A DNA stretch of 64,000 nucleotides from Bilabrum cf. latius (taxonomy: Eukaryota). Below the pieces are notes generated by a model. That model had not been told where the DNA came from, made no database searches, and was given only the letters and a program-made list of their open reading frames with translations. The stretch is from positions 248,001 to 312,000 of the forward strand of contig OZ237768.1 of NCBI GenBank assembly GCA_965178125.1, given 5' to 3'. This document shows, one piece after another, positions 1 through 64,000 of this stretch; position 1 is the first letter of the stretch, and every line of letters begins with the position of its first letter. Both the position numbers and the translations under genes were made by a program.

Positions 1-1811
1 GTGCGCACCTCCACTGGCAGGTGCAACAGCGGCAACTGATCCAGACCTGGAGTGCCCTGCCTGCTGGGCATAGCGCTGTGGCTTCACCGCTGTGGCTGCA
101 GTCCACTTCGTCGATGGCCTCCGAGTCATCAATGTGGCCTCCTCGCCGCCTAGAGCACCTACCCTTTGCTGTGGGGCAATATCGTCACTCGATTTTTCCT
201 AGGGACCTGCGATGGTCAGCGGTGCAGCGCCGTTTGCTGGCCTGACAGCTGGGCATGATCTCGAGTGCCGCGATGCCTCCGGCCCCATGCGCAATGCACC
301 TTGGTGCACGGCCGAGCCCTCCAACTCGGCGAACCCTGACAGCTTGCTCTCACTGCGGCTGCCCTTCGCGTGCAGATCGGCCTACTGGTTCGAGTAGCTG
401 CTGCCAGCAGTTGCGGTTGCAACGAGGCCACAGCCCGCCAGGCCAGGGTCATCCCTGCGGTTCGCACTGCACGCATACCTGCAGCGCCGTCCATTGCTGA
501 CCAATTTCTTGAAGTGGAACATATCACTAAACATTGCACTGGGCAGTCGCACGGCCGGGACAGGTCCCATCGACGCCAATGAAAAACGACTTGAATTCTT
601 CGATACAGCGGACCTTGGCATGCTCGGACTGTGCGGAGGTGGGCCACCCTCGCTGCCAGCTTGTTCGATATTAGAAGCACTCATCCGTGCAGACACGGCG
701 CCCACACTATTTGCATCGCCTGAAATTGACCCATGATGCTCGTCTGTCTCTGCTGCTGCCGGTGCAAGCGGAGGCTTGCCGATATGGCCTTTGAGAGGTT
801 GTGAAGTCGATCGCTTGGGGGCAGTCAAATCCTTCCTGTACCAGCTGAGCCTAGCCATGGCTCTCTCGTTGATTTCCTTTCCCTGGTCTACGCTCCATGA
901 CTTCTTCAGGCATGACTTGAGCACTGGATGCTCGCCGCTTGTGATTCGCAGGGGTGATGCTCGGCTGATGTTTGCGAGACCGGCCGCCGGCGAGGCAGCT
1001 GGACTAACCGAACCGCTGTCCAAGGCAACAGAGCGCAGTGAAATGCGGTCCGAGCTATCGCTGTGTTCATTATCAGCATCAAAACCACCGACCACGCGCC
1101 TTTCTATAATGTATGACTCGGTAGGCAGCTTGATGCAGCGCATAAGTCGGGCCTCAGCCTCTCGGTCGATCGATGCTGGGGACGGCACGCCTGTGCTCTA
1201 CGTCCAGAGGCGCAGCTTCCGAGGGACCACCATCCCAGGCACATCTGCACGAGCAGCCATGCACCGTATTCCATCGGCGGGACCCAACATGTCCTTGGCG
1301 CACGGTGCTCCTTCTGCAAATATCGTACGGAGCGCGCGAAACCATGCCTGCACAGCGCAGGCCTCATCGCGACCGGTCGCAAAGAACGGATTCTATCGGT
1401 CGCTCTTATACGCAGCTATCATCCAGACGGTTACAGCGCACTCCGTTTCAGCCACGTGGACATTTCCGGAGGCCCGGCGTCTCTCCTTGACGCCATCAGC
1501 TGAACGCGAACAAGCAGCAGTTGATGATGCTTTCAGCGCAGCACCTGCCGCCTGATCATTCGCTGAAGCACTTAAAGGCTACGAGAATGTACTATTATTG
1601 TTTGGAGGCGCTTCCGGAGGCCTCCCATCGCTATATCTTTCGTGGATCTGCACAAGTCGGTGGGAACAGTCGGGCAGATTGGCCAATTCCACATCTAATC
1701 GTTGTGTTGCTACCACTAAACCACACTTAATTTGATATGCGGGTATTTATCTTTGTTTACTTGCGCCGGAAAACTCACTGAGGCTGTTGAACTAGAAACT
1801 CCGCACCCCAT
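1..1811 (-). CDS. Unknown protein with N-terminal myristoylation/palmitoylation motif (MGCGVSS...); 3' end lies outside the window
   Basis: Exon 1 at 1811-1779 encodes MGCGVSSSTAS. A GTGAG...TGCAG intron spans 1778-1648 (phase 0). Exon 2 runs 1647 to <1 and is open except for in-frame TAG (1579, 1393, 1198, 382, 199), with no TAA or TGA. It includes track ORF 382..1188. Confidence 0.75.
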
Positions 1812-2139
1812 TGCTGTGGCGCGAGCAGATTAGATTTGGCAGACAGATCGTGTCGGGATCTGTGTCACAGTGGGTTCACGCCACCCAATGCCACTACAAT
1901 TGGCTGGCCAATAGCTTCAAGAATCCTGATGAGATTGGCTCGTGCCCAAGACCTGTCCCTGCAGGCGCTGTGCCTTTCGAATGGGTACGCGGAGTCTCCG
2001 AAGGGTTCACGAAGGTTCATGCACGAAGTAAGTTCACTTGAGTTCACTTCACAACTTAAACTTCACCTCACTTCGACCATTCACAGTGTTCCGGCACAGT
2101 GTGGAGTCCACTGAACCGAAAAGACCAGGCAGGCAGCGC

Positions 2140-3765
2140 TCACCCCCTGACGAAGTGGCAAAGGATCCCCGACCTCTCGGCGAGCCGGAACTTGGTCGGC
2201 TCAAGCCTCCCCACAACGGGGTCCTTGCTCCTGTCCCCCAGCACGTGCCTGACCCCCTCTTCCGTCCACAGAGGCAGCAGCGCATTTGTGTCTCCAATCA
2301 CACCCTTGCCCTCGCCCTTCAGCTCCTGCATCTTGGCCCTCAACGCCTCTGAGCTGGAGGCAGGGAGGGCCGTGGAGGGTACGAAGGGCGCATCCTTCGG
2401 GAAAATATTGTACCCTGTGTCACCCGGGGGGATTCCTCTCCCGAAATAGTGCTCGCTCCACCTCCTCTCAGTATCTCTCCCGCAGTTGAGAACAAACACG
2501 TGCGAGCCGGCAGGAGAAGCCGCGAAGGAGGCGGTGGCGATGCTCTGCATCCTGCCGTGATCCGAATCTGCGTACGCTGGCGGGCCTCGCACCATGACTA
2601 TATCGTATCCCGGGTAATCTCCGCCGCTGCCAGCGGAGAAACCACCGTTGCCGGGCTGCTCCAAGTCCTTGGCCCTCTGCAGAATACTCTGGATCTTGAG
2701 CTTCTGGTCGCCCATCCTCCCGTTCAACTTGTCCCTTTTGAGCTGTGTCCAATAGCTCACGGTCACGGGGCGGCACACGGCAGGCGTCTCGGGCGACAGG
2801 GGCGCGTCCGCGGGACTGCAGCCAAACTTCCTGAGGGTGTCTCCCTCGTCACAGGGAGCCTGCGACCTGCACGCCACGTCGATGATGCCACCTCGGTTGG
2901 CGCGAGCGACCACGCCCAGCTCCGCAGTGGCCCCAAAGTACAGAATCCTGAGGGGTTTGCCCTGTCTCTGCGGCGGGGCCTCCAAGCCCAGGGCCTCCAG
3001 CCGAGAGGGGGCGGACAGGGCCCTTGCCAGCTCCTCATCGGAGACGCCTGCCCGCCGCAGCCTGAGGGCCTGTATGGTGCGCAGCAACACCGCGAGCGCA
3101 GAGTAGTCCGCGATGGTCGTCTTGTCTCTATATGCGAGAGTTAGGTCTGCCAGGGCCTGAGTGTCCCAAGGCGACGGGTCCACGGCGCCGGAGACCGAGG
3201 CCGATTCGCTCGTGCTCTCGCTCCGAGGTGGCGTGATAGGATTCTATGGTGCTTGCTACTACTGTTTAGCTTCATATTCCTGTGCTTTGGGGGCCTTACT
3301 CTTCTTCTTCTTAGTCTTAAGCTTCTTTTCGCCGTTGGTCCGCTGCGTTGCCCCAGGTTTCCTACCTATGCCACCTCGCGCGCTTTCACTAGATCGAGCC
3401 ACGATCCGATCTGCAGGCGCCAGATCATGAAAATATTCTACAGGTACACTCGGGCTATCGAGTTCGATCCCCCTGAGCGAAGTTCCAGCGGTCGCAGGGA
3501 CAGGCTTTGGCGCAGACCGAACAGGATCGATATCGCGCGCATCCTGGAGCGTTTCCTGGTTGTGATCGCCACTTTGAAGTCCCCCGTCGGTTCTAGCATC
3601 GTTTTCCTGAGAATGGAACTCAGTCTGCGGTTTCTGCGACATCAGCACGAACTCGAGCGGTCCAATCACAAGGATGACTACAGCACTCGCTATCAACAGG
3701 GTAGTCTGCAGCCAACTTGTTGATCTCTGCTTGCCATACTTCCTATCATCGTCGTCTTTTTTCAT
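2140..3765 (-). CDS. Type II membrane protein with C-terminal DUF579 / IRX15-GXM-like polysaccharide O-methyltransferase-like domain (~541 aa)
   Basis: Track ORFs 3259..4158 and 2140..3183 share a frame and are separated only by TAGs (3259, 3256, 3244). There is an N-terminal TM segment (TTLLIASAVVILVIGPLEFVLM). Motifs LRILYFG, YDIVMVRGPPAY..GRMQSI and HVFVLNCGRDTERRWSEHYF resemble DUF579. Stop is TGA at 2142-2140. The start is uncertain: the frame is open upstream, with an alternative ATG at 4071. Confidence 0.7.
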
Positions 3766-4229
3766 GCCGCTGATGTGATATGGAAGGGCACCATGTTCAG
3801 TGGCGGTTGTAACTATCAATACAAGCACACAAACGGACGCGAAACTCAACCTGTCATGCGGCTTTGAACATGGAGTCCTTATTTGACGCTGTGTAGACGA
3901 TATGTGGGGCGGGATCGGAGGCGTGCACTTTGAGAGGGCGAACCTGCCGGCATGAATTGAGAGCAGCTCGGGTGTCTCACGGCACCGGTAGCCATCGGCT
4001 GGACTAGATCGCAGTGGCAGTGGCATTATAGCAGCCGGTTGATACTCTTTCCCATATATGCTAGTAGGCATTGAACGAGCATCGAGGTATGGTCCTAAAT
4101 TGGTCTTTGAGCCCGCCTCAGGCAAGTGAGGTTGCACAGCAGCTCGCTGATTCCTCACTTAAGCATTTATAGAACCGATCGTAGTGGTTAGGAAAAGAGT
4201 AGTGGATAAATAATGCTTCTGTAGGCTTA

Positions 4230-7200
4230 ATGTCGCTGATTATTGGGGATTCAAGCTAGGGGCGCTAGTGGGCGGCAAGCTTCTGCGCAGCAACTGGGCT
4301 CACCGTCAGCAGCACAAGGGAGCAGCGCGTGACCGCAGCAGGAGTGGGAAGTCTTCCGAAATGGATCGAACAGCTCGCGTTGCAGAGCACCCCTGAAGCG
4401 CTGAGATCTGCTTGCTCACTCGCTCTCTCGTTTGCATCGATCTGCCAGCTCCTGGTGGTGGCAGCTGCTGGAAGTGAAACAGTTCGAGCCGCATTTGCTC
4501 CCGAGGAGAGGCGACCGATGGATGAAACAAGACGGACCGACAGAGAAGAGAGCATGCGCGTGGAGCTGTTCTCCGTGCCTATCAGCCGACGCAAGGCCCC
4601 GTCTCTATCGGACTCAGGGGCACAGCCACCGCCGGCACCGGTACCGGCAGCAGCAGGTGCAAGTGGAAGTGCAAGTGCGGGGACTTGCCGCGATTTGCTA
4701 CACCGCAGGGCCGCCGATGCGTGCCGCTGCCTCGCAGCTCGGAAGGCGAGGACCTTGGTTGGCCTGCAGGCAGACCGCGTGGCTGCACTCGTGGCCAATG
4801 CAGACGAGCTGGGCAGGGACTCCAGCGAGGTACAGGCTAGGGCAAGGGCGGCCTTGGGCGCCACAGCCTTTGGTATCGGAGGCAGTGTTCTAAATGATGC
4901 CGACAGCAATGGTGCGCGAGTTCGTGCCGACGGCTCCGCTGTCTGCGGCGAAGGCAATCAGGAGCATGGCTGCGCGGCTGCGTGGTGGGAGTGCGTGCTG
5001 GCAGGCGCCGCTTGCCACGGATAGCTCTATGCAGATGAACTAGTGGACGAAGATGAAGGTCAATGTGACGGTGAATATGAAGGCCAATTTGAGCGCTCGT
5101 GTACTACTGGCGCAAGCAAGCTGGGCCAGGCCTCCATGGCAGACAACCCTTCAACGGTGGAGGCTGGCTCTGGCTCTCTTGACGACTCAATACGCGGGGA
5201 TGGGATTGCCAACAGTCTGTCCGTTCGCGCCAATGTCTGCCAGGCTGCCACCATTATTTGCTTGGACGTTCTGGCGAATGCGCTGGTGAGTTCAGCCCGC
5301 CGAGGGTAGCCCCCGTCGTCTGGTCAGGAGAGGCAGTCGCAGCACGATGGCTCGATGCTAGCAGCGGAGCAAAAAATGGCCGGCGGCTTGTCGTCCTCTT
5401 CGTCGTCCTCCAGCTCAATCGATGAAATTGAGGCTCGTGCGGTTGCACTAAGGCGGCTGAAGCTGAAGCAGCAGCGTAGGAAGCTGGCAGGGCTGATTGG
5501 CGCATCTAGTGGGTAGGATGGATCGGTCAGATCGTCCCCAGCACCTGCAGCATCAGCAGTGGCTGCAGGTGCACCTCGATCTACTTCAGGGGGCGAGGCA
5601 GGCGCCCTCGTCCAAGAAAAGTCGGAAAGCTTGGCGAACCATGCCCCCCCTTCTCTCTCTGACCAAGGGGAGGGTCGAGCTGATTCCAGCATAGCCTCAC
5701 CGATTGGGACGCTCCAAGCCGCAGCACCTGGTGCGGCCAAAGTATAGCAGTAGAAATGCACAAGCCCGATCACCGACTCAGATCCGCGCACTTCCGTGCA
5801 GTATGGCCTAGATTCAATGGAGACCTCTTTGCAGGAATCAATAGCCGAGACTCAGAGTGCCGCCATCCGTGGCATGCTCGGATGTACTGAAGCACGGACC
5901 GTCGTGGCAAAGCCCATCTCTCTGCTGGCATGGTTGGCGGTTCATCTAGCGGGGGCTCATCAACCAAACACGGAAGACGGTGATTCCTCGCATGCACAGG
6001 CAAGCGCTGATCTGGCTAGTATCGCAGATTCCTCAGGGCTTGGGCTTGGGCTTGGGCTGGGCCCCGCAGTCAGCCCAGAGTGCGTTCGTCAAGCGGAGAG
6101 CAGACTTTCCGGCGCTGGTCAATCACCACGCCGATCAACGAGGCGGGCAATGGGTCACTTGTCTATGGCTCAGACTCGTCTCGAGAGACTCGGTCAATGT
6201 GTTGCGTCATCCTTCCTTTTGCTGGCTTCTTGCTGTGATGGCCACGGTCAGCACAATGGCCATGATCCAGGCGCTGGCATGTCAGCTCCAAGTGCCGCCG
6301 TCGACCACAGGGGGCTTGATGATCACTCTCGCGCCCATCTCTCCAAGGATCGTTCGAGCATCCTCACTTAGATCTCTAGATTTGCCTCGTTTTCGCGCGC
6401 CTACTCTGACTGGATGCGGCATACCAGAGAGTGCGGGGTGCTGGCAAAGCAGCGCACCAAGACGGTGGTCAGAGCCGAGCTTCACGCGAGAGAGATAGCT
6501 GAGAAAGCCAGGCAAAAAGCCATGAAACAGGCTGTGGACCAGGCAGAGTTTGACCTCAAGCACGGCAGTGGCAAGGGGGTCGTGTCTACCTCCGAACAAG
6601 GCAGCGGCACCACTGTCGCGCCGTGGCGAGACCTCAGAGATCAGGCTGCGTCCGTTGGATAGAAGAAGCAGGAGTTCTCAGCGCAAGTTGCGACAGAAGT
6701 GGCGCTGGAACTGGCAGTCGCAGAGGTTTTTCGATTCTCTTCTGCGTGCCTGCTGAAGGCCTGCCTGCGGTGGTCCAAGGGTGCGGTGCAGGCAGAGCCG
6801 CGGCCTCGCGGGGGTCTCTCAAGCAGCGGCGTGCACGCCGGGAAACGAGGTACAAGCACCATCGAAATGATATAGGGGGCATCGGGCGAAGATATTCTTG
6901 GAGATGCATTGAATTGCGCTGCTATGGCTCCTGCAGCGGAGTTTGTCCCCCCTGCAATGAGCCTGGTGCGCCTCGCGACAACAGCAATCGCCGCAAGTCG
7001 AAGGGACCTGCACGCCGCATGTGCCCGCTGCTTGGGGCTGCTAGCGAGACAGGTGCATGGCACTGCAGTTGCTCGACTCACCGAGGGATGGTACGACCGC
7101 GGTTTCCCTGGACTGGAGCTATCCAAGGCATCGTCTGCTGGGGAGGAAGAGTCCCTCGCACCGTCCAACCACTCAGCGATGGAGGCAGGGTGCACGCGAC

Positions 7201-9770
7201 CGCTAGCCGAATCGGTCCCAACAGCCTCGGTGCACGTGCTCAGGCGACCCAGACCCTGTGTAGATGTCGCGATTCATTGCATAGGAGTGATGGGTTCTCC
7301 TTTTCGCGAGGACGCGGCAGCCGCAGTCGTCAATAGGGTGTTGCTTGCCTGCACCGGCTCCGCTTTCATGGGCCACGATGGCCGCATAACCCGGTTGTTC
7401 TAGATTGCAACAGGCGAGCATGCAGTTGCAACCGGCAGTGCGAAGGACAGCAGATCTGGCGCCAGCACGGCAAGCGTGCTGTCCTTCGCAGCCGACGGTG
7501 ATGCCCACATCTAGAGCCCAGGGCATTCCCTAGAAGCCTTGTCTGCTCTCATTTGTGGTCTCATCAGAACGTCTGGGTCGAGCGTATGCCATGCACCCGA
7601 AGTGCATTCAGAGAGCCAGGGCTCTAAGAAGAACGCATCAGGGGATTAGGAACTAGACACGGTCAGTCTCGCCATGGGACTGCAGTGCGGCCTAGACGCA
7701 TCGATGGCAGACTCCATCGGTGGACTGGCAACTGGCCTGTGGCGACTCCCGCCCGCTGGGTCATCAACCGCGGTGCTTAGCCCGCCTCGTGCCGTGGCCC
7801 TGTCCCCGCCTCGTAGCGGAGCAGCAGTTCTCATGGGATCAGCGAATGGGCGGTCCCAGTCCCACCAGAGCCAGAGGGACCCACGGGGCCGCGATGTGTC
7901 GGTTCGAAGCGCGTTGGTGCTGGCTTCGCTGTCATGCGCGGTATTGGAAGCCACTGTGGTAGTCGTCTCTCCCGGGTGTGTTGGGCTGCGATCCGATCCA
8001 GAGGGGCTGGAAGCAGGCTCACGTGCAGGCGGGGCCTCCGTTCAACCGCCCATGAAGCGAAGGAGACTTGGCGCCCCGTCAAATGCCGAGCTAGACCAAC
8101 AAGCGGGAAGAGCTGGCCGCGGCCGCGGTCGGGGCAGAGGTAGGGGTAGGGGAAGGGGCAGAGGCCGTGGCAAGGGCCAAGTGCGCTCTAGCGCCTCAAC
8201 TCCCACGCCATCAGCATTGAACGGCTCTACTCGCGTGGTATCTGCCGAATCCATCTCTGAGCTGGCCACGCCCACCCAGCTGCTCCAGCTTGGTCTCGGG
8301 CCGATCACGGTGTATCAGCTGCTGGACCTGGGTTCATAGGCTTGCCAGATGATGAAGAATGTTCTAGAATAGACGGCTGGCAGAAGCCGCGGCTCACCGA
8401 GTACCGTGGACCAGGAACCAGCTGCAGCTGCAAGCCGCCGTGCCCCTACCACAGCTGGTCTGGATGGAAGCGCGATCCGTATTTGTTCTCACCTCGTGAG
8501 GTGGGCGCTGTGGCAGGCGCAATCGTGGCTGCAGCCCATGGAGTCGTCTCTGGCCGTGCCGTGGCGCCGCGGCCTGGACGAAGGTTCTCTGAGAACCCTT
8601 CGCAGGCGTGCCGCTCGTTGCAAAGAATCGGCAAAGCAGCTGCACCAGGCGCTGTGCGAATACACCGGTGTTCGGGCGAGGATGTCGCTGCCGGAGGTAT
8701 GCATGCTTCAGAGAGTGCTGCGTCTCCTCGAAACTGACGTGGGCAAGTGGCTGCAGGCATCGCCAGAAGTCGACATGTATGGCGCGATGGTAGGCGCTGG
8801 CAGTGGAGGGCGCCATGGTAGCTTCAACTCTGACTCCCGGAATGAACGGCTGGGCGATGCCGGCTCCCGGGTAGTTGGCCGGCAGCTGGCGATGGCACGA
8901 GTGGCGCAGGCCATGGTAGATGAAGGATCAGAATCGATACCATCGCAGTCGGGAGGCGACGATGACACTGACCAAGCGGATGAGGATGATGAGGATGGTC
9001 ACGAGGATGAATGCTATCGTGGCGGGGGTGGGAGCGAGGACGATGGATCCATGTCTGAATCTGGGTCAGACTCAGGCTCAGATGGTATGGCCGCTGGATC
9101 TGTGAGAAATGAGGCTGGTATCGGCTCTGCCCTGAATGAACGCGGCATAGTGATGCATAACGGCAGCGATTCGTAGATCCGGATGACCGGTGCAAAAGGA
9201 GCTGGTGACTCTGGATCGCAGCATCACGGCCTGCTTGCCGCTTCGCTTGGCGGGCACAATCCAGGACCCACCCTATTTGGCAGCGAGCATGGCCACAGCC
9301 AGAGTGCATCCCCCGGTGCCCCCACCATGGGGGTGCCGGGGCTAGGCATGCAGCCTCAGCCTCAGCCTCAGCCTTAGCCTCAGCACCAGCACCAGCACAG
9401 CTGGTAGGGAGCCGGGTATGCCGGGCTGATGCATGGGCTCGTCCCCATGCCATCGATTCCCGCTGCGTCACCCGCGCCGGATAGTGCTGGAGGGATGCGC
9501 CTCGGGCAGGCTGTGATGGTGGCACAGCACGTGCACAGTCACGTGCACAGCCACTATCATGCAGGGAGCAGCTCCAGCTCGATAGGACCTGACTACCCGC
9601 GCCACGTTGGGGATGCAGCCCCCGGGAGCTTTGGCCGAGAGAGCATTGCGATGGGTGCTGGAGCAACTGGCAGTGCTGCGGGTGCCGCCCAGCAAGTTGT
9701 CGATATGGACGGGTTGCTGGCAGCTGCAGAGGCCCAGGGGTTGTTGTCTAGTGACAGTGATAGCGACTGA
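4230..9770 (+). CDS. Large (1846 aa) intronless low-complexity protein with RG dipeptide tract, acidic tract and QP/QH repeats; function unknown
   Basis: Track ORFs starting at 4329, 5043, 5559, 5796, 6414, 6909, 7674, 8406, 9183 and 9429 are all in one frame. Every intervening stop is TAG. ATG at 4230, TGA at 9768-9770. Confidence 0.8.
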
Positions 9771-9880
9771 GCAATCCATTTAGAAGGCTGCAATCACTAT
9801 CCTTCACTTTGTCTTGGATCTGCAAGTGCAGCGCACTGTCCTGATGTCATGTTCAGTCGCAATCACTTGGCTCCCAAATA

Positions 9881-10828
9881 ATGAATCGATTTGCATCCAA
9901 TCTGCTGAGAAAATCCGTGCGATACTTTTCTGCGGCTCCGCGGGCCGGGCCAGCACACGCTCTGGCAAATAGTTGCATCCTCGTCACTGGAGCTGGGAGC
10001 GGGATCGGCCGGGCAATTGTTGATCTAGCTTACAACTCTGGAGCACGCGTTGTTGCAACAGATCGCGACAAAGGATTACTCACTAAACTTAGCCGAGATT
10101 TAGAACCATCGACACCGGGAGAAAGTCAGCTGACCACAATATCGGGAGATGTTGCGAGTTCGCAGGATCGCTAGGCGATGATTGACGAAGCCTTGCAATT
10201 CGGGAATAGGCTGGATGGGCTGGTCAATTGTGCCGGAGTAGACTTTGGAAAGCCTTTCTTAGATACTAGCATGGAGGACTTCGACCGGGTAATCGACGTC
10301 GATCTAAGGGCAGTATTCGCCCTCACTCAGCTTGCAGCCAAAGTCATGGTAAAGTAGAGACCTAGGGAGCACCCAATTAATGACTCCCTGGTCATAAAGC
10401 AGCTCCCTTCCATCAAAGGTTCTATCGTGAACATATCATCTGTGCACTCGGTCGCTACCCTCCCAGGCGTGGCGCCCTACGCCGCTGCCAAAGCCGGTGT
10501 CGTCGGTATGACGAGGTCTATTGCGAACGAGCTGGCTCCCCTGGGCGTGCGGGTCAACACAGTGTCGCCCGGCCTCGTAGCGACAAAGATATGGGACGAC
10601 GTGCGCGCCGCGGCTCCCTCCAGGCTGGCAGCCCAGGAGCACTGGGCTCGGAACATACCACAAGGTGCGCCCAACACACCCCTCGAGATCGCGCAGGCGG
10701 TTTGCTTCCTCCTGTCACCCATGGCCTCTGCGTTTCAGGGAGCGAACATTGTTGTGGATGGTGGCATGACGTCTTAGCTCGTATCGCAGCCGCCTTACAA
10801 GCCGAAGCCACACGGCGCTGGGTCGTGA
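9881..10828 (+). CDS. Classical short-chain dehydrogenase/reductase (FabG-like), probable mitochondrial presequence (315 aa)
   Basis: Motifs TGAGSGIG, LVNCAG, SIVNISS, YAAAK, RVNTVSPG and VVDGG lie in one frame interrupted only by TAG at 10172, 10355 and 10775. Stop is TGA at 10826-10828. The N-terminus is Arg-rich (MNRFASNLLRKSVRYFS). Confidence 0.93.
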
Positions 10829-11007
10829 TCCCGCGGTGCTTACCGGACTTGCTGGATGTACAGCATAAGGGGATGCTTGTTGGGGTGCGATGAAACCTGG
10901 ATGAAATTGAAGACGGTATCCATGATACGCTAGAAATACTCATCAACATGCCAATATATGTTTCCAGCCCAACGTTGTCTGAATGCAGCTGTGCATCCGC
11001 AGAGTGC

Positions 11008-14000
11008 TCAGCAAACCGTTCAACAGGACCCCTCGCCTTCTTTGCGTCCCTCTGCTTCTAAATGTACACAGCCGCCATCAGTTGCAGCCGCAGCAGCCTC
11101 ATTACCATCGTCGCAATCGTTCGTTTCTGCTGCCGCCTCTCTGCCCTAGGCAGAACCTGCGCCATTTGAGGCGCACCTGCTCACCGCAGGACCTGACCTG
11201 CTCCTGAATATATCAGGAGCAGCATACGCTCTCGCGTAGGAAGTACGCGCGGAGAAATGACGCGCCGACGAGCGCCTTCGAGGCGCAAGGTTTCCAGACG
11301 TGCTCGAGGGTCTCTCCCCCTTCCTCTAGTAGATCTAGTCGTTATCTATGCCACCCTCATCACCGAACTGTGCCATCAATCCAGCACGCCGTCTCTGGTC
11401 CCTGCTGCGGCTTGCACTATGCTTATGGCTCCCGCTGTCGGACCTACCCCGCTCCCGCGCTGCCGCTGACCGCCACCCCAAAGGAACCGACATGTTATGC
11501 TTGACCCCTGCCCGTAGACGCCTTTCCATACGCTTGTCCGGCCATGCCTGCACGGCCCGGCGGGGGCCGATCCCCACAGCGGGCCCACCTACCGTCCCGG
11601 CAAACACTCCGCTGCCCCTCTGCCGACCATCACCCCCAGCATCGCGCTTGTGCCGGGGCATGAAACCGGATACCCTCCTCGGTATTGTGCTCCCAGCTCC
11701 GCCCGTGGCCGCCATCTCTGCCCTTGCCTATGAGTCGAACAGCCTCCCACTACTGTGCTTGCCACCAGCCGACAAATTGGGGGCGCTGGGGGCGGTGGGG
11801 GCGGTGGCGCTCTGCCTCGCTAGCTCCCGCCTGTGCCTCTTGCTGGCAAATGAGGGATTGCGCCACCCTACGCCGCCGAGTGCTCGAGCCCTGTCCTGCT
11901 GCTTTGCAATCGCCGCGGCAGTAACGCGCGCCACAGCAGGCTGCACCTGCGACCGGTGGTGTCTGTGAGACAGGTGCAACCTATGGAAACTCCCGGATGG
12001 ATCAGCGGGTCGAGTCTCAACCTCTATCTATCGGTGGCTGCGAGGCTCCAGGGAACACGCTCCTGGGTGCACGATGCAAGACTCCACCAATCCCACTGCA
12101 TTAACAATGCCTCGGCGACCGCCACTGGTTCTCAAACGGCCACGCGCCCTGAAAACAGAGCCAGCTTGCAACTGCACCCGAAGTAGGGCAAGCGACACCC
12201 TGAGCTCTGTGAGCACGACAGTGCGCTGCAGTCGGAGATCGTGACCGACTGGCTCGATCACAGGATGCACTCCTGCGGCCTGCGTACCCAAAGCTTCTTT
12301 ACCCCGAAACAGGCGCGTGTGCCAGGGCACAGTGTCGCTGGACTGGTCCTGCAAGGCAGCTGAAATCGTCCCAAGCGGTGCCACGAGCAGCCCATCCCCC
12401 GGCAGCAGCTTGTACGTGCTATAGCATGCACCAACTACATCTCCTAGCACTGCGTCCGCTCCTGCTCCAGACACAGGCGCTTGGCTAGCCTCAGGTACAA
12501 CCCTACTGTTGAGCCGCACTTTCCTCTCGTCCTTCGCAAAAATCATCCCGGGAATCGAGCGCCATGCTGGCCCGCCCAGAGCAGTATCTGCCATGGACAA
12601 TGAGCTTGAATGATCGTGCAGATCATCGTCACGCCGCATTCTGGTGCCTCTGTCTCGCGTCTCCAAGAGGAGGTCGGTTTCCCAGGCAGCCGCTTGTGTC
12701 GCCCACCGCCAGGTGCATGCGCCCACAGAGGCCGCCAATGCTGCATGCTCTGCCTCCTTCGTGCGAGCATCGCTGACACTGCTTGGTAGCTCAATTCTTC
12801 TAGCCTGATTGCCTGGTGCTGATTGCTCGCACAAGGCTTTTCTAGTTGCCCATTCTGCCGCGTGCAGCCTGGGCCCACACATGCTACTTGCGCTTCCGCC
12901 AGATAATGGGTCGCTGCTATCGGACGATACAGACGACATCGCGCCTGTCCAGGACCGCGTTGGCATCGCGCATACCCAGTGGGTGCATCCAATTGCGTGC
13001 CTGTTCCAGGCAGCGCGCGATCCAGCCCAGCCACACTCAGGTGCAGGGCATTGCCGTGGCGCCAGAAGACAGACCTAGTCATGGTCTCCCTGGAGCTCTG
13101 CAAAGATTGCTCCTTGGGACGTTTGGTCTGCATGCTTCCCTCCGAGCTCTCCATCTATCTTCAGTGACAGCCAGGCACCACAGCCGTGCCTGCATGCTGT
13201 GCCTGTACTTGCTTCAGGGGGTTTGACACCACTGGCTCTGTCGGGCAAGCCTGTACTCGTGCCACTCTCCTTCACTGCCGGCGAACAAACTCCTGCATGA
13301 GTGCCCATCACGTCGCTAGCTGACGTTTGTACACCCGTAGGCATGTCCTCAGGTGGCCTAAATCTGCCTATGATCCCAACAGATCGCAGTGATTGTTCCA
13401 GCGACTGCCCGGCTTCGTGGCTGCCACCAGACATCGCGGCACTCGTCACACCCCTGAGGTCAACCGCACGCAGCTGCCCTGCGCTGCCACCAAGAAGCAC
13501 ATCCACGACGCCCCGCAGTACCGCAATAGACCCGAATGGCGCCGCTAGGACTCTGAGTCGAGGACACGACTCGAGAAGCTCCCCAGCCCACTCGGATCCG
13601 CAGGACCTCCACCCTGCACTGGAGAGCGAGGGGCTCTTTCGGGCATGTCTGCGCATCGATCTATTGCTTCCTTCGTCCATTAAGGGGCCCGTGGATAGCC
13701 ATGGCACCGACAATCCGACCAGCTGCTTGCACGCTGCCAGAGCAACCGACAGGGACACCTGATCTGCTCTGCAGCAGGACCTCGGTAAGGCCAGCGTCTG
13801 CAGGCCAGCGCCAACGCTACAAACACAGGTATCAGAATGATGAAGACCGCAAGTGGTCTAAATTTGGGCTGAGCTTTGAGCCACAGAAGCGCTGTGACGG
13901 CTTTCCACTCCAGCTATGTCACCGCCATGTGACGGCGTGGTCTGCACCTGCAGCTGCAGCAGAGTGGCAAGTCCGTCTGTCCCCAGTGAACCCTCCGACA

Positions 14001-15561
14001 GCCGACTCAGGTCAAGGTGCCGCGGAGCAGGATCATTGCATGGTGCACCTCCCCTCCTCTGCTCATGGCACAATGACGCTCTGCACCGCAGGAATGCGCC
14101 AGCCCAGTGCCTTATGCTCTCGGTGCTCCACACATCCCTGGCTCTCACTCTCGGGGGCAGCCAGCCGTGAGCTAGCGCAGCTGCCCTGTCACGAGCAGCT
14201 CTATCATCGGTATCGAGCGAGAAGGATTCCTACCTCTGTTGCGCCCTCGCTCTGGCTCCTCCAATACCCTGCGCCTGCAGCAACAGCCCATCCCTCCTCG
14301 CTGCTCTTCTGGCTCGCCAGGCTCGCCTGGCAGACTGGTTTCTCGCCCTCGCTGCCTCAAGCGGGTCTTGCTTGTCGTCAATCACCAGCGACTGCAGCTG
14401 ACTGCAGCTGCCCATCACGTCGCACATGACGGCCCAGGCCGGCTGAAGCAGTGCCCGCCGTGGTCGCAAATCGCAGCGCACGAGTCCTAGCGCACGGAGC
14501 TTCCGCAGGATGCGACGAAGGGCCGCCCCCCTCACAGAGCACAGCTGGGTGTCGTGCAATCGCAGGGCTTCCAGTCGAGGCAGTCCGGACAGGGCAACTG
14601 CGCCTGATGGTCCTAGTTGTGACAGCGACAGGTACTTGAGAGACTGGAATGACCTGACGTGCCACGCCCTCAGCAGCACGCTGTCTCCGGCTTCGAGGCA
14701 GCGCAGGCTGGCTGCGAAGCGGGGGCACGCGATCGCGCGCTTTGCTGGGAGCAATCCTGATTCCTTGTCGCCGGCACCCCTCGCTGCGTTACTGGCTCTG
14801 TGTCCCCGAGGCGCACTGGATCTTCTCTCGTCCTCATCATCCATGTCGTGCGCTGGGTCAGATGCAGGTCCACCTGCAGCTCCTCTGCTCCAGCACGCTG
14901 AAAACTTGAGGCGAATCAGCCTGTCACTATAGGCGCGCAGTTTCCTGCACATATGGTCGCACGCTTGGGGAGTCAACTTGAAGCTGCTGCCCGTACTAGA
15001 AGGGGTTGGAGTAGGGCGAGCAACGCTGTGCATGGGCGCCTTCGGGCTTGATACCACCCTACCACTAGCCAACGGTCCAATGTCCGGCTTTGAAATTGTG
15101 CCATCCGTTTCACCGGTCCCAATTCCGTCCAACTGCGCCGCAAGTCGCTCCGCCTCTCGCTCTTCAGCCGTGGAGTGCGCGCTCATATCCTGCCCGACCT
15201 CCCAGCCGACAGCAACTCTCCATCGAACCTCCGACACACCAGCGTCGCCACCTGTTAGTGGCAAACCTGTACGCTTGCTACATCCGCTGATATCCAGTAC
15301 TTCAACTCTTGCGCCAGTGTGGGTGAGAGCCTCAAGGTTCTGCTAGTCGATGACATCACTTGCCATTCCGGCGAAACACGCTACCTGACAAACGGTTGAG
15401 CTGGGAGAATAATCTTCTGTTTGATGGTATGCATTGATAGAATGCGCATATAGTGAGAGTTTGCGGCCCAATACTAGGCGAAGACTTCGAGACGTGCCTG
15501 CCAACCTCTCGAGCGACAAACGATCAAGCCAGTCCTCAACGAACCTTACAGCCCGCAGCAT
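11008..15561 (-). CDS. F-box/LRR-like protein with degenerate RNI-type leucine-rich repeats (~1517 aa)
   Basis: Track ORFs 15343, 14230, 13858, 13075, 12028, 11728 and 11335 share one frame joined by TAGs; stop is TGA at 11010-11008. LRR-like segments include SLKYLSLSQL, LPRLEALRL, CSQLQSLVI, RHLDLSRL, CPRLRVL and LRAVDLRG. The N-terminus (WLDRLSLERLAGTSRSLR) is F-box-like. The start is uncertain. Confidence 0.65.
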
Positions 15562-15805
15562 GGTCTTCAATTTGATTGCAACCACATCTCTCAGCGCTTT
15601 TGGCCGGAGTCCTATTGGGGACGTGTAGACTACAAAATTGGCTGTCGAATATTCTGGGCGTGGATGATGAGCATGGTGTGCAACTGCAGCTCATCATCTC
15701 CGGGGCCATTTTGACGCAACAACTGGACCGAGACAAGACAATTCTTCAGGTATTATTTTTCCTGGAACTCATACGGGCATCTTGACCTCTGCGATACCAC
15801 TTGCA

Positions 15806-17808
15806 ATGCTGAGTTTCGTAACGAGACTGGCAGCTGCCGGGTGGCTCGTGGGATAGGCTCTCTCGAAACCAGCCCATCCCCACCTGGTCGTGTTCGTAGC
15901 AGACGACTTGGGCTATAATGATCTTGGATTCACAAACGGCGGCAAGACGCACACGCCATACATCAACGAGCTCGTGAAGGAGTCTACGCTTCTCTCCAAC
16001 TACTACCAGTGGCGGCTTTGCTCGCCCAGCAGGGCGTCCCTTCTGTCGGGACGGTACCCGTAAGAATATTTGAAGATATAGAATGTGTCGGTTTGTGCTA
16101 CCTTGGAAGTTTCGATGTTCCTGAACGAATCGTCACCGGATCCACCCCACGGCAACTGCGTACGCAGATGGGGTGTTGGATTTTATGACATGTCTGACGA
16201 TGGAGCGCATTGTATCAACGAAAGTAAGAGGTATGCCTGTGTCCTTTTGTCGACCGAGGCACACGGCACTTGCGGAGAGTTGAATCCTTCTGTATTCTCA
16301 AATACGCGCAGCCACTCGCTTGATGCCCGATGTACTGAAAGATTTCGGCTACAAGACGCACGCCCTTGGGAAGTACGACGTTGGTAGGGTCCTTAAGAGC
16401 TGCACGGCCACCGAGCGCGGCTTTGACACCTTCCTGGGCTACTACACTGCCTGCACGAGCGACTACTGGTACCACGGGGCTCCCGGCGGCAACCGCACCG
16501 CTGACAATTGCGGCGGCGTGGACTAAACCGAGGCGAGCGTGCAGGACGGCATCCGAGGGGCGCCCATGAGCGGGCCCGACTCGCTAAACGGTACGTACGA
16601 TCAAGAAGTTTTCACCCGTCGGGCCATGGACATCGTGAGTGAGCACGACGCAGACGAGCCCATGTTCCTCTATATCGGGCACCATGTGGTGCATGACACC
16701 TGCCAGCACAGCAGGACAGAGGGAGCAAAAGTGCTGCAGGCCCCTTGCGGGGACGTGGATGCCTATGCCACCACTGAGCTGGACGGTTGGAAGGTGCAGG
16801 CAGCCATGACCACGCAGCTAGACTACGGCGTGGGCAATCTGACAGAGGCGCTCAAAGCCAAGGGCATGTGGGATGACACGGTGTTCCTGTTCGTGTGAGT
16901 GACTGGGACTAATTGATTGTTTTCGGGCTCGCGATGGGGCTTACTGGCCGTCGTCATGCCGAGCCAGCACTGCATACTCTATCCATTGCATTTTTGCTGA
17001 CACCCTCCACCGACCGATGGATCGCAGGTCAGACAACGGGGGCCCGTTGGACCACTCCAGCAACTGGCCACTGGCCGACGGCAAGGCAAGCTGGTTCGAG
17101 GGCGGCCTTAGGGTCACAGCGTTCATCCACAGCCCGCTGCTGGGGCCCGGCATGCAGGGCGTCACCTGGGACGGGATGGCCCACGCCAGCGACTGGTACA
17201 CCACGTTCGTAGAAGGGGTCATCGGGGCGCAGCTGCCCAACAACACGGGTCCCCGCGCGCCGGACGGGCACAACCTGTGGGATGCCCTGAGGAACAACGG
17301 ATCTTCCCCTCGACAGGAGATCATCCACGGCGTCAACGGGTCGTGGGTGGTGCCCCCTATCTCCCATGAGGACTGCCCTGGGTGCAACGAATTCGCGGCC
17401 AGGTTCGGTGACTGGAAGGTCATCTTCGGGGTGAGGGAGGGCAAGGGCCCGCAGGCGTGGCCCGAGCCGGGGCAGTCCGCAGTGCCGTTTGGGAAGACCG
17501 GTGGCGAGGTGGAGGAGGGCACGGACCACTGCAGGGCCCCGCTGCTGAAGACCACCGCGAAGGAGACCAAGTCCCCCGACGGTGTGTGGCTGTTCAACCT
17601 GGGAACCGACCCCGGTGAGACACAGAACCTGGCGGGAGACCCCAAGTACGCCAGCATGATCGAGCAGTTCAGGCAGAAGATCAAGGAGGCCAGTGCCACG
17701 GGTCCCCGGGCGGCGTTCCTGAAGCCTCCCAACGCCACTGAGGTCATTTGCGACAACGAGAAGAAGTACGGCTACCTAGAACCGTTCGACTGGAAGCCGT
17801 AGCCTTGA
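15806..17808 (+). CDS. Secreted/lysosomal formylglycine-dependent sulfatase (family S1, arylsulfatase B-like), 4 exons
   Basis: Exons 15806-16059, 16168-16223, 16312-16894 and 17028-17808, with GT-AG introns that restore frame. Motifs: VADDLGYND, CSPSRASLLSGRYP (CxPxR), GKYDVG, RGFDTFLGY, VSDNGG, GKASWFEGGLRV, LFNLGTDPGE. TAG at 15854 and 17800 is read through; stop is TGA at 17806-17808. One in-frame TAA at 16524-16526. Confidence 0.9.
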
Positions 17809-18049
17809 TGCCTGCGGGCGCGATGCAGAGATTAATGCAGTCTTTGGTGATGATGCAATCCGGGATGTGTATTGGCCACAGGCCCTGGCTAGATCCAGAC
17901 TGTGCCATCTGGCTAGATCCAGATTTGCGTAGTCTGCCGTAGTGGATATCAGAAGACTACACCATTAAGCTTAGAAAGCTAATACCCTTGCGACTTATAA
18001 CTATAACTTATAAACAAGCATGCATCGATATAGTTCAGATCATCGTGGG

Positions 18050-19256
18050 TCATAATTCTACCGCAGCCACCCCGAATTGCTCCTGCTCTCTTGTGGGCAG
18101 AGGACCACCAAAAGCGGCACCAGCACCTGCGCCTGCACCAGACCGCATTACGGTAGGGGGCCTCAGGGAAGGCTGAGCCTCAGCCCACCTGTCCAATGCA
18201 TCTCGCAAGGACACGGGCGGAAGCTGCGCATCGTGCGCGCCAGTGACTCCCGCAAGACAAGCACTAATGCCAGCTTGCCTCCATCCTGCGAATCCCCCCT
18301 TGGTGTTTGTCAGCACATGCGAGGCTCTATCAAGGGAGGCATACACCGAACTGACCGGCTCGGGGGCGTAAATTCGACGCGTGCTGGAGGGCCCAGAACT
18401 CTTGCCTGGGCTGCTGCTCTCAGAGTCCGAGTCAGTGTCCATGTCCCCATCTGAATCGGAGCTGCAGCTGGACACGCTCGCGCAGCACTCGTCGTCACTG
18501 CGCTCGTCACACTGGCCGTAGGATTTACCCACTGGCTCGTACACGCTGTTTGCCCAGCTGCGCACACTGCTAGCCCCACTGCTGCTTGGGCTGCCGTGGC
18601 TGGGCTCCGACGCTTTGCTTTCGCTGGTGCCTGCCGTTGATTTCATATGTTGTTGATTGTAACGGGTGTGGATGCCACCACGTGTGACGATGGTGACTTC
18701 GTTGGGTGGTTGCTCCGTCTGGGCAGACTTGGCCTCATCTTCCTCCCAGCAAGCTGCGGAAGTGGGCCGGACCATATCTCGATTCGTGCGGTTTCGCCGT
18801 GCAAACGCCCTCGCCCTACGCATCTGAAGGATCTTGGCTCGAATCTTTACGGCATGCTTAGAAGTTCGCTTGGCTTCGCGTGCGTCGGCTCGCTGTTGTG
18901 CTCTCTCCTGCTTGCGCTCGACGGGTCCCAGCAGCGCCGCTGGTGCCAGGCCCTGGGCTCCTCTAGCTAAAGTGCCCGTGCGCATGCTGCGCGCGATGCG
19001 TGCCAGTGCCACAGATGCACTGCACGGTGGTACGTGTCCCCGTCTGACGCATTGCACTGCGATGATCTGGTCAAGGGAGCGACCCAGCCGGGTGTGGCCT
19101 GCGAGAATAGCCGCCATACCGGGGCTGATGCCCTCCTGCGAGCTAGCAGCGAGATAGAAGAAGCACTGAAACAGGCTAGGATACGATATGTCATAGGATA
19201 ATCCTTTATAATGTGAAAGGCGCGGTAAGATAGCGCTTAGAGAGGCGGGAAACGAG

Positions 19257-19301
<45 letters not shown>

Positions 19302-20434
19302 TGTCAGCAGTACTGCGCCTGAACAGCCGGAAATTATCGGCGAGCAGCTCTAGCAACAATGCCCAGAAGCGTGCACCTCACCGCATCGCACTCGTCACAC
19401 GAAGCTCCTAGCGACAGGAGAGCCATGCATCCGGGGGCATCCCCGCTCCAGGCAGCGTGCCACATGGCGCTTCTCCCATGCTGCGGGAATAGAACGAGAC
19501 ACGTGAACGCATAATTTAGGCCTTATAAGCGTCATTATCAACTAGATGGCGGCAATACGGATAGATTAGCACCCGACTGAGCCTATTTTCAGCGGTTTCA
19601 CCCATGCCAAGCAAGTGCTCACTTCGTCCGTCTGATTCACCAGCTCCAGGTGGGCCGACGTCTTCGCCTCTTCAGCGCTTTTGGAGCCAATGTCGTCACT
19701 ATTGGGGGCTGATGTGCCGCGCAGAGACTGCGCCACTGCCGCCTAAACGAGCAGCGCGATCTGCCTGAGGTCCCTGGCCCGGATGGCGGCTCGCAGCGGG
19801 GTGTCGCCGTCCTTCGAGATTTAATCGTGATTATATCGGACAAAAACGCATAGGGTGGATATTTTGGTACGTTTATTCATCATCACGGCTTGGAATAACG
19901 TTTAACGTTTAATGCATGTCTCTGTTCTTGGTGGATGGCCAGCTCCACCCAAGCATGTCTCTGTTCTTGGTGGATGGCCAGCTCCACCCAAGCATGTCTC
20001 TGTTCTTGGTGGATGGCCAGCTCCACCCAAGGCGCTTACCCGCCGCCCAGCAGGGTGGGCGACAACCTCAGGGATCGTTCTAGTTCAGCGGATAGGTCGT
20101 ACGTATAATCCTTGCTCACCTTGCATCGCAACCCGGGGGGTACACCTGCCTGCAGCAGCTTGGCCAGCGTTTCGTCGTCACCAGACGCAGCTGCCCGGAA
20201 CAGCCTCGTTGCCTCTGGGGTGCATGCGAGGTGGGCTTGCAATTCCCGGCTATTACTTGTGATGTGTGGGGCAAAGTAATCGTGGTGGGAAAGTGAGTAG
20301 AGTAGCTGCCTGTTGATCGGTGGGAGGGTTGGCGCCAATCGGTTGATAGCCGTTGGATGTGCATCCGTTCTCCTTGTCTTGATTGGGGCGCGAATTCGGG
20401 CGGGGTGGGCATTTATTTTCACAAAATTACTCAT
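18050..20434 (-). CDS. Ankyrin-repeat protein with long low-complexity C-terminus (~562 aa), 4 exons
   Basis: Exons 20434-20120, 19811-19623, 19480-19382 and 19135-18050, joined by phase-0 GTGAG...AG introns. The product contains ankyrin-like units LFRAAASGDDETLAKLLQAG, DGDTPLRAAI, HGRSAMWHAAWSGD..CMALLSLGA and EGISPGMAAILAGH. In-frame TAG at 19745-19743; stop is TGA at 18052-18050. The start codon is tentative. Confidence 0.8.
19257..19300. repeat. (GGCT)11 microsatellite in intron 3 of the ankyrin gene
   Basis: Read directly from the sequence. Confidence 0.97.
19914..20030. repeat. Three identical tandem copies of a 39-bp unit (minisatellite) in intron 1 of the ankyrin gene
   Basis: Unit GCATGTCTCTGTTCTTGGTGGATGGCCAGCTCCACCCAA x3 with no spacers. 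Each unit has an internal inverted repeat GGTGGA-N8-TCCACC. Confidence 0.95.
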
Positions 20435-20469
20435 AGTTTATGTCTTTGGAGGCGCGAGTTTGGCGCCGG

Positions 20470-21351
20470 ACATGCGTGAGAGTTTTGTGCCGAAAACGCT
20501 TGCCGTGACAAGACTTGGCGCGAGATGTATGTTCGCGGTACAACCTGGAACGGGCCAAGAATAGTTGTTTCCAGTGAAAACTAGGCACGAGAACGAGAAG
20601 GACAGGGGCCTCGGGGGGAGAAGGTTTGCTGTTCGGGGCGTACTCATTGGATGGGGAGAGTACGGCTTGTTGAGGTTGCTTGCGGAGGTCCAAGGGAGAG
20701 AGCAACTGCTGCACAGGAAGTTCGTGTAGCACCTATAACGGAGGAAAGGTGAGCGAGTGAAGGTTTTCAAGGGGACCAGGAAAACCAAGAAGGAACGTGC
20801 GGTTGATGCGTTGCAGGTTGCGCGGAGACCGCGGAGATTGTGGTGCGGGGTAACAGGGGCGAGAGGCAACTGGCCGGGTTGGGGATACGGCCAGGTGGGC
20901 TGAAGCAAGGGGCACTGGGTGGGTGTGTCTTATTTGGGCTGTCGATGGGCTGTCTTATGAGAGATCGGCAGCACTGAGGGGTTCTGCCCGTAGGCAGGAT
21001 TGTTCGGGACCTATTCCGGAGGAGTGGTGAAGATGTGGAGGCATATCAGGAGACAGGGTATGTCAGGTAGGAGCGTGTGGGCTATAACCAGCGAGGCACT
21101 AGATGGATGGGGAGGCCATTTATGGCGAACAGAGAGAGTGTTTGTGGGGTGGTGAGTGTTTCGTGGCTCGCGGAGAGTGAGGTGAGGGAGTGGGGAGTGT
21201 GGGATCTTGTTAGGGCCGGTGCAGTGGGGCTTGCCTCGCTGTATACGGTTGCGGACGAAAGTCCACCGTCATGGTCATGCTGTCTTTGCGCAGCACCCAT
21301 TGTTCGGTTATGCTTGACCTTAAATCAGATTTCAGATTTCAGATTTCAGAT
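20470..21351 (+). mobile_element. Possible decayed, 5'-truncated non-LTR retroelement relic
   Basis: The + strand is strongly G-rich and C-poor, unlike the flanks, with broken reading frames. The segment ends in a short tandem (CAGATTT)~3-4 tail at ~21326-21351. No recognisable RT motif and no target-site duplication were found. Confidence 0.25.
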
Positions 21352-22146
21352 AGTGCCGTCCTGCGGGAGTAAGACAATTGGACAGTGGGGGCTGGTGAAC
21401 CTTGCAAATTCAAATTTTCGTAGACTTATTATAGTCTTTGTGTTTGAGTTGCGTTTCGGCCATGGTTTGTAAGTAGCTACAGTGAAGGTCCCATTTGCTA
21501 CCCTTCCACGGAGGCATGCCGCGACTGCACGATAAAATCCCAGTCAACGCCTTCTAAGCCAAGCAAAAAATATGACAATACAATTAGTAGCAGATACAAC
21601 CCTGCCCATGGCATGATTGCGCGAAGACTCGCAAACTGAGCAAGTGCAACTAGATGGAACCGCCTAGAATTTGCCATAGTTTGCACCAATGACTACCTTT
21701 ATACCATACATACAAAAATATGATACATACCTCTTGTCTAGCCAGTGACCGGATGAGGTCCACGTCACTAGGCGGCTGTTCCTGCCTACTTTGCCAAGTG
21801 TGTCGGTGCTCGCTCTGGATTTTCACGTACTTTGGAGGGCGTTGCAGCTATTTGCCTCGGTTCATGCCACTATTTTGATGCTTGGTTGACATTTTCGAAG
21901 CAAGCATAGTCTCATTGTTTCTTCCCATGCTTGCTATGTGATGGTGAAATCCTGTGCAGACGAGCCGGGCTGAGCGGAACCTTCATGGAAGTTCGCTGAG
22001 TGGCGGTGGTCGCAGCACGGAGTCGTGGGCACTGGCATGGAGCAAAATATACAATCACATTGCGTTATTCAAATGAGAGTAGTTCGTAGTCCATACGCTT
22101 TTAACGGACTCCAAGTTTGCAGCCATTGTGCTACACCTGACGGCAA

Positions 22147-25100
22147 TCAGCGCAAGCCTCCCTGCCTCGCCAGCCGCTCCGCCTCCATGGCAGCGATCCT
22201 AGCCTTGGTCTGCCGCACAAAATGAGCAGCTCTCTGCTGGAAGGACTCGTCCAGCACCTTCTGCTTGGCAGCAAACTCTGACTTGATTCGAAGCATCTCC
22301 CGCCTCGTCTCCAAGCGCCTCTCCTGCACCTGTGCATTCTCATCGCTCGTCAAAGAAGCCAGCTGGCTGCTGGACTCGCGCTCCAAATCGCGCACTGCTG
22401 CCTGCATGTCGGCAGTGGCTGCCGCCAGCTGATCCTCGAGCTCTTGTACGACAGTCTTCTGCTTTCGCAACGCAGACGCAGACTGAGGCCCCTCTGGCGC
22501 GGCTGCCTCTACCGCTCCATCGCCCTTGCCGCCACCGCTGAGGCGCGACAGCTCCCCCTTGGCTTCCTCGATGCGGTCAACCAGGCGTTGCTTGCGCGCA
22601 TTGGCCCGCTCAAGCGCCTCGCGCTGCTCGCGCTGAGGCGACCCCTGCGCATTGGCCGCCCCGCCTCCTGTGCCGGTCCTGCTCTGGCTCTGGATGAAGT
22701 CTCGCAAGCCCGCCTCGGCCTCCCTTAACCTGATGTCCCTTGCGTCCCGCAGCCGGTCCCTCTGCTTCTAGAGCCTACCGCCCTCCTCCACCAGCTGCAT
22801 GCCCCGCATGCGCAGCTCTCGCGTGTAGAACCAGTCCTCTGCCGGCTTCAGCTGCTCGGCAACGTCAGCGAGCTCTTGCCTGATGCTGCTTGCGTGCATC
22901 GCCTCCCTGTCTAGCATCGATTCGCGGGCGACCATCGTCCAGCGGCGCATGAGCGCGGCACTCGCTGCGCTTAGACCAACAGGACCGAATCGCCTAGCCT
23001 CGGGAATCCTGGATTTGGCATCCTAGTCGAGCTGGGACCCGTTGCCGCCGCGCCGCAGAGCCTCAACCTCTCGCATGGCGTGCGCCTTGGCCGGATCCAC
23101 GTAGTCCTAGCCCAGGGCCTACGCTCTCCTCTTGGCAATCTGCCTCTTCGCACGAGCTGCCTGCCGATCGCGGAGCTTGGCGGCGAACGCTTCCATCTCC
23201 AGCTTGGCGTTAGGCCTAGGAAACTCCCCGCCCAACCGGATCCGAGCCGCGATGAGCCACTTCGACATGAGCCGTCCCCAAGGGGCGTTCCTGTCCACCG
23301 TGATGGGATCGAATATCGGGGCCCCGTCGTATCCCTCAGAATCGCTGCCCTTGTCGCGCGCCTGCTGCTGCTCCCGAGCCGCCCTGGCATCGGCGCCGAA
23401 GAGTTTCTCCCGCCGCCTGCGGTTCGCAGCCGCAGTTTCCTCCGCAGCGCACCTCTTGCAAAGCATGAAAAACTCGGCGTTAATGCGGAAGTAGGCTCGC
23501 CAGGCGTCGAAGGTCATCGTCTGTGGACTGTCTCTGTTGGCCCTCTCGAACTGCTCCACGAGCTGATCCATGGCATGCGGGTCCAGCTGGCCGTCTGTGG
23601 CTAGTCGCACTTCGATCGGGTTGCTCTCGTCTTCCCTACACTTGCAGCGGCTGCACGTCTTCTCCTTGGAGTTTGCCATGATCTCTTGCACAGCGTTACG
23701 GAATAGCTTCCTCCGCCTTGCTTTCTCTAGCCACCAACGAGCGAGCGCGGCACTTCGCTCACCGGGCTGGGCCGCATCTGCCCACTGCCTGAGCCTCGTC
23801 CGAACCCCGTCGTCACCCGAGTCATCGCTGGAGATATCTTTCCGCCGTTGCCTTCCTCCGATGGTGCCATCTCCGTCATCGTCGAAGAAGTTAGACGTGA
23901 TGCGGCCATATACTCCACGCACATACTCTCGAGTAGGATCGCCATCCGGCTAGAGTGCATCCAGCGCCCTGGGCGTCAGCAGCTCAACCAGATGCTGCAC
24001 CAACCACGGGCGGTTCCGAGCCAGCCACTTGTGCCTGAATCGTTCGGAATTCAGGGCACGCAGCTCCAGCCGCTCCTTCTCGAGCTCCTCGTCCCCGCCC
24101 TCCCCAATGGCGAGCCTTGCAGCCACCTCATCATCGACCGTGCCTTCTGCCCTTACTAGCTTCCACAGCTGCACTGCGTTTGCAGCCTTGATCATGGCCC
24201 ACCGCAGCAGCACCCCAAGGAGCCACATAACGATGAAGATAAATCCAAACATGACATCGGAGAGCATTACGTAGTCTTTGCGGATCATGATCGTAACGCC
24301 CAGCATGATAAAGAGGATGCCCCACGCATGAACAGAGGACATGAAGTAGAACTGCGTGCTGAAGTACATCGAGTCCATCTGCTGCAGCTTCTCTGTTACG
24401 GCCTGGTCCCGCTTCTCGCTCGACATTTGCCACCTCTTGTCTCGAACAAAGTACCTGTACTTCTGGTAAGACAGGTACTCGTACAGCTTCCAGCCGTGCA
24501 CCAGCTCGAGCGTGTTGAACAGGAACATGTCCATGGCCAATTGCGCCGGGATGATGAGGAGAGTGAAAACCGTGTAGAACACGAGGTCAGTCTCGCGGAT
24601 GGAGAACCCTTCGGGCACCTCGGTCACCTGGAAGGAGTGCAGTGGGCTGGCGTCAAGCAGGTACAGAAGAACCTGCAAGAACGGTGACACGAGGAGTGCC
24701 ACCGTCTCGTTCGAGTATACCACCATGCTCTCGAGGAGAGGCTCCACGCCGAGGGTCTCTAGCTTGATGTGGTCCAAGATATGGTTGAGTTCTTCCTCCT
24801 CTTTGAGCCGCTGATCCCTAGACAGCTTCTTTTTGCCGCGCCACCATATGCTGAGCTGCTTCCGGTACAGCGGCACACGGGCGTACACTGATTTGACCAG
24901 GGGATCAACGTAAATCCGCTCGACCGTCATAGCCGCCGCCTCCACGAAGAAAGCAACGACGAAATCGGTGAACGTGGCTGCACCCATCGTGATCATGATC
25001 TCCACAAGCTGCAGAGTGGACACGAGAGGGCATACCAAGAGAGCGTCGCCCATGATCTCAAGCAGCACCAGCTCTACGCCGATCTGAGCAAACTTGAAGC

Positions 25101-28100
25101 CTACGATAAAAAAGTACTGGTACGTCGCAAACGTCTCAGAAAAGGCGAATTCGAGGATGGTGAGCAAGATTGTCACCAGCGTTAGCGATATCAGCAGCAT
25201 GTGAGCCCTCCTCCACAGGATGGGGGTCCACAGCTCCTCCGCAGCCGATGCTTCAGCTTCCAATTCCTCCTCGTCCTTTTCCTCCAAGTCTCCTAACTCA
25301 CCAGACCTTTGTTTCTCGCGGATTCTATCCGCCTGTGCACCCTCATCCTGCTCAACCTCCAACCCGGTCCGGTCGTTGGACGAGTAGATGGCATCGTCGG
25401 TCTTCCACCTGTCCCCCTGGTGCTCGGGTATAAACATGGACACGCCTTGTGCAACCACGTACAGGCCAAAGCACATGAAGGCAGTGCCCATCCTTCCTTG
25501 CCTGTACAACTGTATTCGGTCCTCGTCGAGTACAGCGATATCCATCCAGTCTCCAGGGACTGCCTCCAACGCGATCATGGACGGATTGAGGACTGGGTCT
25601 GCGCTACCGAGGTGCACAAACCAGATCAGCACAAAACCAAGGCCCATCATAGCTGGTACGGATGCGTAAAGTGCCCCAAAGAGTGGGGCTGGCGTGACCA
25701 TCTCCCACAACTGAGAGAATCGAAACACGGGGGCTTTCTTGAGCCTTGTGCCGATTCGGTGGACTGCCCAAATTAGGGCCCCGATGCCAACTTGTAACCC
25801 TCCAATGATGATGAACAGCAGGACATACACATCAGCGCTAAACTCAAACAGATTCAGCAAGTCCATCCAAGCGAGCGGGCTGTACGTGAACTCGATCGTG
25901 TAGTTAAAGTCACCTTGCTTGCATTGGGGTATGCCCTGGGCTGCAAAGTCTGCAATCAGGCTCTCTGTAGTTGCAGACGTGCAGAAAGAAGAATATTCTA
26001 CGAATGATCGCACCAGCCGCTTTCGGCCCTTGGTCACCTGATAGTACTCCAGGCTTAGCTCGATCACCCGCGGAACTCTGTAAGGCACGTACGAGCTGAC
26101 CACGTCAACGGGAATCATCGCCTCAGTGCCTACCAGATCCAGCAGCTAGTCCGTCCGTCCCCATCCCTGGTTCGTTTCCGAATCGCCTTTGAACGTAGAG
26201 AATGGAAGTGGCTCCTTGGTCAAATAGAATAGCACGTCACCCTCACGGAACTCGAACCACCGCGACAGGGGTGCCTGGTTGAAGATCTGCTCCTCGTACG
26301 CACATTGCAGGCTGATACCGGGAGGTCCTCTGCCGTCGTTGTCGTCCTCGGGGTGCGGCTGCCAGGACTGGTCAAAGCAGCGATCTGCAAGCGGCGTAAA
26401 CTGAAAATTCCAGAAATACTAGTTGACAAAGATCGTCTTGTCATACGGCTCGATCACGCACTCTGGGTGGTCCTCCAGCAGCTTGGAAACCAGCATCCTC
26501 GAGTCGTACCCCTCGCAGTTGGAGAACCACGGGAAATAGTTGAAGAATAGTGCATCGATTGGCTCTTCGTCTGCATTGGTCCACCACGTGACGTCCTGCT
26601 CCACGTCAACGATCGCGTCCCGCACGATGTCAAAGTATGTTTGATTCCTGCTGTTCCTGGGTACGTACGCTGCATTGGCAGCTGCCAAGTCCACGGTATC
26701 CGCACCAGTGACACGCGCCGTCTTGACGGCATACTGTTTATCCCCAACATTGTAATCAGCCGGTCGATCAAGAAATAGTTGGTTTTCGAAAGCCTACTCA
26801 AAGTCATTGGCCGTGCCTTCGACCCTCCGCTTCGACATGGGCAGGTTGTACGGCAGGCTCTTGCCAGTCAGATCTTCGAGAGTAATGAGGGCGAAGAAGC
26901 CCCTGCCATTCGAAGAGTCCGAGGGAGAATAGTCCGCCCTTGACGGCGTGTGGATAGTTAACTCAGTGATGCCCCTAAGCTACGTTTTGAAATCCTAGTA
27001 GTACAGCCCGTGCAGCAGCTCAAAGACAATAATCACGTTCATATCCTGCAGCGTAGAGACTGTCAGCTGCACTACCTTGTGTTTGTTATCTGCAAATGGC
27101 AGCTCCCTTTTGTTGGTTTCAAGCCAAGCGGGGTTCTCTTTTGCCTGGCACTTGCAGCAGTCCTCGCACATGTACCCAAACCCCGCCTGGTCCTCCACGG
27201 GAGGATGCGAGCACTGGGGCGGATCCAAGGCATACTGGCACCGGTAGTGCGGTGGACATGGGTCGCAGTCCGCGTAAACGGAAAGCTGGAAGTGCTCGTT
27301 GTATGTGAGGTTGGTTGGAATGACTGACATATCCATTGTCACAATTGCCTGCTACCCACCCCGTAGCTCGAGAACCCCAATCCCCCAGTCTGTCCGGAGA
27401 TAGGCGTCTGCAAGCACTTTCCTATCGGTCGCATTCGTGAGGTAGATAGGATCGATGGGGCTAATCCTCTGGAGCACCTCATCGCCTCGCTTCTAGCAGT
27501 CAAAGAGGTTTGTCGATGACACATCGCTGGTTGTGCCGTTGGGGCACCTCATCGCATGTTCGCATCGGCACATGTCCAGCCTCTCTAGCATGGGCTCGTC
27601 CACCTGTTGGCTGCCCACGACGCCGTCTCGCCACGAATCGCTTGGCATGACCAGCTTGGCCAACTCGGGCACGTCGTCTCGAAGATTGTAGCGATCGTCG
27701 TCTCCCAACTCAGATCGATCGTACTGCCTCACATTGTCAAGCAAATCCACGGCATACTTGAGGTCGTACACCAGCGGGTCCATCGACTCGGGCAACTCCT
27801 GCAGCTTGCGAGAAGCGGTTCGCTCGACCTCGTCCAGGTACGCCTGCTCCACCCACTCCTTGAGCTCTCGGAAGCTGCAGGTGGGCAAGCAGGGATCGCC
27901 CATTGGTAGCGTATCTGGACCCCCTGGGTTTCCCTGCCCCAGTCGCGCGTCACATCGCACGAATGTCCCCTCTGAGTACGGAGTGAATGTGGCAGACGAA
28001 GGCTCGAAGCAGTTCCTAAAGTACCTTTGGGCGAGGTGCTGGGGGGGAAACACCACGGCCTCCTGCATGAGAGGTCCGGTGCCGTTCGAAGAACCTGCTA

Positions 28101-31100
28101 GCCGCGTGCGCTACCACTGGAATGTGTCGTCGGTGCCGTACTGCTGAATCTGCTGTGGAAGCAGCGTCAGACCCGGGCCTAGCGGGTGGTTAGCCCCTGA
28201 CACGACAAACTGACACAGGGGCCGTATCCCCTGCTTGATTTCAGTATACGTGTACCCACGCTCCGTGCAAGCCCACAATCGATACACTTCATGGACCAGC
28301 CTAGCCTGTGAGATGCAGTCGCACTCTTCTCGTTCTACAGTCTGGTGGATCATGCGCCAGTGGTGGTCTCGCCCGCACCGCAGGTCTGCTTCCGTCGCAA
28401 GGTTTAGCGGAGCCACCTGACCGAGGTCGTTGGTCTCGTACCGGAAGCGTTCTTGCAGGTCTTCACTGATCCCATCGAAGCAGCGCTGGTCGTGCGCTGA
28501 TATGTACTCGGGAAGGCGCAGCCCAGGCAGCGCCACCAACTGCGTTCCCATGTCATGGAACGGATCTGCATCAATACCAGAGACGCCCCGCAGGATCGAA
28601 TCGTGTGCCTGGACACCATACAGCGGATCTAGAGAGCCTGTTGGGCAGAAGAAACCGCGGGGGCAAATGCTCCGGAATTGTTGCTCGACCCCCGTACCGT
28701 CCTGGCAGAAGTAGCCCTCGTCACACAAGTCTTTGAACTGGCCATTGGGAGCGTGGAGATCAATATCGGGTGTGGTTCCTACATCACATACGTATCCACC
28801 TGCGCACACGGTCAGCGCTGCACTGAGTGCAGTGGTTCGCTCATCGCACACGTATCCTGACTCACACGGCTCGCCGATGGAATCTTCGTGGGTCTGGCAT
28901 ATGATGTCAGCTTCGCACGTGCCTGGGTACCACTGCGGCGCACCAGTCGTGTCATTGTGCAGGAAGAATCCCTGTGTGCAATTACTAAAGGGATTATACC
29001 TCTTCTCTCTTGCAATGTGCATGTACTACCTCCCAAAGTCGAAGAATGCTGGAAATACGTCGGGATGGCCATACCCTTGCGGCTTCTAGCCCGTCTGAAG
29101 TTCGTAGTTGGGGCCGTAGTAGTCGCGGAATCGCTAGTAGAATGTGCTGCCGAACGGCTGCTCGTTGAAATAGCACTTGGCATCGGGGTGTGTTCGCTGA
29201 CTCTGGTCCAGGTATGGTCCTTGGCCTAGCGAGTCGATAGGCCCAACAAGCACACCCCAAAACTGGTGGTCTACCGTGTCGCAAGTCAAGATGTCGTAGA
29301 TCGTCTGGTCCGCCAGTGGGGTGTAAGGATGAGGAAAGTCATCGTAGTTGCACGGATTTACGATTCCGTCGCCGGGACATACGGTTCCAGGGGCACAAGG
29401 AATGCACTCCCGCTTGTCACGGAGTTCCCATTGCTTGGACCAGTGGCCCTACGGACAGCCCCGACATACTGGTCCATCTGACTCGATAGTAGACCGATAC
29501 TACCCTGGCGGACATATTCCAGCTACTTGCGTACCATCCAGGTCGCAGACGGTTCCGGGCGGGCACGGCAGGCAGGAGACTGTCTGGATGGTGGGGGCAT
29601 AGTACCCTGCTGGACACTCTTGCGGCACAACCGTCCCGGATAGCTCTGCAAAGTATCCGACTGGAGTTGGGATCGGTATAGCCGTACCCAGCGGGCAGTA
29701 GAACCCCTTGGGGCACAGGCCCGACCCGACCGGACTGAAAGACCCGGCCTCGCAGTAGAAGCCTGGCGTGCAATTCTGAGCGTACAAGAAATCTCCTCGC
29801 TTCACCATATCGTACCCAGTTCCTTTCACGCAATAGGTGCCTGGCCTGCATGGGTACGGTCGAAGGGTTGTGTCGTTTCTGTACGGATCCGAGGTCAGGG
29901 TCCCGTTGTTGCAGTAAAAGCCAGGGGGGCACGGCTGATTCGGGGAAGCAAGCCGGTCCTCCGAGCACACGAAGCCGAGGGGGCAGATGGCAGGGTCGAC
30001 CCGGCCGAATCCAGGACACACGTACCCACGCGGACAACTTGTGCACATCGTTTGCCCGATCTGCCCGTTGAATGTACCCGGTCTGCACGGTTCCGGGTCT
30101 CTTGTGTTCACCTAAGGGCACTGCGTGCCAACCGGGCAAGGGTACTGCTTGCCTTTCCTGCAGTAGTGCCCGACTGGGCACGCTTGGCCGGTCGGTGACG
30201 CAGTCCCTTCGTCACACTTGGCGTATCCAGCACACATCTGCGCTTCGCTCAGGTTAGCCGCCGACGAGATGGTGGGACTGGTGGTGCCTGGCGGACAGTA
30301 AACGCCTGCTGGACACGGGCGAGGCCTGCGCATGGCGTTGCCCTTGGCGCTATGATTGAACCAAGGGTCAGTCACGCTCAATGAGTCCATGTCATCCAAT
30401 ACCTGACACGCATTATCGAGGCAATATCGGCCCCGAATGGGATCAAAAGGAGCCTATGCGTCTAGTGGCAGCATATGGGCCTCCATCCAGTACCTAGCCG
30501 GTGAGAACGATGTTTGTAGTCCAAAGTCAGACGTCGAGTTGTCAAAGCAAGCCGAGTTGCGAGTGCCAGCTACCAGAGCGTGGCCCTGGGACTACCGCCC
30601 CAACCTGACAGTTGTGGTCATCTCGGCCTGCGACAGCGACATTGACATGCCTTTGGAGCCGTCGGCACCCGGTGCACCGCAAAACGTATCTACACTGGCA
30701 GTGCCGGGCAGGCAAAAGTGCCCCTCTGGGCACGGCTGCTCTGCCCTCTCCTAGCCTGTGCTGGGGCATACAAACCCGGCGGGACACAGCCGTGGTACCC
30801 TCATTCCCATGTCGGGGCAGACGTATCCGACGGGACACCGAATGCAATCGGTTGCGCCACGGAGCGGCTGGTAGGTTCCCCGAGGACACATCGTGAAATT
30901 TCGACTGCCGGCTTCGGGGCAGAAACTACCTGGAGGACAGTCTAGCCCCTCGCTATCGTATCCAATTGCCTTGAACGTGCCGGGCCTCGGACGACCTTCA
31001 GGCTCTACAACCGCGCTCCCGTCCATGGAAAAGTCGACGCCATTCCACGTCAGCTCTAGGACAAACGACGCTCTCGCTTCTCCTGACTGAATCGTGATGC

Positions 31101-34100
31101 TGCCCGCAAGCTCTGCTTGGGTTGAGGCCTAGGTTGTGTTCTGGAGCTCGATCCAACCGTCCATGGGGCTGGCTTGCACCTCCTCACCAGCCAGCAGCTG
31201 CTGATCCAGCTGCTCAACATGACCCCACCCGCCATGCGTGGCATGCGTTGCGCCTGTCGAGTCAATCAATGACCCTGCATCAACAAAGCACAGAACCAGA
31301 GTGTCAGACAAGAATGTCGCGTCCAATCTGGCGTGGCCAAACCTGCAGGCAAGGTCTGATGTGTTCATGAACCTTTCCCCCGTAACAAACACATACTGCG
31401 GGTATGCCGTGCTAATGGTGCGCGGCATCACATCTGTGACTTCAGGCGTCTAGGTGTAGGTGAACACGTATCCATCGTCTGTGTAGTCTCTGCCATTCAT
31501 CGTTATCTCGAGCTCGACAGAATGAAGCAGCACGTGCGGGTAATAGTGGCTATCCGGGAACACTTGTTGCCGGAACGACTTCTCGTCCAACCTGTCATGC
31601 TGGAAGAATCGAGTATCGCTATAGGACAGGTTGTGCCCCGGTCCTAGTTCTCTAAGAGTCGGAGACGCGCAGTGGATCTCTGTTGGCGATACATACGATC
31701 CAGGCACGGCAAAATCGTCAAATCTGCACTGTATCTAGCTGCTGTTCACGAATCCACTGCCGCGAACACGAACCACGGTTCCGGCAGAATCGTGGAAACC
31801 GTGATTTGGGAACACAGCTTGAACCTCGGGCGGTGGCACCACCGCAATGGAAGTACCGAGAGAGTGGAACGGCAGGCCAGCGGCAGAGTACTCCAGAGGA
31901 AACTACCCAGGAGGCAATGTGTTGCCCGGAATGTTTACGATTATGTTGCTATCATCCACCCAAGTTGCGTTCGAGACGTGCTTCACCGTGCCCATTCTGT
32001 CGATAAACCTTACCATGCCAGTTGCACTTGGTTGGAAAGCGCGGCCAATGATGGAGATCCAGCTAGATCCATTGCCAGGGTCACTGGTGTGGATGATCGC
32101 CGGTTCCGTACCGAAAGCTCTCGGCCAGTCCAGGCTGGCCACAGCAACGACGCGGCCTCTGCGGCGCAAAGCACCCAAGCGTCCGACAAAATCAAGCACA
32201 ATTCCATAGTCGTCGCTCAGCACATTTGGTGGGGCAAAGCAGGTGGCACTACTACTCGACGATACCACAGCTGCGGAACGGTAGCACACTCCAGCCTGTT
32301 CATCGCACAGAGCGAGCCGTTCGTCAAACATCTCGCCTGACATGTGGTTCATTAAAGGGAAAAAGACGCATTCAGTTGGGGCATGTGTCGAGAAGTTGTA
32401 GCCAGCCAGCTAGATTTCCGTCCCACCGCTTGCGTAGCCATGCACGACACTTGCAGACTCGACCGTTGGCATAGCAATCCGCTCGATCACGTGCTCAGGT
32501 TGTGACCATTTTATGTCAACGCCGTTATCACTGACGCCAACCCGTTGGAAGCCAATACCTTGTGTGGTCGATATCGATCGGTGCACGCTACCAACTAGAC
32601 CTGCTTCTAGCAGTCTGCCGTCTGTCGTTGGCAGAGTTGCAACCGTACTGTGCGATACGCGGTCTGACTCGGAGTCATACAGTACGTGCAGACTGGAGTT
32701 GCTTTGCATGCTGTCAGAAACTAAAACCTATATATTGAATTCTCCCACGGCCTGGTGGTGCGGCAGCAGCTATGCGCGAAAGTCAAAGGTCAGAGTACCA
32801 TTGGCTGTCTCTGCCAGGACCGCTGATGACACATCGGTGGGGCGAAGAGGTAGATTCACGTCGGCCGTCATGCTGCTGAACATAGCAAGAATAGCGGCGC
32901 CAAGATCCGCTGTAATGCGTTCAGCTGGAATCACGTCCGCGTAGATGCGAGCCCCGGGCTGACAAGCTGTGGGCTCTATTCCATCGTACGTCACCGTGAC
33001 AGTGCACGGGTGCGAGACAAACGCACGGACAGCCAGGTTTCCGAGTGACAACCTTTGCAACTCGAAAGATGATGGCAGCTAGAGACTGAGGCTCGCGTGT
33101 ACACTCGCCAGCGATCTAAAGTGGTGGTCAGCTGGAAGGTGGCACTGTATCTCGTTCTGACTCGTACGGGCAGATTCGGAAGACACCATAGCACCCGATG
33201 AAGTGTCCTCAAACACGCAGCGATACTCGCGGTCGGATACCCCGTCTACGGTAATGAGAATGGGTTCGGGCTGGCGAGACACGACAAACTAGGGCTGCAC
33301 TGCGGCGATGATGGACGGGTGGGTGTATTGGAATACCCCTTCCAGTATTGACGATGATCCACCAGCTGGCACAACCTGAACCCCCATTGCCTCATTCGTG
33401 GATGATGGCGGCGAGAGGCACATAACTACCTACAGCTTTGATCCTAGCTCATTTAATGCAGCTGCGAACAGCACGCCTGGAACAGATGCGGCCATGAACT
33501 CGCAGTTCACGGTGTCGTTCAATACCTGCAGCTGGAGCACTTTTCCATGGCTTTGTACATACACAGCGGTGCCTGCAAGGTTCTAAAGTATGTCTGCGGA
33601 GTACTGTTTCGGTCGAGGCAAATAATGACTAATGATGGTCAACACCTGTTCTGCTACTCGTTCGTCCCCAGAGTGAAGCAGTAGTGCAGTACCACCATCC
33701 ATGGTGCCGTGGGCAGGAGAAATGCCCGAGTGGGACAACGGCTCTGATGGCTGCAGCTGCAGCTGAATACAAGAGTACCCGGTGCCGCAGACCAGGCCAT
33801 TCTAAATTACGCCATTACCGATGGGACTGTGCAATTGTCCGCAGTGACTGCTAGTAGAGGTAGCACGTGCTGCTTTGTGGCAGGGCTGGAAGGCAGCACC
33901 ATCAAACGATAGTGCAACGTGCAGGTGGCTGACGTCTTCACCGACGAGTCCTCGATCGATGTAGACTTCGCATGAGTATAGAGCTCTCGAGCTGTTCCGC
34001 GGCTCGATTGCTTCGATACAGTTCGGCGCTTCACGAGCAGGTTGGCCCAGCACCTGCAAGTACATTGCCTTTGCATGACCTTCTGCGCCGTAGCGAGCCA

Positions 34101-37100
34101 CTTCACCCGGCATCATACCAGCCCTGTCGGCATTCCGAGCTAGTTGCACCGTAAGCTTTTGCAACCGGTCTGCAACGACAATTAAGGGCGCCAAAGCCTC
34201 GACCTACGGAAGCGGAACCCTGGCCAAAGCTGAGAATGACCTGGGCATGAATCCCACGATAGAACCAGAGGAAGGAGGCATTATTCCGATGGATACATGC
34301 GGTCCAACGCCCGGCTTGGTCCGATTCACTTGAATTCGACTGGCTGGTTCTTGCAGCACAGTCGGAGTTCCATGTGCATCGACAATCTGCACATTGGCCA
34401 TCGGCTACGGCCCCATATAGCGAGACAAAGAGGAGCTGTTGCCCTAGTACTCAACGTGAGCCTTGCAGACATGACGAGCTGGAAATACCAACGTTACGAG
34501 AGGCAAATTGCCGAGGTCATCTGCTGCTACTTGCAGGGTCTAACACTCCATCCCTGTCGATGCAGCCAGTGGGGCATGCACTGAGTCGCGAACTTGAGTG
34601 AAAATTGCCTCAAACGATGCCATTGAGCCCATGAGCGGCTAGCCAATCTTGCTGTCGTACCAAAGTCCGACTGGAGTAGGAACACCATCTGTTTTGGCGG
34701 ACATGGCTGCAGTGTCAGTCGCCTCAGCTAGTGACACTGATAATTGAGCTCCTGCCGAACGCAGGGTGTCATGCAATACAAGCGCCGACGCCGAATTCTC
34801 GACAAGAGTGACTGTCAAATCAGTATGAATGTCACTCGCTGTTAGCTGGATTGCCGAGCAAGAGCCTATCTCTGGAGGCAAGTTCACTCTCCACCGACCA
34901 GGAGCCACCTGTGCTGCCACAACGTCAACGTTAGCAGGTGAAAGAGACCTTGAGTTGTTGTCGAGATTCCTGCTGAATGGTAGTGATCCATACTGGAGCG
35001 AAAAAGACTGCAAGGCCTGCTCAAACTCGGCTGCGAGCTGCTATCCGTCTGTGTCCGCACGGAAAGAAATGTCAAACTCATGGTCAGGTTCAAGGGAGAA
35101 GGCGCCGTACATTGTCACTGATACTTGCATGGGACCATCGCTGACCTGCATATCCAGCACGTTTGCCTCAACTGTACCAGTCCCAGACGCCGCTAGATCA
35201 CGTATATCCGCTGCTTCCATCATGACCGGGTCAATCGACAGCTCGATCCGCAAAGCCAAATAAGACGAGTTGCCTGGTTCCTGAATGGAAGTCACAGACG
35301 ATACCGCCCAGAATGGTGCGCCTAGAGACTGCGCCGCCGCAGCTCGAACGATGCCATCAAGCACATCCACATCGATAGCATCTTTACATTGGGACGTTCT
35401 GCAGTTTTGTGAAGTGACCTAGTCCAGCAGCACTGCCCTGTTTGCGACTGGCCCGCTCAACTGCAGGGTGTTAGCCACAGGCTAGCAGCCCTATCTCCGA
35501 AATGCCACCACAATAGACTCTGCAGGACTATCAGCTGCGTGCCATGCACTTACAGCAGATACAGGATCCTGGCAGTCATCAACACGAATCAAGACTCGGC
35601 TATCGCTGGCTGTCTTGAATACATCGACCTGGTTGAGTCCAGTAGAACTTCGTATTGCTGCAGCGAGCTCGAAACCACTGGCACGACTCGAGAGCGGCCC
35701 GACCTGGTTAATGGAAGTTGCTGTTTCCAGCTATATATGAAAGTCGCCTGTTCCTGTGAGCCGAAGCTCAGTTTCCATTGCTGGAGCAAGTTTCCATCGC
35801 AGCTCAATCCTAACTGTGTTCGCAGATGTTTCAGATAGTCCGGGTGCGTTGACATCCCACGTGCAACCAGACGGGCGGATGGTATCATTAGCCTCGTACT
35901 AGAAATCTGACACGACTGCTACCACTGAGGGCAGCTGCAACGGCCCGATACGGTCAACTGGGAATGACCGCCCATTAGCTGGCTGGTACTGGACCACACG
36001 AGCCAGCAGGTCTGGTGCCCACCCAGCTCGGGACGTGACCACCACAATAAACGTAGATACAGCCAGTTTTCCACCATAAAACTTGCTTTGCGCCGCGCTC
36101 TCAACAGTGCCAGCATAAAACACTTGAACGGATCTCACAATGCCAAGGCTCTCAATCGCTGCCTGGATGGTGCGGTTGCTCAGCGAGCTCAAGTGAACAT
36201 TGGAAAAATTGTTGCTGCCGGCGAAACGTAATTGCAGCACAGCGTTCGTAGCAGAACCGACATAATCGTCGCCATGCAACGTCAGATTCCATGATGTTCG
36301 CCTTAGCTGCTCCTCTGATACTGTTACCGTATGGACTTCGCGGCTCAGTCGGTGCGCTGGCAGGGAACAGCGCGCCTCTGCGCCTCCGTCTACGTGGAGC
36401 TCCGCAGTTGCGACTAATGATGCAGATAATAGCTGTGCGGACGCGTCGGCTGCGGCTTGTGGGGGCAGAGATGAGACTGCGCACTTGTACCCTACGGCTC
36501 CAGCAGCCCAGCTGCTACCGTTCTGCACCAAGCCGATAGACTGGTTAGCAGTATCGGCCATTTGACGCCGGCTCAGGAGTAGACTTCCGTGGTTAATGAT
36601 GAAAACCGTGCTGCGTATCACTGGAATCGCTTGTCCAGTTGCAAGGCGTAATGACACCTTTATCTTGCCAGAGTAGTGTGCAGGAACATGAAGCGGTTCG
36701 CACACGAGTCCTGCGGCATCTGATTTTGCTGTCGTGATGGAATCCTCGACTCCAATACGATACTCGCAACTACTAGCAGCAGCGAGCCGCTTCAAGTCAC
36801 TTGAGCTTAGCTCGGCATTGCACACGAACGCAGTCACCAGCTAGTCGTACTCTGCTGCTGTGAACGAGGCCTCGCAACGAAAGTCAGATGGCAGGACGAG
36901 TAACATGGCATCAGCCGCGGGATCGGACGACACAATGTTGTCAGCATTGTAGTGAACCGCAATTCGCAATCGAGCGGTGGATGGAGCTGACAGACCGGCG
37001 CGTGGAGACCCGCAACTCAAAGATTTGCTAGTGTGCACATCAGCTGGGGACGACACGGAACTCCTCTCCCCATTAAAGTCCCACATACACGTTACGAACG

Positions 37101-40100
37101 ACTCTGCAGCAGCACTGTCTGTCGATGATACGTTGCCCCCAACAGCAAACTAGCGAAAGCCTCGACCAGTAACATGCACTGCACCTGCATCATCGAAAGT
37201 GGCCGGGCTGTTCAGGTACGCTACCACGGGTGCCACCACCAGGCTAGCTGTGGCTCCAACTGGGATTGGATCACCTGTGTACTAGTCCGGGATAATACCG
37301 ATGTCCGAGACTGCTTGAGCCAACATGGACACCTATGCATTTACTCCAGTGCCAAGCAGGGCCTCATCATTGACCTACACGCTGATAGCAAATGGGCATA
37401 CCCTATCCGATAGGTTTCTGTCATCACACGGCAAAAGAGGAGAGGCAGGAATCTAAACGCGGAACACACGCACGGACGAGTCCAGGTGACGACTGCTGGC
37501 TGCTGTCGGTCGGATGTCAGCAACGACGACTTCAGAACTCCAGGTGTCAAGCTCATGGATCGCCCGAGCGATCTCAGTGACAGGCGAAACGGCCAGCAGC
37601 AGCGGTGTTGACCATTCAAAGAAGCCAGCGCGGAATGTCAGGGAGAACCGTCCTTCAGGGGATGCGCTCTGAAGGTTCGACGCTGAGGATCGAACCGCCA
37701 TAGCTCGCCTGTACTCCTCATTTACAACCGATACAACCATCATGGGTGGCACCCGAACTAATTTAGGTGAGTAGGACACAGTAACGCGGGTGCGTGCAGT
37801 CCAAACACCACTATCGCTAGGGTCTGGGTGCATGTGTTCCACTTGCACTGAGTGAACGGATCCATTGCCAAGCACATCCTGGATCGCCAAGGCCCAAGTG
37901 GCAGGCGAGCTGGCGGCTGGTAGGGTGGTGCTCCACTGATCGGTATGTACACCTAACTAGACACGCAGCCCAGCGTCTGGAACCGTGCGAATCATGCGAG
38001 TGCCTGTCGCAAAGGTCCGTGATGATTCAACGAGGCCAACGAGCTGTTGGCCTAGCATGGATACTCCGGGCTCAGCTGCCACTAGGAAGATCGGACCGGA
38101 CGGCTCATCGAATCGGTGGACGCGTACGTCATGTACTTGCTGCTGCGCAAGGCTTTGAACGAGCTGCTGAGCAGTGGTATTTGGCGTCATGTGCAGTTGG
38201 ACAGCTCCAATAGAGACGGTTGCAGGGGCAATATCGCCCGAAACGAAAGTACCATCCCACGTCAGTTCTACGTTGCAATCTGTTGTTGCAGCTGCTGTGA
38301 GCCGGTTAGACACAATGGAGATGACAGGTGGCTGTGCTACGTGGTTAGGCATGGATATCTCCCAAATGTTCGCTCCAGCTCTGCTGCGGCCGACCATCCG
38401 CGAGTAGCTCTACCCGGTCGCGCCGCGAAGCGGCTCAATTGCCAGATCGACCTCTTCCGCACTACTGTTTGGCATCAGTGGCATGGAAGTGAACACTCCG
38501 AATGATGTTTGAATAGATAGACGGAATGAACCGCCGGTGATCTGTGTACTGGCAGTCGGTTCTACCGTCAGCCTGAGTCCGCGTCGGCCCTGCGTCACCG
38601 TCCGTACAGAGGTTGCCATGCCATGTGCCGCACCAGCTTCTAGCTGAATCTGGGGAAGGTCTCCGAAACAACTGTCAAACTATACCTGCCAGCACTGCAT
38701 GTGCATGGCTTGTACGCGCCGTGCAACATCAACTAGGCCGGGGCCGTCGTATTTCTCGAGACACTCGTCCTGCTCGTTCGAAGATAGGAGGCCGAGTAAG
38801 GCAGCCTCAATATCAGAGCTAGTGATGACCGATGGCAGACGGTGTTGGACTGCATGACCATTCACGTCCGTAATACGCAGCGTTGCCGGTGCATTCAGGG
38901 ATTGCACTGACGCGTGCTGTTGCCGAAAGATACGCGACGTCTCATCCTTGGTCGCTTCGACATCCCAATCGGCAGATGTTGAGCCAACTGTGGATACTTC
39001 AATGGATCCATCGACAAGAAGCGTTGCATTTAATTGCATCGCGAATGCCAAATCATAACCATTGGATGCAGGCGGCAGCAGGGCAACTGTCACGTTTTGC
39101 AACAAAAGCAAAGCTGCGACTGCCTGGGCGATATCGTCCTCACTAGCGTGTACATGAACATCAACCGAGTCAAGAACCAGCCCACCAGAAACAACAGCGA
39201 TTCTCAAAGCTTCAAGTACATTACCAACTTGGCGTATCTCTGATCGCATCACGTCTCCGGACTGCAAACCAGCGAAAGCGGAGTGCTAGGAATATGACAG
39301 GAGCAGCTGATCGGCGCTCGGGTTTGACGCGATCAGGTTCGTCTCATGAGTAGAGTTGTGGTCCGTGCCTACAACTGCAACATCAGCCACCTCACGCAAC
39401 CAGTCAAGTTTGTTCTGCATCTACATCAGAGAAGACTGCTCAGCATCAGTGACTGCGACCTGAAGCGAACGGAATGAGCCGGCATGGAAGTCAACCATAT
39501 GTGCGCCCTAGCCCTGTACGGGACTAATTGCCGCCAGACTGGCGGAAAAGATCCCAGCAACTGCTCTGCGTAGCTCTATTCGAATTAGTTGTGCGGTTGC
39601 TCCTATCTATTGGGTCTCGACGGCATGCACTGGGGCACCCATAGAGGCAAGCTGGGTCATGATCGCACTGCTGGAGCTCGCACTGGAGAATCGAGCATTT
39701 TGTTCTTGAACGAGCCCCTTCAAGTCGTCTGGAATACCAGCATTACCAGACAGGCTAATTTGAACATCAAAATCGTTTTGTATGGGACTGACAAAGTAGG
39801 CAGTGGTTTGTTCAACCCGCGCACTGCTGGTAGAGGTATTGCTCGGCTAGCAACGCAGCGGGGTGCTCGACGCGGCTGGGATCGCAACACCGTGTGGCAA
39901 CGCCAGCTCAATGAGAATCTCGCGTGACTCCGAAGATAAAGAACGAACTTGTGCCCCGCGCTAATACTGCTGAAGCTCCGCAGAAGACAGTGCCATATCA
40001 TCGGGTCGCAGCAGTACGGTGCCGCTATCACCGTCGTTGCACACCAGTGGTTCAGTCGGTTCGCTATTACTGCTCAAACGAATTTGCATAACTGTAGCAG

Positions 40101-43100
40101 GTGATCCGTGGTCAGAAAGTGCCCCAGATGCTTCAATGCTGCTGCTACCGCCCTGCACCGCCGATACGCGCAACGAGGCCGTGGAAGGAATCGGTTTGAA
40201 GAGATTATTGACGTCCACACGGACGCGAAGTTGCACGATATCCTACCTGTGAACCTTTTCCACCGATACGTGGACATGATCGCCAATGGCACGGGCGAGC
40301 TATCGCTCGACTTGCCTGGCGATATCCATCGGTGACTCATGGGCCGCTACGTCGAGCTTGGAGCTCCAGAGCATGCGAGGTACACCTGCAGCATCATTGA
40401 GCAGCGCAACATGAAGCAAAACTCCAATCTCGGTATCAGAGCGCTTTCCAGCGATCAAAACCTCGAAGCGATACGGACGGAAGGAGCCGCTTGTCACCAG
40501 AATGTCCAGGCGCGGCCTAGGTTCAGAGCGTACGAGGCTATACTGGTTGTGCACTACAGTCTCTTGGCCACCGACGCCAAGGCATACCTGCTAAACTTCG
40601 TCTCGCGCACTCCTATCCTGAATTTTGATGGCACCTATTGCGTGGTGAGATGGGGCAACCTGGCTAAGGTTCAGCGTTCGCGAAGGCCATGCGACATCGA
40701 GGCTGTCTGATACCTGCCCGGCCCCCGAATATGCTAGCTCCTTTACGTCTATATCTATGGTTTGTACGATACTTGACGGCTGGTCGACCTCAATTGAGAC
40801 ATCGAACACACTTCCACTAGATAGCGGTGGTGCCGATCCCGCTTCGAGTTCACAGCTCAGTCCATCCATGTGTTCAACAACGCTCCCCTTGCGTTCCCCG
40901 CTCAGCCCGCAAGAGACGCAACAAGTTGAGTTTATCAATGAGGTCTTGCGGTATCCGAGCAACTAAGATACACCGGGCAGTGTCATTGAAGCCGAGTCGC
41001 TGGAGACGTACTGAGTTTGTTGGTCGTTGCCCATGGTCTCCAATTGAATAAGCTCAACCACATTAGAGATTGTCTGCAATATACCAGCTTTACTGAGAGT
41101 GTCCACGATCGATTCTGCACCGGTCTCGCCAAATAAACCAGCAGCCAACTTGCTTGGTAGCACAGCTACACCAATTCGACCATCGCTGCTATGCACATCT
41201 GAGGGAATATCGCACTCAACGGGGAGATCGGTGGTGGCGCTGGCCACTAGCCAGGCAGCGTTGCTTCCATCACTCTGAGGTGTATGCTGCCATAGCAGGC
41301 AAGACAGGTTAGTATGAATTGCGTCGTACTGAGCACTGAGTGATACTTCGAGCTTGTACTATCCATGTTTGAGGGAACTGGATCCAGTGTGATCGCGCAA
41401 AGATAGCAGTGTCGATGGTGATACTGCGCGCACTGGCAGGACAGAGTACAGGGTCTGCACAGTCTCTCCAGGCAAGTACACAGTTCTCTCCTGCTTAACA
41501 GTACCAACCGTTAGCCGAAGCTCAAAGATGCCGTCCAAGTCCATTTCAGTGAGAAGCTCTTCAGATATCTGGCAAGCAACTGTTCCATTCTGTAGCGTGA
41601 GACGCACCTTCCTTGGGGGTTGAACCGGTGCATTGCATCCTGCTGCGGTTCCGTCCTCACACTTCAAAATTCTAGCCAGGCAGAATGCCTAGTCGTTAAC
41701 GGAAAGTGCAGAGAGGCCAGAGCCACTGACAATTGCAGACCATCCGCCCGCCAAGACCCAGTGTCGCGGTGTAGCGCTGGCGACCGCTGGCGCAGGGAAG
41801 ACATCGATGTCCGTACCGTGAACAGACCATGCATCCGGTGAAGGCATAACACTTAGCTAGCAGCTTTCTGCAACATTGGGAGTTTCAAAAGAACACACCG
41901 CCTCTGAATCAGACACCTTCCGCAAGCTACCGATCGTGGAGGTCAGGTCGGGATCATCGAGCTCTGCAACGCAATCCAGGCGACACACCGAGTCAACGAG
42001 CTCACTGAACCCACTCCCAAACAGCAAAACGGTCTGCTGCATCCCAGCAAATAGAGTGTAGTCGGATAGAGCCGATATGTCAACGTTGACAGGAGCAGCA
42101 AGCTGGGCCACCTGAGACACACGGGTTCCCGAAGTCGCAAGATGCACTGACAGCACACATTCATCCATATCCTCTACACAGTGCAGGATTTCCAAAGGCA
42201 CTGCGCATTTCATGGAGTTGTCACGACTGCTTAATGTGGCGGGACTGTTGTGCTGAGCTGCAGAGCCAGGCTGCAACAGGACGCAGTCTACATCCAAAGA
42301 CTGAAGGCCCTCGGTGGTTGCCACGCGCAGGGACACCTCGCACTCATCTCCCGTGCAAGCTGAGGACACTGACTGCACCGAAATTAAGGCGTCCAAGAAT
42401 TGGACGCTGAGTATTTCGGCATCTAGGCTGTCCTGACGCACCCTTGAAATTATCACTTCTGATGCTTCGCTAGCAACGACGACGTGAATGCTGTCAGATA
42501 CAACCGACCTACCAACCACAGGTGTCGGACACTCGGCTATTTCGTCTGCAATCCATAGAGCTGGGGTCCGTACAGGAGGCAGCAAAGATGCCAAAGGAAA
42601 ACGAAACACGCAATGCAACGTCGCGTTGCCAAAGATGGAGGCGCGAATGTTTTCGAAGAACAACTGAAGGTCCTGGCTCTCTGTTGCGCTGACCACCCTC
42701 GGTTGAATGTCAACTAGGAAAGGCTCTGGAACGATATCAATCTCAACGTGAGAACTATCAAAACGCTCGCCATCCAAAGAAATGGCAAGCACTCCTTTTC
42801 CATAGCGACCATCTGTCCCAGAGTACTAGCAAGTCAGCTATGTCTCAGATACCCATGTGGCAGGAAGAGCAGGAGAGTCAGCAAACCTGCATACCACGTT
42901 GTCGCGTAGCTCTTTCACGAAACCGGAGCCATACACTGTGACTGGCATAGGGGTCAGGGCGGGCACAGTCTGTGGGTCAACCGCATGCACGGCAAGCTCC
43001 TCCACGTAGAGGAATGGCAGACCCAGACTGTCGAATTCCAAGCTGTTCACGCCCACCTGGAAGTCAGCCAGGCAAGGTGCCTTGTCTGGACATGGCGAGG

Positions 43101-46100
43101 GTGGTGAAATAAATATCGCCTAGCTAGTCTGTACGGAGATCAATTGAGCAATAGCACAGTCTCCGTCCGCACTGCATAATCTTCCTGCAGGCTGCTAATC
43201 ACCGCTGATTCCCATCGCTGTTACAACCACAACCTACCCACCAGAAACAGATCCAGACCGTGGCTCAAGTTCCAGCATCCTAATCGAAGCTACAATGTCA
43301 ACATACTATAAACTAGACTGATTGATATGCTGTGTTGATGCCCATAGCATGGACGATTCGTCTTGTACTCCGACGTCGACCAGTAGGCGCATAGGATGCG
43401 GCGTGGGTGGGGCACGACACTGCACAACTTCATCGGTGCCCCCACCCTCGACGAGAGCAGCCGCCTGCGTGTATGCTTTGAACGTACCACTCCTAAATAA
43501 ACACACCAGATCTAGCTTGCCGCCGCTGCTTTCCTCGTGCATGATGCTATTGAAGAAGATTCCACTCCCAGCTACCCGAAGCTGTGTGCCTCCGCGTACC
43601 GAGGCAAGCCTTGGAGACACAGATGTCACCGTCTCATGCTGCACAACTTTTATGGATATATCGGCTCCAAAGGCGTGGAAGTCGTATCCATTCAGCGAGA
43701 CTTGCAGCTTGGAGTATCCCAGAGTTGACCCTAGTACAGGGCAACGTATCATAGAGTCTGACACGAACTGGGCGGAACGCACCTCCTACTCGGCCAGTGA
43801 GCAAGACAGCTACGCTGTGTCCTCAAAGTTGCGCCCAAAAATGGTTACAGTGGTCGGCTTCGCTACCACAGCAATTGAAGGCGAAGCACTAGTCAGTGTT
43901 GGCGGCGGCACCACCAAAACCTGCTGAGGTACGTCACTCGCAACCACGCCAGTAGGAAGGGCTAGCGAAATCAGTACCGAAGTGGCGTTGGCTGCTACTG
44001 GAATTCGGCATATGATAGCAGAGTCGCCTGCGCTGGATGAAACCACAGCGGCGCCATCCGCCAGGCAGCTCAGGGCCTATCTGAGCTCGAGGAACTCGAG
44101 TCCAGCACGGTACTCGATTGTCACAGCAGTAGATCCGTGTTGCTGAAGAAACTCTGGATGAACGGACACGATTGATACAGGAAGGATTGACTGGAGAGTT
44201 CCATTCCAAGCCGGTGTCAAGGCAGACCCGTCCTAGCGCATGAGTGATGCAGTGTATGTGCCAGCTGGCAGGCCATCCAAAGTGCAAGACAACAAACGGC
44301 TGCTAATTATACTCGCCGCAAAAACAAGCGCTTCGTTTCCTGCGACGGAATGCTCGGATAGCAGTTGACAGTACACTTTGGAATCCTCCACCAAAGCAGG
44401 GTTGTCCAGCTCAATTTCGATCTATTGGAACTTTCCTGCCGCAAGAATTCTCGGGTGCACTGCCCGAATCCCCTGCCGCTCAGCCAAATACGAAAATTTG
44501 AACGGATGGCAGCCACGGGACACACTACATAGAGCAATTGCTTCGTGTATCGATGGGGATCCAAAGGCCACCTGAATAGTCAAGGATAGCGACTCGCCGC
44601 CGCTCGTGAGCTCCACAGGCGGAACTTCGCATGACAGCGACAGGCCGCTACTCGAGACGGTGGCCACCATCACTTCGGTGCCAAATAAGCACCAAACAGA
44701 GTCATGCTCGGGCCAGAGCGGCATGTCCATTTCAACCGAGATACGATCACCAGGAAGTGCACTCAGTGCTGGTGGCATAAGAATACTCGGCTTCGACAAC
44801 AGTTCAATCATGAACGGACGGTGCTCAAACTGAAACATGACAGCAACTGCAGTTGAGGCAAAGTCCATCTGAAGCTGAACTTGATTCTGACGATACTGTA
44901 TCGCTCGAGGCGCTCTACACGAGTATAACCAAACAGCGGCACCGACAGCCTCAGGGTCCATTGGAAGCACGGACAGCCTCGTCTCGAGACATTGATCATC
45001 GACTTCCGCATCGCCCGAGGCACAGAACCTGCAGTTGACATCTTCCAAGATCATCTACGAGGAAGCAAAATGCAATGACTGCTCGTCACGAAGCCTCTGT
45101 AGCGGCTTGGCAAGCCGCATAATGGCTGATGGTCGGACTTGCAGCAGGGTGGGCAAACCAGCCAGCTGTACGCTTTCCAAGGCAGACATCCTAAGGGCCG
45201 GGCCAAACTTGATTAGCTGCAGCTGTAATTCAGCCCCCAGGGAGCGGTAGTGCTCTACATCACTGGTCTCGAGCAGTTGCTCTAGGGCAGGCACACCGCA
45301 AGTAGCATCCGCACAAGCATCCGCCTTCTCGTTTCCTGACTAGCACTGCAGGTCCGTCGAATGAGTAGCATTATCTAGCGTGTACCTGCACTCGCGATAG
45401 ACCCCCGTGTCAACGTTATGGATTCGAATAATCTCAGTGCCAGAGGCTGACAAAACTGTGGGAGACACATCGAGTGAGCCTTGGCGAAGCTCCGTGATCT
45501 CGACTGTGGCGGAACCACTGAGACGCTAGCCAGCCACAGATACGACAACGCTGCTGATTCCTGTGGAAATCGATTCATAGGTTGCATCGGTCCACTGGCA
45601 CGCTATGAGCCCTGGCGCCGAGACTGAAGCAGGGAGAGATATACTCCCAACTTGACATTCTGCACCAGCTGAATTTGCCACCCGCCACAGGCTCTCGGGG
45701 ATTGGAGGACTCAATCCTACTAGTAGGGGATACTGCACAGCGTCATACCGAAGAGCAACGGATTCAGGAGACACGGCCAAAACGCTGGAGCGATACGGCA
45801 CGATCAGATACCGCAAAGCATCCGCAAGCCAGGACCTGTTTTCAAACTGACTAGCAAGAATGTCTGCAGTCTTTGTGACCTACGAAGGCGACATGCCTAC
45901 AGATGTCACGGCAACTCCAGTTGCGTTACATACCTGAGAGGCAGCTACCGTAAAGGCTGCGCAATCGATGAAACCCAGGCTCATTTCCATCCTTGCCTCG
46001 ATTGCAAAAAGGGCATAAACTGACTGGGCAGAATAGCCCACTCCGAATCGAATCGCTGGGGTCTAAAGCCCATCATCATCACTAGATACAGCAGAAATAG

Positions 46101-49100
46101 TCTAGGGTGAGCATGCGGCATTGCTTCGATCGTCAGATTCGACTTGTACAATGCAGGAATAGTCGGTAGGAATGTCGTTCCAGACCACGTTGCCAATCCG
46201 AGCTCGAATCGTGTCCTCTATTGCAACCCACTTCGCTCCGGCTAGCTAGGGAGAGCTCGGTGCAGTTTCAATGAGCTAGCGCCACGGTGTGATGCCAGCG
46301 AGCATGGGCGAACGCCCGGTACTGCACATGTTCAGCGCAAACAGTGACAGCAAGGCCACACTCCGGAGGGAGTGCAGGCTTGCTGGTCTGCTGCATGTAG
46401 CAAAACCCCCCTTCAGCTGCGCTGGTGACGTCAAGTCAGGATTGCATGAGCTTGCCGCTGACTGTCCCCATGCACATGCCACCGGACGGGTGCCATCATC
46501 CTGTGAATCAAAGCTAAAAACAGCAGTGCCGCTTTTTGGATCAAAGACTTGCAATTGTGAGATTGAAGCAGTCGCCGGGAAAGTAGCTACTCGAAGATAC
46601 CCGCTTGCAAGCGGCGTGTAGCCACTCAGCAACTCATCATGCGGGTGTGCAGCAGCTGGAAATGCGTGCACAACCAATCTACTGGACGAACTCCTTGCAA
46701 CAGCTCCCAAGTTCACGATACATTCAATTCGTGAAAGCGGCGCCCAGGTTGCAACCGAGCAGCTCTGGGTGGTCTCCTCCAAGATGCAGCACCGGAGCGC
46801 AAGTCTGGCCAACAGTGTTTCGTCAGTGCTATCATCGGACCATGCTGCTGTTAGAGTAATGGGTAGCATGTCGTGCCTTGGAAGCAAAGCTACGCTAGCA
46901 TTACCATGCATCGATACGTTCAACGCCGGAAGCACGCGAATCTGTGCTGATCTCAAGGCTGCAGTCTAGACGGCGATCTGATAGCTGCTACTCTGAATGA
47001 GCTCACTAGTTCTGCGTTCATCCGCAAACAGAAACACTGGCATGAACATGCCTGGTCCCAATAGTGTGGTATCGAATGGACACACTATTTCTAAGTCAGC
47101 CTGCACGTTGCATGCGAACACAAAGAGGTTTTGTGTACCAGTTTGGCCAGCAGACGGCAGCACAACCGACACGGGCATGCTTTGCTGCGTGTCCTCAGCG
47201 CTCGCTTCAATGGAAGCTGATGCGTTCTGGATGGATACATATTGAGTGTTGAGGGACATTGCGGGAAGGACCTACACACCGGACGCTTGGGCAGATGTCG
47301 ACAGCACCACCAAGTCGCTGCTACGCCACTGCTCCTGCCATTTGCCCATGGCCGCAGCAACCTGTCCAAACGGCGCTGCGATCCACATGCTCGTGGTTGG
47401 GGATGACGCTGACACGCACTGGAAGTGAGCAGTTTGGGTTGAGTTGCTCGTCTCAACCAAACTCGCTCTCGACCTGTACCCGCCTGTTCCCTCGCAGTAC
47501 CATTCAATGTGCTTGCTGTGCGATAAAGCTTGCAGTGTTCCAAATTGAACGTCCATGCTAGCTCCAGAGAACTGAAATCCAGTAGAGCCAAGTGGCATTG
47601 CTGCACTTGCTACTCCTCTGGTTAGCTAGAGAGCATTGTCAAGCGTACCCAGAGGCACGATTATGTTGCCAGATTTGGCAAAAACCTCCAAGGAATGCGT
47701 TTCGCCACCTTGACCCAAGGCAGCGCAATGACAAGTTACAACGTCAGAGGTGGTGTTCCATTGTCTTCCACCACAGCCCCAAACCCACTGGGACTGAGGT
47801 TCAATGGGGCTTGACAGGGCTATGGACTGCGTCGTGTTTTCGTCCAGGTAGCACGCAGGCGAGTGCAGCAGAGATATATGGACCGGAGAAAATATCTGCA
47901 CCTCGACTGTGTCGATCGCGAGCTCATCAGACCGAACGTTAGAGTCTGTAAGGTAAATTGGCACCGAAGAAGAACTACCACTGCGTTGAACAGAATAGCC
48001 TAAGGTGTCAAGGGTCACTCTGCATACGCCACATGCACCTTGAGTTTTCTCAAACTGATACAGATGCTGGCCGATTGAGCACTGCAGGCCGTCTAAATCC
48101 GTATTGTTTGCAGTGCACACTTTAAGGGTTACCAGCCTGTGAGGTACGAACCCTTTGGAGATGCTATCAGCCGCAAACAGGATCGATGGGGACGCGGATA
48201 CGAGAGGCACGGCGGCATGGTACCGAGCTCTGAACCAGGTACGAAAGTCTGCAGGTGGAGGCCCAAGCACTGCTGGCCAGACATGCACAACAGCACCACG
48301 TGACAAGCGGGGTACCTGACACACTACTTCCCCAGACGCATCAGCTGATGCACTCGCTGGTAGGGCTTTCGCTGGCTCAAGAGAATCTGCTGACATGACC
48401 GTGCAGTATGCATCTGTCAAGTGCTACATGGCAATGGAGCGAGACAGCGTGACTCGAGAGAACTCCGTTACCGGTACGGCAACAGCATATGATTCACCTG
48501 ATGTCATGACTGCATCAAGCTCCATAGCTGGCAATGCTGCTGGAATCATTGAGACCTTTGCAGTCGTTCTACATATGGTCGCGTTTGTGCTAGAGCCAAG
48601 CTGCACCACCGAAACATCCGTCGGATGCAGGAGTGAGGCGCGTCCAGTGCTAGGCACGGCGCATTCAACGTACGCCGTGCTCCCATCAGATCGTACTGTG
48701 GCCTCCCACGATACATTGAGCCCTGGTGCACACACAAATTTCACCCCTAGAGAAGCGATTCTCCTCTATGAGGCGTCAAGACGGAATGTAACTGTGCTGT
48801 TGCTACCATCACTGATATACTGCGTAGTCTGCCGGGCTTGGTCAGCAAGTAAGCACTAGCTGAAACTCTAGTTTCGAGTGCTGTGGAGAGCTAGCGACCG
48901 GGCCTGCTATCTGGTAAACTATAGATACCCAGTTCCTGGCCCGCACACGGCCCTACCAATCCGTTGCGCTCCATTTCCATCGATGTCAAGCTAGCTCACA
49001 GAATCGTGGTCGAAGTGCCACTCGAACTCAGACTACCTGAACTGACACACCAAGTTGCCAGCGATACCCTGGAGAACCAAACCGGTCAAAACATTGCTGG

Positions 49101-52100
49101 TATCGCAGCCTGAGAGCGAGCACGTGAGCTGGCCAAGCACGTGCGTCAGCGGAGTCGCTTGCAGTGTTATCCCTATCTGGATGCTGCCATTACCACCTAG
49201 CTGCACCCCTTTCCAGCCAGTTAGTCGGAGGTTGTCCTACAGCTCAACCAAGAAACTGCCGCAGTGCCCCACCGTTTCTGATAAAACTCGCACTTGAAGC
49301 TGCCGGGCAGGGCCTGTGCCCAGCAGGTCGCACCTCACAGATATGTCGGAACCAAACAATGCTGGGACATGGCGACCGTCGCCGTACTCACACATGAGAT
49401 CGGCTCGTGATGTGCAGCTGTCATGGATAGGTCCGAGAAGGACGCTTGCTATTTCGTGTGCACCAGATTGCGTGACATACCCTCTGTGCGACTGCGATGA
49501 TTCCAGGCTCTCTGCAGTGAGGTTCACTGGCTGAGTGAATGCCAAATCAGCCTGCTTCTGCTCGCTGCCTTGGTCCTTAAATGAAAACTACCGCAATAAT
49601 GTTGGTGTCTGTTGATGGATGCCAATATGCAACAGATCCAGCCCAACAAGTTCATAGTCGTCGGCTGCAGACACTAGGCTGCACACAAGCATCGACTGGC
49701 CCTGCCGCAATACATTTCCTTGTTGCCCGCTGATAGAATGCTTTAGTCTTACCTAGCATCCAATATTGCTCAAGACAGGCAGACGTTGGTTCCCATTGCT
49801 CGCAATGATCAGTCGTTTGCCATGCTGACTGGCAACAAAAGCTGCCTCGTCCTCAGACTCGATCCGGTACACGCTGACTTGGGCTACAGCAATGGTGTGG
49901 TGTATGGCCGCTAGAATGTCGGGCTGCGTGCCATCCAGCAATATCACGGCGATTTGCCGTTGCGACTTCAGCAGGGAAGAGAGCTCGCCAAATTCGGTGA
50001 TCCCTTCGCAAACTAGACCGTGGCACGCAGCTGGTACGCAATCGGCAGACATTAGAGCAAGTCCATCCGCTGCAAAGCACATCTGCATGATTTCCGAAGC
50101 ATCGAAGGGCTACTCCAATTCAACCTAGATCAGAGTTTGTTCAACCCCTTCGACGACATGGACCTGCGAAACAGATGCGACCGTGTGCACTGGCAGGTGC
50201 TCGAAAGTCGTGAGGACCTGGTCGCTTGTCGTCTCACCTGGCCTAGGAGCCTGTAGTAGCTGACCGTTGTAGGCCACATCCTACTGGCTCGGTCTAATCG
50301 ATAGGTAACAAACTGCAGTACTGTTGCGGTATGTGCAAGGCGAAGTTGAGATCAACTAAGCTGAACCTGTTCCGCCAGACTGCAAACCGTACCTGACCGA
50401 AAGCTCGCGCTTGTCGAAATCTTCCCTGAACGGACTCAGATCGGCAAGCAGCATCGAAGAACCATTGATCTGTACAAGCATGGTGCGTGGTATACCATGT
50501 GCAAGGGGGATCGATATTGATCCGACCGGAATAGATAACATTTCGCACGAGGAGTTCGCGCTCGGCATGGCACATGGCGAGAGACCGACCTGCACGATGC
50601 CGTGGAGCCCATCCGGCAACAAGCACTACAGCGACAGCGGAGCTATCTGTTCCCTAGGTATACTCGCCAGCGCCATAATCTAACTTCCATTGCTCGTAAA
50701 GCTGCACCAATGGGTGTCGCTGTTCATATGGGTGGTCTCGGCGTTGAGAATAGTGACAACGCTCGCCGCGTAGTCGACCGATACAGTCCCAGACTACCCT
50801 TGCTATACCCGCTGTACATCGGTAACCGCAAGCATTCTGACTGAGGCACCAGTCAAAAAGTCGGTCTCGAGCACATAGATGCGGAAAGCAGCGCTGATAC
50901 CTGGCGGGACTTCACAAAGCACTGAATCGGTAAGCTGGCCGACAGGCCGCTCCCAGGAGGCAGCATCAAGCGAAACAATGTCAGCCAGTGACAGAGTTGT
51001 ATCAACGTGCTCGCTAATGATAACGCACGCATACACGGCTGAAAAAGCAGCTGATTCGATTCTAATTGGGATCGGCCCACCCACATCTGAAACAGAGGCA
51101 GACTGAGCAACGGAGGAAGCAAGCGAGCGTGCTGGTCTCAGCAGTGCGATGTCCATCACGCTCCCTTCGGAGTCCTGCAATTCTAGTACACCGGCTGTAT
51201 GAAGAAGCAATGCAGGGACCATGCAGCCGTACAGTCTGGTGTAGTTGGATGAACTGGACAACTTCAGCCACTCATCCCCCAGCGGACGAGCCTCGACAGG
51301 AACAGGGATTGCTTGGCTAGCGCACCTGATTGGACCAAGCTGTCTGCTACCATCTCGAGCCGTGATAACAGCCATAGATCCTCCACGATCAACTGAAATC
51401 AATTGTGAAGTGAAGCTTGCTGTGTTGGCCTCTTCGGACTGCTCAAGAACAGGCAACTTGCGCAGCTGCCCATGACCCACCTCGATCGCAAACTCAATCG
51501 ATGCAGCTTGGATTGAGCTGCACCGAACCGTTACTGAATCAACTACATCCGCTTGATATTGCGTTAAGTGCCCAGAATCACGACACACAATGCGGTGCCC
51601 GGCAACAGGCTGCGTGAGCCTGGCAAGGTATGTCCTGCCGCGGAATGGGGATGTGCTCGACCGCATGAACTCTACAGAGGGCGTTCGATAGACAACTAAC
51701 CGAACGCTACCTCCAATTCTCTCGCCACCAATATGAACGTAGAGCTCTACTACATGCTGCACGTATGGCAATCCAGTTAGAGAGCACAAAACGCTGCTCC
51801 CGAAGACCGTAGCCTCTGCACCAGCAAACCCCATGCCATCTATGTGACAGGACACATCGGACAGGACTGGTAGAGTCTTCAGTGAAGGATCCCAGACCAA
51901 ATCTATCATGACGTCGAAAGGCTCTTCTTCCAGAATATGGACGGTTTGATCGACGATGACTGGAAACCCTTCTTCCACTGCAACGGCAAAGGCCGTAGTC
52001 CAACTGTTGGCCCCTGCGCACTGGTATCCCAAAGAGTAGTTGCCAGTGTGCACTGTACACCAGATGGAAGCATCTTCTCTGCGATCACAAGGCGCCCACT

Positions 52101-55100
52101 GCATCGCACTGGGCGAAATTGCCACATCGCACCGCAAAGGGATCACTGCACCTTGAGCCCCTGACACGATCTGTGCGGTAGACTCACTGCTGGCAATGCT
52201 GACGTGCACCGCTGGGATTGCGTCCACAAGTACCAAGTCTTCACAAGCGAGATCGGCACCAATGAAAAACTAAGCCCAAATAGATCTGCTGTGTATGGCA
52301 AGTGGGATGTCGCATAGGTACCGAGGGCCGTTCCACGTTCCATGGCACTCCAGTCCGTTCATCAATGCGAGCACATCAGGAACCTGATCATTCAACAACA
52401 CTTCGAACTCGAAGGCAACACTGCTATTTGACCGAGTCAATGGCTCAATCTGCTTGCATACGGGTCTATCCAATACGTGAAGAGTATCAACAGCGGTATT
52501 GCGACCTAGTACGGTGACCCAGAGTTCATATGTACCAGGTGGCACGCGTTCGAAGTTGACAGAATCTCCGAAGATCCTGGCGGCAACTGCCTCAGCCTTG
52601 CCATTCAGGTACAGCTACGCCGCCTCCAACTACCATTCGCTATCGTCTTCGCTAACTCTGTCGTCGGAAACCTAGACCCAAAAACTCGGGGAGTGCACCA
52701 CATGTGTTGACAGCGACAGACCCAACAGTTGGAGCGTGGACCCATCGCCATATTTGCTCGCCTTAGCTGATGCTGATTCCTTGCTGCGACCTAATGGAAT
52801 GCTGACAGAAACACCACTCTATCCAAACAGCCGTATCGAAGATGCTGACTCGTGGGCTAGGTCAGCCTGAAATGGGCAAACTAGCGTCTTTTCGGAGAGT
52901 TGAGCCAGCTGCCACTGGCTCTGCCCCACCATGCACCTCCATGGCCCCGCCCCCGCTACATCATCAGTGCGATCATCGAATACAATGATGGCATCGGATG
53001 CTTCTTGACCTGCTGCAGCTAGAGACTGTACGACGTAAGCGTTCTGCAGGATTGCACCAGGAATGTCAACGAGCAGAGTCACAGAAGCATTCAAATTTCC
53101 GGTTCTGTCTGGGCTACATTCCAGTTGTATCGCCATGGATCCTTGTAGCAACAACTAGCCAAAGTCACAAACGAAAATTTCGGGTGATAGAATCTCCGCT
53201 GCCACTTGCATCATCTCTGCGATGCACGCGCACCGGAACAGGCTAGTTGAGGAAGACAGCAGCACCGCAACTCCACGAGGATCAGGGCCGTCCCACAGTA
53301 TGCGGCTGCCAAGAATATCAATCGGAGCACTCGAATTGGAGCTATTGAAGTCTATCTCCTAACCACCCTCGTGCACTATTGTCTCATCTGCCTAAAGAGA
53401 CCATGCATTGCTGGACTAGGCAGAGCCTGTGTGCCCCGCCTTGGAGATACGAAGCCAGGCACTGTCAAACTCCTCGCCATGCAGCGAAAATGAGGCCTTA
53501 ACAACAGAGATACCGTCTTTTCTGTCTATCGCCCCGGCCACAAGCATAGCGCATGCAAGTGGATCGATCGAACAAGTCAAAGTGCTAATATTATGGAATG
53601 CGCAGCGCATTCCCAACCCCGCTACGTGTGCTGTAAGGTCTTGCTATGCCTAGGGGTCAGCACCGGCACTGCCGCCCAAATGAACATGTACTGCTGGGAA
53701 CGAATCTTGATGCTCACTGCAATTCAAATCGAGTGTCGTTGGCTGCACATGTCGAATGTGTGGCACATCGATGACACGAGACTGGGTGAGCTTTACCGGC
53801 GCAGTTATTGCTACACCACCACTGTGCGCCGCAACTGTAACGTTTGCGCTATAGATGGGCTCGCTTGAATTCCGTGAAACTGGGAACCGACACAAGAGAG
53901 AATCAGTGCTTCCAGCCATGGCAGGCCTGTTTTGGCCCGACTCATCCGTGCACACCAGCCTGAACCCAGCCTCTGCAAGTCTTCGGAGTGTCGTCTCGTT
54001 GCTCTCTCTTCCAAAAGACACAGTTTCATGGTGCTTGCTACGAGAATATGAAGCAGAGAGTTCCGTATGAGCAGCTATCCGCAGTATCTGCACAGCACCT
54101 GCTACCACTCCATCAAAAAGCAAGGTAGCCGCGCTAAGCTCCGTCGACACGGTGCCCTGGGTACATGAGCAATGAATGGAGCCCTCCCGCAAGCGGTCGC
54201 AATCGCACTCGACTTCTTGGGAGATGTTCACGCGAACCCGCACCCCATATCGCACGGCTTGCTCGATACAACGGGCTGTAGGGGATAATATGAAAGCATC
54301 ATGAGAGTCAGTCCGAGTACGAAGACCAGTAATAGGAGCCTGGAAAGGCAGCTGGAAAGCGAACACATCAGCCGAGGAAAACACGCTGGAGAGGCCTGGC
54401 CTGCCTCGTGCAGTCACCCCGCATTCGCCATGGGAGAGGCTCCACTCGGCAACGCGAGCGAGAGTATTCCTCTGCTGGCCGGTCAGCATCGACATGGCCC
54501 ACTAGCGATTATAGTCCAATCGGTTAGACGAGGTGACCGTCGAATTCTTCAGCAGCAAGTATCGGGGGAGGCTCTAGTCAAAGTGGATGAGTCGTACAGC
54601 TGCCGAATGGTGCAACACCGGTACCGTCGCATCGATGACTTCGACCGAGCCAGCTTGGTCCAAGTGAAATCGCTGGATAGCCCGGCAAGATGTAGTATTC
54701 GCCGGGAATTGCGTGCACACCCACCTTGCACTATCGGCCATTCTCGGCCTAGCAGCTGCTTGTGGCAACACATGCAGTGCCGCTGGCGTGCTCTGGATCA
54801 CAGCGGCAGAGGCAGGATCCATAGCAAGATCAATCTGCACATAGCAGCTCTCTCCAACACAGCCCCCCTCGGTTCCACCAATAACTCCGCTGGAGTATAC
54901 CGGAACTAAAATCGGAGCCGAGACTCGGCTGGCAAGCTCGCCAGTCGTGCGCCCGCCAAGCTCAACAGAAACCTCAGCTGTGAGTGGGAACGGGCCTTCG
55001 CTGTGCATGGATTGCACAACAAGCTAAACCATGCATATGAGTCGATTGTGCATGACCTCCAGCACGGGTGGAGCAGATCCAGTCAGTGACGACTGGCAAC

Positions 55101-57102
55101 GAATGGCGTCATCCCTGGCTGCTGCCTCGATCGCGCGCTCTGCCCGGGTAGAAGACACGATCCACTCTGCCGTGAGGCTGCCCACTCCATCCTTGATAAA
55201 GGTTGGATTCGCTGTTTCGTTGAGAGGAATTGGACGAGCCATTGCATTGAGCGAGCTTGCCGGAATGACCGCGTGCTGCATCGCAGATTCCAGCCGCTCA
55301 AGAACATCGACCCTCGAGCCAACGTCTCTCCGGTCACACTGCACAACTATGCTCGCCATTAGCATCGGTTCGGTGATGACCACCTCAGACACACATGTCA
55401 CAGATCGATTTGAATCTCGGCCCACCCCGCATCCAGACACAGCCGCGACCGGCGAGTAGTCATCTGCAGGCCACGACACGAGGCACAGGTTCTGTCGCGA
55501 CTGGGCTGATGGGCCTGTAGATGCAGTCATATCCACCTGCCATCTTCCCATTCGCGATGTCACTAGCGTAGATCGTACCGCATACAGGGGAACAATTTGT
55601 GGCAAGACCCTAACAGCTGCAACAGACCCGTTGGGACTCGCGCCTTGGCCAGTGCGATCGGCCAGAGACAGGGCAGCCGCAGCGCAATCAACAACGTGCA
55701 CATCAAACGAAGCCACTGTACGCAATTGTCTAGCGGTTATGGGTGGTAAACTGCACGAAGCGTGCTCTGTTGCGTTCTCTACTCGAAGCCTAGTTGCTCC
55801 ACGTGACAGGTGCTCTGGCGTGGATCCGTTCGATTGGACGAACAGGCAGCACAAACCACCACCTGATTCTAGAGGTCCGCTAATTGCATGACCAAGGACC
55901 TCAGTCGATAATGAGATTTGGCCGTACGCCCCCCGCTCTGTAGCAATGAATGTGAACGTGCTCGGGTCAGCGAGCGCGGGTATGTCGCAGGCACCGCGCA
56001 GCTCCAGCTCAGCCTGGCTTCCCGCCTGATCAATGAGCTCCAGCCGTTCTCCTGCTAGCGAAGCCCGGGCAGACAAGTGACAAGTTATCCTCCTGTAAGT
56101 GGAATCCACAAAGGGCTTTGTAGAATGAATGACCTTTCCTGCTCGATCCAGAACGAAGCAGCCAAGTTCATTCGCAGCAGGAATAGATAGTGTCTCTTCA
56201 GCAGTGACCACGATACTTCCTGGCAATCCAGCGGTGCATACGCTTCTATCCCGGTCGAGCTAAATCCCACCAATTGGGTTGTACAGAGACACGTGCAGCG
56301 CCGAGGTCCGGGTCCCATCGGGGGCTTGGACCCACAGGGTAGCCGACGTGCCGTTGCAGCTGCGGGCTAGGATTTCGCACTCCCCTGCTCCCTCGGACAG
56401 CAAGCGTACAGGAACCTGTACACGATCTGTGCTGGACGAGCACCTATCCTACTAGAACACGCAATACAACTCGAGCGGACCCTAGCTTCGAGAAAGCCGC
56501 TGCGGCAGGCCACGAAGCCTCACGGTGCCAACCGCATTTCGCGGCAGGAAGAGGCTGCCGGCCGCATCAACAGTCGATTGTAGGGAGGCGGAGGACTGGG
56601 TGCCAATGCCAGTGGTTCGTAGCACTACTTCCTTGTACCCAGGGTTGAATACGGCCAGGTTCAATCTCTTTGGCGCTCGATCGCCATCGTGTCCCCAATT
56701 CTGCTAGGCCCGCGCCTTTCGCAGAGCACGCTGCACATCCCTGGTAGAACCAGTTTTCCGAAGAAGCTGGTTCCCCGGCAATTGTATGTGACCACTATCA
56801 GATAGTGATAAACCTGCGCTGGACTGTGAGCTAGCTTCGCTGCCCTCAAATCGAGGTCCAGTCGATAGCACTGCCTCAACTGCCTCCAAATAGTCCACAT
56901 CAGAAATCGTCAACCGCCCCAGGTCAAACCTGCGTTAATAAAGTAAATTCCACTAGCAGCGTAGCGTATGATGCAGTATTGGATGATGCGAGGGAAGGGA
57001 GCACGGCATGTTGCTCGCTCCTCACTGCGTTGGGCCGGAAGCGTGAGCCAGCATAATCATAGCACTAGCCAGCACGCACGCTGACATATCACTGTACTTC
57101 AT
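22147..57102 (-). CDS. Giant (~11,619 aa) cell-surface protein: signal peptide, long Ig-like/IPT-TIG array, Cys-rich GCC2/GCC3-like repeats, multipass TM domain, CxxC/CxxC motif, C-terminal coiled coil
   Basis: Exon 1 at 57102-57026 encodes MKYSDMSACVLASAMIMLAHASGPT. A GTGAG...GCAG intron spans 57025-56930. Exon 2 runs 56929-22147. More than 50 minus-strand track ORFs share one frame (low coordinate = 1 mod 3) and all end at TAG except the last, which ends at TGA 22149-22147. The gaps I scanned by hand contained only TAG. Confidence 0.9.
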
Positions 57103-57173
57103 GGTACAAGTAAGCCTCGGTTAGATGACTACCTAAGCTATACTTGTCGTTATATGAGCCACAACATGCAAAG

Positions 57174-57193
57174 CGTTGCGATAGCAACGTTGC
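57174..57193. promoter_or_regulatory. Palindromic X-box-like element in the 173-bp divergent intergenic region
   Basis: GTTGCGATAGCAAC at 57175-57188 (CGTTGC-N4-GCAACG) overlaps the perfect palindrome GCAACGTTGC at 57184-57193. It sits midway between the ATGs at 57102 (-) and 57276 (+). Confidence 0.4.
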
Positions 57194-57275
57194 GTGCACA
57201 TTCGGCATACAAATTGCGATTTACCGAATTGCGACCAAACCACGCCACAGCAGCAGGAAAAGACAAGATTGACGG

Positions 57276-58818
57276 ATGTCTTCCTTTATTGAATCTGAAA
57301 CAGAACGAGTTGTAACTGTTTTAGATCTATGCGTCGCCCAGCTCCGGGATATTGCAATCGTTCCGTTGACAAAGCAGCTCCCGAAGTTCATAGTATCGGG
57401 TGCAGCGCCAACGGACAGCGGATCGACCGGAGACCAGGATGATTCGCCTCATTACTCCCCGCTGGAAACCGCCCTGCTTAAACAGGCCGAGTCCGAAATA
57501 ACGTTTGCCAAGAGCTTTGGCTAGGGGAAAGGCGGGCTGGCCCTGCCAGAATTGTTCGCAACCACTCGGAGGCTGTCTCGCGACATAGCAGCTGCGAGAC
57601 AGCTGAGAGAGGTAGGTGAAATTGGATCACAATCTGTAGATGGCAAGGTTCTTTCCATGATTGAGCGAAGCTCCGACCGCCGACGAGCGCGGGGTGCCGG
57701 TGCATCGACTGCGGCAGGTTCTGGCATGGTGCCCCCTGGCACAGCCCGTTCAACTGCGACTCATGGTACATCACGCCCATTTACGGCTGCTAGCACTACT
57801 TCAAAGGGGACTGGTGTGACTGGTGGTGGTGGTGGCGGTTTGCTTCCATTGGAAGGCTTGGCTGAAGCACTATCGCAGCTCCGAGTGAGATCGCAAAATG
57901 ATGATTCCGTCGAGACCACGCTACTGCAAGACTTGCGAAGAAGCTGCGTGCAAATTGTGACAGTAAATCGCCTTACATACCTTTGGTTTGTCTCTAAGAA
58001 GACCAGCTGCGCATTTATGAGACTGCCGCCCATTGTGGAACTCAACTCTTCCTATTCAATCGCAGGACGCGATGCATGCCCGGTTCATGACATCGGTGGA
58101 GCAGAAAGCGCTCCTCGAAGATTTCGAGCGGGGGCTGGACGACAAAATAAGGCAGGCAGAGGCGCACGAGCAGCTGCTCGTGGAGGAGCTCCGGAGGCAG
58201 CGTCAGAAGCGCGAGGCAGACCGCACCAAGCAGGACGACGAGGAAGCGAGGTTTAGGGCAGAGTACGACGACGCTGACACGAGGTCTAGGCAGGCCGCAC
58301 AGGCGCTTGCTTCGAGCGAGGCCGAGCAGCACCGCTCGCTGCGATCGTCACACGAGTCTCACTCGGAAGCGATCGACAGGGACCTGCAGCAGACCGAGCA
58401 AGCAGTTGCTCAGAAGCAGGCCGGCAATCTCGCCGCGGCGGAGGGCCTTCGAAAGAAACGCTTCCAGGAGACAGTGCGTATCACTGAGATTCTGGGCGAG
58501 TACGATGCTCGCATGGCCGAGATGCAGGCCGAGGACGACTTGCTCGCTGCCGAGAACCGCAGGATAGAGAGACAGATTGCGGCGCTGAGGCAGCACTTCG
58601 ATGTCGAGGACGCGAACGAAGGGGAGACCAAGCATGAGGACGGAACGGTTGGGGCTGCCATCCGACAGGAGTTCGACGATCGCGAGAGACAGGAGCTGAA
58701 TGCCTCCCTGGTGATCGCCGAGTGGGCGAGGAGGAGGCTGGACCAAAAAGCGGCCGAGCTAGCTGCCAAGAAGGGCAAGCGCAAGGGGAAGAAGGGCAAG
58801 AAGAAGAAGAAAAAGTGA
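57276..58818 (+). CDS. DRC10: Dynein regulatory complex subunit DRC10/IQCD-like coiled-coil protein (~479 aa)
   Basis: N-terminus ETERVVTVLDLCVAQL; coiled coil LRKKRFQETVRITEILGEYDARMAEMQ; degenerate IQ-like segment; Lys-rich tail KKGKRKGKKGKKKKKK. TAG at 57522 is read through. A phase-0 intron at ~57963-58065 (alternative donor 57948) joins the frames. Stop is TGA at 58816-58818. The related DRC9/IQCG is not excluded. Confidence 0.7.
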
Positions 58819-58852
58819 TGCATCTTGGCAATCAAACAGTCTAGTTGGTCTG

Positions 58853-59312
58853 ATGCGTTGTCGATCTGGGTGTACCAAATATGCCCCACGGATGCAAAAA
58901 CGACCGGAGCACCGTGATGGCAACTCGGAGCTGATGACGGAGACTCTGCGGCAGGACGTGGCACCTCGAACTGGCGGCTATGCCAGCTTCGATTTTCCGG
59001 CAAGTTATCAATTCTGTACCGCAAGCTGGTATTCTGTTTGTGTCTTCGTTTGCATTTGCACACGGATGGGATAGTGCAAGGTAGCACACCGAGCATGCAC
59101 AGCAGGTACCCGTGTTCCCAATTAGCGAACCCAACGACCTGGAAGCAAGGTCGGTCGAACCTGCAGACGGGAGAGTTATGCTTGCAGCGGGTGCTTCTTC
59201 TCGCGAAGAGCGCCGTCGCGCCCGCATGATCGCTAGGGTGGAGCTGAAGCGAAGACAGTCGCTGACGCCACGAGCAAGCTCTGATGCGGCATCATTGAAA
59301 GAGCGATAGTGA
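58853..59312 (+). CDS. Possible small two-exon gene with a GC-AG intron
   Basis: ORF 58853 can join ORF 59112 in frame through CCG|GCAAGT (59000) ... GCAG|GTA (59105). It ends TAG-TGA at 59307-59312. No recognisable domain. Confidence 0.25.
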
Positions 59313-59537
59313 TCTTAATGTGTGTTGCAAACTGAGTGGATGTTATTCTATACATATTATATATGATGCATGTAGCATCTTGCTTGATGTACTTTGCATC
59401 AGTCGTCACCATCAAGTTGCATGTATTCGGCTGATTGGTGACATGTGCTGACGACGGCATCCAATCCCTGGCTGCTGCGCGTTCACAGGATTGCACTGAT
59501 CACGGAGGCAAAGTAGAAGTGGTTATGGCGAACCAAT

Positions 59538-61865
59538 TCACTTTCTCTTCGGCTTGTGCGATTTTCGCCCCGCCTTCGACTTGGACGAGCTCTTGCCGCT
59601 GCCCAGCTTGAGCATTGCCTGCCAGTTGCCACTCCCGAGCGCCACGGCAGCTTTTCGATGCCCCTGCTTCCGTGACTTCTTTCCTTTTTTGCTCTTCATA
59701 TCCTAACTGGACCCGTCAGAAGCTCCGGCGCTTCCTTGATCCGACTCTCGCCTGCTCCGTTTCCCGCCCGGCGCACCCTCGGCGGGACCAGGGGCACCCC
59801 GCTTGCCCCCAATCGTGCCGCCTGCAGACTCCTCTTTCTGTGAATCCTCCCTTTCCTTTGCTCGCTCTAGGGCAGCCCAATGCCTCTCGAGCGCCTTCCG
59901 CTCTTTCTTCTGCTTGATCGTCTCGTGCCGGGGAGCGAAGGCCCGCTCGATGGCTGCCTGCAGCGTGCCGCCGGGAGCACCCGCCACACTACCCGCGGCA
60001 CCTGTGCCACCCAGATTCCATTTATCCCGGGCGAGTGCGTTCTGCAGGAAGAACACGGAGGTATCACACGTCGACACCCTGTACCTCTGCCTCCTCCACT
60101 GTTGCGACCCCTCAGTGTACCCGTGCTGGGACTGCTTGAGCACGATGCTCTGCCTGAGGAACTTGGAGGCTTGGAGCGCCCCCCACCCGGGAGAATCGTC
60201 CCACCGCGGGATGATGATGCAGAAGCCCAGGGGCACCCTTGCCCCCCGGAGGCACCCCTCCATCTTCTCGGACATGGCCCGCATCACGCCCTCCACGAAC
60301 GGCGGGTTGGCCTCCAGCGACAGCCCCCTTCCCGGGGGCAGCCGCTCCAAATCCAGGTCAAAGAAACTGCCAAGGGAACCGAACCACACGTCCGTGTCGG
60401 GAAAGGCAGAGCAGAACGGCGCCCACCTGCAGTTGAGTGGGCTGGCGAAGCATTCAACGCACGCCCCTGCCCTGCTCCTGAGCACGTCAAACACTTCGCC
60501 GTGCGCCGCTGCTTGAAAGCCACCACCGCCGCCGGAGAGCGCCTCGTATCGTGCGAGCATAGCAAACAGTCTGGGCAGGAACAGCTCTGGCTGCGATGCG
60601 CCTGGACCTCTTGAGTACAGCACCCTGAGTTTCTGGTAGTGGGTCGGGTTGAGCCTCAGCTTGAGCACCGACTTGCCGGCCTTGCCACGCGAGACAAGCA
60701 GCTACGGCGGGCGGAGAGCTCGCTCTTTCTTGCCATCTTCGCCCTTACCTTCACCCTTGCCCTTGCCCTTGGTCCCGCCTAGTTCCCCTGCCGCAGAGCT
60801 GCTTCGAGACCTACCCCCCGCGCTGCCATCCTTCGTTGTTCCCTGCGCCTTTACCGCCGCATCCCATTGCTTCCACACAGCCGGGGGCACCTCTGGACCT
60901 GCGAGGCCATCCGAGCCAGCGAAAGAGTGGCTGGAGAGTGTGGTGCCTCCTGCTTTGGGGGAGCACCGGAGCACTTGCTCGGGCTCGTGCTCGCTCTCTT
61001 CAATCATCACACGGATACCGGCTTTGCTGGCGGCACGCGAAAGTACCGAGCCGTCGACGTGTGCAGCTGGGCCACCTGTTCGCCCAGCGCGTGCAGATGC
61101 GGATGATGAGGCAGAAGAAGAAGAAGAGGAGGTGATGGAGAGGCTGCTCCCCGCCGGCATGCTTGCGTTGGCCGCCGCGATCTCCCACGCATTCGCTTCT
61201 TCTGCTACTGATGGTGACGTTCCGGGCGAGGACGAAGCAGGCGCGGGAAACGGACGCTTGATTAACCCCACAGAGGAAGCATCGGCAGCCAGTGAGACGC
61301 CGTAGTCAGCAGCGCTCGCACACGTGGCTGCGGGGGCACCGGCCGACCTGCGAGATTCGCTGTACCACGCTCGAAGCGATGGACCGGCAGACCCTGGCGC
61401 GACTACTTCGGTGGGCAGTGCTGGCGGTGTGCGCCCGACGGAGCGAGCGGCTTGCTGCGTAGCTCGTGCGAGTGCCTGGGCCGCTGCTTCGGCCTTTTCA
61501 GCCGGCATACCTGCCTTCTTTGCGGCTTCCACTAATTTATCAAACGACGATATTCTCAGCGGAATCAGCGGATCTATCGGCTCCACAGCCTTTGCGACGC
61601 TCTCGATGCCGTCGGCTAGCTCGCTCTACTTGAGCAGCTACTCGAACTGCCACTGTTCAAACGCTGCAACTGGGACATCAAATCCCTTGCATAGACCATC
61701 GAAAAACTTGTGCCTCAGTGAGCGAAGTGCTAGGCACCTCCTGGACTCGACTGCAGGATCCACAACCAACGGCAACTGCTTGCCGACTGGATTTGTAGGC
61801 AAGACAGGCGCAATATCAAGGACATGTTTGGGGCCAGCGGCTTGTTCGTCCCAAATTGGTTCCAT
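59538..61865 (-). CDS. PCIF1: mRNA cap-adjacent (m6Am) adenine-N6 methyltransferase PCIF1/CAPAM (~775 aa)
   Basis: Motifs LARYEAL..GFQAA, ECFASPLNC, FCSAFPDTD.WFGSLGSFF and catalytic EANPPF; upstream helical-domain-like AFEQWQFE and DPLIP. Track ORFs 61638, 60702 and 59703 share a frame joined by TAGs. A Lys-rich tail ends at TGA 59540-59538. Confidence 0.9.
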
Positions 61866-62040
61866 TTGATCAGCTCCGCAAACAAATCTATGGAAATGAA
61901 ATGGTTTGAGGCAAAAAAGGCCCGTCATGGAGAACTCGGTTTCACGAACGTTCCATGCGATCTGCCGAGTGTACCACTCAGTGTCCACGTGCGGCTTTGG
62001 CAGCGCGCGAGGTGCTGTCTCCGTAACGAGCATGCATTAT

Positions 62041-64000
62041 TCACGGTCGGCACCCGTTCGTGTTGCCTTCCTCCACGACCTCCCAGTCCTGCGCATCCTT
62101 GGAGGAGAAATCGGTCAGCGACTGCCCCTGCGCCCCCTCCGAGCACATGGTGTTGCCGAGCAGCTTGTTGTGGACGGGGGTGCAGTACTTGTCGTCCAGC
62201 ACTCCGGAGAGGAAGGGGAATGATTCTCTCCACGCGGGCTTGCTCGCTTGCTCTGCGAGGGTCTGGTTGTCCTCCCCGTGGCAGCTCGACTTCTGCCAGC
62301 CGAGCCCTCGGTCATCAATGTGAATCGCGACCGCCTTGGTGCGATTGAGGGCGAAATAGTTGCCTTTCACTGTGGTATTGCGGCCACCGCCGATGAACAC
62401 GCCCTTGTTGCAATCGATAAACGTGTTGTTTTCGATCGTCCACCAAGACATCTCGCTGCGAAAGGGGGATAGGCGGGGGGGAGGAGAGGGGGGGTTGGAA
62501 TAGATGGGGAGAGGGGGGGGGCTAGTCGGGGGTCAATGACAGGGTCGGGGGTCTTCGACATCATACCATACCAGCAACCAGGATGAAAGCAAGGCAAAAT
62601 GTACATTGAGTGGAGTTCAACCTTGCGCCATTCGCACTACGACAAAATTGTACCGATCCATGACAAACAAAGGATGCAACCCCCCGTTGTCTCACTCGTC
62701 CAGGTAGATGGCCTGCACCGACGGATAGCCGAGGGCCACCGGCTCCGTGTTGTAGATCCTGCGGAACGTGTTACCTACAAGGCTCGAGTTGGGGTTAATG
62801 AACGCCTCGCCCTTCTATCCACAGGTGTAGAACGCGCCTGAGTCCGACACTTCCCAGCTTACTGCGAGGGTAGGAAGGCAAGCTAAAGGCACGGGATCTA
62901 GGAGAGGTTGTCCGTCGAGCAGCACTGGGCAAGCAGTTCGATGGTGCAGTAGTCAGCAACAGCACAACAACAGGCAGATTAACACACTTTGTAGGACCGA
63001 TGCCCGCCGTCCAATGAAGCTGCTCTCATGACCGAATGAAACAGCTGTCTCTCACGGTCTTCGATCAGGTTGCCCCGTACCACTGCGCTCACCCCAGGGA
63101 TTTCGTTCCCACCTCCCAGGATGCCCTGATGCGGCCCGTTGAACACATGGTTGTTCTCCAAAGTGACACCTACCCCGCCCCAGTGGATCCCAGGCATGTA
63201 GGTCCGCTTCCATCGGCCCATTTGGTGCGCGCTCGTGTTACGCACCACGATGCCAGACGGCGTCAGCGTGTCGAAGTCGGCTGCGGGCCCGGACACCGCC
63301 ACTGCGCTGCAGCCGACCCCGTACGCTTCCGATGAGTCCACGACGGTGCCCCGAGACCCCTCGATGGAGATTCCTTTGCGACCGTGCAGGGAGGCCACCA
63401 CGTTCTTCACACCGATGTTGGTGCAGTTGCCTTCCGTGCAGTTGACGCCGGATCCCATGGAGGACTCGAGCACGAGGCCATCGAACTGCACGTTGCTGGT
63501 GCCGGGACCCAGCTCAAACACATTCGCAGATACGCCAAAATATGCGCCATCGTTCATCGTGCGGCCGCTCACGCCCCGACGCCCGGCGAGCTTGGGAGCA
63601 GCTGCTCGCTGCTCCTCCGAGTTGCCGTCGAACCGCTCCAAATCGGACTGGGAGGGAGGGTAGAAGTACAGCGTGAGATCCGGGTCGGCTGTGTCGACGT
63701 ACCATTCCCCTGGGGCGTCGAGCTCCGACAGGAGGTTGATCCCGATGAAGCGAGCATTCTTTTTCCAGGCGGCCGGCCTCGTGCTGCTCGAGATGTTGAC
63801 GAGCGCTCCGCCGCTAGGAAGCGGCGAGATCGCGGAAATCTGCTCGTACTCGTCCGCCCAATCTACATGAACGTAGCCGTGGATCCAGGGGTCGTTTTCT
63901 TTTGCCCAGTTCAACGGACGGCTGTCGGTCGTGTTGAACCACGCAGACGTGCCGCCATCAGCGTGCGAGAACATCCAGGAGCCGTTCGCGGCAATGTTGG
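62041..64000 (-). CDS. Right-handed parallel beta-helix carbohydrate-active enzyme (GH141-like), 5'-partial
   Basis: Exons >64000-63056, 62861-62696 and 62455-62041 with GTGAG...GCAG introns. Motifs LLSELDAPGEWYVD, LYFYPP, RWKRTYMPGI, NGPHQGI, DSGAFYTCG*, AIYLDDEMS (spans an intron) and FIGGGRN. TAG at 62817-62815; stop is TGA at 62043-62041. Confidence 0.85.

What the first reader, a model, noticed from the sequence alone, without database searches (positions are those of the whole stretch)
1..64000. Alternative nuclear genetic code: UAG is a sense codon throughout the window
Seen: every gene contains in-frame TAG between well-conserved motifs (SDR, sulfatase, PCIF1, ankyrin, DRC10-like, beta-helix). 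More than 50 consecutive same-frame ORFs over 35 kb all break only at TAG. Random pseudogenisation would give a mix of TAA, TGA and frameshifts; none is seen, apart from one TAA. Known: UAG-only reassignment (equivalent to NCBI table 15) is very rare in nuclear genomes and has been described in the fornicate Iotanema spirale, a rhizarian (as Leu) and some phyllopharyngean ciliates. Inference: this GC-rich flagellate with ~100-nt introns does not look like a ciliate and may be an independent, undescribed origin.
Basis: partly seen in the sequence, partly recalled or inferred. Interest (0 to 1): 0.97.

Follow-up and report, generated by a model that had tools for sequence, protein, structure and literature searches.

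The report
UAG read as glutamine, stramenopile nucleus
This stretch of nuclear DNA comes from a protist, probably a relative of the flagellate Cafeteria, that reads the stop codon UAG as glutamine, a rare genetic-code change that my literature searches did not find reported for its group.

Summary
With TAG read as sense, one frame stays open for 34,788 bases (22147-56934, minus; 11,595 codons). It holds 127 in-frame TAG, no TAA, and TGA only at its end. Reading TAA or TGA as sense leaves the longest ORF at 731 aa.

cDNA-like contigs from a second study skip five GT..AG introns and carry the TAGs unchanged. This excludes assembly error, splicing-out and consensus-level editing.

TAG means glutamine:
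- Conserved TAG columns are mostly Q in homologues.
- ORF fragments of close relatives end just before a window Q or TAG in 6 of 7 cases.
- A metagenome relative, L001, has 41 TAG and no TAA or TGA in 3,356 codons. Of its 39 aligned TAGs, 22 face window Gln codons and 4 face TAG.

All ten gene ends are TGA. The single in-frame TAA, in the sulfatase gene, sits at a conserved Phe column and looks like a nonsense mutation.

Homology places the organism in the stramenopiles, near Cafeteria. Nine literature searches found no nuclear code change in stramenopiles. The code itself is already known from Iotanema and some ciliates. No tRNA(CUA) or eRF1 could be examined.

The parts
22147..56934 (-). Giant single-exon ORF of 11,595 codons with 127 in-frame TAG, 0 TAA, ending in TGA at 22147-22149. 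It has TIG/IPT and Ephrin_rec_like domains and a C-terminal membrane region. The first ATG is at codon 462 (window 55551), so the 5' end is unresolved.
   Evidence: An RNA-type contig of 34,188 nt (run X5) lies on 22043-34000 with 0 differences.
22043..22146 (-). 3' UTR of the giant gene, about 104 nt, with the likely poly(A) site at 22043.
   Evidence: table 7: the X5 contig has a loose end of T8 before 22043. The gene is on the minus strand.
3813..9770 (+). TAG-sense ORF of 1,985 aa with 26 TAG, low-complexity protein, ending in TGA.
9845..10828 (+). Short-chain dehydrogenase (SDR) gene with 3 in-frame TAG. The third TAG stands where solved SDRs end (DGGMTS|TAG). It is followed by 17 more codons and then TGA.
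11020..15690 (-). TAG-sense ORF of 1,556 aa with 9 TAG, ending in TGA. It has no Pfam match.
   Evidence: An X5 contig covers 14001-15620.
15723..17987 (+). Sulfatase mRNA with exons 15723-16059, 16168-16223, 16312-16894 and 17028-17987. In-frame TAG at 15854-15856 and 17800-17802, in-frame TAA at 16524-16526, stop TGA at 17806-17808.
   Evidence: Introns with GT..AG ends are skipped by contigs of X5 and X6. Best PDB match is 1fsu, E 9e-23.
16524..16526 (+). The single in-frame TAA in the window. It sits at a column that is Phe in 12 of 14 aligned sulfatase homologues.
   Evidence: It is also present in the RNA-type contig (record 18, 0 differences).
18023..21341 (-). Ankyrin-repeat gene transcript with introns 19135-19380 and 19481-19622. 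At least one in-frame TAG lies inside an ankyrin repeat. The last ORF (18050-19303) ends in TGA.
59538..62036 (-). PCIF1-like gene (PCIF1_WW at residues 469-643) with 4 in-frame TAG, ending in TGA.
62041..63998 (-). Beta-helix protein gene with several exons, running off the window. Its last exon ends in TGA at 62041-62043.
2140..4158 (-). TAG-sense ORF of 672 aa with 3 TAG, ending in TGA.
58021..58818 (+). It has no Pfam match.

Best explanation
The window is nuclear DNA of a stramenopile protist, probably close to bicosoecids such as Cafeteria. Its cytoplasmic ribosomes read UAG as glutamine.

UGA ends every gene seen here. UAA is not used as a sense codon; whether it still terminates translation cannot be seen in this window.

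Shown here:
- UAG is frequent in frame, about 1.1% of codons and about 20% of apparent Gln codons in the giant gene.
- UAG persists in spliced transcripts.
- UAG alternates with CAG and CAA between relatives.

Inferred from how other UAG=Gln eukaryotes work, and not seen here: a tRNA-Gln with anticodon CUA, derived from a normal tRNA-Gln, decodes UAG, and eRF1 has lost or weakened its recognition of UAG.

The change arose before this organism split from the lineage of metagenome contig L001 (about 65% protein identity). It probably arose after the split from the lineages of P0121-P0123 and Cafeteria, whose homologues are long unbroken ORFs under the standard code.
For: 1. ORF structure. One frame is open for 11,595 codons with 127 TAG, 0 TAA and a terminal TGA. 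The controls with TAA or TGA as sense do not lengthen ORFs.

2. Independent data. DNA contigs of study P1 (X1, X3) match 21322-34000 with 0 differences. Contigs of a second study, P2 (X5, X6), skip five GT..AG introns that the DNA runs keep, so they derive from RNA. One 34,188-nt contig lies on 22043-34000 with 0 differences, spanning 34 in-frame TAG, and carries a T8 tail at 22043.

3. Identity of the amino acid.
- Thirteen TAG columns were aligned to 150 representatives. The conserved columns were Q in 39 of 53, 33 of 63 and 23 of 55 proteins.
- An empirical likelihood over these columns puts Gln first and Glu second, 13.2 nats behind.
- ORF fragments of relatives 66-92% identical, called under the standard code, end exactly before a window Q in 5 of 7 cases and before a window TAG in 1 of 7. 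The query is about 6% Q plus TAG.
- L001 has 41 TAG, 0 TAA and 0 TGA in an open frame of 3,356 codons. Its 39 aligned TAG face window CAG 16 times, CAA 6 times and TAG 4 times. The window's 27 aligned TAG face L001 CAG 5 times and TAG 4 times.
- True window Q faces L001 Q or TAG in 63% of cases. L001 TAG faces window Q or TAG in 26 of 39 cases, or 67%.

4. Footprints of a lost stop. The SDR has TAG where solved homologues end, then 17 codons to TGA. The sulfatase has TAG two codons before TGA.

5. Gene ends. All 10 of 10 are TGA.

6. Taxon.
- The best PCIF1 hit is Cafeteria roenbergensis at 57% identity, followed by oomycetes and brown algae.
- Named homologues of the giant protein come from Cantina, Cafeteria, Pythium and Thraustotheca.
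- Two single-gene trees place the window with Cafeteria, with SH-aLRT 92 and 89.
Against: - No tRNA gene was found in the window or in L001. No whole genome is held. The decoding tRNA and eRF1 are therefore unseen, and there is no peptide evidence.
- The runs are contigs, which hide minority variants, so partial RNA editing or rare termination at UAG cannot be excluded.
- Many TAG columns are variable. In the 92%-identical relative one TAG column reads F, and in the 71-75% relatives three read R, R and K. The window's TAG face L001 Q or TAG in only 9 of 27 cases.
- One in-frame TAA exists, in the sulfatase gene.
- TGA is four times as common as TAA in this G+C-rich DNA (970 against 262 trinucleotides). 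Ten TGA ends therefore do not show that TAA is unused as a stop.
- Placement next to Cafeteria rests on two weakly supported single-gene trees with long branches.
Confidence: 0.93

Rival explanations
1. The code is ambiguous. UAG is glutamine inside genes but still terminates translation near the 3' end of some mRNAs, as in Condylostoma or the karyorelict ciliates.
For: In the SDR the third TAG stands exactly where solved homologues end. In the sulfatase a TAG lies two codons before TGA. Both would also fit terminators that are still in use.
Against: Every one of 10 gene models has a TGA shortly downstream. A recently lost stop explains the same pattern. No transcript ends or footprints were available to test this rival.
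Confidence: 0.08
2. UAG encodes an amino acid other than glutamine, such as glutamate, lysine, leucine or tyrosine.
For: One TAG column (position 762) is E in 30, D in 19 and Q in 12 homologues. In the PCIF1 alignment one TAG column is mostly E. UAG=Leu, Ser and Glu codes exist elsewhere (passages of PMC11687900).
Against: The likelihood puts Glu 13.2 nats, Lys 16.6 nats and Leu 37.6 nats behind Gln. L001 TAG faces window Gln codons 22 times and Glu once, out of 39. Fragment ends fall before Q.
Confidence: 0.04
3. The TAGs are not translated. They would be pseudogene mutations, a systematic assembly error (CAG read as TAG), or codons removed by editing or splicing.
For: None beyond the bare presence of stop codons. 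One sulfatase TAA does look like a true nonsense mutation.
Against: There are 127 TAG but 0 TAA or TGA in 11,595 codons. The same letters stand in DNA contigs of one study and RNA-type contigs of another. Introns are removed while the TAGs stay. L001, from another sample, shows the same pattern at mostly different positions.
Confidence: 0.01
4. Both UAA and UAG are reassigned (a UAR=Gln code), and UAA is merely rare because the genome is G+C-rich.
For: There is one in-frame TAA in an expressed sulfatase gene. No gene end seen here uses TAA.
Against: The giant ORF has CAA 165 against CAG 345, but TAA 0 against TAG 127. The same A:G ratio would predict about 60 TAA. L001 has TAA 0 against TAG 41. 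The sulfatase TAA sits at a conserved Phe column, not a Gln column.
Confidence: 0.03

Closest known systems
Iotanema spirale (Fornicata): nuclear UAG=Gln with UAA kept as a stop. Source: Panek et al. 2017, PMC5304391 (search listing only), as summarised in PMC11687900 (passages).
   Same: Only UAG is reassigned, and it goes to glutamine. UAA is not a sense codon. The organism is a non-ciliate flagellate.
   Different: It belongs to an unrelated supergroup (Metamonada against Stramenopiles). Here the DNA is 53-60% G+C and all ten gene ends are TGA. The tRNA and eRF1 were not examined here.
Protocruzia tuzeti and two phyllopharyngean ciliate lineages: UAG=Gln with UAA not reassigned. Source: PMC11687900 (passages).
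   Same: The codon table is the same.
   Different: These are ciliates. The window's genes have stramenopile homologues and conventional GT..AG introns of 88-246 nt.
Uncultured rhizarian (UAG=Leu) and Scotinosphaera (UAG=Ser). Source: PMC11687900 (passages).
   Same: UAG is uncoupled from UAA in a nuclear genome outside the ciliates.
   Different: The amino acid differs. Here Leu is 37.6 nats and Ser 27.1 nats behind Gln.
NCBI translation table 15 ('Blepharisma' code, TAG=Q). The name is recalled from memory and comes from no call.
   Same: Translating with TAG=Q opens all the genes in the window.
   Different: The table is only a formal label. It says nothing about descent.

Membership tests
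UAG-only to Gln nuclear code (table-15 type) | UAG occurs in frame inside conserved protein-coding genes far more often than chance or decay would give | tested here: met
   There are 127 TAG, 0 TAA and 0 internal TGA in 11,595 codons. The control codes do not open ORFs.
UAG-only to Gln nuclear code (table-15 type) | In-frame UAG is present in mature mRNA, neither edited nor spliced out | tested here: met
   Contigs of X5 and X6 skip 5 GT..AG introns and keep all TAG on 22043-34000 and in the sulfatase gene with 0 differences. This holds at contig level only.
UAG-only to Gln nuclear code (table-15 type) | UAG corresponds to glutamine in homologues | tested here: met
   Q dominates the conserved columns, and the likelihood puts Gln first by 13.2 nats. 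Of 39 L001 TAG, 22 face window Gln codons. Six of 7 fragment ends fall before Q or TAG. No peptide data were available.
UAG-only to Gln nuclear code (table-15 type) | UAA is not a sense codon | tested here: met
   There are 0 TAA in 11,595 codons and 0 in 3,356 codons. The single exception sits at a conserved Phe column.
UAG-only to Gln nuclear code (table-15 type) | UAA and UGA both terminate translation | tested here: inconclusive
   UGA ends 10 of 10 genes. No gene end in the window uses TAA, so its role as a terminator is unseen.
UAG-only to Gln nuclear code (table-15 type) | A tRNA-Gln with anticodon CUA is encoded in the genome | not testable with these tools
   No tRNA was found in the window or in L001. 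No genome is held.
UAG-only to Gln nuclear code (table-15 type) | eRF1 carries changes in its stop-codon recognition motifs | not testable with these tools
   eRF1 is not in the window, and no genome is held.
Ambiguous stop/sense codes (Condylostoma, karyorelict type) | The same codon terminates translation at the mRNA 3' end | not tested
   There are only hints: TAG stands at the homologues' C-terminus in the SDR and near the end of the sulfatase. No footprint or peptide data were available.
Stramenopiles (host lineage) | The nearest homologues of several genes are stramenopile | tested here: met
   For PCIF1 the order is Cafeteria at 57%, then Phytophthora and Ectocarpus. For the giant protein the named homologues are Cantina, Cafeteria, Pythium and Thraustotheca. 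No rRNA or multigene phylogeny was available.

The most novel reading that the evidence does not exclude
This would be the first nuclear stop-codon reassignment in Stramenopiles. A clade of bicosoecid-related heterotrophs, made up of this organism plus environmental relatives at 92% and about 65-71% protein identity, would read UAG as glutamine. The change would have arisen independently of Iotanema and the ciliates, after the split from standard-code relatives such as Cafeteria. In this clade UGA may be the only terminator used in practice, with UAA nearly abandoned.
Probability: 0.5. Interest if true: 0.8.

Novelty: new member of a known kind. Interest (0 to 1): 0.72.

Why it matters
Nuclear code changes that separate UAG from UAA are few. 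PMC11687900 (passages) names Iotanema, a rhizarian, Scotinosphaera, Protocruzia, some phyllopharyngean ciliates and one further uncultured ciliate.

A further, independent case would be useful for several reasons:
- It lies in a G+C-rich, intron-bearing stramenopile.
- Genome and transcriptome data already exist for it.
- Environmental relatives on both sides of the change are available.
- Together these give a natural comparison for how UAG is captured by a tRNA-Gln while eRF1 keeps UGA.

There is also a practical consequence. Gene calls for this organism and its relatives made under the standard code are shredded. The public protein collection already holds such fragments, for example P0141, P0150 and P0164. 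Any annotation, completeness estimate or phylogenomic use of this organism needs TAG=Q.

Tried and rejected
- **Whole genome.** None is held for this window. The tRNA(CUA) and eRF1 could therefore not be sought.
- **tRNA and RNA families.** ARAGORN found 0 genes in the window and 0 in L001. Rfam found 0 matches at gathering score in either.
- **The look-up of sequencing runs.** It listed no holder on record as RNA. X5 and X6 were only guessed to be RNA. I treat them as RNA-derived because their contigs skip introns that the DNA runs keep.
- **PCIF1 alignment.** The four TAG lie in poorly conserved parts and do not decide the amino acid.
- **PDB alignments of sulfatase exon 3.** The TAA lies in a region that is variable at that evolutionary distance. 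Only the closer homologues were informative.
- **Six-frame Pfam scans.** Nothing was found in 56935-59540 on either strand, nor on the plus strand of 1-3812. The minus-strand ORFs in 1-4158 were scanned.
- **Pyrrolysine.** I considered it and dropped it, because the homologue columns say Gln and the genes are eukaryotic. It was not tested further.
- **Literature.** Nine searches and passages of five papers gave no report of a stramenopile nuclear code change. A code note hidden in a supplement or in a subscription journal would have been missed.
Full report
**1. The observation**

The window is 53-60% G+C. Under the standard code its longest stop-to-stop ORF is 731 aa.

Reading TAG as sense changes this sharply. 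A single frame on the minus strand stays open from 56934 down to 22147. That is 11,595 codons, with 127 in-frame TAG, no TAA, and TGA only as the last codon. Reading TAA or TGA as sense instead leaves the longest ORF at 731 aa.

Other frames of the window carry a few per cent of TAA plus TGA. A frame of this length without either cannot be chance or decay.

Further ORFs open in the same way:
- 3813-9770 (+): 1,985 aa, 26 TAG.
- 11020-15690 (-): 1,556 aa, 9 TAG.
- 59538-62036 (-): 832 aa, 4 TAG. This one contains PCIF1_WW, E 1.2e-51.
- 9845-10828 (+): 327 aa, 3 TAG. This is an SDR, E 9.7e-56.
- 2140-4158 (-): 672 aa, 3 TAG.

- A 265-aa coiled-coil ORF (58021-58818) and a 339-aa beta-helix exon (62979-63998) hold no TAG.
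- The TAGs of PCIF1 and of the sulfatase lie outside the most conserved blocks.
It lies at 16524-16526, in frame in the sulfatase gene.

**2. Not an artefact, and present in RNA**

Six public runs from two studies hold the sequence. I laid four of them on 14001-34000.

- The DNA contigs of study P1 (X1, X3) match with 0 differences across 21322-34000.
- Contigs of study P2 (X5, X6) skip 16060-16167, 16224-16311 and 16895-17027 on the plus strand. On the minus strand they skip 19135-19380 and 19481-19622. All five skipped stretches have GT..AG ends in the sense of their gene. The DNA runs do not show these joints, so the P2 contigs derive from spliced RNA.
- One X5 contig of 34,188 nt lies on 22043-34000 with 0 differences and 0 gaps. 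It carries a T8 tail at 22043, which would be a poly(A) site about 104 nt after the TGA of the giant gene.
- That stretch holds 34 of the in-frame TAGs. The two sulfatase TAGs and the TAA are likewise unchanged.

Assembly error, splicing-out and consensus-level editing are therefore excluded. Contigs cannot show minority variants.

**3. Which amino acid**

I searched a 1,200-aa part of the giant protein (window 26038-29637, 13 TAG) against 1.84 billion representatives. This gave 699 hits at E<=0.001, of which the best 150 were kept. I aligned them to the query with X at each TAG.

- *Conserved columns.* The conserved TAG columns are Q in 39 of 53, 33 of 63 and 23 of 55 proteins. One column is E 30, D 19, Q 12. 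The remaining columns are variable.
- *Likelihood.* An empirical likelihood, built from how each true residue of the same query aligns, ranks Gln first. Glu is 13.2 nats behind, Lys 16.6 and Leu 37.6. Random sets of 13 true Q, E, K, L, Y, W, S or R positions returned the right residue in 198-200 of 200 draws. The matrix was trained on the same alignment, so this control is lenient.
- *Fragment ends.* The hit list contains short ORF fragments of close relatives (66-92% identical) that had been called under the standard code. Five of the seven end exactly before a window Q, one ends before a window TAG, and one ends before I. The query is about 6% Q plus TAG. By my own arithmetic, not a tool result, six or more of seven falling at such positions has a chance of roughly 4e-7.
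- *An independent relative.* One metagenome contig was fetched as L001. One frame of it is open for all 10,068 bases, with 41 TAG, 0 TAA and 0 TGA. Over 3,322 aligned residues it is 65% identical to the window protein.
- *Codon pairings between the window and L001.*
  - L001's 39 aligned TAG face window CAG 16 times, CAA 6 times, TAG 4 times and other codons 13 times.
  - The window's 27 aligned TAG face L001 CAG 5 times, TAG 4 times and other codons 18 times.
  - True window Q faces L001 Q or TAG in 63% of cases.
  - L001 TAG faces window Q or TAG in 67% of cases, so TAG behaves like a glutamine codon.

Against this reading:
- The 92%-identical relative reads F at one TAG column.
- The 71-75% relatives read R, R and K at three TAG columns.
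- One PCIF1 TAG column is mostly E.

**4. The other stop codons**

In the giant ORF CAA:CAG is 165:345, while TAA:TAG is 0:127. TAA is therefore not a glutamine codon.

All ten gene ends I could define are TGA: the giant gene, PCIF1, the SDR, the sulfatase, the beta-helix gene, the ankyrin gene, the coiled-coil ORF and ORFs 3813, 11020 and 2140. TGA is four times as common as TAA in this DNA, so this does not show that TAA has stopped terminating.

The sulfatase TAA aligns with a column that is F in 12 of 14 close homologues, W in one and L in one. It is best read as a nonsense mutation in an expressed gene, or as a site needing read-through. It is not evidence that TAA is sense.

Two genes show what a lost stop would leave behind.
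- The SDR has TAG exactly where solved homologues end (DGGMTS). Seventeen further codons follow before TGA.
- The sulfatase has TAG two codons before TGA.

The same pattern would also fit residual termination at 3'-proximal UAG, which I could not test.

**5. Whose genome**

- *PCIF1.* The best hit is Cafeteria roenbergensis at 57% identity, followed by unnamed metagenome proteins, oomycetes and brown algae.
- *Giant protein.* Named homologues come from Cantina marsupialis, Cafeteria, Pythium and Thraustotheca.
- *Single-gene trees.* A quick PCIF1 tree puts the window in a group with Cafeteria (SH-aLRT 92, long branch). A tree of the giant-protein region does the same (SH-aLRT 89).
- *Conclusion.* The organism is a stramenopile and probably bicosoecid-related. 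No rRNA or multigene evidence was available.
- *When the change arose.* The nearest homologues outside the TAG-using set are P0121 (2,415 aa), P0122 (3,705 aa) and P0123 (7,785 aa). They are 41-51% identical and are long unbroken ORFs under the standard code. At one TAG per about 90 codons, that would be very unlikely in a TAG-sense organism. The change therefore probably post-dates that split and pre-dates the split from L001's lineage. This is inference.

**6. Mechanism**

Shown here: UAG is a frequent, conserved sense codon equivalent to Gln, and it is kept in mRNA. UGA terminates.

Inferred from other UAG=Gln eukaryotes, and not seen here: a tRNA-Gln(CUA) and an eRF1 that no longer recognises UAG. 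Neither could be sought. No genome is held, and no tRNA or Rfam match occurs in the window or in L001.

**7. Comparison with known cases, and novelty**

Passages of PMC11687900 list the following:
- UAG-only to Gln in Iotanema spirale, Protocruzia tuzeti and two phyllopharyngean ciliate lineages.
- UAG=Leu in a rhizarian and in some phyllopharyngeans.
- UAG=Ser in Scotinosphaera.

None of these is a stramenopile. Nine full-text searches found no nuclear code change reported for any stramenopile.

I also read passages of four further papers:
- A stramenopile overview (PMC11412368). Its only hit was in the reference list.
- The Incisomonas genome paper (PMC12614181). It has no mention of the code.
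- PMC10120064.
- PMC13768787.

For all other papers I saw only the search listings. Supplements were closed.

The code itself is known. Its occurrence in this lineage appears to be new. The runs date from 2025 and carry organism labels, so the people who produced the data may already know of it.

**8. Verdict**

The finding is real and well supported: UAG is a sense codon for glutamine (confidence 0.93). It is a new member of a known kind of code variant. I put the chance that it is the first in stramenopiles, and unpublished, at about 0.5. Interest 0.72.

Noticed in passing
window 16524-16526 (+): There is an in-frame TAA in exon 3 of an expressed sulfatase gene, at a column that is Phe in 12 of 14 homologues. 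It is probably a nonsense mutation or a young pseudogene, or else a site of read-through. It is present in DNA and in RNA-type contigs.
   Followed up: yes
window 22147-56934 (-): A single-exon gene for an 11,595-aa protein with TIG/IPT and Ephrin_rec_like (Cys-rich) repeats, a C-terminal multi-pass membrane part and a coiled-coil tail. Homologues of 2,000-7,800 aa occur in Cafeteria, Cantina and oomycetes. The ORF is open for 461 codons upstream of its first ATG (55551), so the start, or an upstream exon, is unresolved.
   Followed up: partly
window 10775-10828 (+) and 17800-17808 (+): In the SDR a TAG stands exactly where solved homologues end, followed by 17 codons and TGA. In the sulfatase a TAG lies two codons before TGA. 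These look like former TAG stops that are now read through to a back-up TGA.
   Followed up: partly
window about 20200-21350: Contig depth in the DNA runs rises from about 8-13 to 42-133. Many contigs break there with loose ends (21247-21351), and all sequence differences between runs fall there. This looks like a multi-copy repeat or mobile element upstream of the ankyrin gene.
   Followed up: no
window 19914-20031 and 19257-19301: There is a perfect 39-bp x 3 tandem repeat. One RNA-type contig has one unit pair fewer (it skips 78 nt with GC..AA ends, so this is not an intron). There is also a (GGCT)11 microsatellite at which DNA contigs break.
   Followed up: partly
proteins P0141, P0150, P0164 (Logan/ENA contigs) and L001: Public gene calls for relatives of this organism are cut into short fragments at TAG, because the standard code was used. 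Environmental relatives at 92% and about 65-71% identity exist in metagenomes.
   Followed up: partly
window 22640 and 23399 (-): RNA-type contigs of both X5 and X6 have loose ends that run into unlike sequence at these two places inside the 3' part of the giant gene. They could be alternative isoforms, a paralogue or chimeric contigs.
   Followed up: no

Follow-up and report, generated by a model that had tools for sequence, protein, structure and literature searches.

In the window analyzed here, a stretch of 64,000 nucleotides from Bilabrum cf. latius, TAG serves as a sense codon, TAA is excluded from the reading frames, and TGA stands at the gene ends; the mRNAs are spliced, and one of them carries a TAA inside its coding sequence. 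With a probability of roughly 60%, these observations represent the pattern of NCBI translation table 15, in which UAG encodes glutamine while UAA and UGA remain stop codons, and the one in-frame TAA, located in an arylsulfatase gene, is a recent premature stop. A code that reassigns only UAG to glutamine is in itself of a known kind (NCBI table 15).

The window has a GC content of 58% overall (53-61% along its length) and reads as compact, intron-poor eukaryotic nuclear DNA. Under translation table 11 the region is fragmented, and its longest open reading frame does not exceed 722 aa; when TAG is read as a sense codon, a frame of 11,6xx codons appears along with several others that measure 800-2,000 codons, every one of them closed by TGA. 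Eleven gene models comprising 19,314 in-frame codons were built from spliced RNA contigs and homology; an earlier set of ten models is the basis of the out-of-frame TAA counts given below. Runs X5 and X6 were taken as RNA runs on account of their GT..AG joints, which are absent in the DNA run X1. The read tool had labelled X5 "probably DNA," and none of the listed runs is recorded as RNA. The introns documented by RNA contigs are ordinary GT..AG introns of 88-246 nt. The features of the window are as follows:

G1, 1-1746, minus strand: protein without assigned family, 3' end beyond the window; 582 in-frame codons with 5 TAG and 0 TAA
G2, 2140-3762, minus strand: open reading frame for a type-II membrane protein with a weakly IRX15/GXM-like C-terminal region; TGA at 2140-2142
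G3, 3873-9770, plus strand: low-complexity protein of 1,965 aa with 26 in-frame TAG; RNA contig from 3858; TGA at 9768-9770
G4, 9881-10828, plus strand: short-chain dehydrogenase (SDR) with 3 in-frame TAG; Pfam adh_short_C2, 7e-57; TGA at 10826-10828
G5, 11020-15561, minus strand: protein without assigned family, about 1,513 aa, 9 TAG; a single RNA contig spans 10941-15620; TGA at 11020-11022
Tandem TGA pair at the end of G5, 11008-11022, minus strand: true end at 11020-11022, second in-frame TGA at 11008-11010
G6, 15806-17808, plus strand: arylsulfatase with four exons; introns 16060-16167, 16224-16311 and 16895-17027; TGA at 17806-17808
In-frame TAA inside the G6 sulfatase domain, 16524-16526, plus strand: context GAC TAA ACC
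G7, 18050-19790, minus strand: protein with ankyrin-like N-terminal repeats (by eye); introns 19135-19380 and 19481-19622, further exons upstream; TGA at 18050-18052
G9, 22147-57102, minus strand: giant secreted IPT/TIG and ephrin-receptor-like cysteine-rich protein of about 11,617 aa; 127 TAG, 0 TAA; TGA at 22147-22149
G10, 57276-58818, plus strand: coiled-coil protein with two exons; putative intron at about 57963-58065; TGA at 58816-58818
G11, 59538-62033, minus strand: PCIF1-like cap methyltransferase with 4 TAG; Pfam PCIF1_WW, 1.3e-51; TGA at 59538-59540
G12, 62041-63998, minus strand: right-handed beta-helix protein with at least three exons, the earlier ones at 62.7-64.0 kb; 5' end beyond the window; TGA at 62041-62043

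The sulfatase model follows from GT..AG joints in contigs of X5 and X6, from Pfam Sulfatase and Sulfatase_C matches distributed over three frames, and from a spliced frame that is open; the G7 model likewise has CT..AC joints in both X5 and X6 and a frame that is open after splicing. Upstream of it, a six-frame Pfam search of 19100-22150 yielded only a sub-threshold SIP1 match (E 0.0041), and this stretch was regarded as the upstream part of G7, with exons, introns and repeats. The Pfam match of G2 (PF21729, E 4.5e-4) lies under the family cut-off; an RNA contig piece covers 2400-3763, and its record carries 336 further letters before 2400. The exon boundaries of G12 were placed from the sequence itself, by GTGAGA..CAG motifs and a GC3 of about 0.8, and both of its in-frame TAAs, at 62981 and 62861, would fall inside the first intron. 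An exon scan by codon bias, trained on the giant gene, returned no segment above threshold, the bias being too weak to use. ARAGORN found no tRNA genes in the 64,000-nt window, Rfam gave no match within it at gathering thresholds, and the gene for eRF1 is absent among the window's genes. Named homologs of the giant protein come from Cantina and Pythium, and those of the sulfatase from choanoflagellates and Picozoa; with stramenopile, choanoflagellate and picozoan names among its homologs, the lineage does not stand out as either a ciliate or a fornicate.

The codon counts separate TAG from TAA. The in-frame totals of the eleven gene models are 181 TAG, 10 TGA and a single TAA; TAG is present in ten of the models, including the Pfam-supported SDR, PCIF1, sulfatase and TIG genes, and if TAA were used like TAG, about 75 in-frame TAA codons would be expected from the CAA:CAG ratio. 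Codons ending in A are not avoided (CAA 236 vs. CAG 569; GAA 333; TCA 282), and in the ten earlier gene models the two alternative frames contain 85 and 75 TAA triplets; the in-frame rate (1 in 19,314) lies about 85-fold under this out-of-frame rate (160 in 36,366). TAA is excluded from the reading frames far beyond chance. An initial sequence-only reading of this DNA had proposed that UAG and UAA are decoupled and that TAA is not a common sense codon; the decoupling is confirmed, TAG being a frequent sense codon and TAA essentially missing in frame, and the second proposal stands in its substance (one TAA where about 75 are expected), except that the TAA at 16524-16526 in the sulfatase gene had been overlooked. 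The same reading had disfavored a ciliate-type code with UAR as glutamine (table 6), a judgment sustained by the 181 TAG against one TAA and by the position of that TAA at a phenylalanine column. Since TAA is essentially absent in frame (1 vs. about 75) and is not used at glutamine positions in proportion to other A-ending codons, a table 6 code was rejected.

At the gene ends, TGA terminates all ten genes that end in the window, all ten in-frame TGA codons are terminal, and TAA ends none. The ten TGA gene ends listed from sequence alone are indeed TGA on the strand given, and nine of them are true ORF ends that terminate long frames, 163 to 11,595 codons in length (with only TGA and TAA counted as stops); the tenth, at 11008(-), is not a gene end and represents the second in-frame TGA, four codons or 12 nt after the true end of G5 at 11020-11022. 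Every frame reaches a TGA, and neither TAG nor TAA is required as terminator at any end. RNA contigs run 27-179 nt past the TGA of G5, G6 and G7 and then stop; for the giant gene, a loose end of poly(T) at 22043, 104 nt beyond its TGA, suggests a poly(A) site at this distance downstream. An ambiguous, context-dependent stop code was rejected on the same grounds, all frames running to TGA and RNA contigs ending 27-179 nt later. The sulfatase gene has a TAG two codons ahead of its TGA, and for this gene alone termination at that TAG would be possible.

The absence of TAA from ten gene ends has a probability of 0.155 if the out-of-frame TAA share (0.17) is applied, of 0.095 at the whole-window share (0.21), and of 0.019 at the TAA share of the 4.8 kb of introns and intergenic DNA (0.33). 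The ten-of-ten TGA pattern is thus only weakly beyond chance, and it fits table 15 with a strong TGA preference and a vacant UAA codon alike. With so few ends, TAA-terminated genes may exist elsewhere in the genome. TAA is not mutationally extinct; 81 TAA triplets are found across the 4.8 kb of introns and intergenic DNA, and in three of the ten genes the next in-frame stop after the primary TGA is TAA.

The giant gene provides the largest set of TAG codons. Its table 6 open reading frame (22147-57009, minus strand) contains 128 TAG and one in-frame TAA at 56937; this triplet (56935-56937, minus strand) would lie inside a 5' intron, 6 nt before the acceptor AG. The intron was placed from GTGAGG...CGCAG and the reading frame, and results in a gene that would consist of a signal-peptide exon (57026-57102), an intron of about 97 nt, and one single exon (22147-56927). 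The earlier statement that the giant gene has no in-frame TAA holds for this coding sequence (0 TAA), the one TAA of the ORF being intronic if the predicted intron is correct; CAA and TAG are both common in the gene, as had also been stated (164 and 127, respectively). The giant protein has 3,233 homologs, the best of them 47% identical across 1,200 aa.

The residue encoded by TAG was approached by comparison with homologs. In the SDR, glutamine occupies the column of TAG residue 299 in 12 of 13 homologs and that of residue 159 in 10 of 13, while the third TAG site falls in a variable column; the 82%-identical relative P0003 has glutamine at both residues 159 and 299. For the giant gene, fragment P0231 (90% identical) spans two window TAGs and shows glutamine at both. 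Taken together, relatives of 82-92% identity show glutamine at four of five window TAG sites and phenylalanine at one (P0177), and the 73%-identical P0264 has arginine facing two window TAGs. All three of the relative fragments with 90-92% identity end exactly at a window CAG, as expected if the relative carries TAG there. Over 25 TAG columns glutamine is the most enriched residue (2.15x), and the TAG-column profile correlates best with that of glutamine columns (r 0.735); in the summed log-odds of distant homologs only, calculated over the same number of columns, serine (-2.9) ranks slightly above glutamine (-5.6). CAA/CAG enrichment beside TAG gave no signal (0.051 vs. a background of 0.042), and mixed glutamine runs amount to two short ones. 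From the alignments glutamine is the most likely meaning of TAG. A metagenome scan with the SDR sequence returned 72 loci with best segments of 26-43% identity, which were taken for unrelated SDR genes.

The only in-frame TAA in the coding sequence of the window (16524-16526) lies in an arylsulfatase gene that is transcribed, spliced and otherwise intact. The spliced frame is open over 558 codons, the three introns are spliced correctly, the invariant residues of the family are retained, and the RNA contig depth of the sulfatase (15.6) is close to that of a neighbor (14.8). The column of the TAA is occupied by phenylalanine in 25 of 26 homologs and in the closest relative; an alignment with human arylsulfatase B (1fsu) was locally too divergent to name the residue at this position. 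The TAA is identical in the X1 DNA contig and in the X5 spliced RNA contig, and no other letter was seen in four runs; the agreement between X1 and X5 rules out an assembly error and is still compatible with a real nonsense allele. A 27-nt in-frame micro-intron that would remove the TAA was rejected, as its excision would delete an invariant aspartate, the RNA contig is colinear, and the other introns measure 88-246 nt. The sulfatase TAA represents a nonsense allele or else a site of read-through, and it also fits the earlier idea of a codon in transition.

In the table 15 reading that we prefer, cytoplasmic translation would read UAG as glutamine by means of a predicted tRNA-Gln(CUA) that is unable to pair with UAA, a mechanism that has also been predicted for other codes with UAG as glutamine only (PMC5304391, PMC11687900). 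Selection would keep UAA out of the reading frames, most simply since eRF1 still recognizes UAA. The TAA-free gene ends would reflect a strong UGA preference in a GC-rich genome combined with a small sample; the sulfatase TAA would be a recent null allele, one step from a tyrosine or leucine codon that had replaced the phenylalanine of the family. What counts against TAA as a functional stop is its absence from the ten ends (P of 0.019 at the local non-coding share, and of 0.095-0.155 at the coding and whole-window shares), together with the dominance of UAA among the stops of all UAG-only codes described so far. Against the premature-stop interpretation stands that two substitutions are needed to turn a phenylalanine codon into TAA and that the gene has no other defect.

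A less probable alternative, to be taken seriously all the same, is that UAA has become effectively unassigned: eRF1 would be biased towards or specific for UGA, and the suppressor gained would have been a tRNA-Gln(CUA) only, with the result that UAA neither triggers efficient termination nor has a cognate tRNA. The codon would be avoided both inside genes and at their ends, and where it does occur in frame, a near-cognate tRNA would let the ribosome pass, the most plausible one being tRNA-Tyr(GUA). TAA terminates none of ten genes in spite of contributing 33% of the local non-coding TAA plus TGA and three of ten downstream stops; the lone in-frame TAA sits at a phenylalanine column (25 of 26) of a gene that is expressed, spliced and without other damage; tyrosine would be the most conservative substitute there, and TAA is one step from TAC and TAT. 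In yeast, tRNA-Tyr(GUA) is the near-cognate tRNA that induces read-through of UAA; yet UAA is also the least leaky stop codon there, which counts against an unassigned UAA (bioRxiv 10.1101/2023.06.19.543857). The basis of this alternative is one codon and ten gene ends, and the probability of finding no TAA among the latter reaches 0.16 from composition alone; furthermore, with 181 in-frame TAG codons that a single transition would turn into it, a vacant codon would carry a high cost. No nuclear code in which UAA is vacant is known to us, and a search of mainly open-access literature found none. In its most explicit version, which we hold to be somewhat more doubtful again, the code would comprise 62 sense codons, UGA as its single stop, and UAA as a vacant codon arrested midway between a stop and a sense meaning; eRF1 would have lost UAR recognition as in ciliates that read UAR as glutamine, only the CUA-anticodon tRNA-Gln would have been gained, and sporadic UAA codons, such as the one at the sulfatase phenylalanine site, would be passed by near-cognate tRNA-Tyr.

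It is improbable that UAA is a rare sense codon, read either as glutamine (table 6 with an extreme TAG bias) or as a newly captured tyrosine, phenylalanine or leucine codon, in which case the TAA of the sulfatase gene would simply encode an amino acid. In favor of this possibility, an in-frame TAA does occur in a gene that is well conserved and expressed, and TGA is the sole terminator seen; but one TAA faces 181 TAG even though the CAA and CAG counts are 236 and 569 and further codons with a final A are frequent, a tRNA with a UUA anticodon would read UAG too, and glutamine is implausible at an otherwise invariant phenylalanine column. The 85-fold in-frame deficit is a signature of purifying selection against a stop-like codon. 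Least credible is a plain table 15 code in which noise from a small sample accounts for the TGA-only ends as well as for the sulfatase TAA, the latter alternatively being a strain-specific sequencing or assembly error. Few gene ends were available, with P(0/10) reaching 0.16; the same TAA, however, recurs in genomic and spliced contigs with no variant letter in any of the four runs.

The preferred reading, with UAG as glutamine and UAA still a stop, has practical consequences: gene callers that use the standard code split this organism's genes into pieces, public proteins of its relatives are fragments that end at a window CAG, and annotation needs table 15, not table 1 or 6. A GC-rich, not evidently ciliate lineage with UAG as glutamine and UGA at its gene ends would also represent a further, probably independent, origin of such a code; a search of mainly open-access literature found no description of a GC-rich or stramenopile nuclear code with UAG as glutamine. 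The lineage lends itself, moreover, to the question of whether stop codons can become vacant before they are reassigned, the passage envisioned by the unassigned-codon model in contrast to the ambiguous-intermediate model (PMC11687900).

Among known systems, the context-dependent codes of Condylostoma, Blastocrithidia and karyorelicts share with this window the occurrence of stop-type codons inside genes; unlike in these codes, no gene end here needs TAG or TAA, TGA closes every frame, and the transcripts extend only a little farther. The table 6 code of ciliates, dasycladaceans and hexamitids (UAR as glutamine, UGA as sole stop) has in common with the window that TAG is glutamine and that TGA is the only terminator observed, and differs in the use of TAA, for which one codon was found instead of about 75, at a phenylalanine column. 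Nuclear codes that split UAG from UAA are few in the accounts of PMC5304391 and PMC11687900, and consist of Iotanema, a rhizarian, Scotinosphaera and a small number of ciliates. The rhizarian exLh reads UAG as leucine, Scotinosphaera reads it as serine, and Oligohymenophorea sp. PL0344 has UAA as lysine and UAG as glutamate (PMC5304391, PMC11687900); the UAG/UAA split is shared with the window, where glutamine is the best fit and serine would be possible from distant homologs alone. The closest counterparts are the codes with UAG as glutamine only and UAA kept as stop, described in the fornicate Iotanema spirale (PMC5304391) and in the ciliates Hartmannula sinica, Trochilia petrani and Protocruzia tuzeti (PMC11687900); as in these organisms, TAG is frequent at glutamine positions, TAA is not glutamine, and TGA is a stop. 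In contrast to Iotanema and these ciliates, the window is GC-rich, with long genes and GT..AG introns of 88-246 nt. UAA is the "primary termination codon" of Iotanema (PMC5304391) and terminates 86.9-98.3% of phyllopharyngean genes (PMC11687900), whereas TGA closes all ten genes here and TAA none; UAA being the main stop in every case of UAG as glutamine only that these two papers present, the window would be their mirror image in stop codon usage.

GC content is 53-61% across the 64-kb window, in which the longest open reading frame under the bacterial/standard stop set encodes 722 aa; once TAG and TAA are read through, a TGA-closed frame of 11,620 codons (22147..57009(-)) appears, together with several further frames of 800-2,000 codons, each closed by TGA. 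The genes are eukaryotic: Pfam names a cap methyltransferase of the PCIF1 type (1.3e-51), a short-chain dehydrogenase (7e-57), an arylsulfatase and, for the giant frame, an IPT/TIG plus ephrin-receptor-like protein; no tRNA gene was found and no Rfam family matched within the window. Eleven gene models, ten of them with their 3' end inside the window, were built from run contigs, homology and splice motifs; contigs of four public sequencing runs were aligned to positions 2400-22399 only. Contigs of the DNA run X1 are colinear with the window, and the X5 and X6 contigs with the following joints are spliced transcripts; the RNA label of these two runs is a software guess only, and X5 is labelled 'probably DNA'.

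Splice joints in X5/X6 contigs
16059/16168, plus strand, GT..AG ends
16223/16312, plus strand, GT..AG ends
16894/17028, plus strand, GT..AG ends
19134/19381, minus strand, CT..AC ends
19480/19623, minus strand, CT..AC ends

Introns are 88-246 nt long, begin with GTAAG (two of the three sulfatase introns) or GTGAG, and mostly end with CGCAG (16060-17027, 19135-19622, 56928-57025); they are clustered in genes of high GC3 (about 0.8: sulfatase, beta-helix and coiled-coil genes) and nearly absent from long genes of low GC3. Contigs end 27-179 nt past the TGA of an unknown protein gene (G5), the sulfatase and the ankyrin-like-repeat gene G7, and a loose poly(T) end lies at 22043, 104 nt beyond the TGA of the giant gene. 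Genes are packed very tightly in this genome; the promoter region shared by a divergent pair measures only ~100-170 bp (3763-3872, 15621-15722, 57103-57275), and 190-720 bp lie between convergent genes. The PCIF1-like frame has its first ATG only 8 nt past the TGA of the same-strand upstream beta-helix gene (62031-62043(-)); either the transcripts overlap, or the true PCIF1 start is further downstream. Upstream in the G7 transcript, 20400-21340 looks like a multi-copy, expressed element without Pfam or Rfam match: X1 DNA contig depth is 113-309 against ~22.6 elsewhere, base differences between runs are clustered, and RNA-like contigs of X5, X6 and X7 are deeper than across neighbouring genes. 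Nearby, a 39-nt unit, peptide-like and recurring in translation, is repeated three times in tandem (19900-20000); its copy number is different in X5 (joint 19913/19992 skips 78 nt). Contigs break at a 12-nt microsatellite (19249-19309).

The sequence-only reading had listed ten TGA gene ends; all ten coordinates are TGA and nine are true frame ends, with 62041(-) terminating the last exon of the beta-helix gene, but the TGA at 11008(-) is the second of two, four codons beyond the true end at 11020. Across the 11 models (19,314 codons), in-frame totals are 181 TAG, 10 TGA (all terminal) and one TAA, which supports the proposed decoupling of TAA from TAG; the other two frames hold 85 and 75 TAA (earlier set of 10 models). 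A-ending codons are in free use (CAA 236 vs CAG 569), and about 75 in-frame TAA would be expected under a UAR=Gln code; as had been claimed, TAA is not a regular sense codon. Since TAA is ordinary in non-coding DNA (81 in 4.8 kb), its scarcity in frame reflects selection, not mutation bias.

The giant gene (22147-57102(-), ~11,617 codons) encodes a secreted IPT/TIG plus ephrin-receptor-like cysteine-rich protein and lies, except for a short signal-peptide exon, in one 34.8-kb exon; the representative library contains 3,233 homologs of the protein (best 47% identical), the best named ones being from Cantina marsupialis and Pythium insidiosum. The only in-frame TAA of its table-6 (UAR=Gln) ORF, at 56937, sits in an inferred 97-nt intron after the signal-peptide exon, 6 nt 5' of its acceptor, so that the coding sequence is free of in-frame TAA, as first noted. 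The remaining in-frame TAAs of table-6 ORFs fall in 5' leaders (first 10-44 codons) or in intron 1 of the beta-helix gene.

At the dehydrogenase TAG sites, homologs have Q in 12 of 13 cases at residue 299 (M in one) and in 10 of 13 at residue 159, and P0003 (82% identical) has Q at both; a third site is variable. Most TAG codons of the giant gene fall in variable columns, and Q is the top residue in the most conserved ones (40/134, 31/107, 16/45). In a column-profile test of 25 TAG columns, Q was the most enriched (2.15x) and best-correlated class (r 0.735), although summed log-odds placed Ser (-2.9) slightly over Gln (-5.6). Close relatives are clearer: P0231, a 90%-identical fragment, has Q facing both window TAGs that it spans, and all three standard-code-called fragments of 90-92% identity terminate exactly at a window CAG; as counter-examples, P0177 has F facing one TAG and P0264 (73% identical) R facing two. 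These comparisons indicate with high but not complete confidence that TAG encodes Gln.

The lone in-frame TAA (16524-16526, context GAC TAA ACC) lies in the 558-codon spliced coding sequence of the sulfatase, within the sulfatase domain and directly after an invariant Asp; the gene is otherwise without defect. Homologs have Phe (25/26) or Leu (1/26) in this column, and P0341, the closest exon-matched relative (71% identical), has Phe. The named homologs of the sulfatase are from choanoflagellates and Picozoa. Two substitutions separate TAA from a Phe codon, and a single one separates it from a Tyr or Leu codon. The codon is either a recent nonsense allele or a UAA passed by a near-cognate tRNA, which in yeast is tRNA-Tyr(GUA) (bioRxiv 10.1101/2023.06.19.543857); Tyr would be the mildest substitute for Phe. 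A 27-nt in-frame micro-intron spanning the TAA was considered and rejected. The sulfatase 3' end reads TAG CCT TGA (17797-17808(+)), and this gene only may terminate at the TAG two codons before TGA.

We favour, at a probability of roughly 0.6, a table-15-type code in which UAG encodes Gln, genes preferentially end at UGA and UAA is still a stop, though little used, the sulfatase TAA being a null allele. Ten gene ends without TAA would have a probability of 0.155 if TAA took its out-of-frame share (0.17), 0.095 with its share of the whole window (0.21) and 0.019 with that of local non-coding DNA (0.33); the next in-frame stop beyond the primary TGA is TAA in three of ten genes. The main alternative, an effectively vacant UAA owing to a UGA-biased eRF1 and to tRNA-Gln(CUA) being the only such tRNA, seems rather unlikely. 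UAA as a rare sense codon is improbable, and noise or error is more improbable still; neither the X1 DNA contig nor the spliced X5 RNA contig has another letter at 16524-16526.

A UAG=Gln-only code is already known, and the window is probably a further case of that kind. A literature search of incomplete coverage found no nuclear code with UAG=Gln described for a GC-rich genome or a stramenopile. In the cited sources, UAA is the main stop in all described UAG=Gln-only codes (PMC5304391, PMC11687900); the window shows the reverse usage, which does not require a different code table. If UAA proves vacant, the code would differ from the known UAG=Gln-only kind.

Follow-up and report, generated by a model that had tools for sequence, protein, structure and literature searches.

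To our knowledge, UAA and UAG have nearly always been reassigned together, and few nuclear genomes split the two codons. Nuclear codes of the table 15 type have been described in Iotanema spirale, Hartmannula sinica, Trochilia petrani, and Protocruzia tuzeti (PMC5304391; PMC11687900; here and below, statements on published cases refer to the accessible parts of the cited papers), and the same split code, in which UAG is read as Gln, also occurs in crAss-like phages (PMC9523058). The window considered here, the whole stretch of 64,000 nucleotides that was analyzed (G000:C34:248001-312000), belongs to a eukaryotic genome of 48.6 Mb in 111 contigs. Its code has the same codon table as the table 15 type and shows the features by which such a code can be tested, namely widespread TAG, alignment of TAG to Gln columns, UAA and UGA stops, and a tRNA(CUA). 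Judged from the sequences compared below, it is very nearly certain that UAG specifies Gln in this nuclear genome and that UAA and UGA are its stops.

The window contains a dipeptide repeat in which TAG takes the place of CAG, together with the following features of its host open reading frame (ORF):

3870..9770, + strand: host ORF of 1,966 aa with 26 TAG, TGA end, no Pfam family
9351..9398, + strand: (Gln-Pro)5(Gln-His)3 tract with TAG as its fifth Gln codon (from the sequence and Tandem Repeats Finder)
9375..9377, + strand: in-frame TAG read as Gln (residue from the conserved-column tests)
9405..9407, + strand: second in-frame TAG, just 3′ of the tract

The tract consists of four CAG CCT units (9351-9374), one TAG CCT unit (9375-9380), and three CAG CAC units (9381-9398), and Tandem Repeats Finder reports a period of 6 with 5.7 copies. 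An earlier note on this DNA had described these letters and the TAG at 9375 exactly as we find them; we add the second TAG at 9405. The TAG at 9375 is in the frame of the host ORF, close to its end; this frame contains no TAA or TGA, which would arise by chance with a probability of ~1e-16 given the window composition. Under a codon model from whose training this ORF had been left out, the host frame scored +121 and the five alternatives ranged from -29 to -178, while for positions 9180-9600 alone its lead was slight (-0.2 vs -1.7 to -15.6). A minus-strand frame of 307 codons under the standard code (8824-9747) was rejected, as it scored -41 compared with +31 for the plus frame.

The earlier note had further proposed that the repeat identifies the amino acid without any homology search. 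This is overstated, because the argument depends on a reading frame that needs other evidence; what the repeat shows is only that a CAG-derived TAG is tolerated in a low-complexity tail. A single TAG in such a repeat is not beyond chance: a CAGCCT microsatellite should pick up a C>T change regardless of how TAG is read, and in the +1 frame of the tract this change silently swaps one Leu codon for another. Counts of homopolymers and dipeptide repeats in 75 long ORFs provided no further Gln-run example, and none of the six TAG codons within homopolymer runs lay in a run of Gln. The neighbor count suggested in the same note gave a mixed outcome: Gln was the residue most enriched beside TAG (76 vs 49.8 expected, z 3.9), with Leu close behind at ±1 (z 3.6), and at ±2 Gln alone stood out (z 3.9), so that overall support from neighbors is modest. 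The claim that UAG means Gln is nevertheless borne out, by conserved-column tests on dyneins and not by the repeat, which under this code would be one visible instance of a synonymous CAG>TAG change.

TAG is found as a sense codon well beyond the host ORF. Other genes and ORFs of the window include the following:

9881..10828, + strand: short-chain dehydrogenase, 315 aa, 3 TAG (2 within the domain), TGA end
11020..15561, - strand: ORF of 1,513 aa, 9 TAG, no Pfam family
22147..56934, - strand: frame of 11,595 codons, free of TAA and TGA, 127 TAG, an IPT/TIG and cysteine-rich membrane protein
59538..62033, - strand: PCIF1-like protein, 831 aa, 4 TAG, TGA end

Fragments join into the 11,595-codon frame once TAG is read through (11,134 aa counted from the first ATG), and neither this frame nor another of 1,985 codons contains TAA or TGA. 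Among 75 long ORFs selected from 464 kb on three contigs, 70 contain TAG, which accounts for 596 of their 4,538 Gln codons (about 13%) and is not enriched at gene starts. UAG is likewise a minor Gln codon in two ciliates with the table 15 type code, where it makes up 18.5-31.8% of Gln codons and occurs in 78-84% of genes. In-frame TAG was also present in 19 of 19 dynein loci and in Prp8.

The meaning of the codon is best assessed where homologs are strongly conserved. In dynein-2, aligned with 120 homologs, TAG coincided with Gln at 8 of 16 columns with at least 70% conservation, similar to CAG (9/18) and CAA (9/20), and seven TAG columns were 97-100% Gln. We extended the comparison to 19 dyneins, using 150 representatives together with 20 homologs from the dynein-2 set of 120 and scoring columns with at least 20 homologs, such that 177 of 273 TAG codons could be scored. 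The log-likelihood scores for TAG were +148.9 for Gln, -85.7 for Glu, -235.3 for Leu, and -345.8 for Tyr, and as a control all 61 sense codons (61/61) were decoded correctly. At 70% conservation 19 of 26 TAG columns were Gln, six Glu, and one Val, compared with 5 Glu columns out of 35 for CAA; at 90% conservation all 11 TAG columns were Gln. Alignment of TAG to conserved columns other than Gln, which had been named beforehand as the outcome that would speak against Gln, did not appear. Residue 44 of eRF1, which is Gln in 115 of 117 homologs, is also encoded by TAG. Across 20 dynein pieces the TAG share of Gln codons tracks the CAA share (rho 0.72) and drops with GC3 (rho -0.87); TAG behaves as a non-preferred Gln synonym. 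The giant protein of the window gave a weak signal because it is too variable: against 61 of its 120 listed homologs, Gln and Leu each came first in 4 of 26 columns, while Gln led when columns were pooled and also at the two columns of highest conservation (48/59 and 45/60). Pfam bit scores were nearly equal for Gln and Glu, both in the dehydrogenase (193.1 vs 193.0) and in Prp8 (285.7 vs 285.9), and could not tell the two residues apart.

A candidate decoder of UAG is encoded elsewhere in the nuclear genome:

G000:C23:907607-907679, - strand: nuclear tRNA with anticodon CUA, 69.8 bits (Rfam)

The gene is followed by a 3′ T run and sits between ordinary GC-rich genes. Base 38 of this tRNA is C, and our first anticodon pattern therefore missed it (11 matches, 0 tRNAs). 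No second CUA tRNA was recovered by three pattern searches of the genome, which included a D-arm pattern (21 matches, the tRNA genes among them being those already known for Gln, Glu, and CUA, and the other 14 no tRNA) and an intron-type pattern (7 matches, 0 CUA tRNAs). The Rfam search scored 63 of 780 candidates, and there may be further tRNA genes beyond those recovered. A candidate tRNA(CUA) distinguishes this genome from H. sinica and T. petrani, in which none was detected (PMC11687900), and from I. spirale, for which none was known in 2017. A metagenome scan returned eight loci, five of them with a tRNA(CUA). One, L168, is a syntenic ortholog that is identical at 71 of 73 positions and carries a compensatory change at pair 6:67. 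Its neighboring protein shows 29% identity over the main alignment, indicating a diverged species, and contains five in-frame TAG, of which one faces CAG in a conserved block and the others face Asp, Gly, Gly, and Leu in poorly aligned parts. The near identity of the tRNA despite diverged neighbors, together with its compensatory change and the in-frame TAG, indicates that it is under selection and that both species share the code.

Several features of the tRNA(CUA) are consistent with charging by Gln. Among the elements known for E. coli tRNA-Gln (G2-C71, G10, pyrimidine 34, U35, A37, G73, U1-A72, G3-C70, G36, and U38; PMC1483225) it carries the first six and lacks U1-A72, G3-C70, G36, and U38. 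It also has G10:C25 and lacks A73, which is critical for TyrRS, while it keeps C1:G72, the eukaryotic Tyr pair and determinant (PMC9976931), and at pairs 1 and 2 is unlike the Gln tRNAs encoded by this genome. We predict that an ordinary GlnRS would charge it by way of U35, G73, A37, G10:C25, and a D stem like that of tRNA-Gln(UUG). On the other side, the GlnRS of this genome (G000:C33) has ordinary motifs and nothing distinctive in an alignment with human and bacterial enzymes. C34 of the tRNA is unable to pair with A at the third position of UAA, which would confine capture to UAG. Since the proteins exclude Tyr as the inserted residue, the tRNA(CUA) is in all likelihood charged with Gln and decodes UAG. 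Among precedents on the charging side, E. coli GlnRS glutaminylates amber suppressors built on non-Gln tRNAs, where a CUA anticodon with U35 draws GlnRS as it would here, but these are laboratory constructs and a bacterial enzyme, and yeast Tyr-based suppressors accepted Gln only faintly (PMC9976931, PMC1483225).

The origin of this tRNA is considerably less clear than its meaning. A mutated copy of tRNA-Gln(CUG) has been predicted as the source of a UAG-reading tRNA (PMC5304391); here a simple duplicate of this kind does not fit, as the tRNA(CUA) shares 44 of 73 positions and 3 of 7 acceptor pairs with tRNA-Gln(CUG), and its nearest relative is tRNA-Tyr (50/73), of which one was found in the genome, followed by tRNA-Gln(UUG) (48/73). 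The acceptor stem has 6 of 7 pairs in common with tRNA-Tyr and 1 of 7 with tRNA-Gln(UUG). A tRNA-Trp, recovered at one of the 15 distinct loci examined among 35 pattern matches, was rejected as the parent given 2 of 7 acceptor pairs. One reading is that the tRNA(CUA) derives from a duplicated tRNA-Tyr(GUA) whose identity was switched; on the sequence comparisons this is possible, at somewhat short of even confidence. The rival reading, which we hold at even odds, is that it is an old offshoot of tRNA-Gln, or derived from tRNA-Trp or a phage, and became Tyr-like in its acceptor by convergence or recombination. The D stem fits the latter, with 4 of 4 pairs as in tRNA-Gln(UUG) and 1 of 4 as in Tyr, as does G73, also shared with Gln(UUG), and the overall identities of 50 and 48 out of 73 are close. 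The D arm of the tRNA(CUA) is also that of canonical eukaryotic tRNA-Gln, whose anticodon stem is similar as well. In addition, its anticodon arm recurs in a phage tRNA(CUA) (4/5 pairs), a match that was itself picked by that motif; a viral scan yielded only two phage-like tRNAs, neither of them new. The isotype comparison covered neither His, Leu, Asp, nor several isoacceptors, and the stems compared were chosen after the likeness had been seen, which also leaves room for the rival. Against it, acceptor agreement of 6/7 is rare in the background, where it was reached by 2 of 263 pairs of different isotypes, both Met/Pro look-alikes, and C1:G72 occurs only in Tyr among the 24 stems compared. 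Acceptor and anticodon stems together agree with Tyr at 10 of 12 pairs, compared with a background maximum of 8 over 410 pairs (one Glu row mis-parsed), and the Tyr form, not the Gln form, is found at U8-A9, at G15:C48, and in the variable loop of 5 bases. Descent from tRNA-Tyr would have a precedent in a mitochondrial alloacceptor case (PMC3113583), in which tRNA identity was switched during a recoding; in both, the reassigned codon is read by a tRNA with the body of another isotype, as would be so here, yet the mitochondrial change was sense-to-sense and biochemically shown whereas this one is nuclear, stop-to-sense, and read from sequence alone. We found no report of a natural suppressor derived from tRNA-Tyr among open-licence papers and preprints, a scope that lies outside most subscription journals.

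The release factor gene was located as follows:

G000:C35, locus L001: eRF1 gene with three GT-AG introns, exon borders inferred

We aligned its product with 109-117 homologs per position (117 of the 120 listed, after three odd-length top matches had been dropped), and take human numbering to be yeast numbering plus 3. The changes A27T, R28K, G29A, N30D, I35V, S60V, and K130H are each present in 0 to 3 homologs, and TAG encodes position 69, where 116 of 117 homologs have Leu, hence L69Q under this code. The GTS, NIKS, S70, and YxCxxxF motifs are kept, as is T32, and at the changed sites the eRF1 of Bicosoecida sp. CB-2014 carries the usual residues. T32 is replaced (T32G) in Iotanema, whereas L69 is changed in the rhizarian exLh (L69A) as it is here (PMC5304391). 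In yeast eRF1, L69A increases readthrough of all stops, slightly more so for UAG, and N30A has no effect (PMC4381064). We infer from these sequences that the eRF1 changes are linked to the loss of UAG as a stop: the factor would have lost most UAG recognition through changes at or near residue 69 and in the GTS and TASNIKS loops. This interpretation must be made with caution, as some of the changes could be due to rapid evolution of the lineage. Within the first three Gln codons of the eRF1 gene TAG occurs twice (residues 44 and 69), and it is absent from the other 13; we speculate that, if any UAG recognition remains, UAG at these positions could let eRF1 limit its own level.

UAA and UGA remain stops, with UGA dominant. 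TGA ends 69 of the 75 long ORFs and TAA the other 6, in contrast to published table 15 type cases, where UAA dominates. The seven dyneins that end within their own locus do so at TGA (6) or TAA (1), no more than two residues past the last aligned column, and the eRF1 gene ends at TAA. The code thereby differs from ciliate table 6, in which UAA and UAG both specify Gln: UAG = Gln is common to the two, while UAA here terminates genes and does not occur in long frames. It also differs from the codes of Blastocrithidia and Condylostoma, which have no dedicated stop, since TAA and TGA here are absent from coding frames. A dual meaning, in which UAG is Gln inside genes and a stop at some gene ends, is improbable. 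The ORFs were defined by TAA and TGA, so that TAG ends would be visible only indirectly, and TAG is slightly raised in the last 10 codons (7 of 690, compared with a frequency of 0.0062 in gene bodies; P 0.14; six TGA-ending ORFs that may run into introns were left out of this density test) and directly before TGA (2 of 69 ORFs, P 0.07). Near gene ends TAG is thus neither depleted nor significantly in excess, several ORFs run on as protein-like GC-rich sequence past a late TAG, and the seven dyneins and eRF1 all end at TGA or TAA (8/8, a small sample). A minor terminating role of UAG retains a small probability.

That UAG codes another residue, such as Glu, Leu, or Tyr, and that the repeat tract simply tolerates it, has next to no probability. 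Some observations point this way: the body of the tRNA(CUA) resembles tRNA-Tyr, the six Glu columns make up part of the 26 conserved TAG columns, eRF1 position 69 taken alone would favor Leu, and codes in which UAG is Leu are known (PMC11687900). Over the 19 dyneins, however, Gln is ahead of Glu by 234.6, of Leu by 384, and of Tyr by 495 log-likelihood units, and the columns of 90% conservation are uniformly Gln. The UAG = Leu code (table 16 type, in exLh and TARA ciliates) differs further in that the tRNA(CUA) found here has a variable loop of 5 bases rather than a long arm. On computational grounds, the reading of UAG as another residue is refuted. TAG is one transition away from CAG, yet an assembly artefact of C>T miscalls, or RNA editing back to CAG, has hardly any probability: contigs of two sequencing runs are identical at covered TAG sites, a C>T signal is missing from CAG triplets that span codon borders (for CTA+G, 40 of 43 positions align to Leu and 1 to Pro), and a dedicated tRNA(CUA) is present and kept in a second species. 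Run X1, from which the assembly may derive, gave contigs with zero differences over 3700-15800, repeat included; those of run X5, from another study, show none in the listed pieces, which omit the repeat proper and cover 24/26, 3/3, and 9/9 TAG of three ORFs, the first being ORF 3870-9770. As DNA contigs, both runs bear on miscalls, and the evidence against editing is indirect.

The organism is very probably a stramenopile and probably a bicosoecid. An 18S array of 1,700 nt was found in the genome, and among named homologs of the giant protein (22147..56934) the best is from Cafeteria roenbergensis. A quick dynein-2 tree of 24 of the 120 homologs groups the query with Cafeteria in a set of five rows (SH-aLRT 98); its branch is very long, and the join with Cafeteria may be false. 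The mitochondrial contig (38,401 bp) has 139 TGA compared with 19 TGG in long ORFs and a tRNA(UCA), the same TGA-sense code and tRNA as in the mitochondria of Cafileria and Cafeteria, which use mitochondrial code 4 with tRNA(UCA) (PMC6723347); this likeness is supportive and not exclusive to Bicosoecida. Published cases of the table 15 type code are from a fornicate or ciliates, and the different supergroup points to an independent origin here. We found no report of nuclear stop reassignment in a stramenopile or bicosoecid among open-licence papers and preprints, a scope outside most subscription journals and database annotations; stramenopiles are not mentioned in the accessible part of PMC11687900, and such a report is also absent from the accessible parts of PMC10120064, PMC11008856, PMC11412368, PMC12152300, PMC13768787, and PMC6879139. 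As far as these searches reach, the new elements are the lineage, UGA as the dominant stop, and a candidate tRNA beyond a simple Gln duplicate.

We consider it highly probable, on sequence evidence, that the overall explanation holds, in which UAG serves as a third Gln codon, UAA and UGA end genes, and a tRNA(CUA) and an altered eRF1 supply the steps. A fuller scenario is more tentative, at somewhat under even confidence: this would be the first stramenopile nuclear stop reassignment, common to two or more diverged species and reached through a Tyr-to-Gln tRNA (G34C, A73G, G37A, and a Gln-type D stem) and loss of UAG recognition by eRF1, with feedback through UAG at eRF1 44 and 69 possible. 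The case adds an independent example of a split code, in a GC-rich genome with UGA as the main stop, and one contiguous genome holds the candidate tRNA(CUA), GlnRS, tRNA-Tyr, and eRF1, which published cases lack. The origin of a UAG-only tRNA, its acceptance by GlnRS, and the eRF1 residues that drop UAG alone are now testable. Annotation under the standard code would break most long genes of this genome. The Cafeteria group hosts giant viruses, and a flagellate in which UAG is read as Gln is a new candidate host for viruses of the same code.

The window holds one giant gene.

Window 22147-56934, minus strand: giant gene, seemingly without introns, about 11,100-11,600 codons

Its protein combines IPT/TIG repeats and a cysteine-rich region with several membrane segments, and its stramenopile homologs gave matches for the last third only, longer forms lying outside the search. 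Elsewhere in the window, a frame at 16903-17808 on the plus strand, which by eye resembles the C-terminal part of a sulfatase, carries TAG two codons ahead of its TGA, and a 39-base unit is present in three exact copies at 19914-20031.

Two further contigs of this genome (G000) carry an organellar genome and a divergent rDNA.

G000:C111, 38,401 bp, GC 24%: mitochondrial genome
G000:C95, 17.9-kb contig (loci L090, L164 and L165): second rDNA unit

In the mitochondrial genome nearly all genes lie on a single strand, TGA is a sense codon, and the long ORFs end in TAA in 23 of 23 cases. The 18S of C95 is only 78% identical to that of the C12 rDNA array and has a dinoflagellate-like look; GGGGTTT and further low-complexity repeats lie upstream of the unit, and the contig is probably a contaminant. 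A separate case concerns P0527, deposited as DYH1B of Symbiodinium sp. KB8: because it groups with Cafeteria dynein-2 in 90% clustering, its sequence suggests that the KB8 assembly is contaminated by Cafeteria.

Genes for tRNA(CUA) also occur on three phage-like metagenome contigs (L167, L172 and L173), the first two with the same gene, which has U1:A72 and G73. Among nuclear tRNAs, both tRNA-Ile genes seen (L022, L055) have anticodon GAT; in eukaryotes this anticodon is mostly AAT. In the anticodon stem of the tRNA-Trp(CCA) on C40 (L197), pair 31:39 is an A-C mismatch. Six genes carry anticodon CAT (L036, L046, L050 and L058-L060).

G000:C5:282086, C7:1154419, C3:1096994, C3:1133102, C9:698618 and C25:323122: tRNA genes with anticodon CAT

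Their acceptor stems match that of tRNA-Pro(UGG) in 5-6 of 7 pairs, and one of the six is 250 bases away from the Pro gene. These Pro-like tRNAs possibly represent a second identity switch, or else a tRNA-derived repeat.

Follow-up and report, generated by a model that had tools for sequence, protein, structure and literature searches.

In the nuclear genetic code of Iotanema spirale, UAG specifies glutamine and UAA is the predominant terminator; the tRNA with the anticodon CUA cannot read UAA (PMC5304391). A split of UAG from UAA is described in that report as rare among nuclear codes (PMC5304391). For ciliates, a split code has been reported in which the two codons specify different amino acids (PMC10553269). 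Moreover, premature stop codons may be read through by near-cognate tRNAs for tyrosine or glutamine (PMC8136774).

The locus considered here encodes a relative of human arylsulfatase B (ARSB). The signatures of type I sulfatases are the formylglycine motif C-x-P-x-R and an N-terminal Asp-Asp pair. Here we describe a four-exon sulfatase gene within a stretch of 64 kb of DNA (from here: the window) in which UAG is a sense codon and in which the sulfatase reading frame is broken by a lone TAA. A first-pass annotation, made from the letters of the window, had pointed to this codon and offered four explanations: sense decoding of UAA, possibly with a meaning other than that of UAG, a micro-intron, a recent nonsense allele or a base-call error. 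We report that the TAA is genuine and that it most probably marks an ordinary young nonsense allele on an unusual genetic-code background.

Materials and methods

The translation of exon 3 was compared with a large protein collection, considering longer proteins only, which gave 81 matches at E <= 1e-10. The best 60 of these 81 matches were aligned. Metagenome contigs and, in addition, prokaryote genome contigs were scanned for related loci.

A search of public sequencing runs returned four rows from one sample (X1-X4), which contain the whole stretch and are possibly the window's own source, and two runs from another study (X5 and X6), in which 0.80 and 0.45 of the sampled words, respectively, were present. 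The contigs of X1, X5, X6 and X7 were compared with the window over positions 15700-17900; X7 spans 17254-17798 and thus lies outside the TAA site. X5 carried the tool label 'RNA? (probably DNA)', and none of the listed runs was recorded as RNA.

Results

Structure of the sulfatase gene

The ARSB-like gene extends over 15806-17808 on the forward strand, with four exons whose joints were taken from spliced contigs. Exon 1 (15806..16059) starts with the ATG and encodes a signal peptide, the sequence VADDLG and the CSPSR formylglycine motif. Its end is set by the joint 16059>16168 in contigs of runs X5 and X6; the X5 contig begins at 15723, compared with 15806 for the ATG. Codon 17, within the signal peptide, is an in-frame TAG (15854..15856), which is read as sense in keeping with TAG usage throughout the window. 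Intron 1 (16060..16167, 108 nt) is followed by exon 2 (16168..16223, 56 nt, covered by pieces of the spliced contigs), intron 2 (16224..16311, 88 nt), exon 3 (16312..16894, 583 nt) with the central sulfatase domain, and intron 3 (16895..17027, 133 nt), whose joint possibly lies up to 2 nt further 3′. Exon 4 (17028..17808) encodes SDNGGP, the GK..EGG element and the Sulfatase_C region. At the 3′ end of the gene, codon 556 is again a sense TAG (17800-17802), followed by CCT and the TGA stop (17806-17808). The four exons together yield a spliced coding sequence of 1674 nt, consisting of 557 codons and the TGA.

Exon 3 contains a single stop codon, the TAA at 16524..16526, which is codon 175 of the joined frame and lies in the context ...NCGGVD-TAA-TEASVQDGIRG.... 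The lone in-frame TAA seen in the first-pass annotation hence stands, and no second TAA turned up in the 17,760 in-frame codons of the window that were counted. A +1 or -1 frameshift at this place was considered as well and discarded, as homology continues without a change of frame immediately behind the TAA.

The Pfam profile Sulfatase (PF00884) matched exon 1 (2.7e-10) and, when the TAA was read as X, exon 3 (3.2e-15), and exon 3 aligned with residues 86-256 of human ARSB (PDB 1fsu) at 5.7e-23. The match of Sulfatase_C to exon 4 (3.1e-06) scored 28.2 bits, which is below the curated cut-off of 30.9 bits. Both N-terminal sulfatase signatures, VFVADDLGYNDLG and LCSPSRASLLSGRYP, are contained in the translation of exon 1. 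Downstream of the TAA, further catalytic residues are present, namely HHVVHD, which faces SVHE of 1fsu, and SDNGGP and DGKASWFEGG in exon 4. At the Lys/His site GKWHxG the protein has GKYDVG, with the Lys in place and an Asp instead of the His. Because this Asp is invariant in the 21 closest homologues (22 of 22 alignment rows), we count it as a trait of the clade, and it does not appear to reflect decay of the sulfatase. A type I sulfatase gene is expected to have an uninterrupted frame, and in this respect the gene differs, with a TAA at codon 175 in the DNA and mRNA contigs. Judged from its sequence, the protein is a type I sulfatase of a clade common to choanoflagellates and uncultured marine eukaryotes. 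The closest named homologues, from Salpingoeca urceolata and Stephanoeca diplocostata, share 52-57% identity with it, which does not place the genome.

The TAA in DNA and spliced transcripts

Over 15700-17900, X1 consists of one collinear DNA contig with 0 differences from the window. X5 is represented by one contig of 1936 nt at a depth of 15.6 and X6 by several short contigs. The contigs of both runs skip exactly three introns of 108, 88 and 133 nt, all of them GT..AG. In view of these three joints and of the mRNA-like size of the X5 contig, both runs are regarded here as derived from RNA. Were X5 DNA after all, its joined form would represent a copy without introns, and this copy would still carry the TAA. 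The spliced contigs retain the TAA, X5 running unbroken through 16312-16894 and X6 through 16312-16594, with 0 other letters and 0 gaps.

Two of the four proposed explanations do not survive these data. In one of them, the TAA would be removed from the message within an in-frame micro-intron of 27 nt. A GT..AG segment of this length, a multiple of three, does exist in frame, at 16519..16545 and not at 16518-16544 as first given; it starts with the GT at 16519-16520 and ends with the AG at 16544-16545. The same X5 and X6 contigs from which the real introns (88-133 nt) were removed pass through the segment uncut, however, and its nine codons encode the conserved V-D-F-x-D-S. The micro-intron is thus refuted for the main transcript, and we regard its probability as negligible. 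The other explanation, an error of sequencing or assembly, has in its favour nothing beyond the oddity of one lone stop, and it is countered by identical letters in X1, which may be the window's source, and in the X5 and X6 contigs from another study; it is therefore very improbable. As the spliced contigs are identical to the window letter by letter over these stretches of exon 3, the TAA included, there is also no RNA editing at this site. The TAA is genuine in the DNA and in the spliced mRNA and lies inside the coding sequence.

The X5 contig departs from the window at one place only, where it has an additional 24-nt repeat unit after 17884, in the 3′ UTR of the sulfatase gene. Because of this difference, the TAA must be present on at least two haplotypes or strains.

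Conservation at codon 175

Codon 175 falls on the conserved F/L site within the motif CGG-[VI]-D-[F/L]-x-[DN]. Among the best 60 of the 81 homologues, an Asp precedes the TAA column in all 60, and the column itself holds F in 33, L in 23, W in 2, M in 1 and I in 1. The 21 closest homologues (51-62% identity) have F in 20 cases and L in one. The annotated expectation of a hydrophobic residue after the Asp is borne out by these counts, and so is the view that glutamine, the apparent meaning of TAG, would be unfit at an F/L site.

The scan of the metagenome contigs yielded 18 loci, and in 13 of these the match spans the TAA site. At this site, 11 of the 13 have a Phe codon (TTC or TTT) and one has a Leu codon (TTG); the remaining locus is distant (38% identity) and misaligned here. 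The closest one, L006, has 74% identity, a G+C content of 56% and TTC at the TAA site. Just 5′ of its sulfatase gene lies an ORF of 1002 codons with 10 in-frame TAG and a TGA end, which is homologous to the ORF at 3813-9767 of the window (31-32% identity, E 1.7e-38). As this adjoining ORF is homologous and contains TAG codons, L006 represents a relative that uses TAG in the same way and has a related set of neighbouring genes, and it probably carries the sulfatase orthologue. When the sulfatase alignment was used to scan contigs of prokaryote genomes, 4 pattern matches and 0 relatives were obtained.

The sulfatase is otherwise intact, as had been annotated: all splice sites are used, and the columns that are conserved in at least 19 of the 21 homologues are retained in 45 of 47 cases upstream and in 88 of 95 cases downstream of the TAA. 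The ratio of query-homologue to homologue-homologue identity is 0.92 on both sides. The retained columns, these ratios, the working splice sites and the assembly of the stop-bearing mRNA in two runs, on a haplotype with a different 3′ UTR repeat, speak against a long-dead gene; either the TAA arose recently or it is tolerated.

Use of TAG, TAA and TGA in the window

The window is eukaryotic DNA with a G+C content of 53-62% (2-kb bins). When TAG was read through, the total length of ORFs of at least 200 aa rose from 15,038 to 33,175 residues, whereas reading through TAA instead gave a total of only 17,060 residues. Nine ORFs or exons, with 17,760 in-frame codons, contain 176 TAG, 1 TAA (codon 175) and 0 TGA. 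The largest of them, a giant ORF of 11,595 codons on the reverse strand (22150-56934), contains 127 TAG, 0 TAA and 0 TGA and ends with TGA. Its two off-frames hold 64 and 48 TAA as well as 186 and 340 TGA, while TAG is not depleted in frame (127, compared with 137 and 118 in the off-frames). Given these off-frame counts, an in-frame TAA is exceptional. Clearly, then, TAG is read as sense within the window.

The meaning of TAG is probably glutamine. It stands where a (QP)n repeat calls for Q (QPQPQPQP-TAG-PQHQHQH) and also occurs in KQ-TAG-TAG-QAP. A gene in the window that encodes an SDR domain has 3 internal TAG, and in SDR alignments TAG faces T/E/T/R and A/Q/N. In the comparison with L006, the residues opposite TAG are N, A, R, P, V, D, E and Q. 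Such sites are polar in character and agree with glutamine. The in-frame CAA:CAG ratio is 0.43, and the other NNA:NNG ratios range from 0.2 to 1.3, the lowest being 0.20 (17,760 codons).

If TAA were a synonym of TAG, even at a TAA:TAG ratio of 1:5, the probability of finding at most one TAA among 177 such codons would be 3e-13. Because of this value, and because glutamine is unfit for a strictly hydrophobic site, TAA is not an ordinary sense codon or TAG synonym in the window.

A related possibility is that UAA has become a seldom used sense codon, served by a dedicated tRNA and with a meaning unlike that of UAG, here an aromatic or aliphatic residue. The position of the TAA, exactly at an invariantly hydrophobic site that is unfit for glutamine, would agree with such a meaning, for which the ciliate code offers a reported precedent (PMC10553269). 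An established reassignment should, however, occur more than once, and a single TAA per 17,760 codons is set against 514 Phe codons, 327 Tyr codons and 176 TAG. Furthermore, a tRNA scan of the 64 kb found 0 tRNA genes, and the probable orthologue in L006 has TTC. We therefore consider a dedicated UAA tRNA to be quite improbable.

The stop codons at gene ends bear on a further reading. Of the 10 ORF or gene ends examined in the window, 10 are TGA and 0 are TAA, some of these ORFs having no family match and being unverified as genes; the one gene end examined in L006 is likewise a TGA. One TAA, at 62979-62981, had appeared as the end of the frame 62982-63998 (reverse strand) and was rejected, as it stands directly after a GTGAGA donor and is intronic. 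The gene of that frame resumes in later exons, the last of which ends with TGA.

These gene ends would suit a code in which UGA is the sole working stop and UAA a poor terminator or none at all. Codon 175 would then be read by a near-cognate tRNA (Tyr or Gln), with no cognate tRNA for an almost unused codon, and the result would be a full-length and possibly active sulfatase, comparable to cases in which both UAR codons were lost as stops. The intact sulfatase with its equal conservation on either side of the TAA and the spliced full-length mRNA assembled from two runs point in the same direction. In addition, tyrosine would suit the F/L/W site, TAC and TAT are one step away from TAA, and tRNA-Tyr is a known inducer of readthrough at UAA and UAG (PMC8136774). 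On the other side, the gene ends are few, and as a trinucleotide TGA outnumbers TAA by a factor of 3.8 in the window (1880:496), so that 10 of 10 TGA ends have a P of ~0.1 and weigh little for or against. In I. spirale, in which only UAG was reassigned, UAA has stayed the principal stop (PMC5304391), and natural readthrough is reported to be usually below 0.1% (PMC8136774). Nothing at codon 175 points to programmed readthrough, since the next base is an A and the downstream sequence folds no better than shuffled ones. The 116 nt of 16515-16630 were searched for a readthrough structure and gave none; they reach -34.2 kcal/mol compared with a shuffle mean of -40.4 (z = +1.64), and 190 of 200 shuffles fold as well or better. 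Taken together, we hold this reading to be unlikely, although it keeps an appreciable weight.

Discussion

The two explanations that outlast the transcript data are a nonsense allele and some form of sense decoding of UAA. Between these two, the window data favour the nonsense allele, because apart from codon 175 the coding frames are free of TAA (1 TAA compared with 176 TAG). A nonsense mutation is also the simplest reading, because TAA is not a synonym of TAG and glutamine does not fit the site. With somewhat better than even confidence, we therefore interpret the TAA as a recent nonsense mutation in a sulfatase gene that continues to be transcribed and shows no further decay.

Such a mutation would have placed a premature stop in the germ-line DNA, with the sulfatase transcript still being made and correctly spliced. 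It would be a recent loss-of-function event in one member of a sulfatase family, in a host that reads UAG as sense (probably Gln) and makes no sense use of UAA. The ancestral codon 175 was most likely a Phe codon (TTY), from which TAA could have arisen in two changes, with either TTA (Leu) or TAY (Tyr) as the intermediate. Most translation would then stop at residue 174 and leave a fragment without half of the catalytic residues. We infer that UAA terminates in this mRNA and, therefore, that the sulfatase gene is dead or dying.

Several observations speak for the nonsense allele. The TAA is reproduced in X1, X5 and X6, TAA is excluded from the other reading frames of the window, no other TAA there joins two coding segments of a real gene, the site is hydrophobic with a Phe codon in 11 of the 13 metagenome loci that span it, L006 included, and UAA is reported to remain a stop in the UAG=Gln code of I. 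spirale (PMC5304391). Other observations speak against it. No further decay was seen, both sides of the TAA being equally conserved, and the TAA is found on at least two haplotypes or strains. The mRNA that carries the stop was assembled in full length at a depth of 15.6 in X5. In this mRNA, the last exon junction follows the TAA at a distance of 370 nt, and a stop that far 5′ of the last junction usually triggers nonsense-mediated decay. Finally, 0 of 10 gene ends are TAA, so that a positive sign of termination at UAA is missing, a weak point given P ~0.1.

If the TAA is a plain nonsense allele, it amounts to one young sulfatase pseudogene and is a matter of annotation. The consequences would be wider in a code in which UGA is the only true terminator, UAG means Gln and UAA is nearly vacated and poorly recognised by the release factor, the UAA of the sulfatase being read through, likeliest as Tyr, by a near-cognate or a dedicated tRNA. 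UAA would then be a codon midway between its loss as a stop and a sense meaning distinct from that of UAG. We judge this combination to be rather unlikely. Being well expressed and containing just one UAA, at a conserved internal site, the sulfatase mRNA is a natural reporter of how ribosomes behave at UAA in a split code.

Comparison with known systems

The sulfatase described here resembles human ARSB (1fsu) in the presence of CSPSR, DD, GK, VH and SDNGG. According to the 1fsu alignment, human ARSB has GKWHLG, whereas the ARSB-like clade of choanoflagellates and marine protists has GKWDVG. From both ARSB and this clade the present gene differs by the TAA at codon 175, which breaks its frame.

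With the reported readthrough by near-cognate tRNAs for Tyr or Gln (PMC8136774) the locus shares a UAA in the middle of an otherwise translatable mRNA and a site at which Tyr would be acceptable. It differs in that neither a leaky context nor a downstream structure is present here, and the basal readthrough given in that source is below 0.1% (PMC8136774).

The split code of ciliates (PMC10553269) is the only kind of precedent for a UAA with a meaning unlike that of UAG. That code rests on many in-frame codons, compared with one TAA here, and a single TAA codon is insufficient to establish separate meanings of UAA and UAG in this genome. The G+C content and the introns of 88-133 nt indicate that the host is not a ciliate. 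A limited literature search brought up no paper on a non-ciliate of high G+C content in which UAG means Gln and all gene ends are TGA, which does not prove that none exists.

A young unitary pseudogene or a segregating nonsense allele shares with this locus a single disabling change in a spliced and expressed gene of a multi-copy family. The difference is the altered set of stop codons, which leaves the effect of UAA uncertain here.

The code of the window is most similar to that of I. spirale (Panek et al. 2017, PMC5304391; like NCBI table 15), with a frequent, Gln-compatible TAG and with TAA excluded from reading frames. As described, I. spirale terminates its genes mostly with UAA (PMC5304391), in contrast to the 0 of 10 TAA ends observed here. 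Moreover, the G+C content of the window is high (53-62%), its proteins do not resemble those of fornicates, and its in-frame TAA is exonic and does not lie in a retained intron.

TAG as a sense codon and TGA as the only observed end

TAG is a sense codon across the window (1-64000). In nine open reading frames or exons, 176 of 17,760 codons are in-frame TAG, and the triplet is not depleted relative to the off-frames. Examples are the reading frames at 22150-56934 (-), 3813-9767 (+), 11023-15690 (-), 59541-62036 (-) and 9845-10825 (+). The encoded amino acid is probably glutamine. TGA was found at all ten of the ORF or gene ends read, and TAA at none of them. For the combination of TAG as sense codon with TGA-only ends in a G+C-rich non-ciliate, no precedent was found in the literature searched.

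Genes and repeats of the window

The giant ORF at 22150-56934 (-) is single and intron-less and contains 127 TAG among its 11,595 codons. It encodes IPT/TIG domains (1.8e-20 and 1.9e-15), Cys-rich, ephrin-receptor-like repeats and a hydrophobic, membrane-like C-terminal region, and a coiled and charged tail. Most of its length is without a Pfam family match. Four in-frame TAG are present in the gene at 59541-62036 (-). Its PCIF1_WW domain (1.3e-51) represents the family to which the cap-adjacent m6Am methyltransferase belongs.

The multi-exon right-handed beta-helix gene at 62041-63998 (-) ends with TGA (62041-62043). One of its exon junctions reads ...GAC C|TA AGC...; the TAA that appears in the genomic frame therefore arises from unspliced sequence only.

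A threefold tandem repeat at 19886-20100 reads ...AWVELAIHQEQRH x3 when translated in one frame. TAA is abundant in every frame of the surrounding 1.5-kb stretch (19.7-21.3 kb), which has no family match and in which G strongly outnumbers C (skew of 0.21 in bin 20001-22000).

The sulfatase, its neighbor and their relatives

The 1985-codon ORF at 3813-9767 (+) gave no matches in a Pfam search; it contains 26 TAG and two repetitive tracts, (GR)n and (QP)n/(QH)n. The ORF is fast-evolving: its counterpart in L006, a metagenome locus with a probable orthologue of the arylsulfatase B-like gene of the window, is 31-32% identical. The L006 sulfatase (contig positions 4001-4378) is 74% identical to that of the window. 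Because L006 also contains in-frame TAG (ten in a 1002-codon ORF at 1-3006 that ends with TGA) and has kept the homologue of the ORF at 3813-9767 beside the sulfatase, the TAG-sense code extends to a wider lineage than the window organism.

The 3′ UTR of the window sulfatase contains one copy plus a partial copy of a 24-nt unit (17861-17910). A spliced contig from a public run of another study (X5) has one more copy, a length polymorphism between sources.

At 16371-16388, the sulfatase and its 21 closest homologues share the motif GK[WY]DVG, which corresponds to GKWHLG in human arylsulfatase B. Compared with the human enzyme, the active-site histidine is replaced by aspartate throughout the clade of the window sulfatase.
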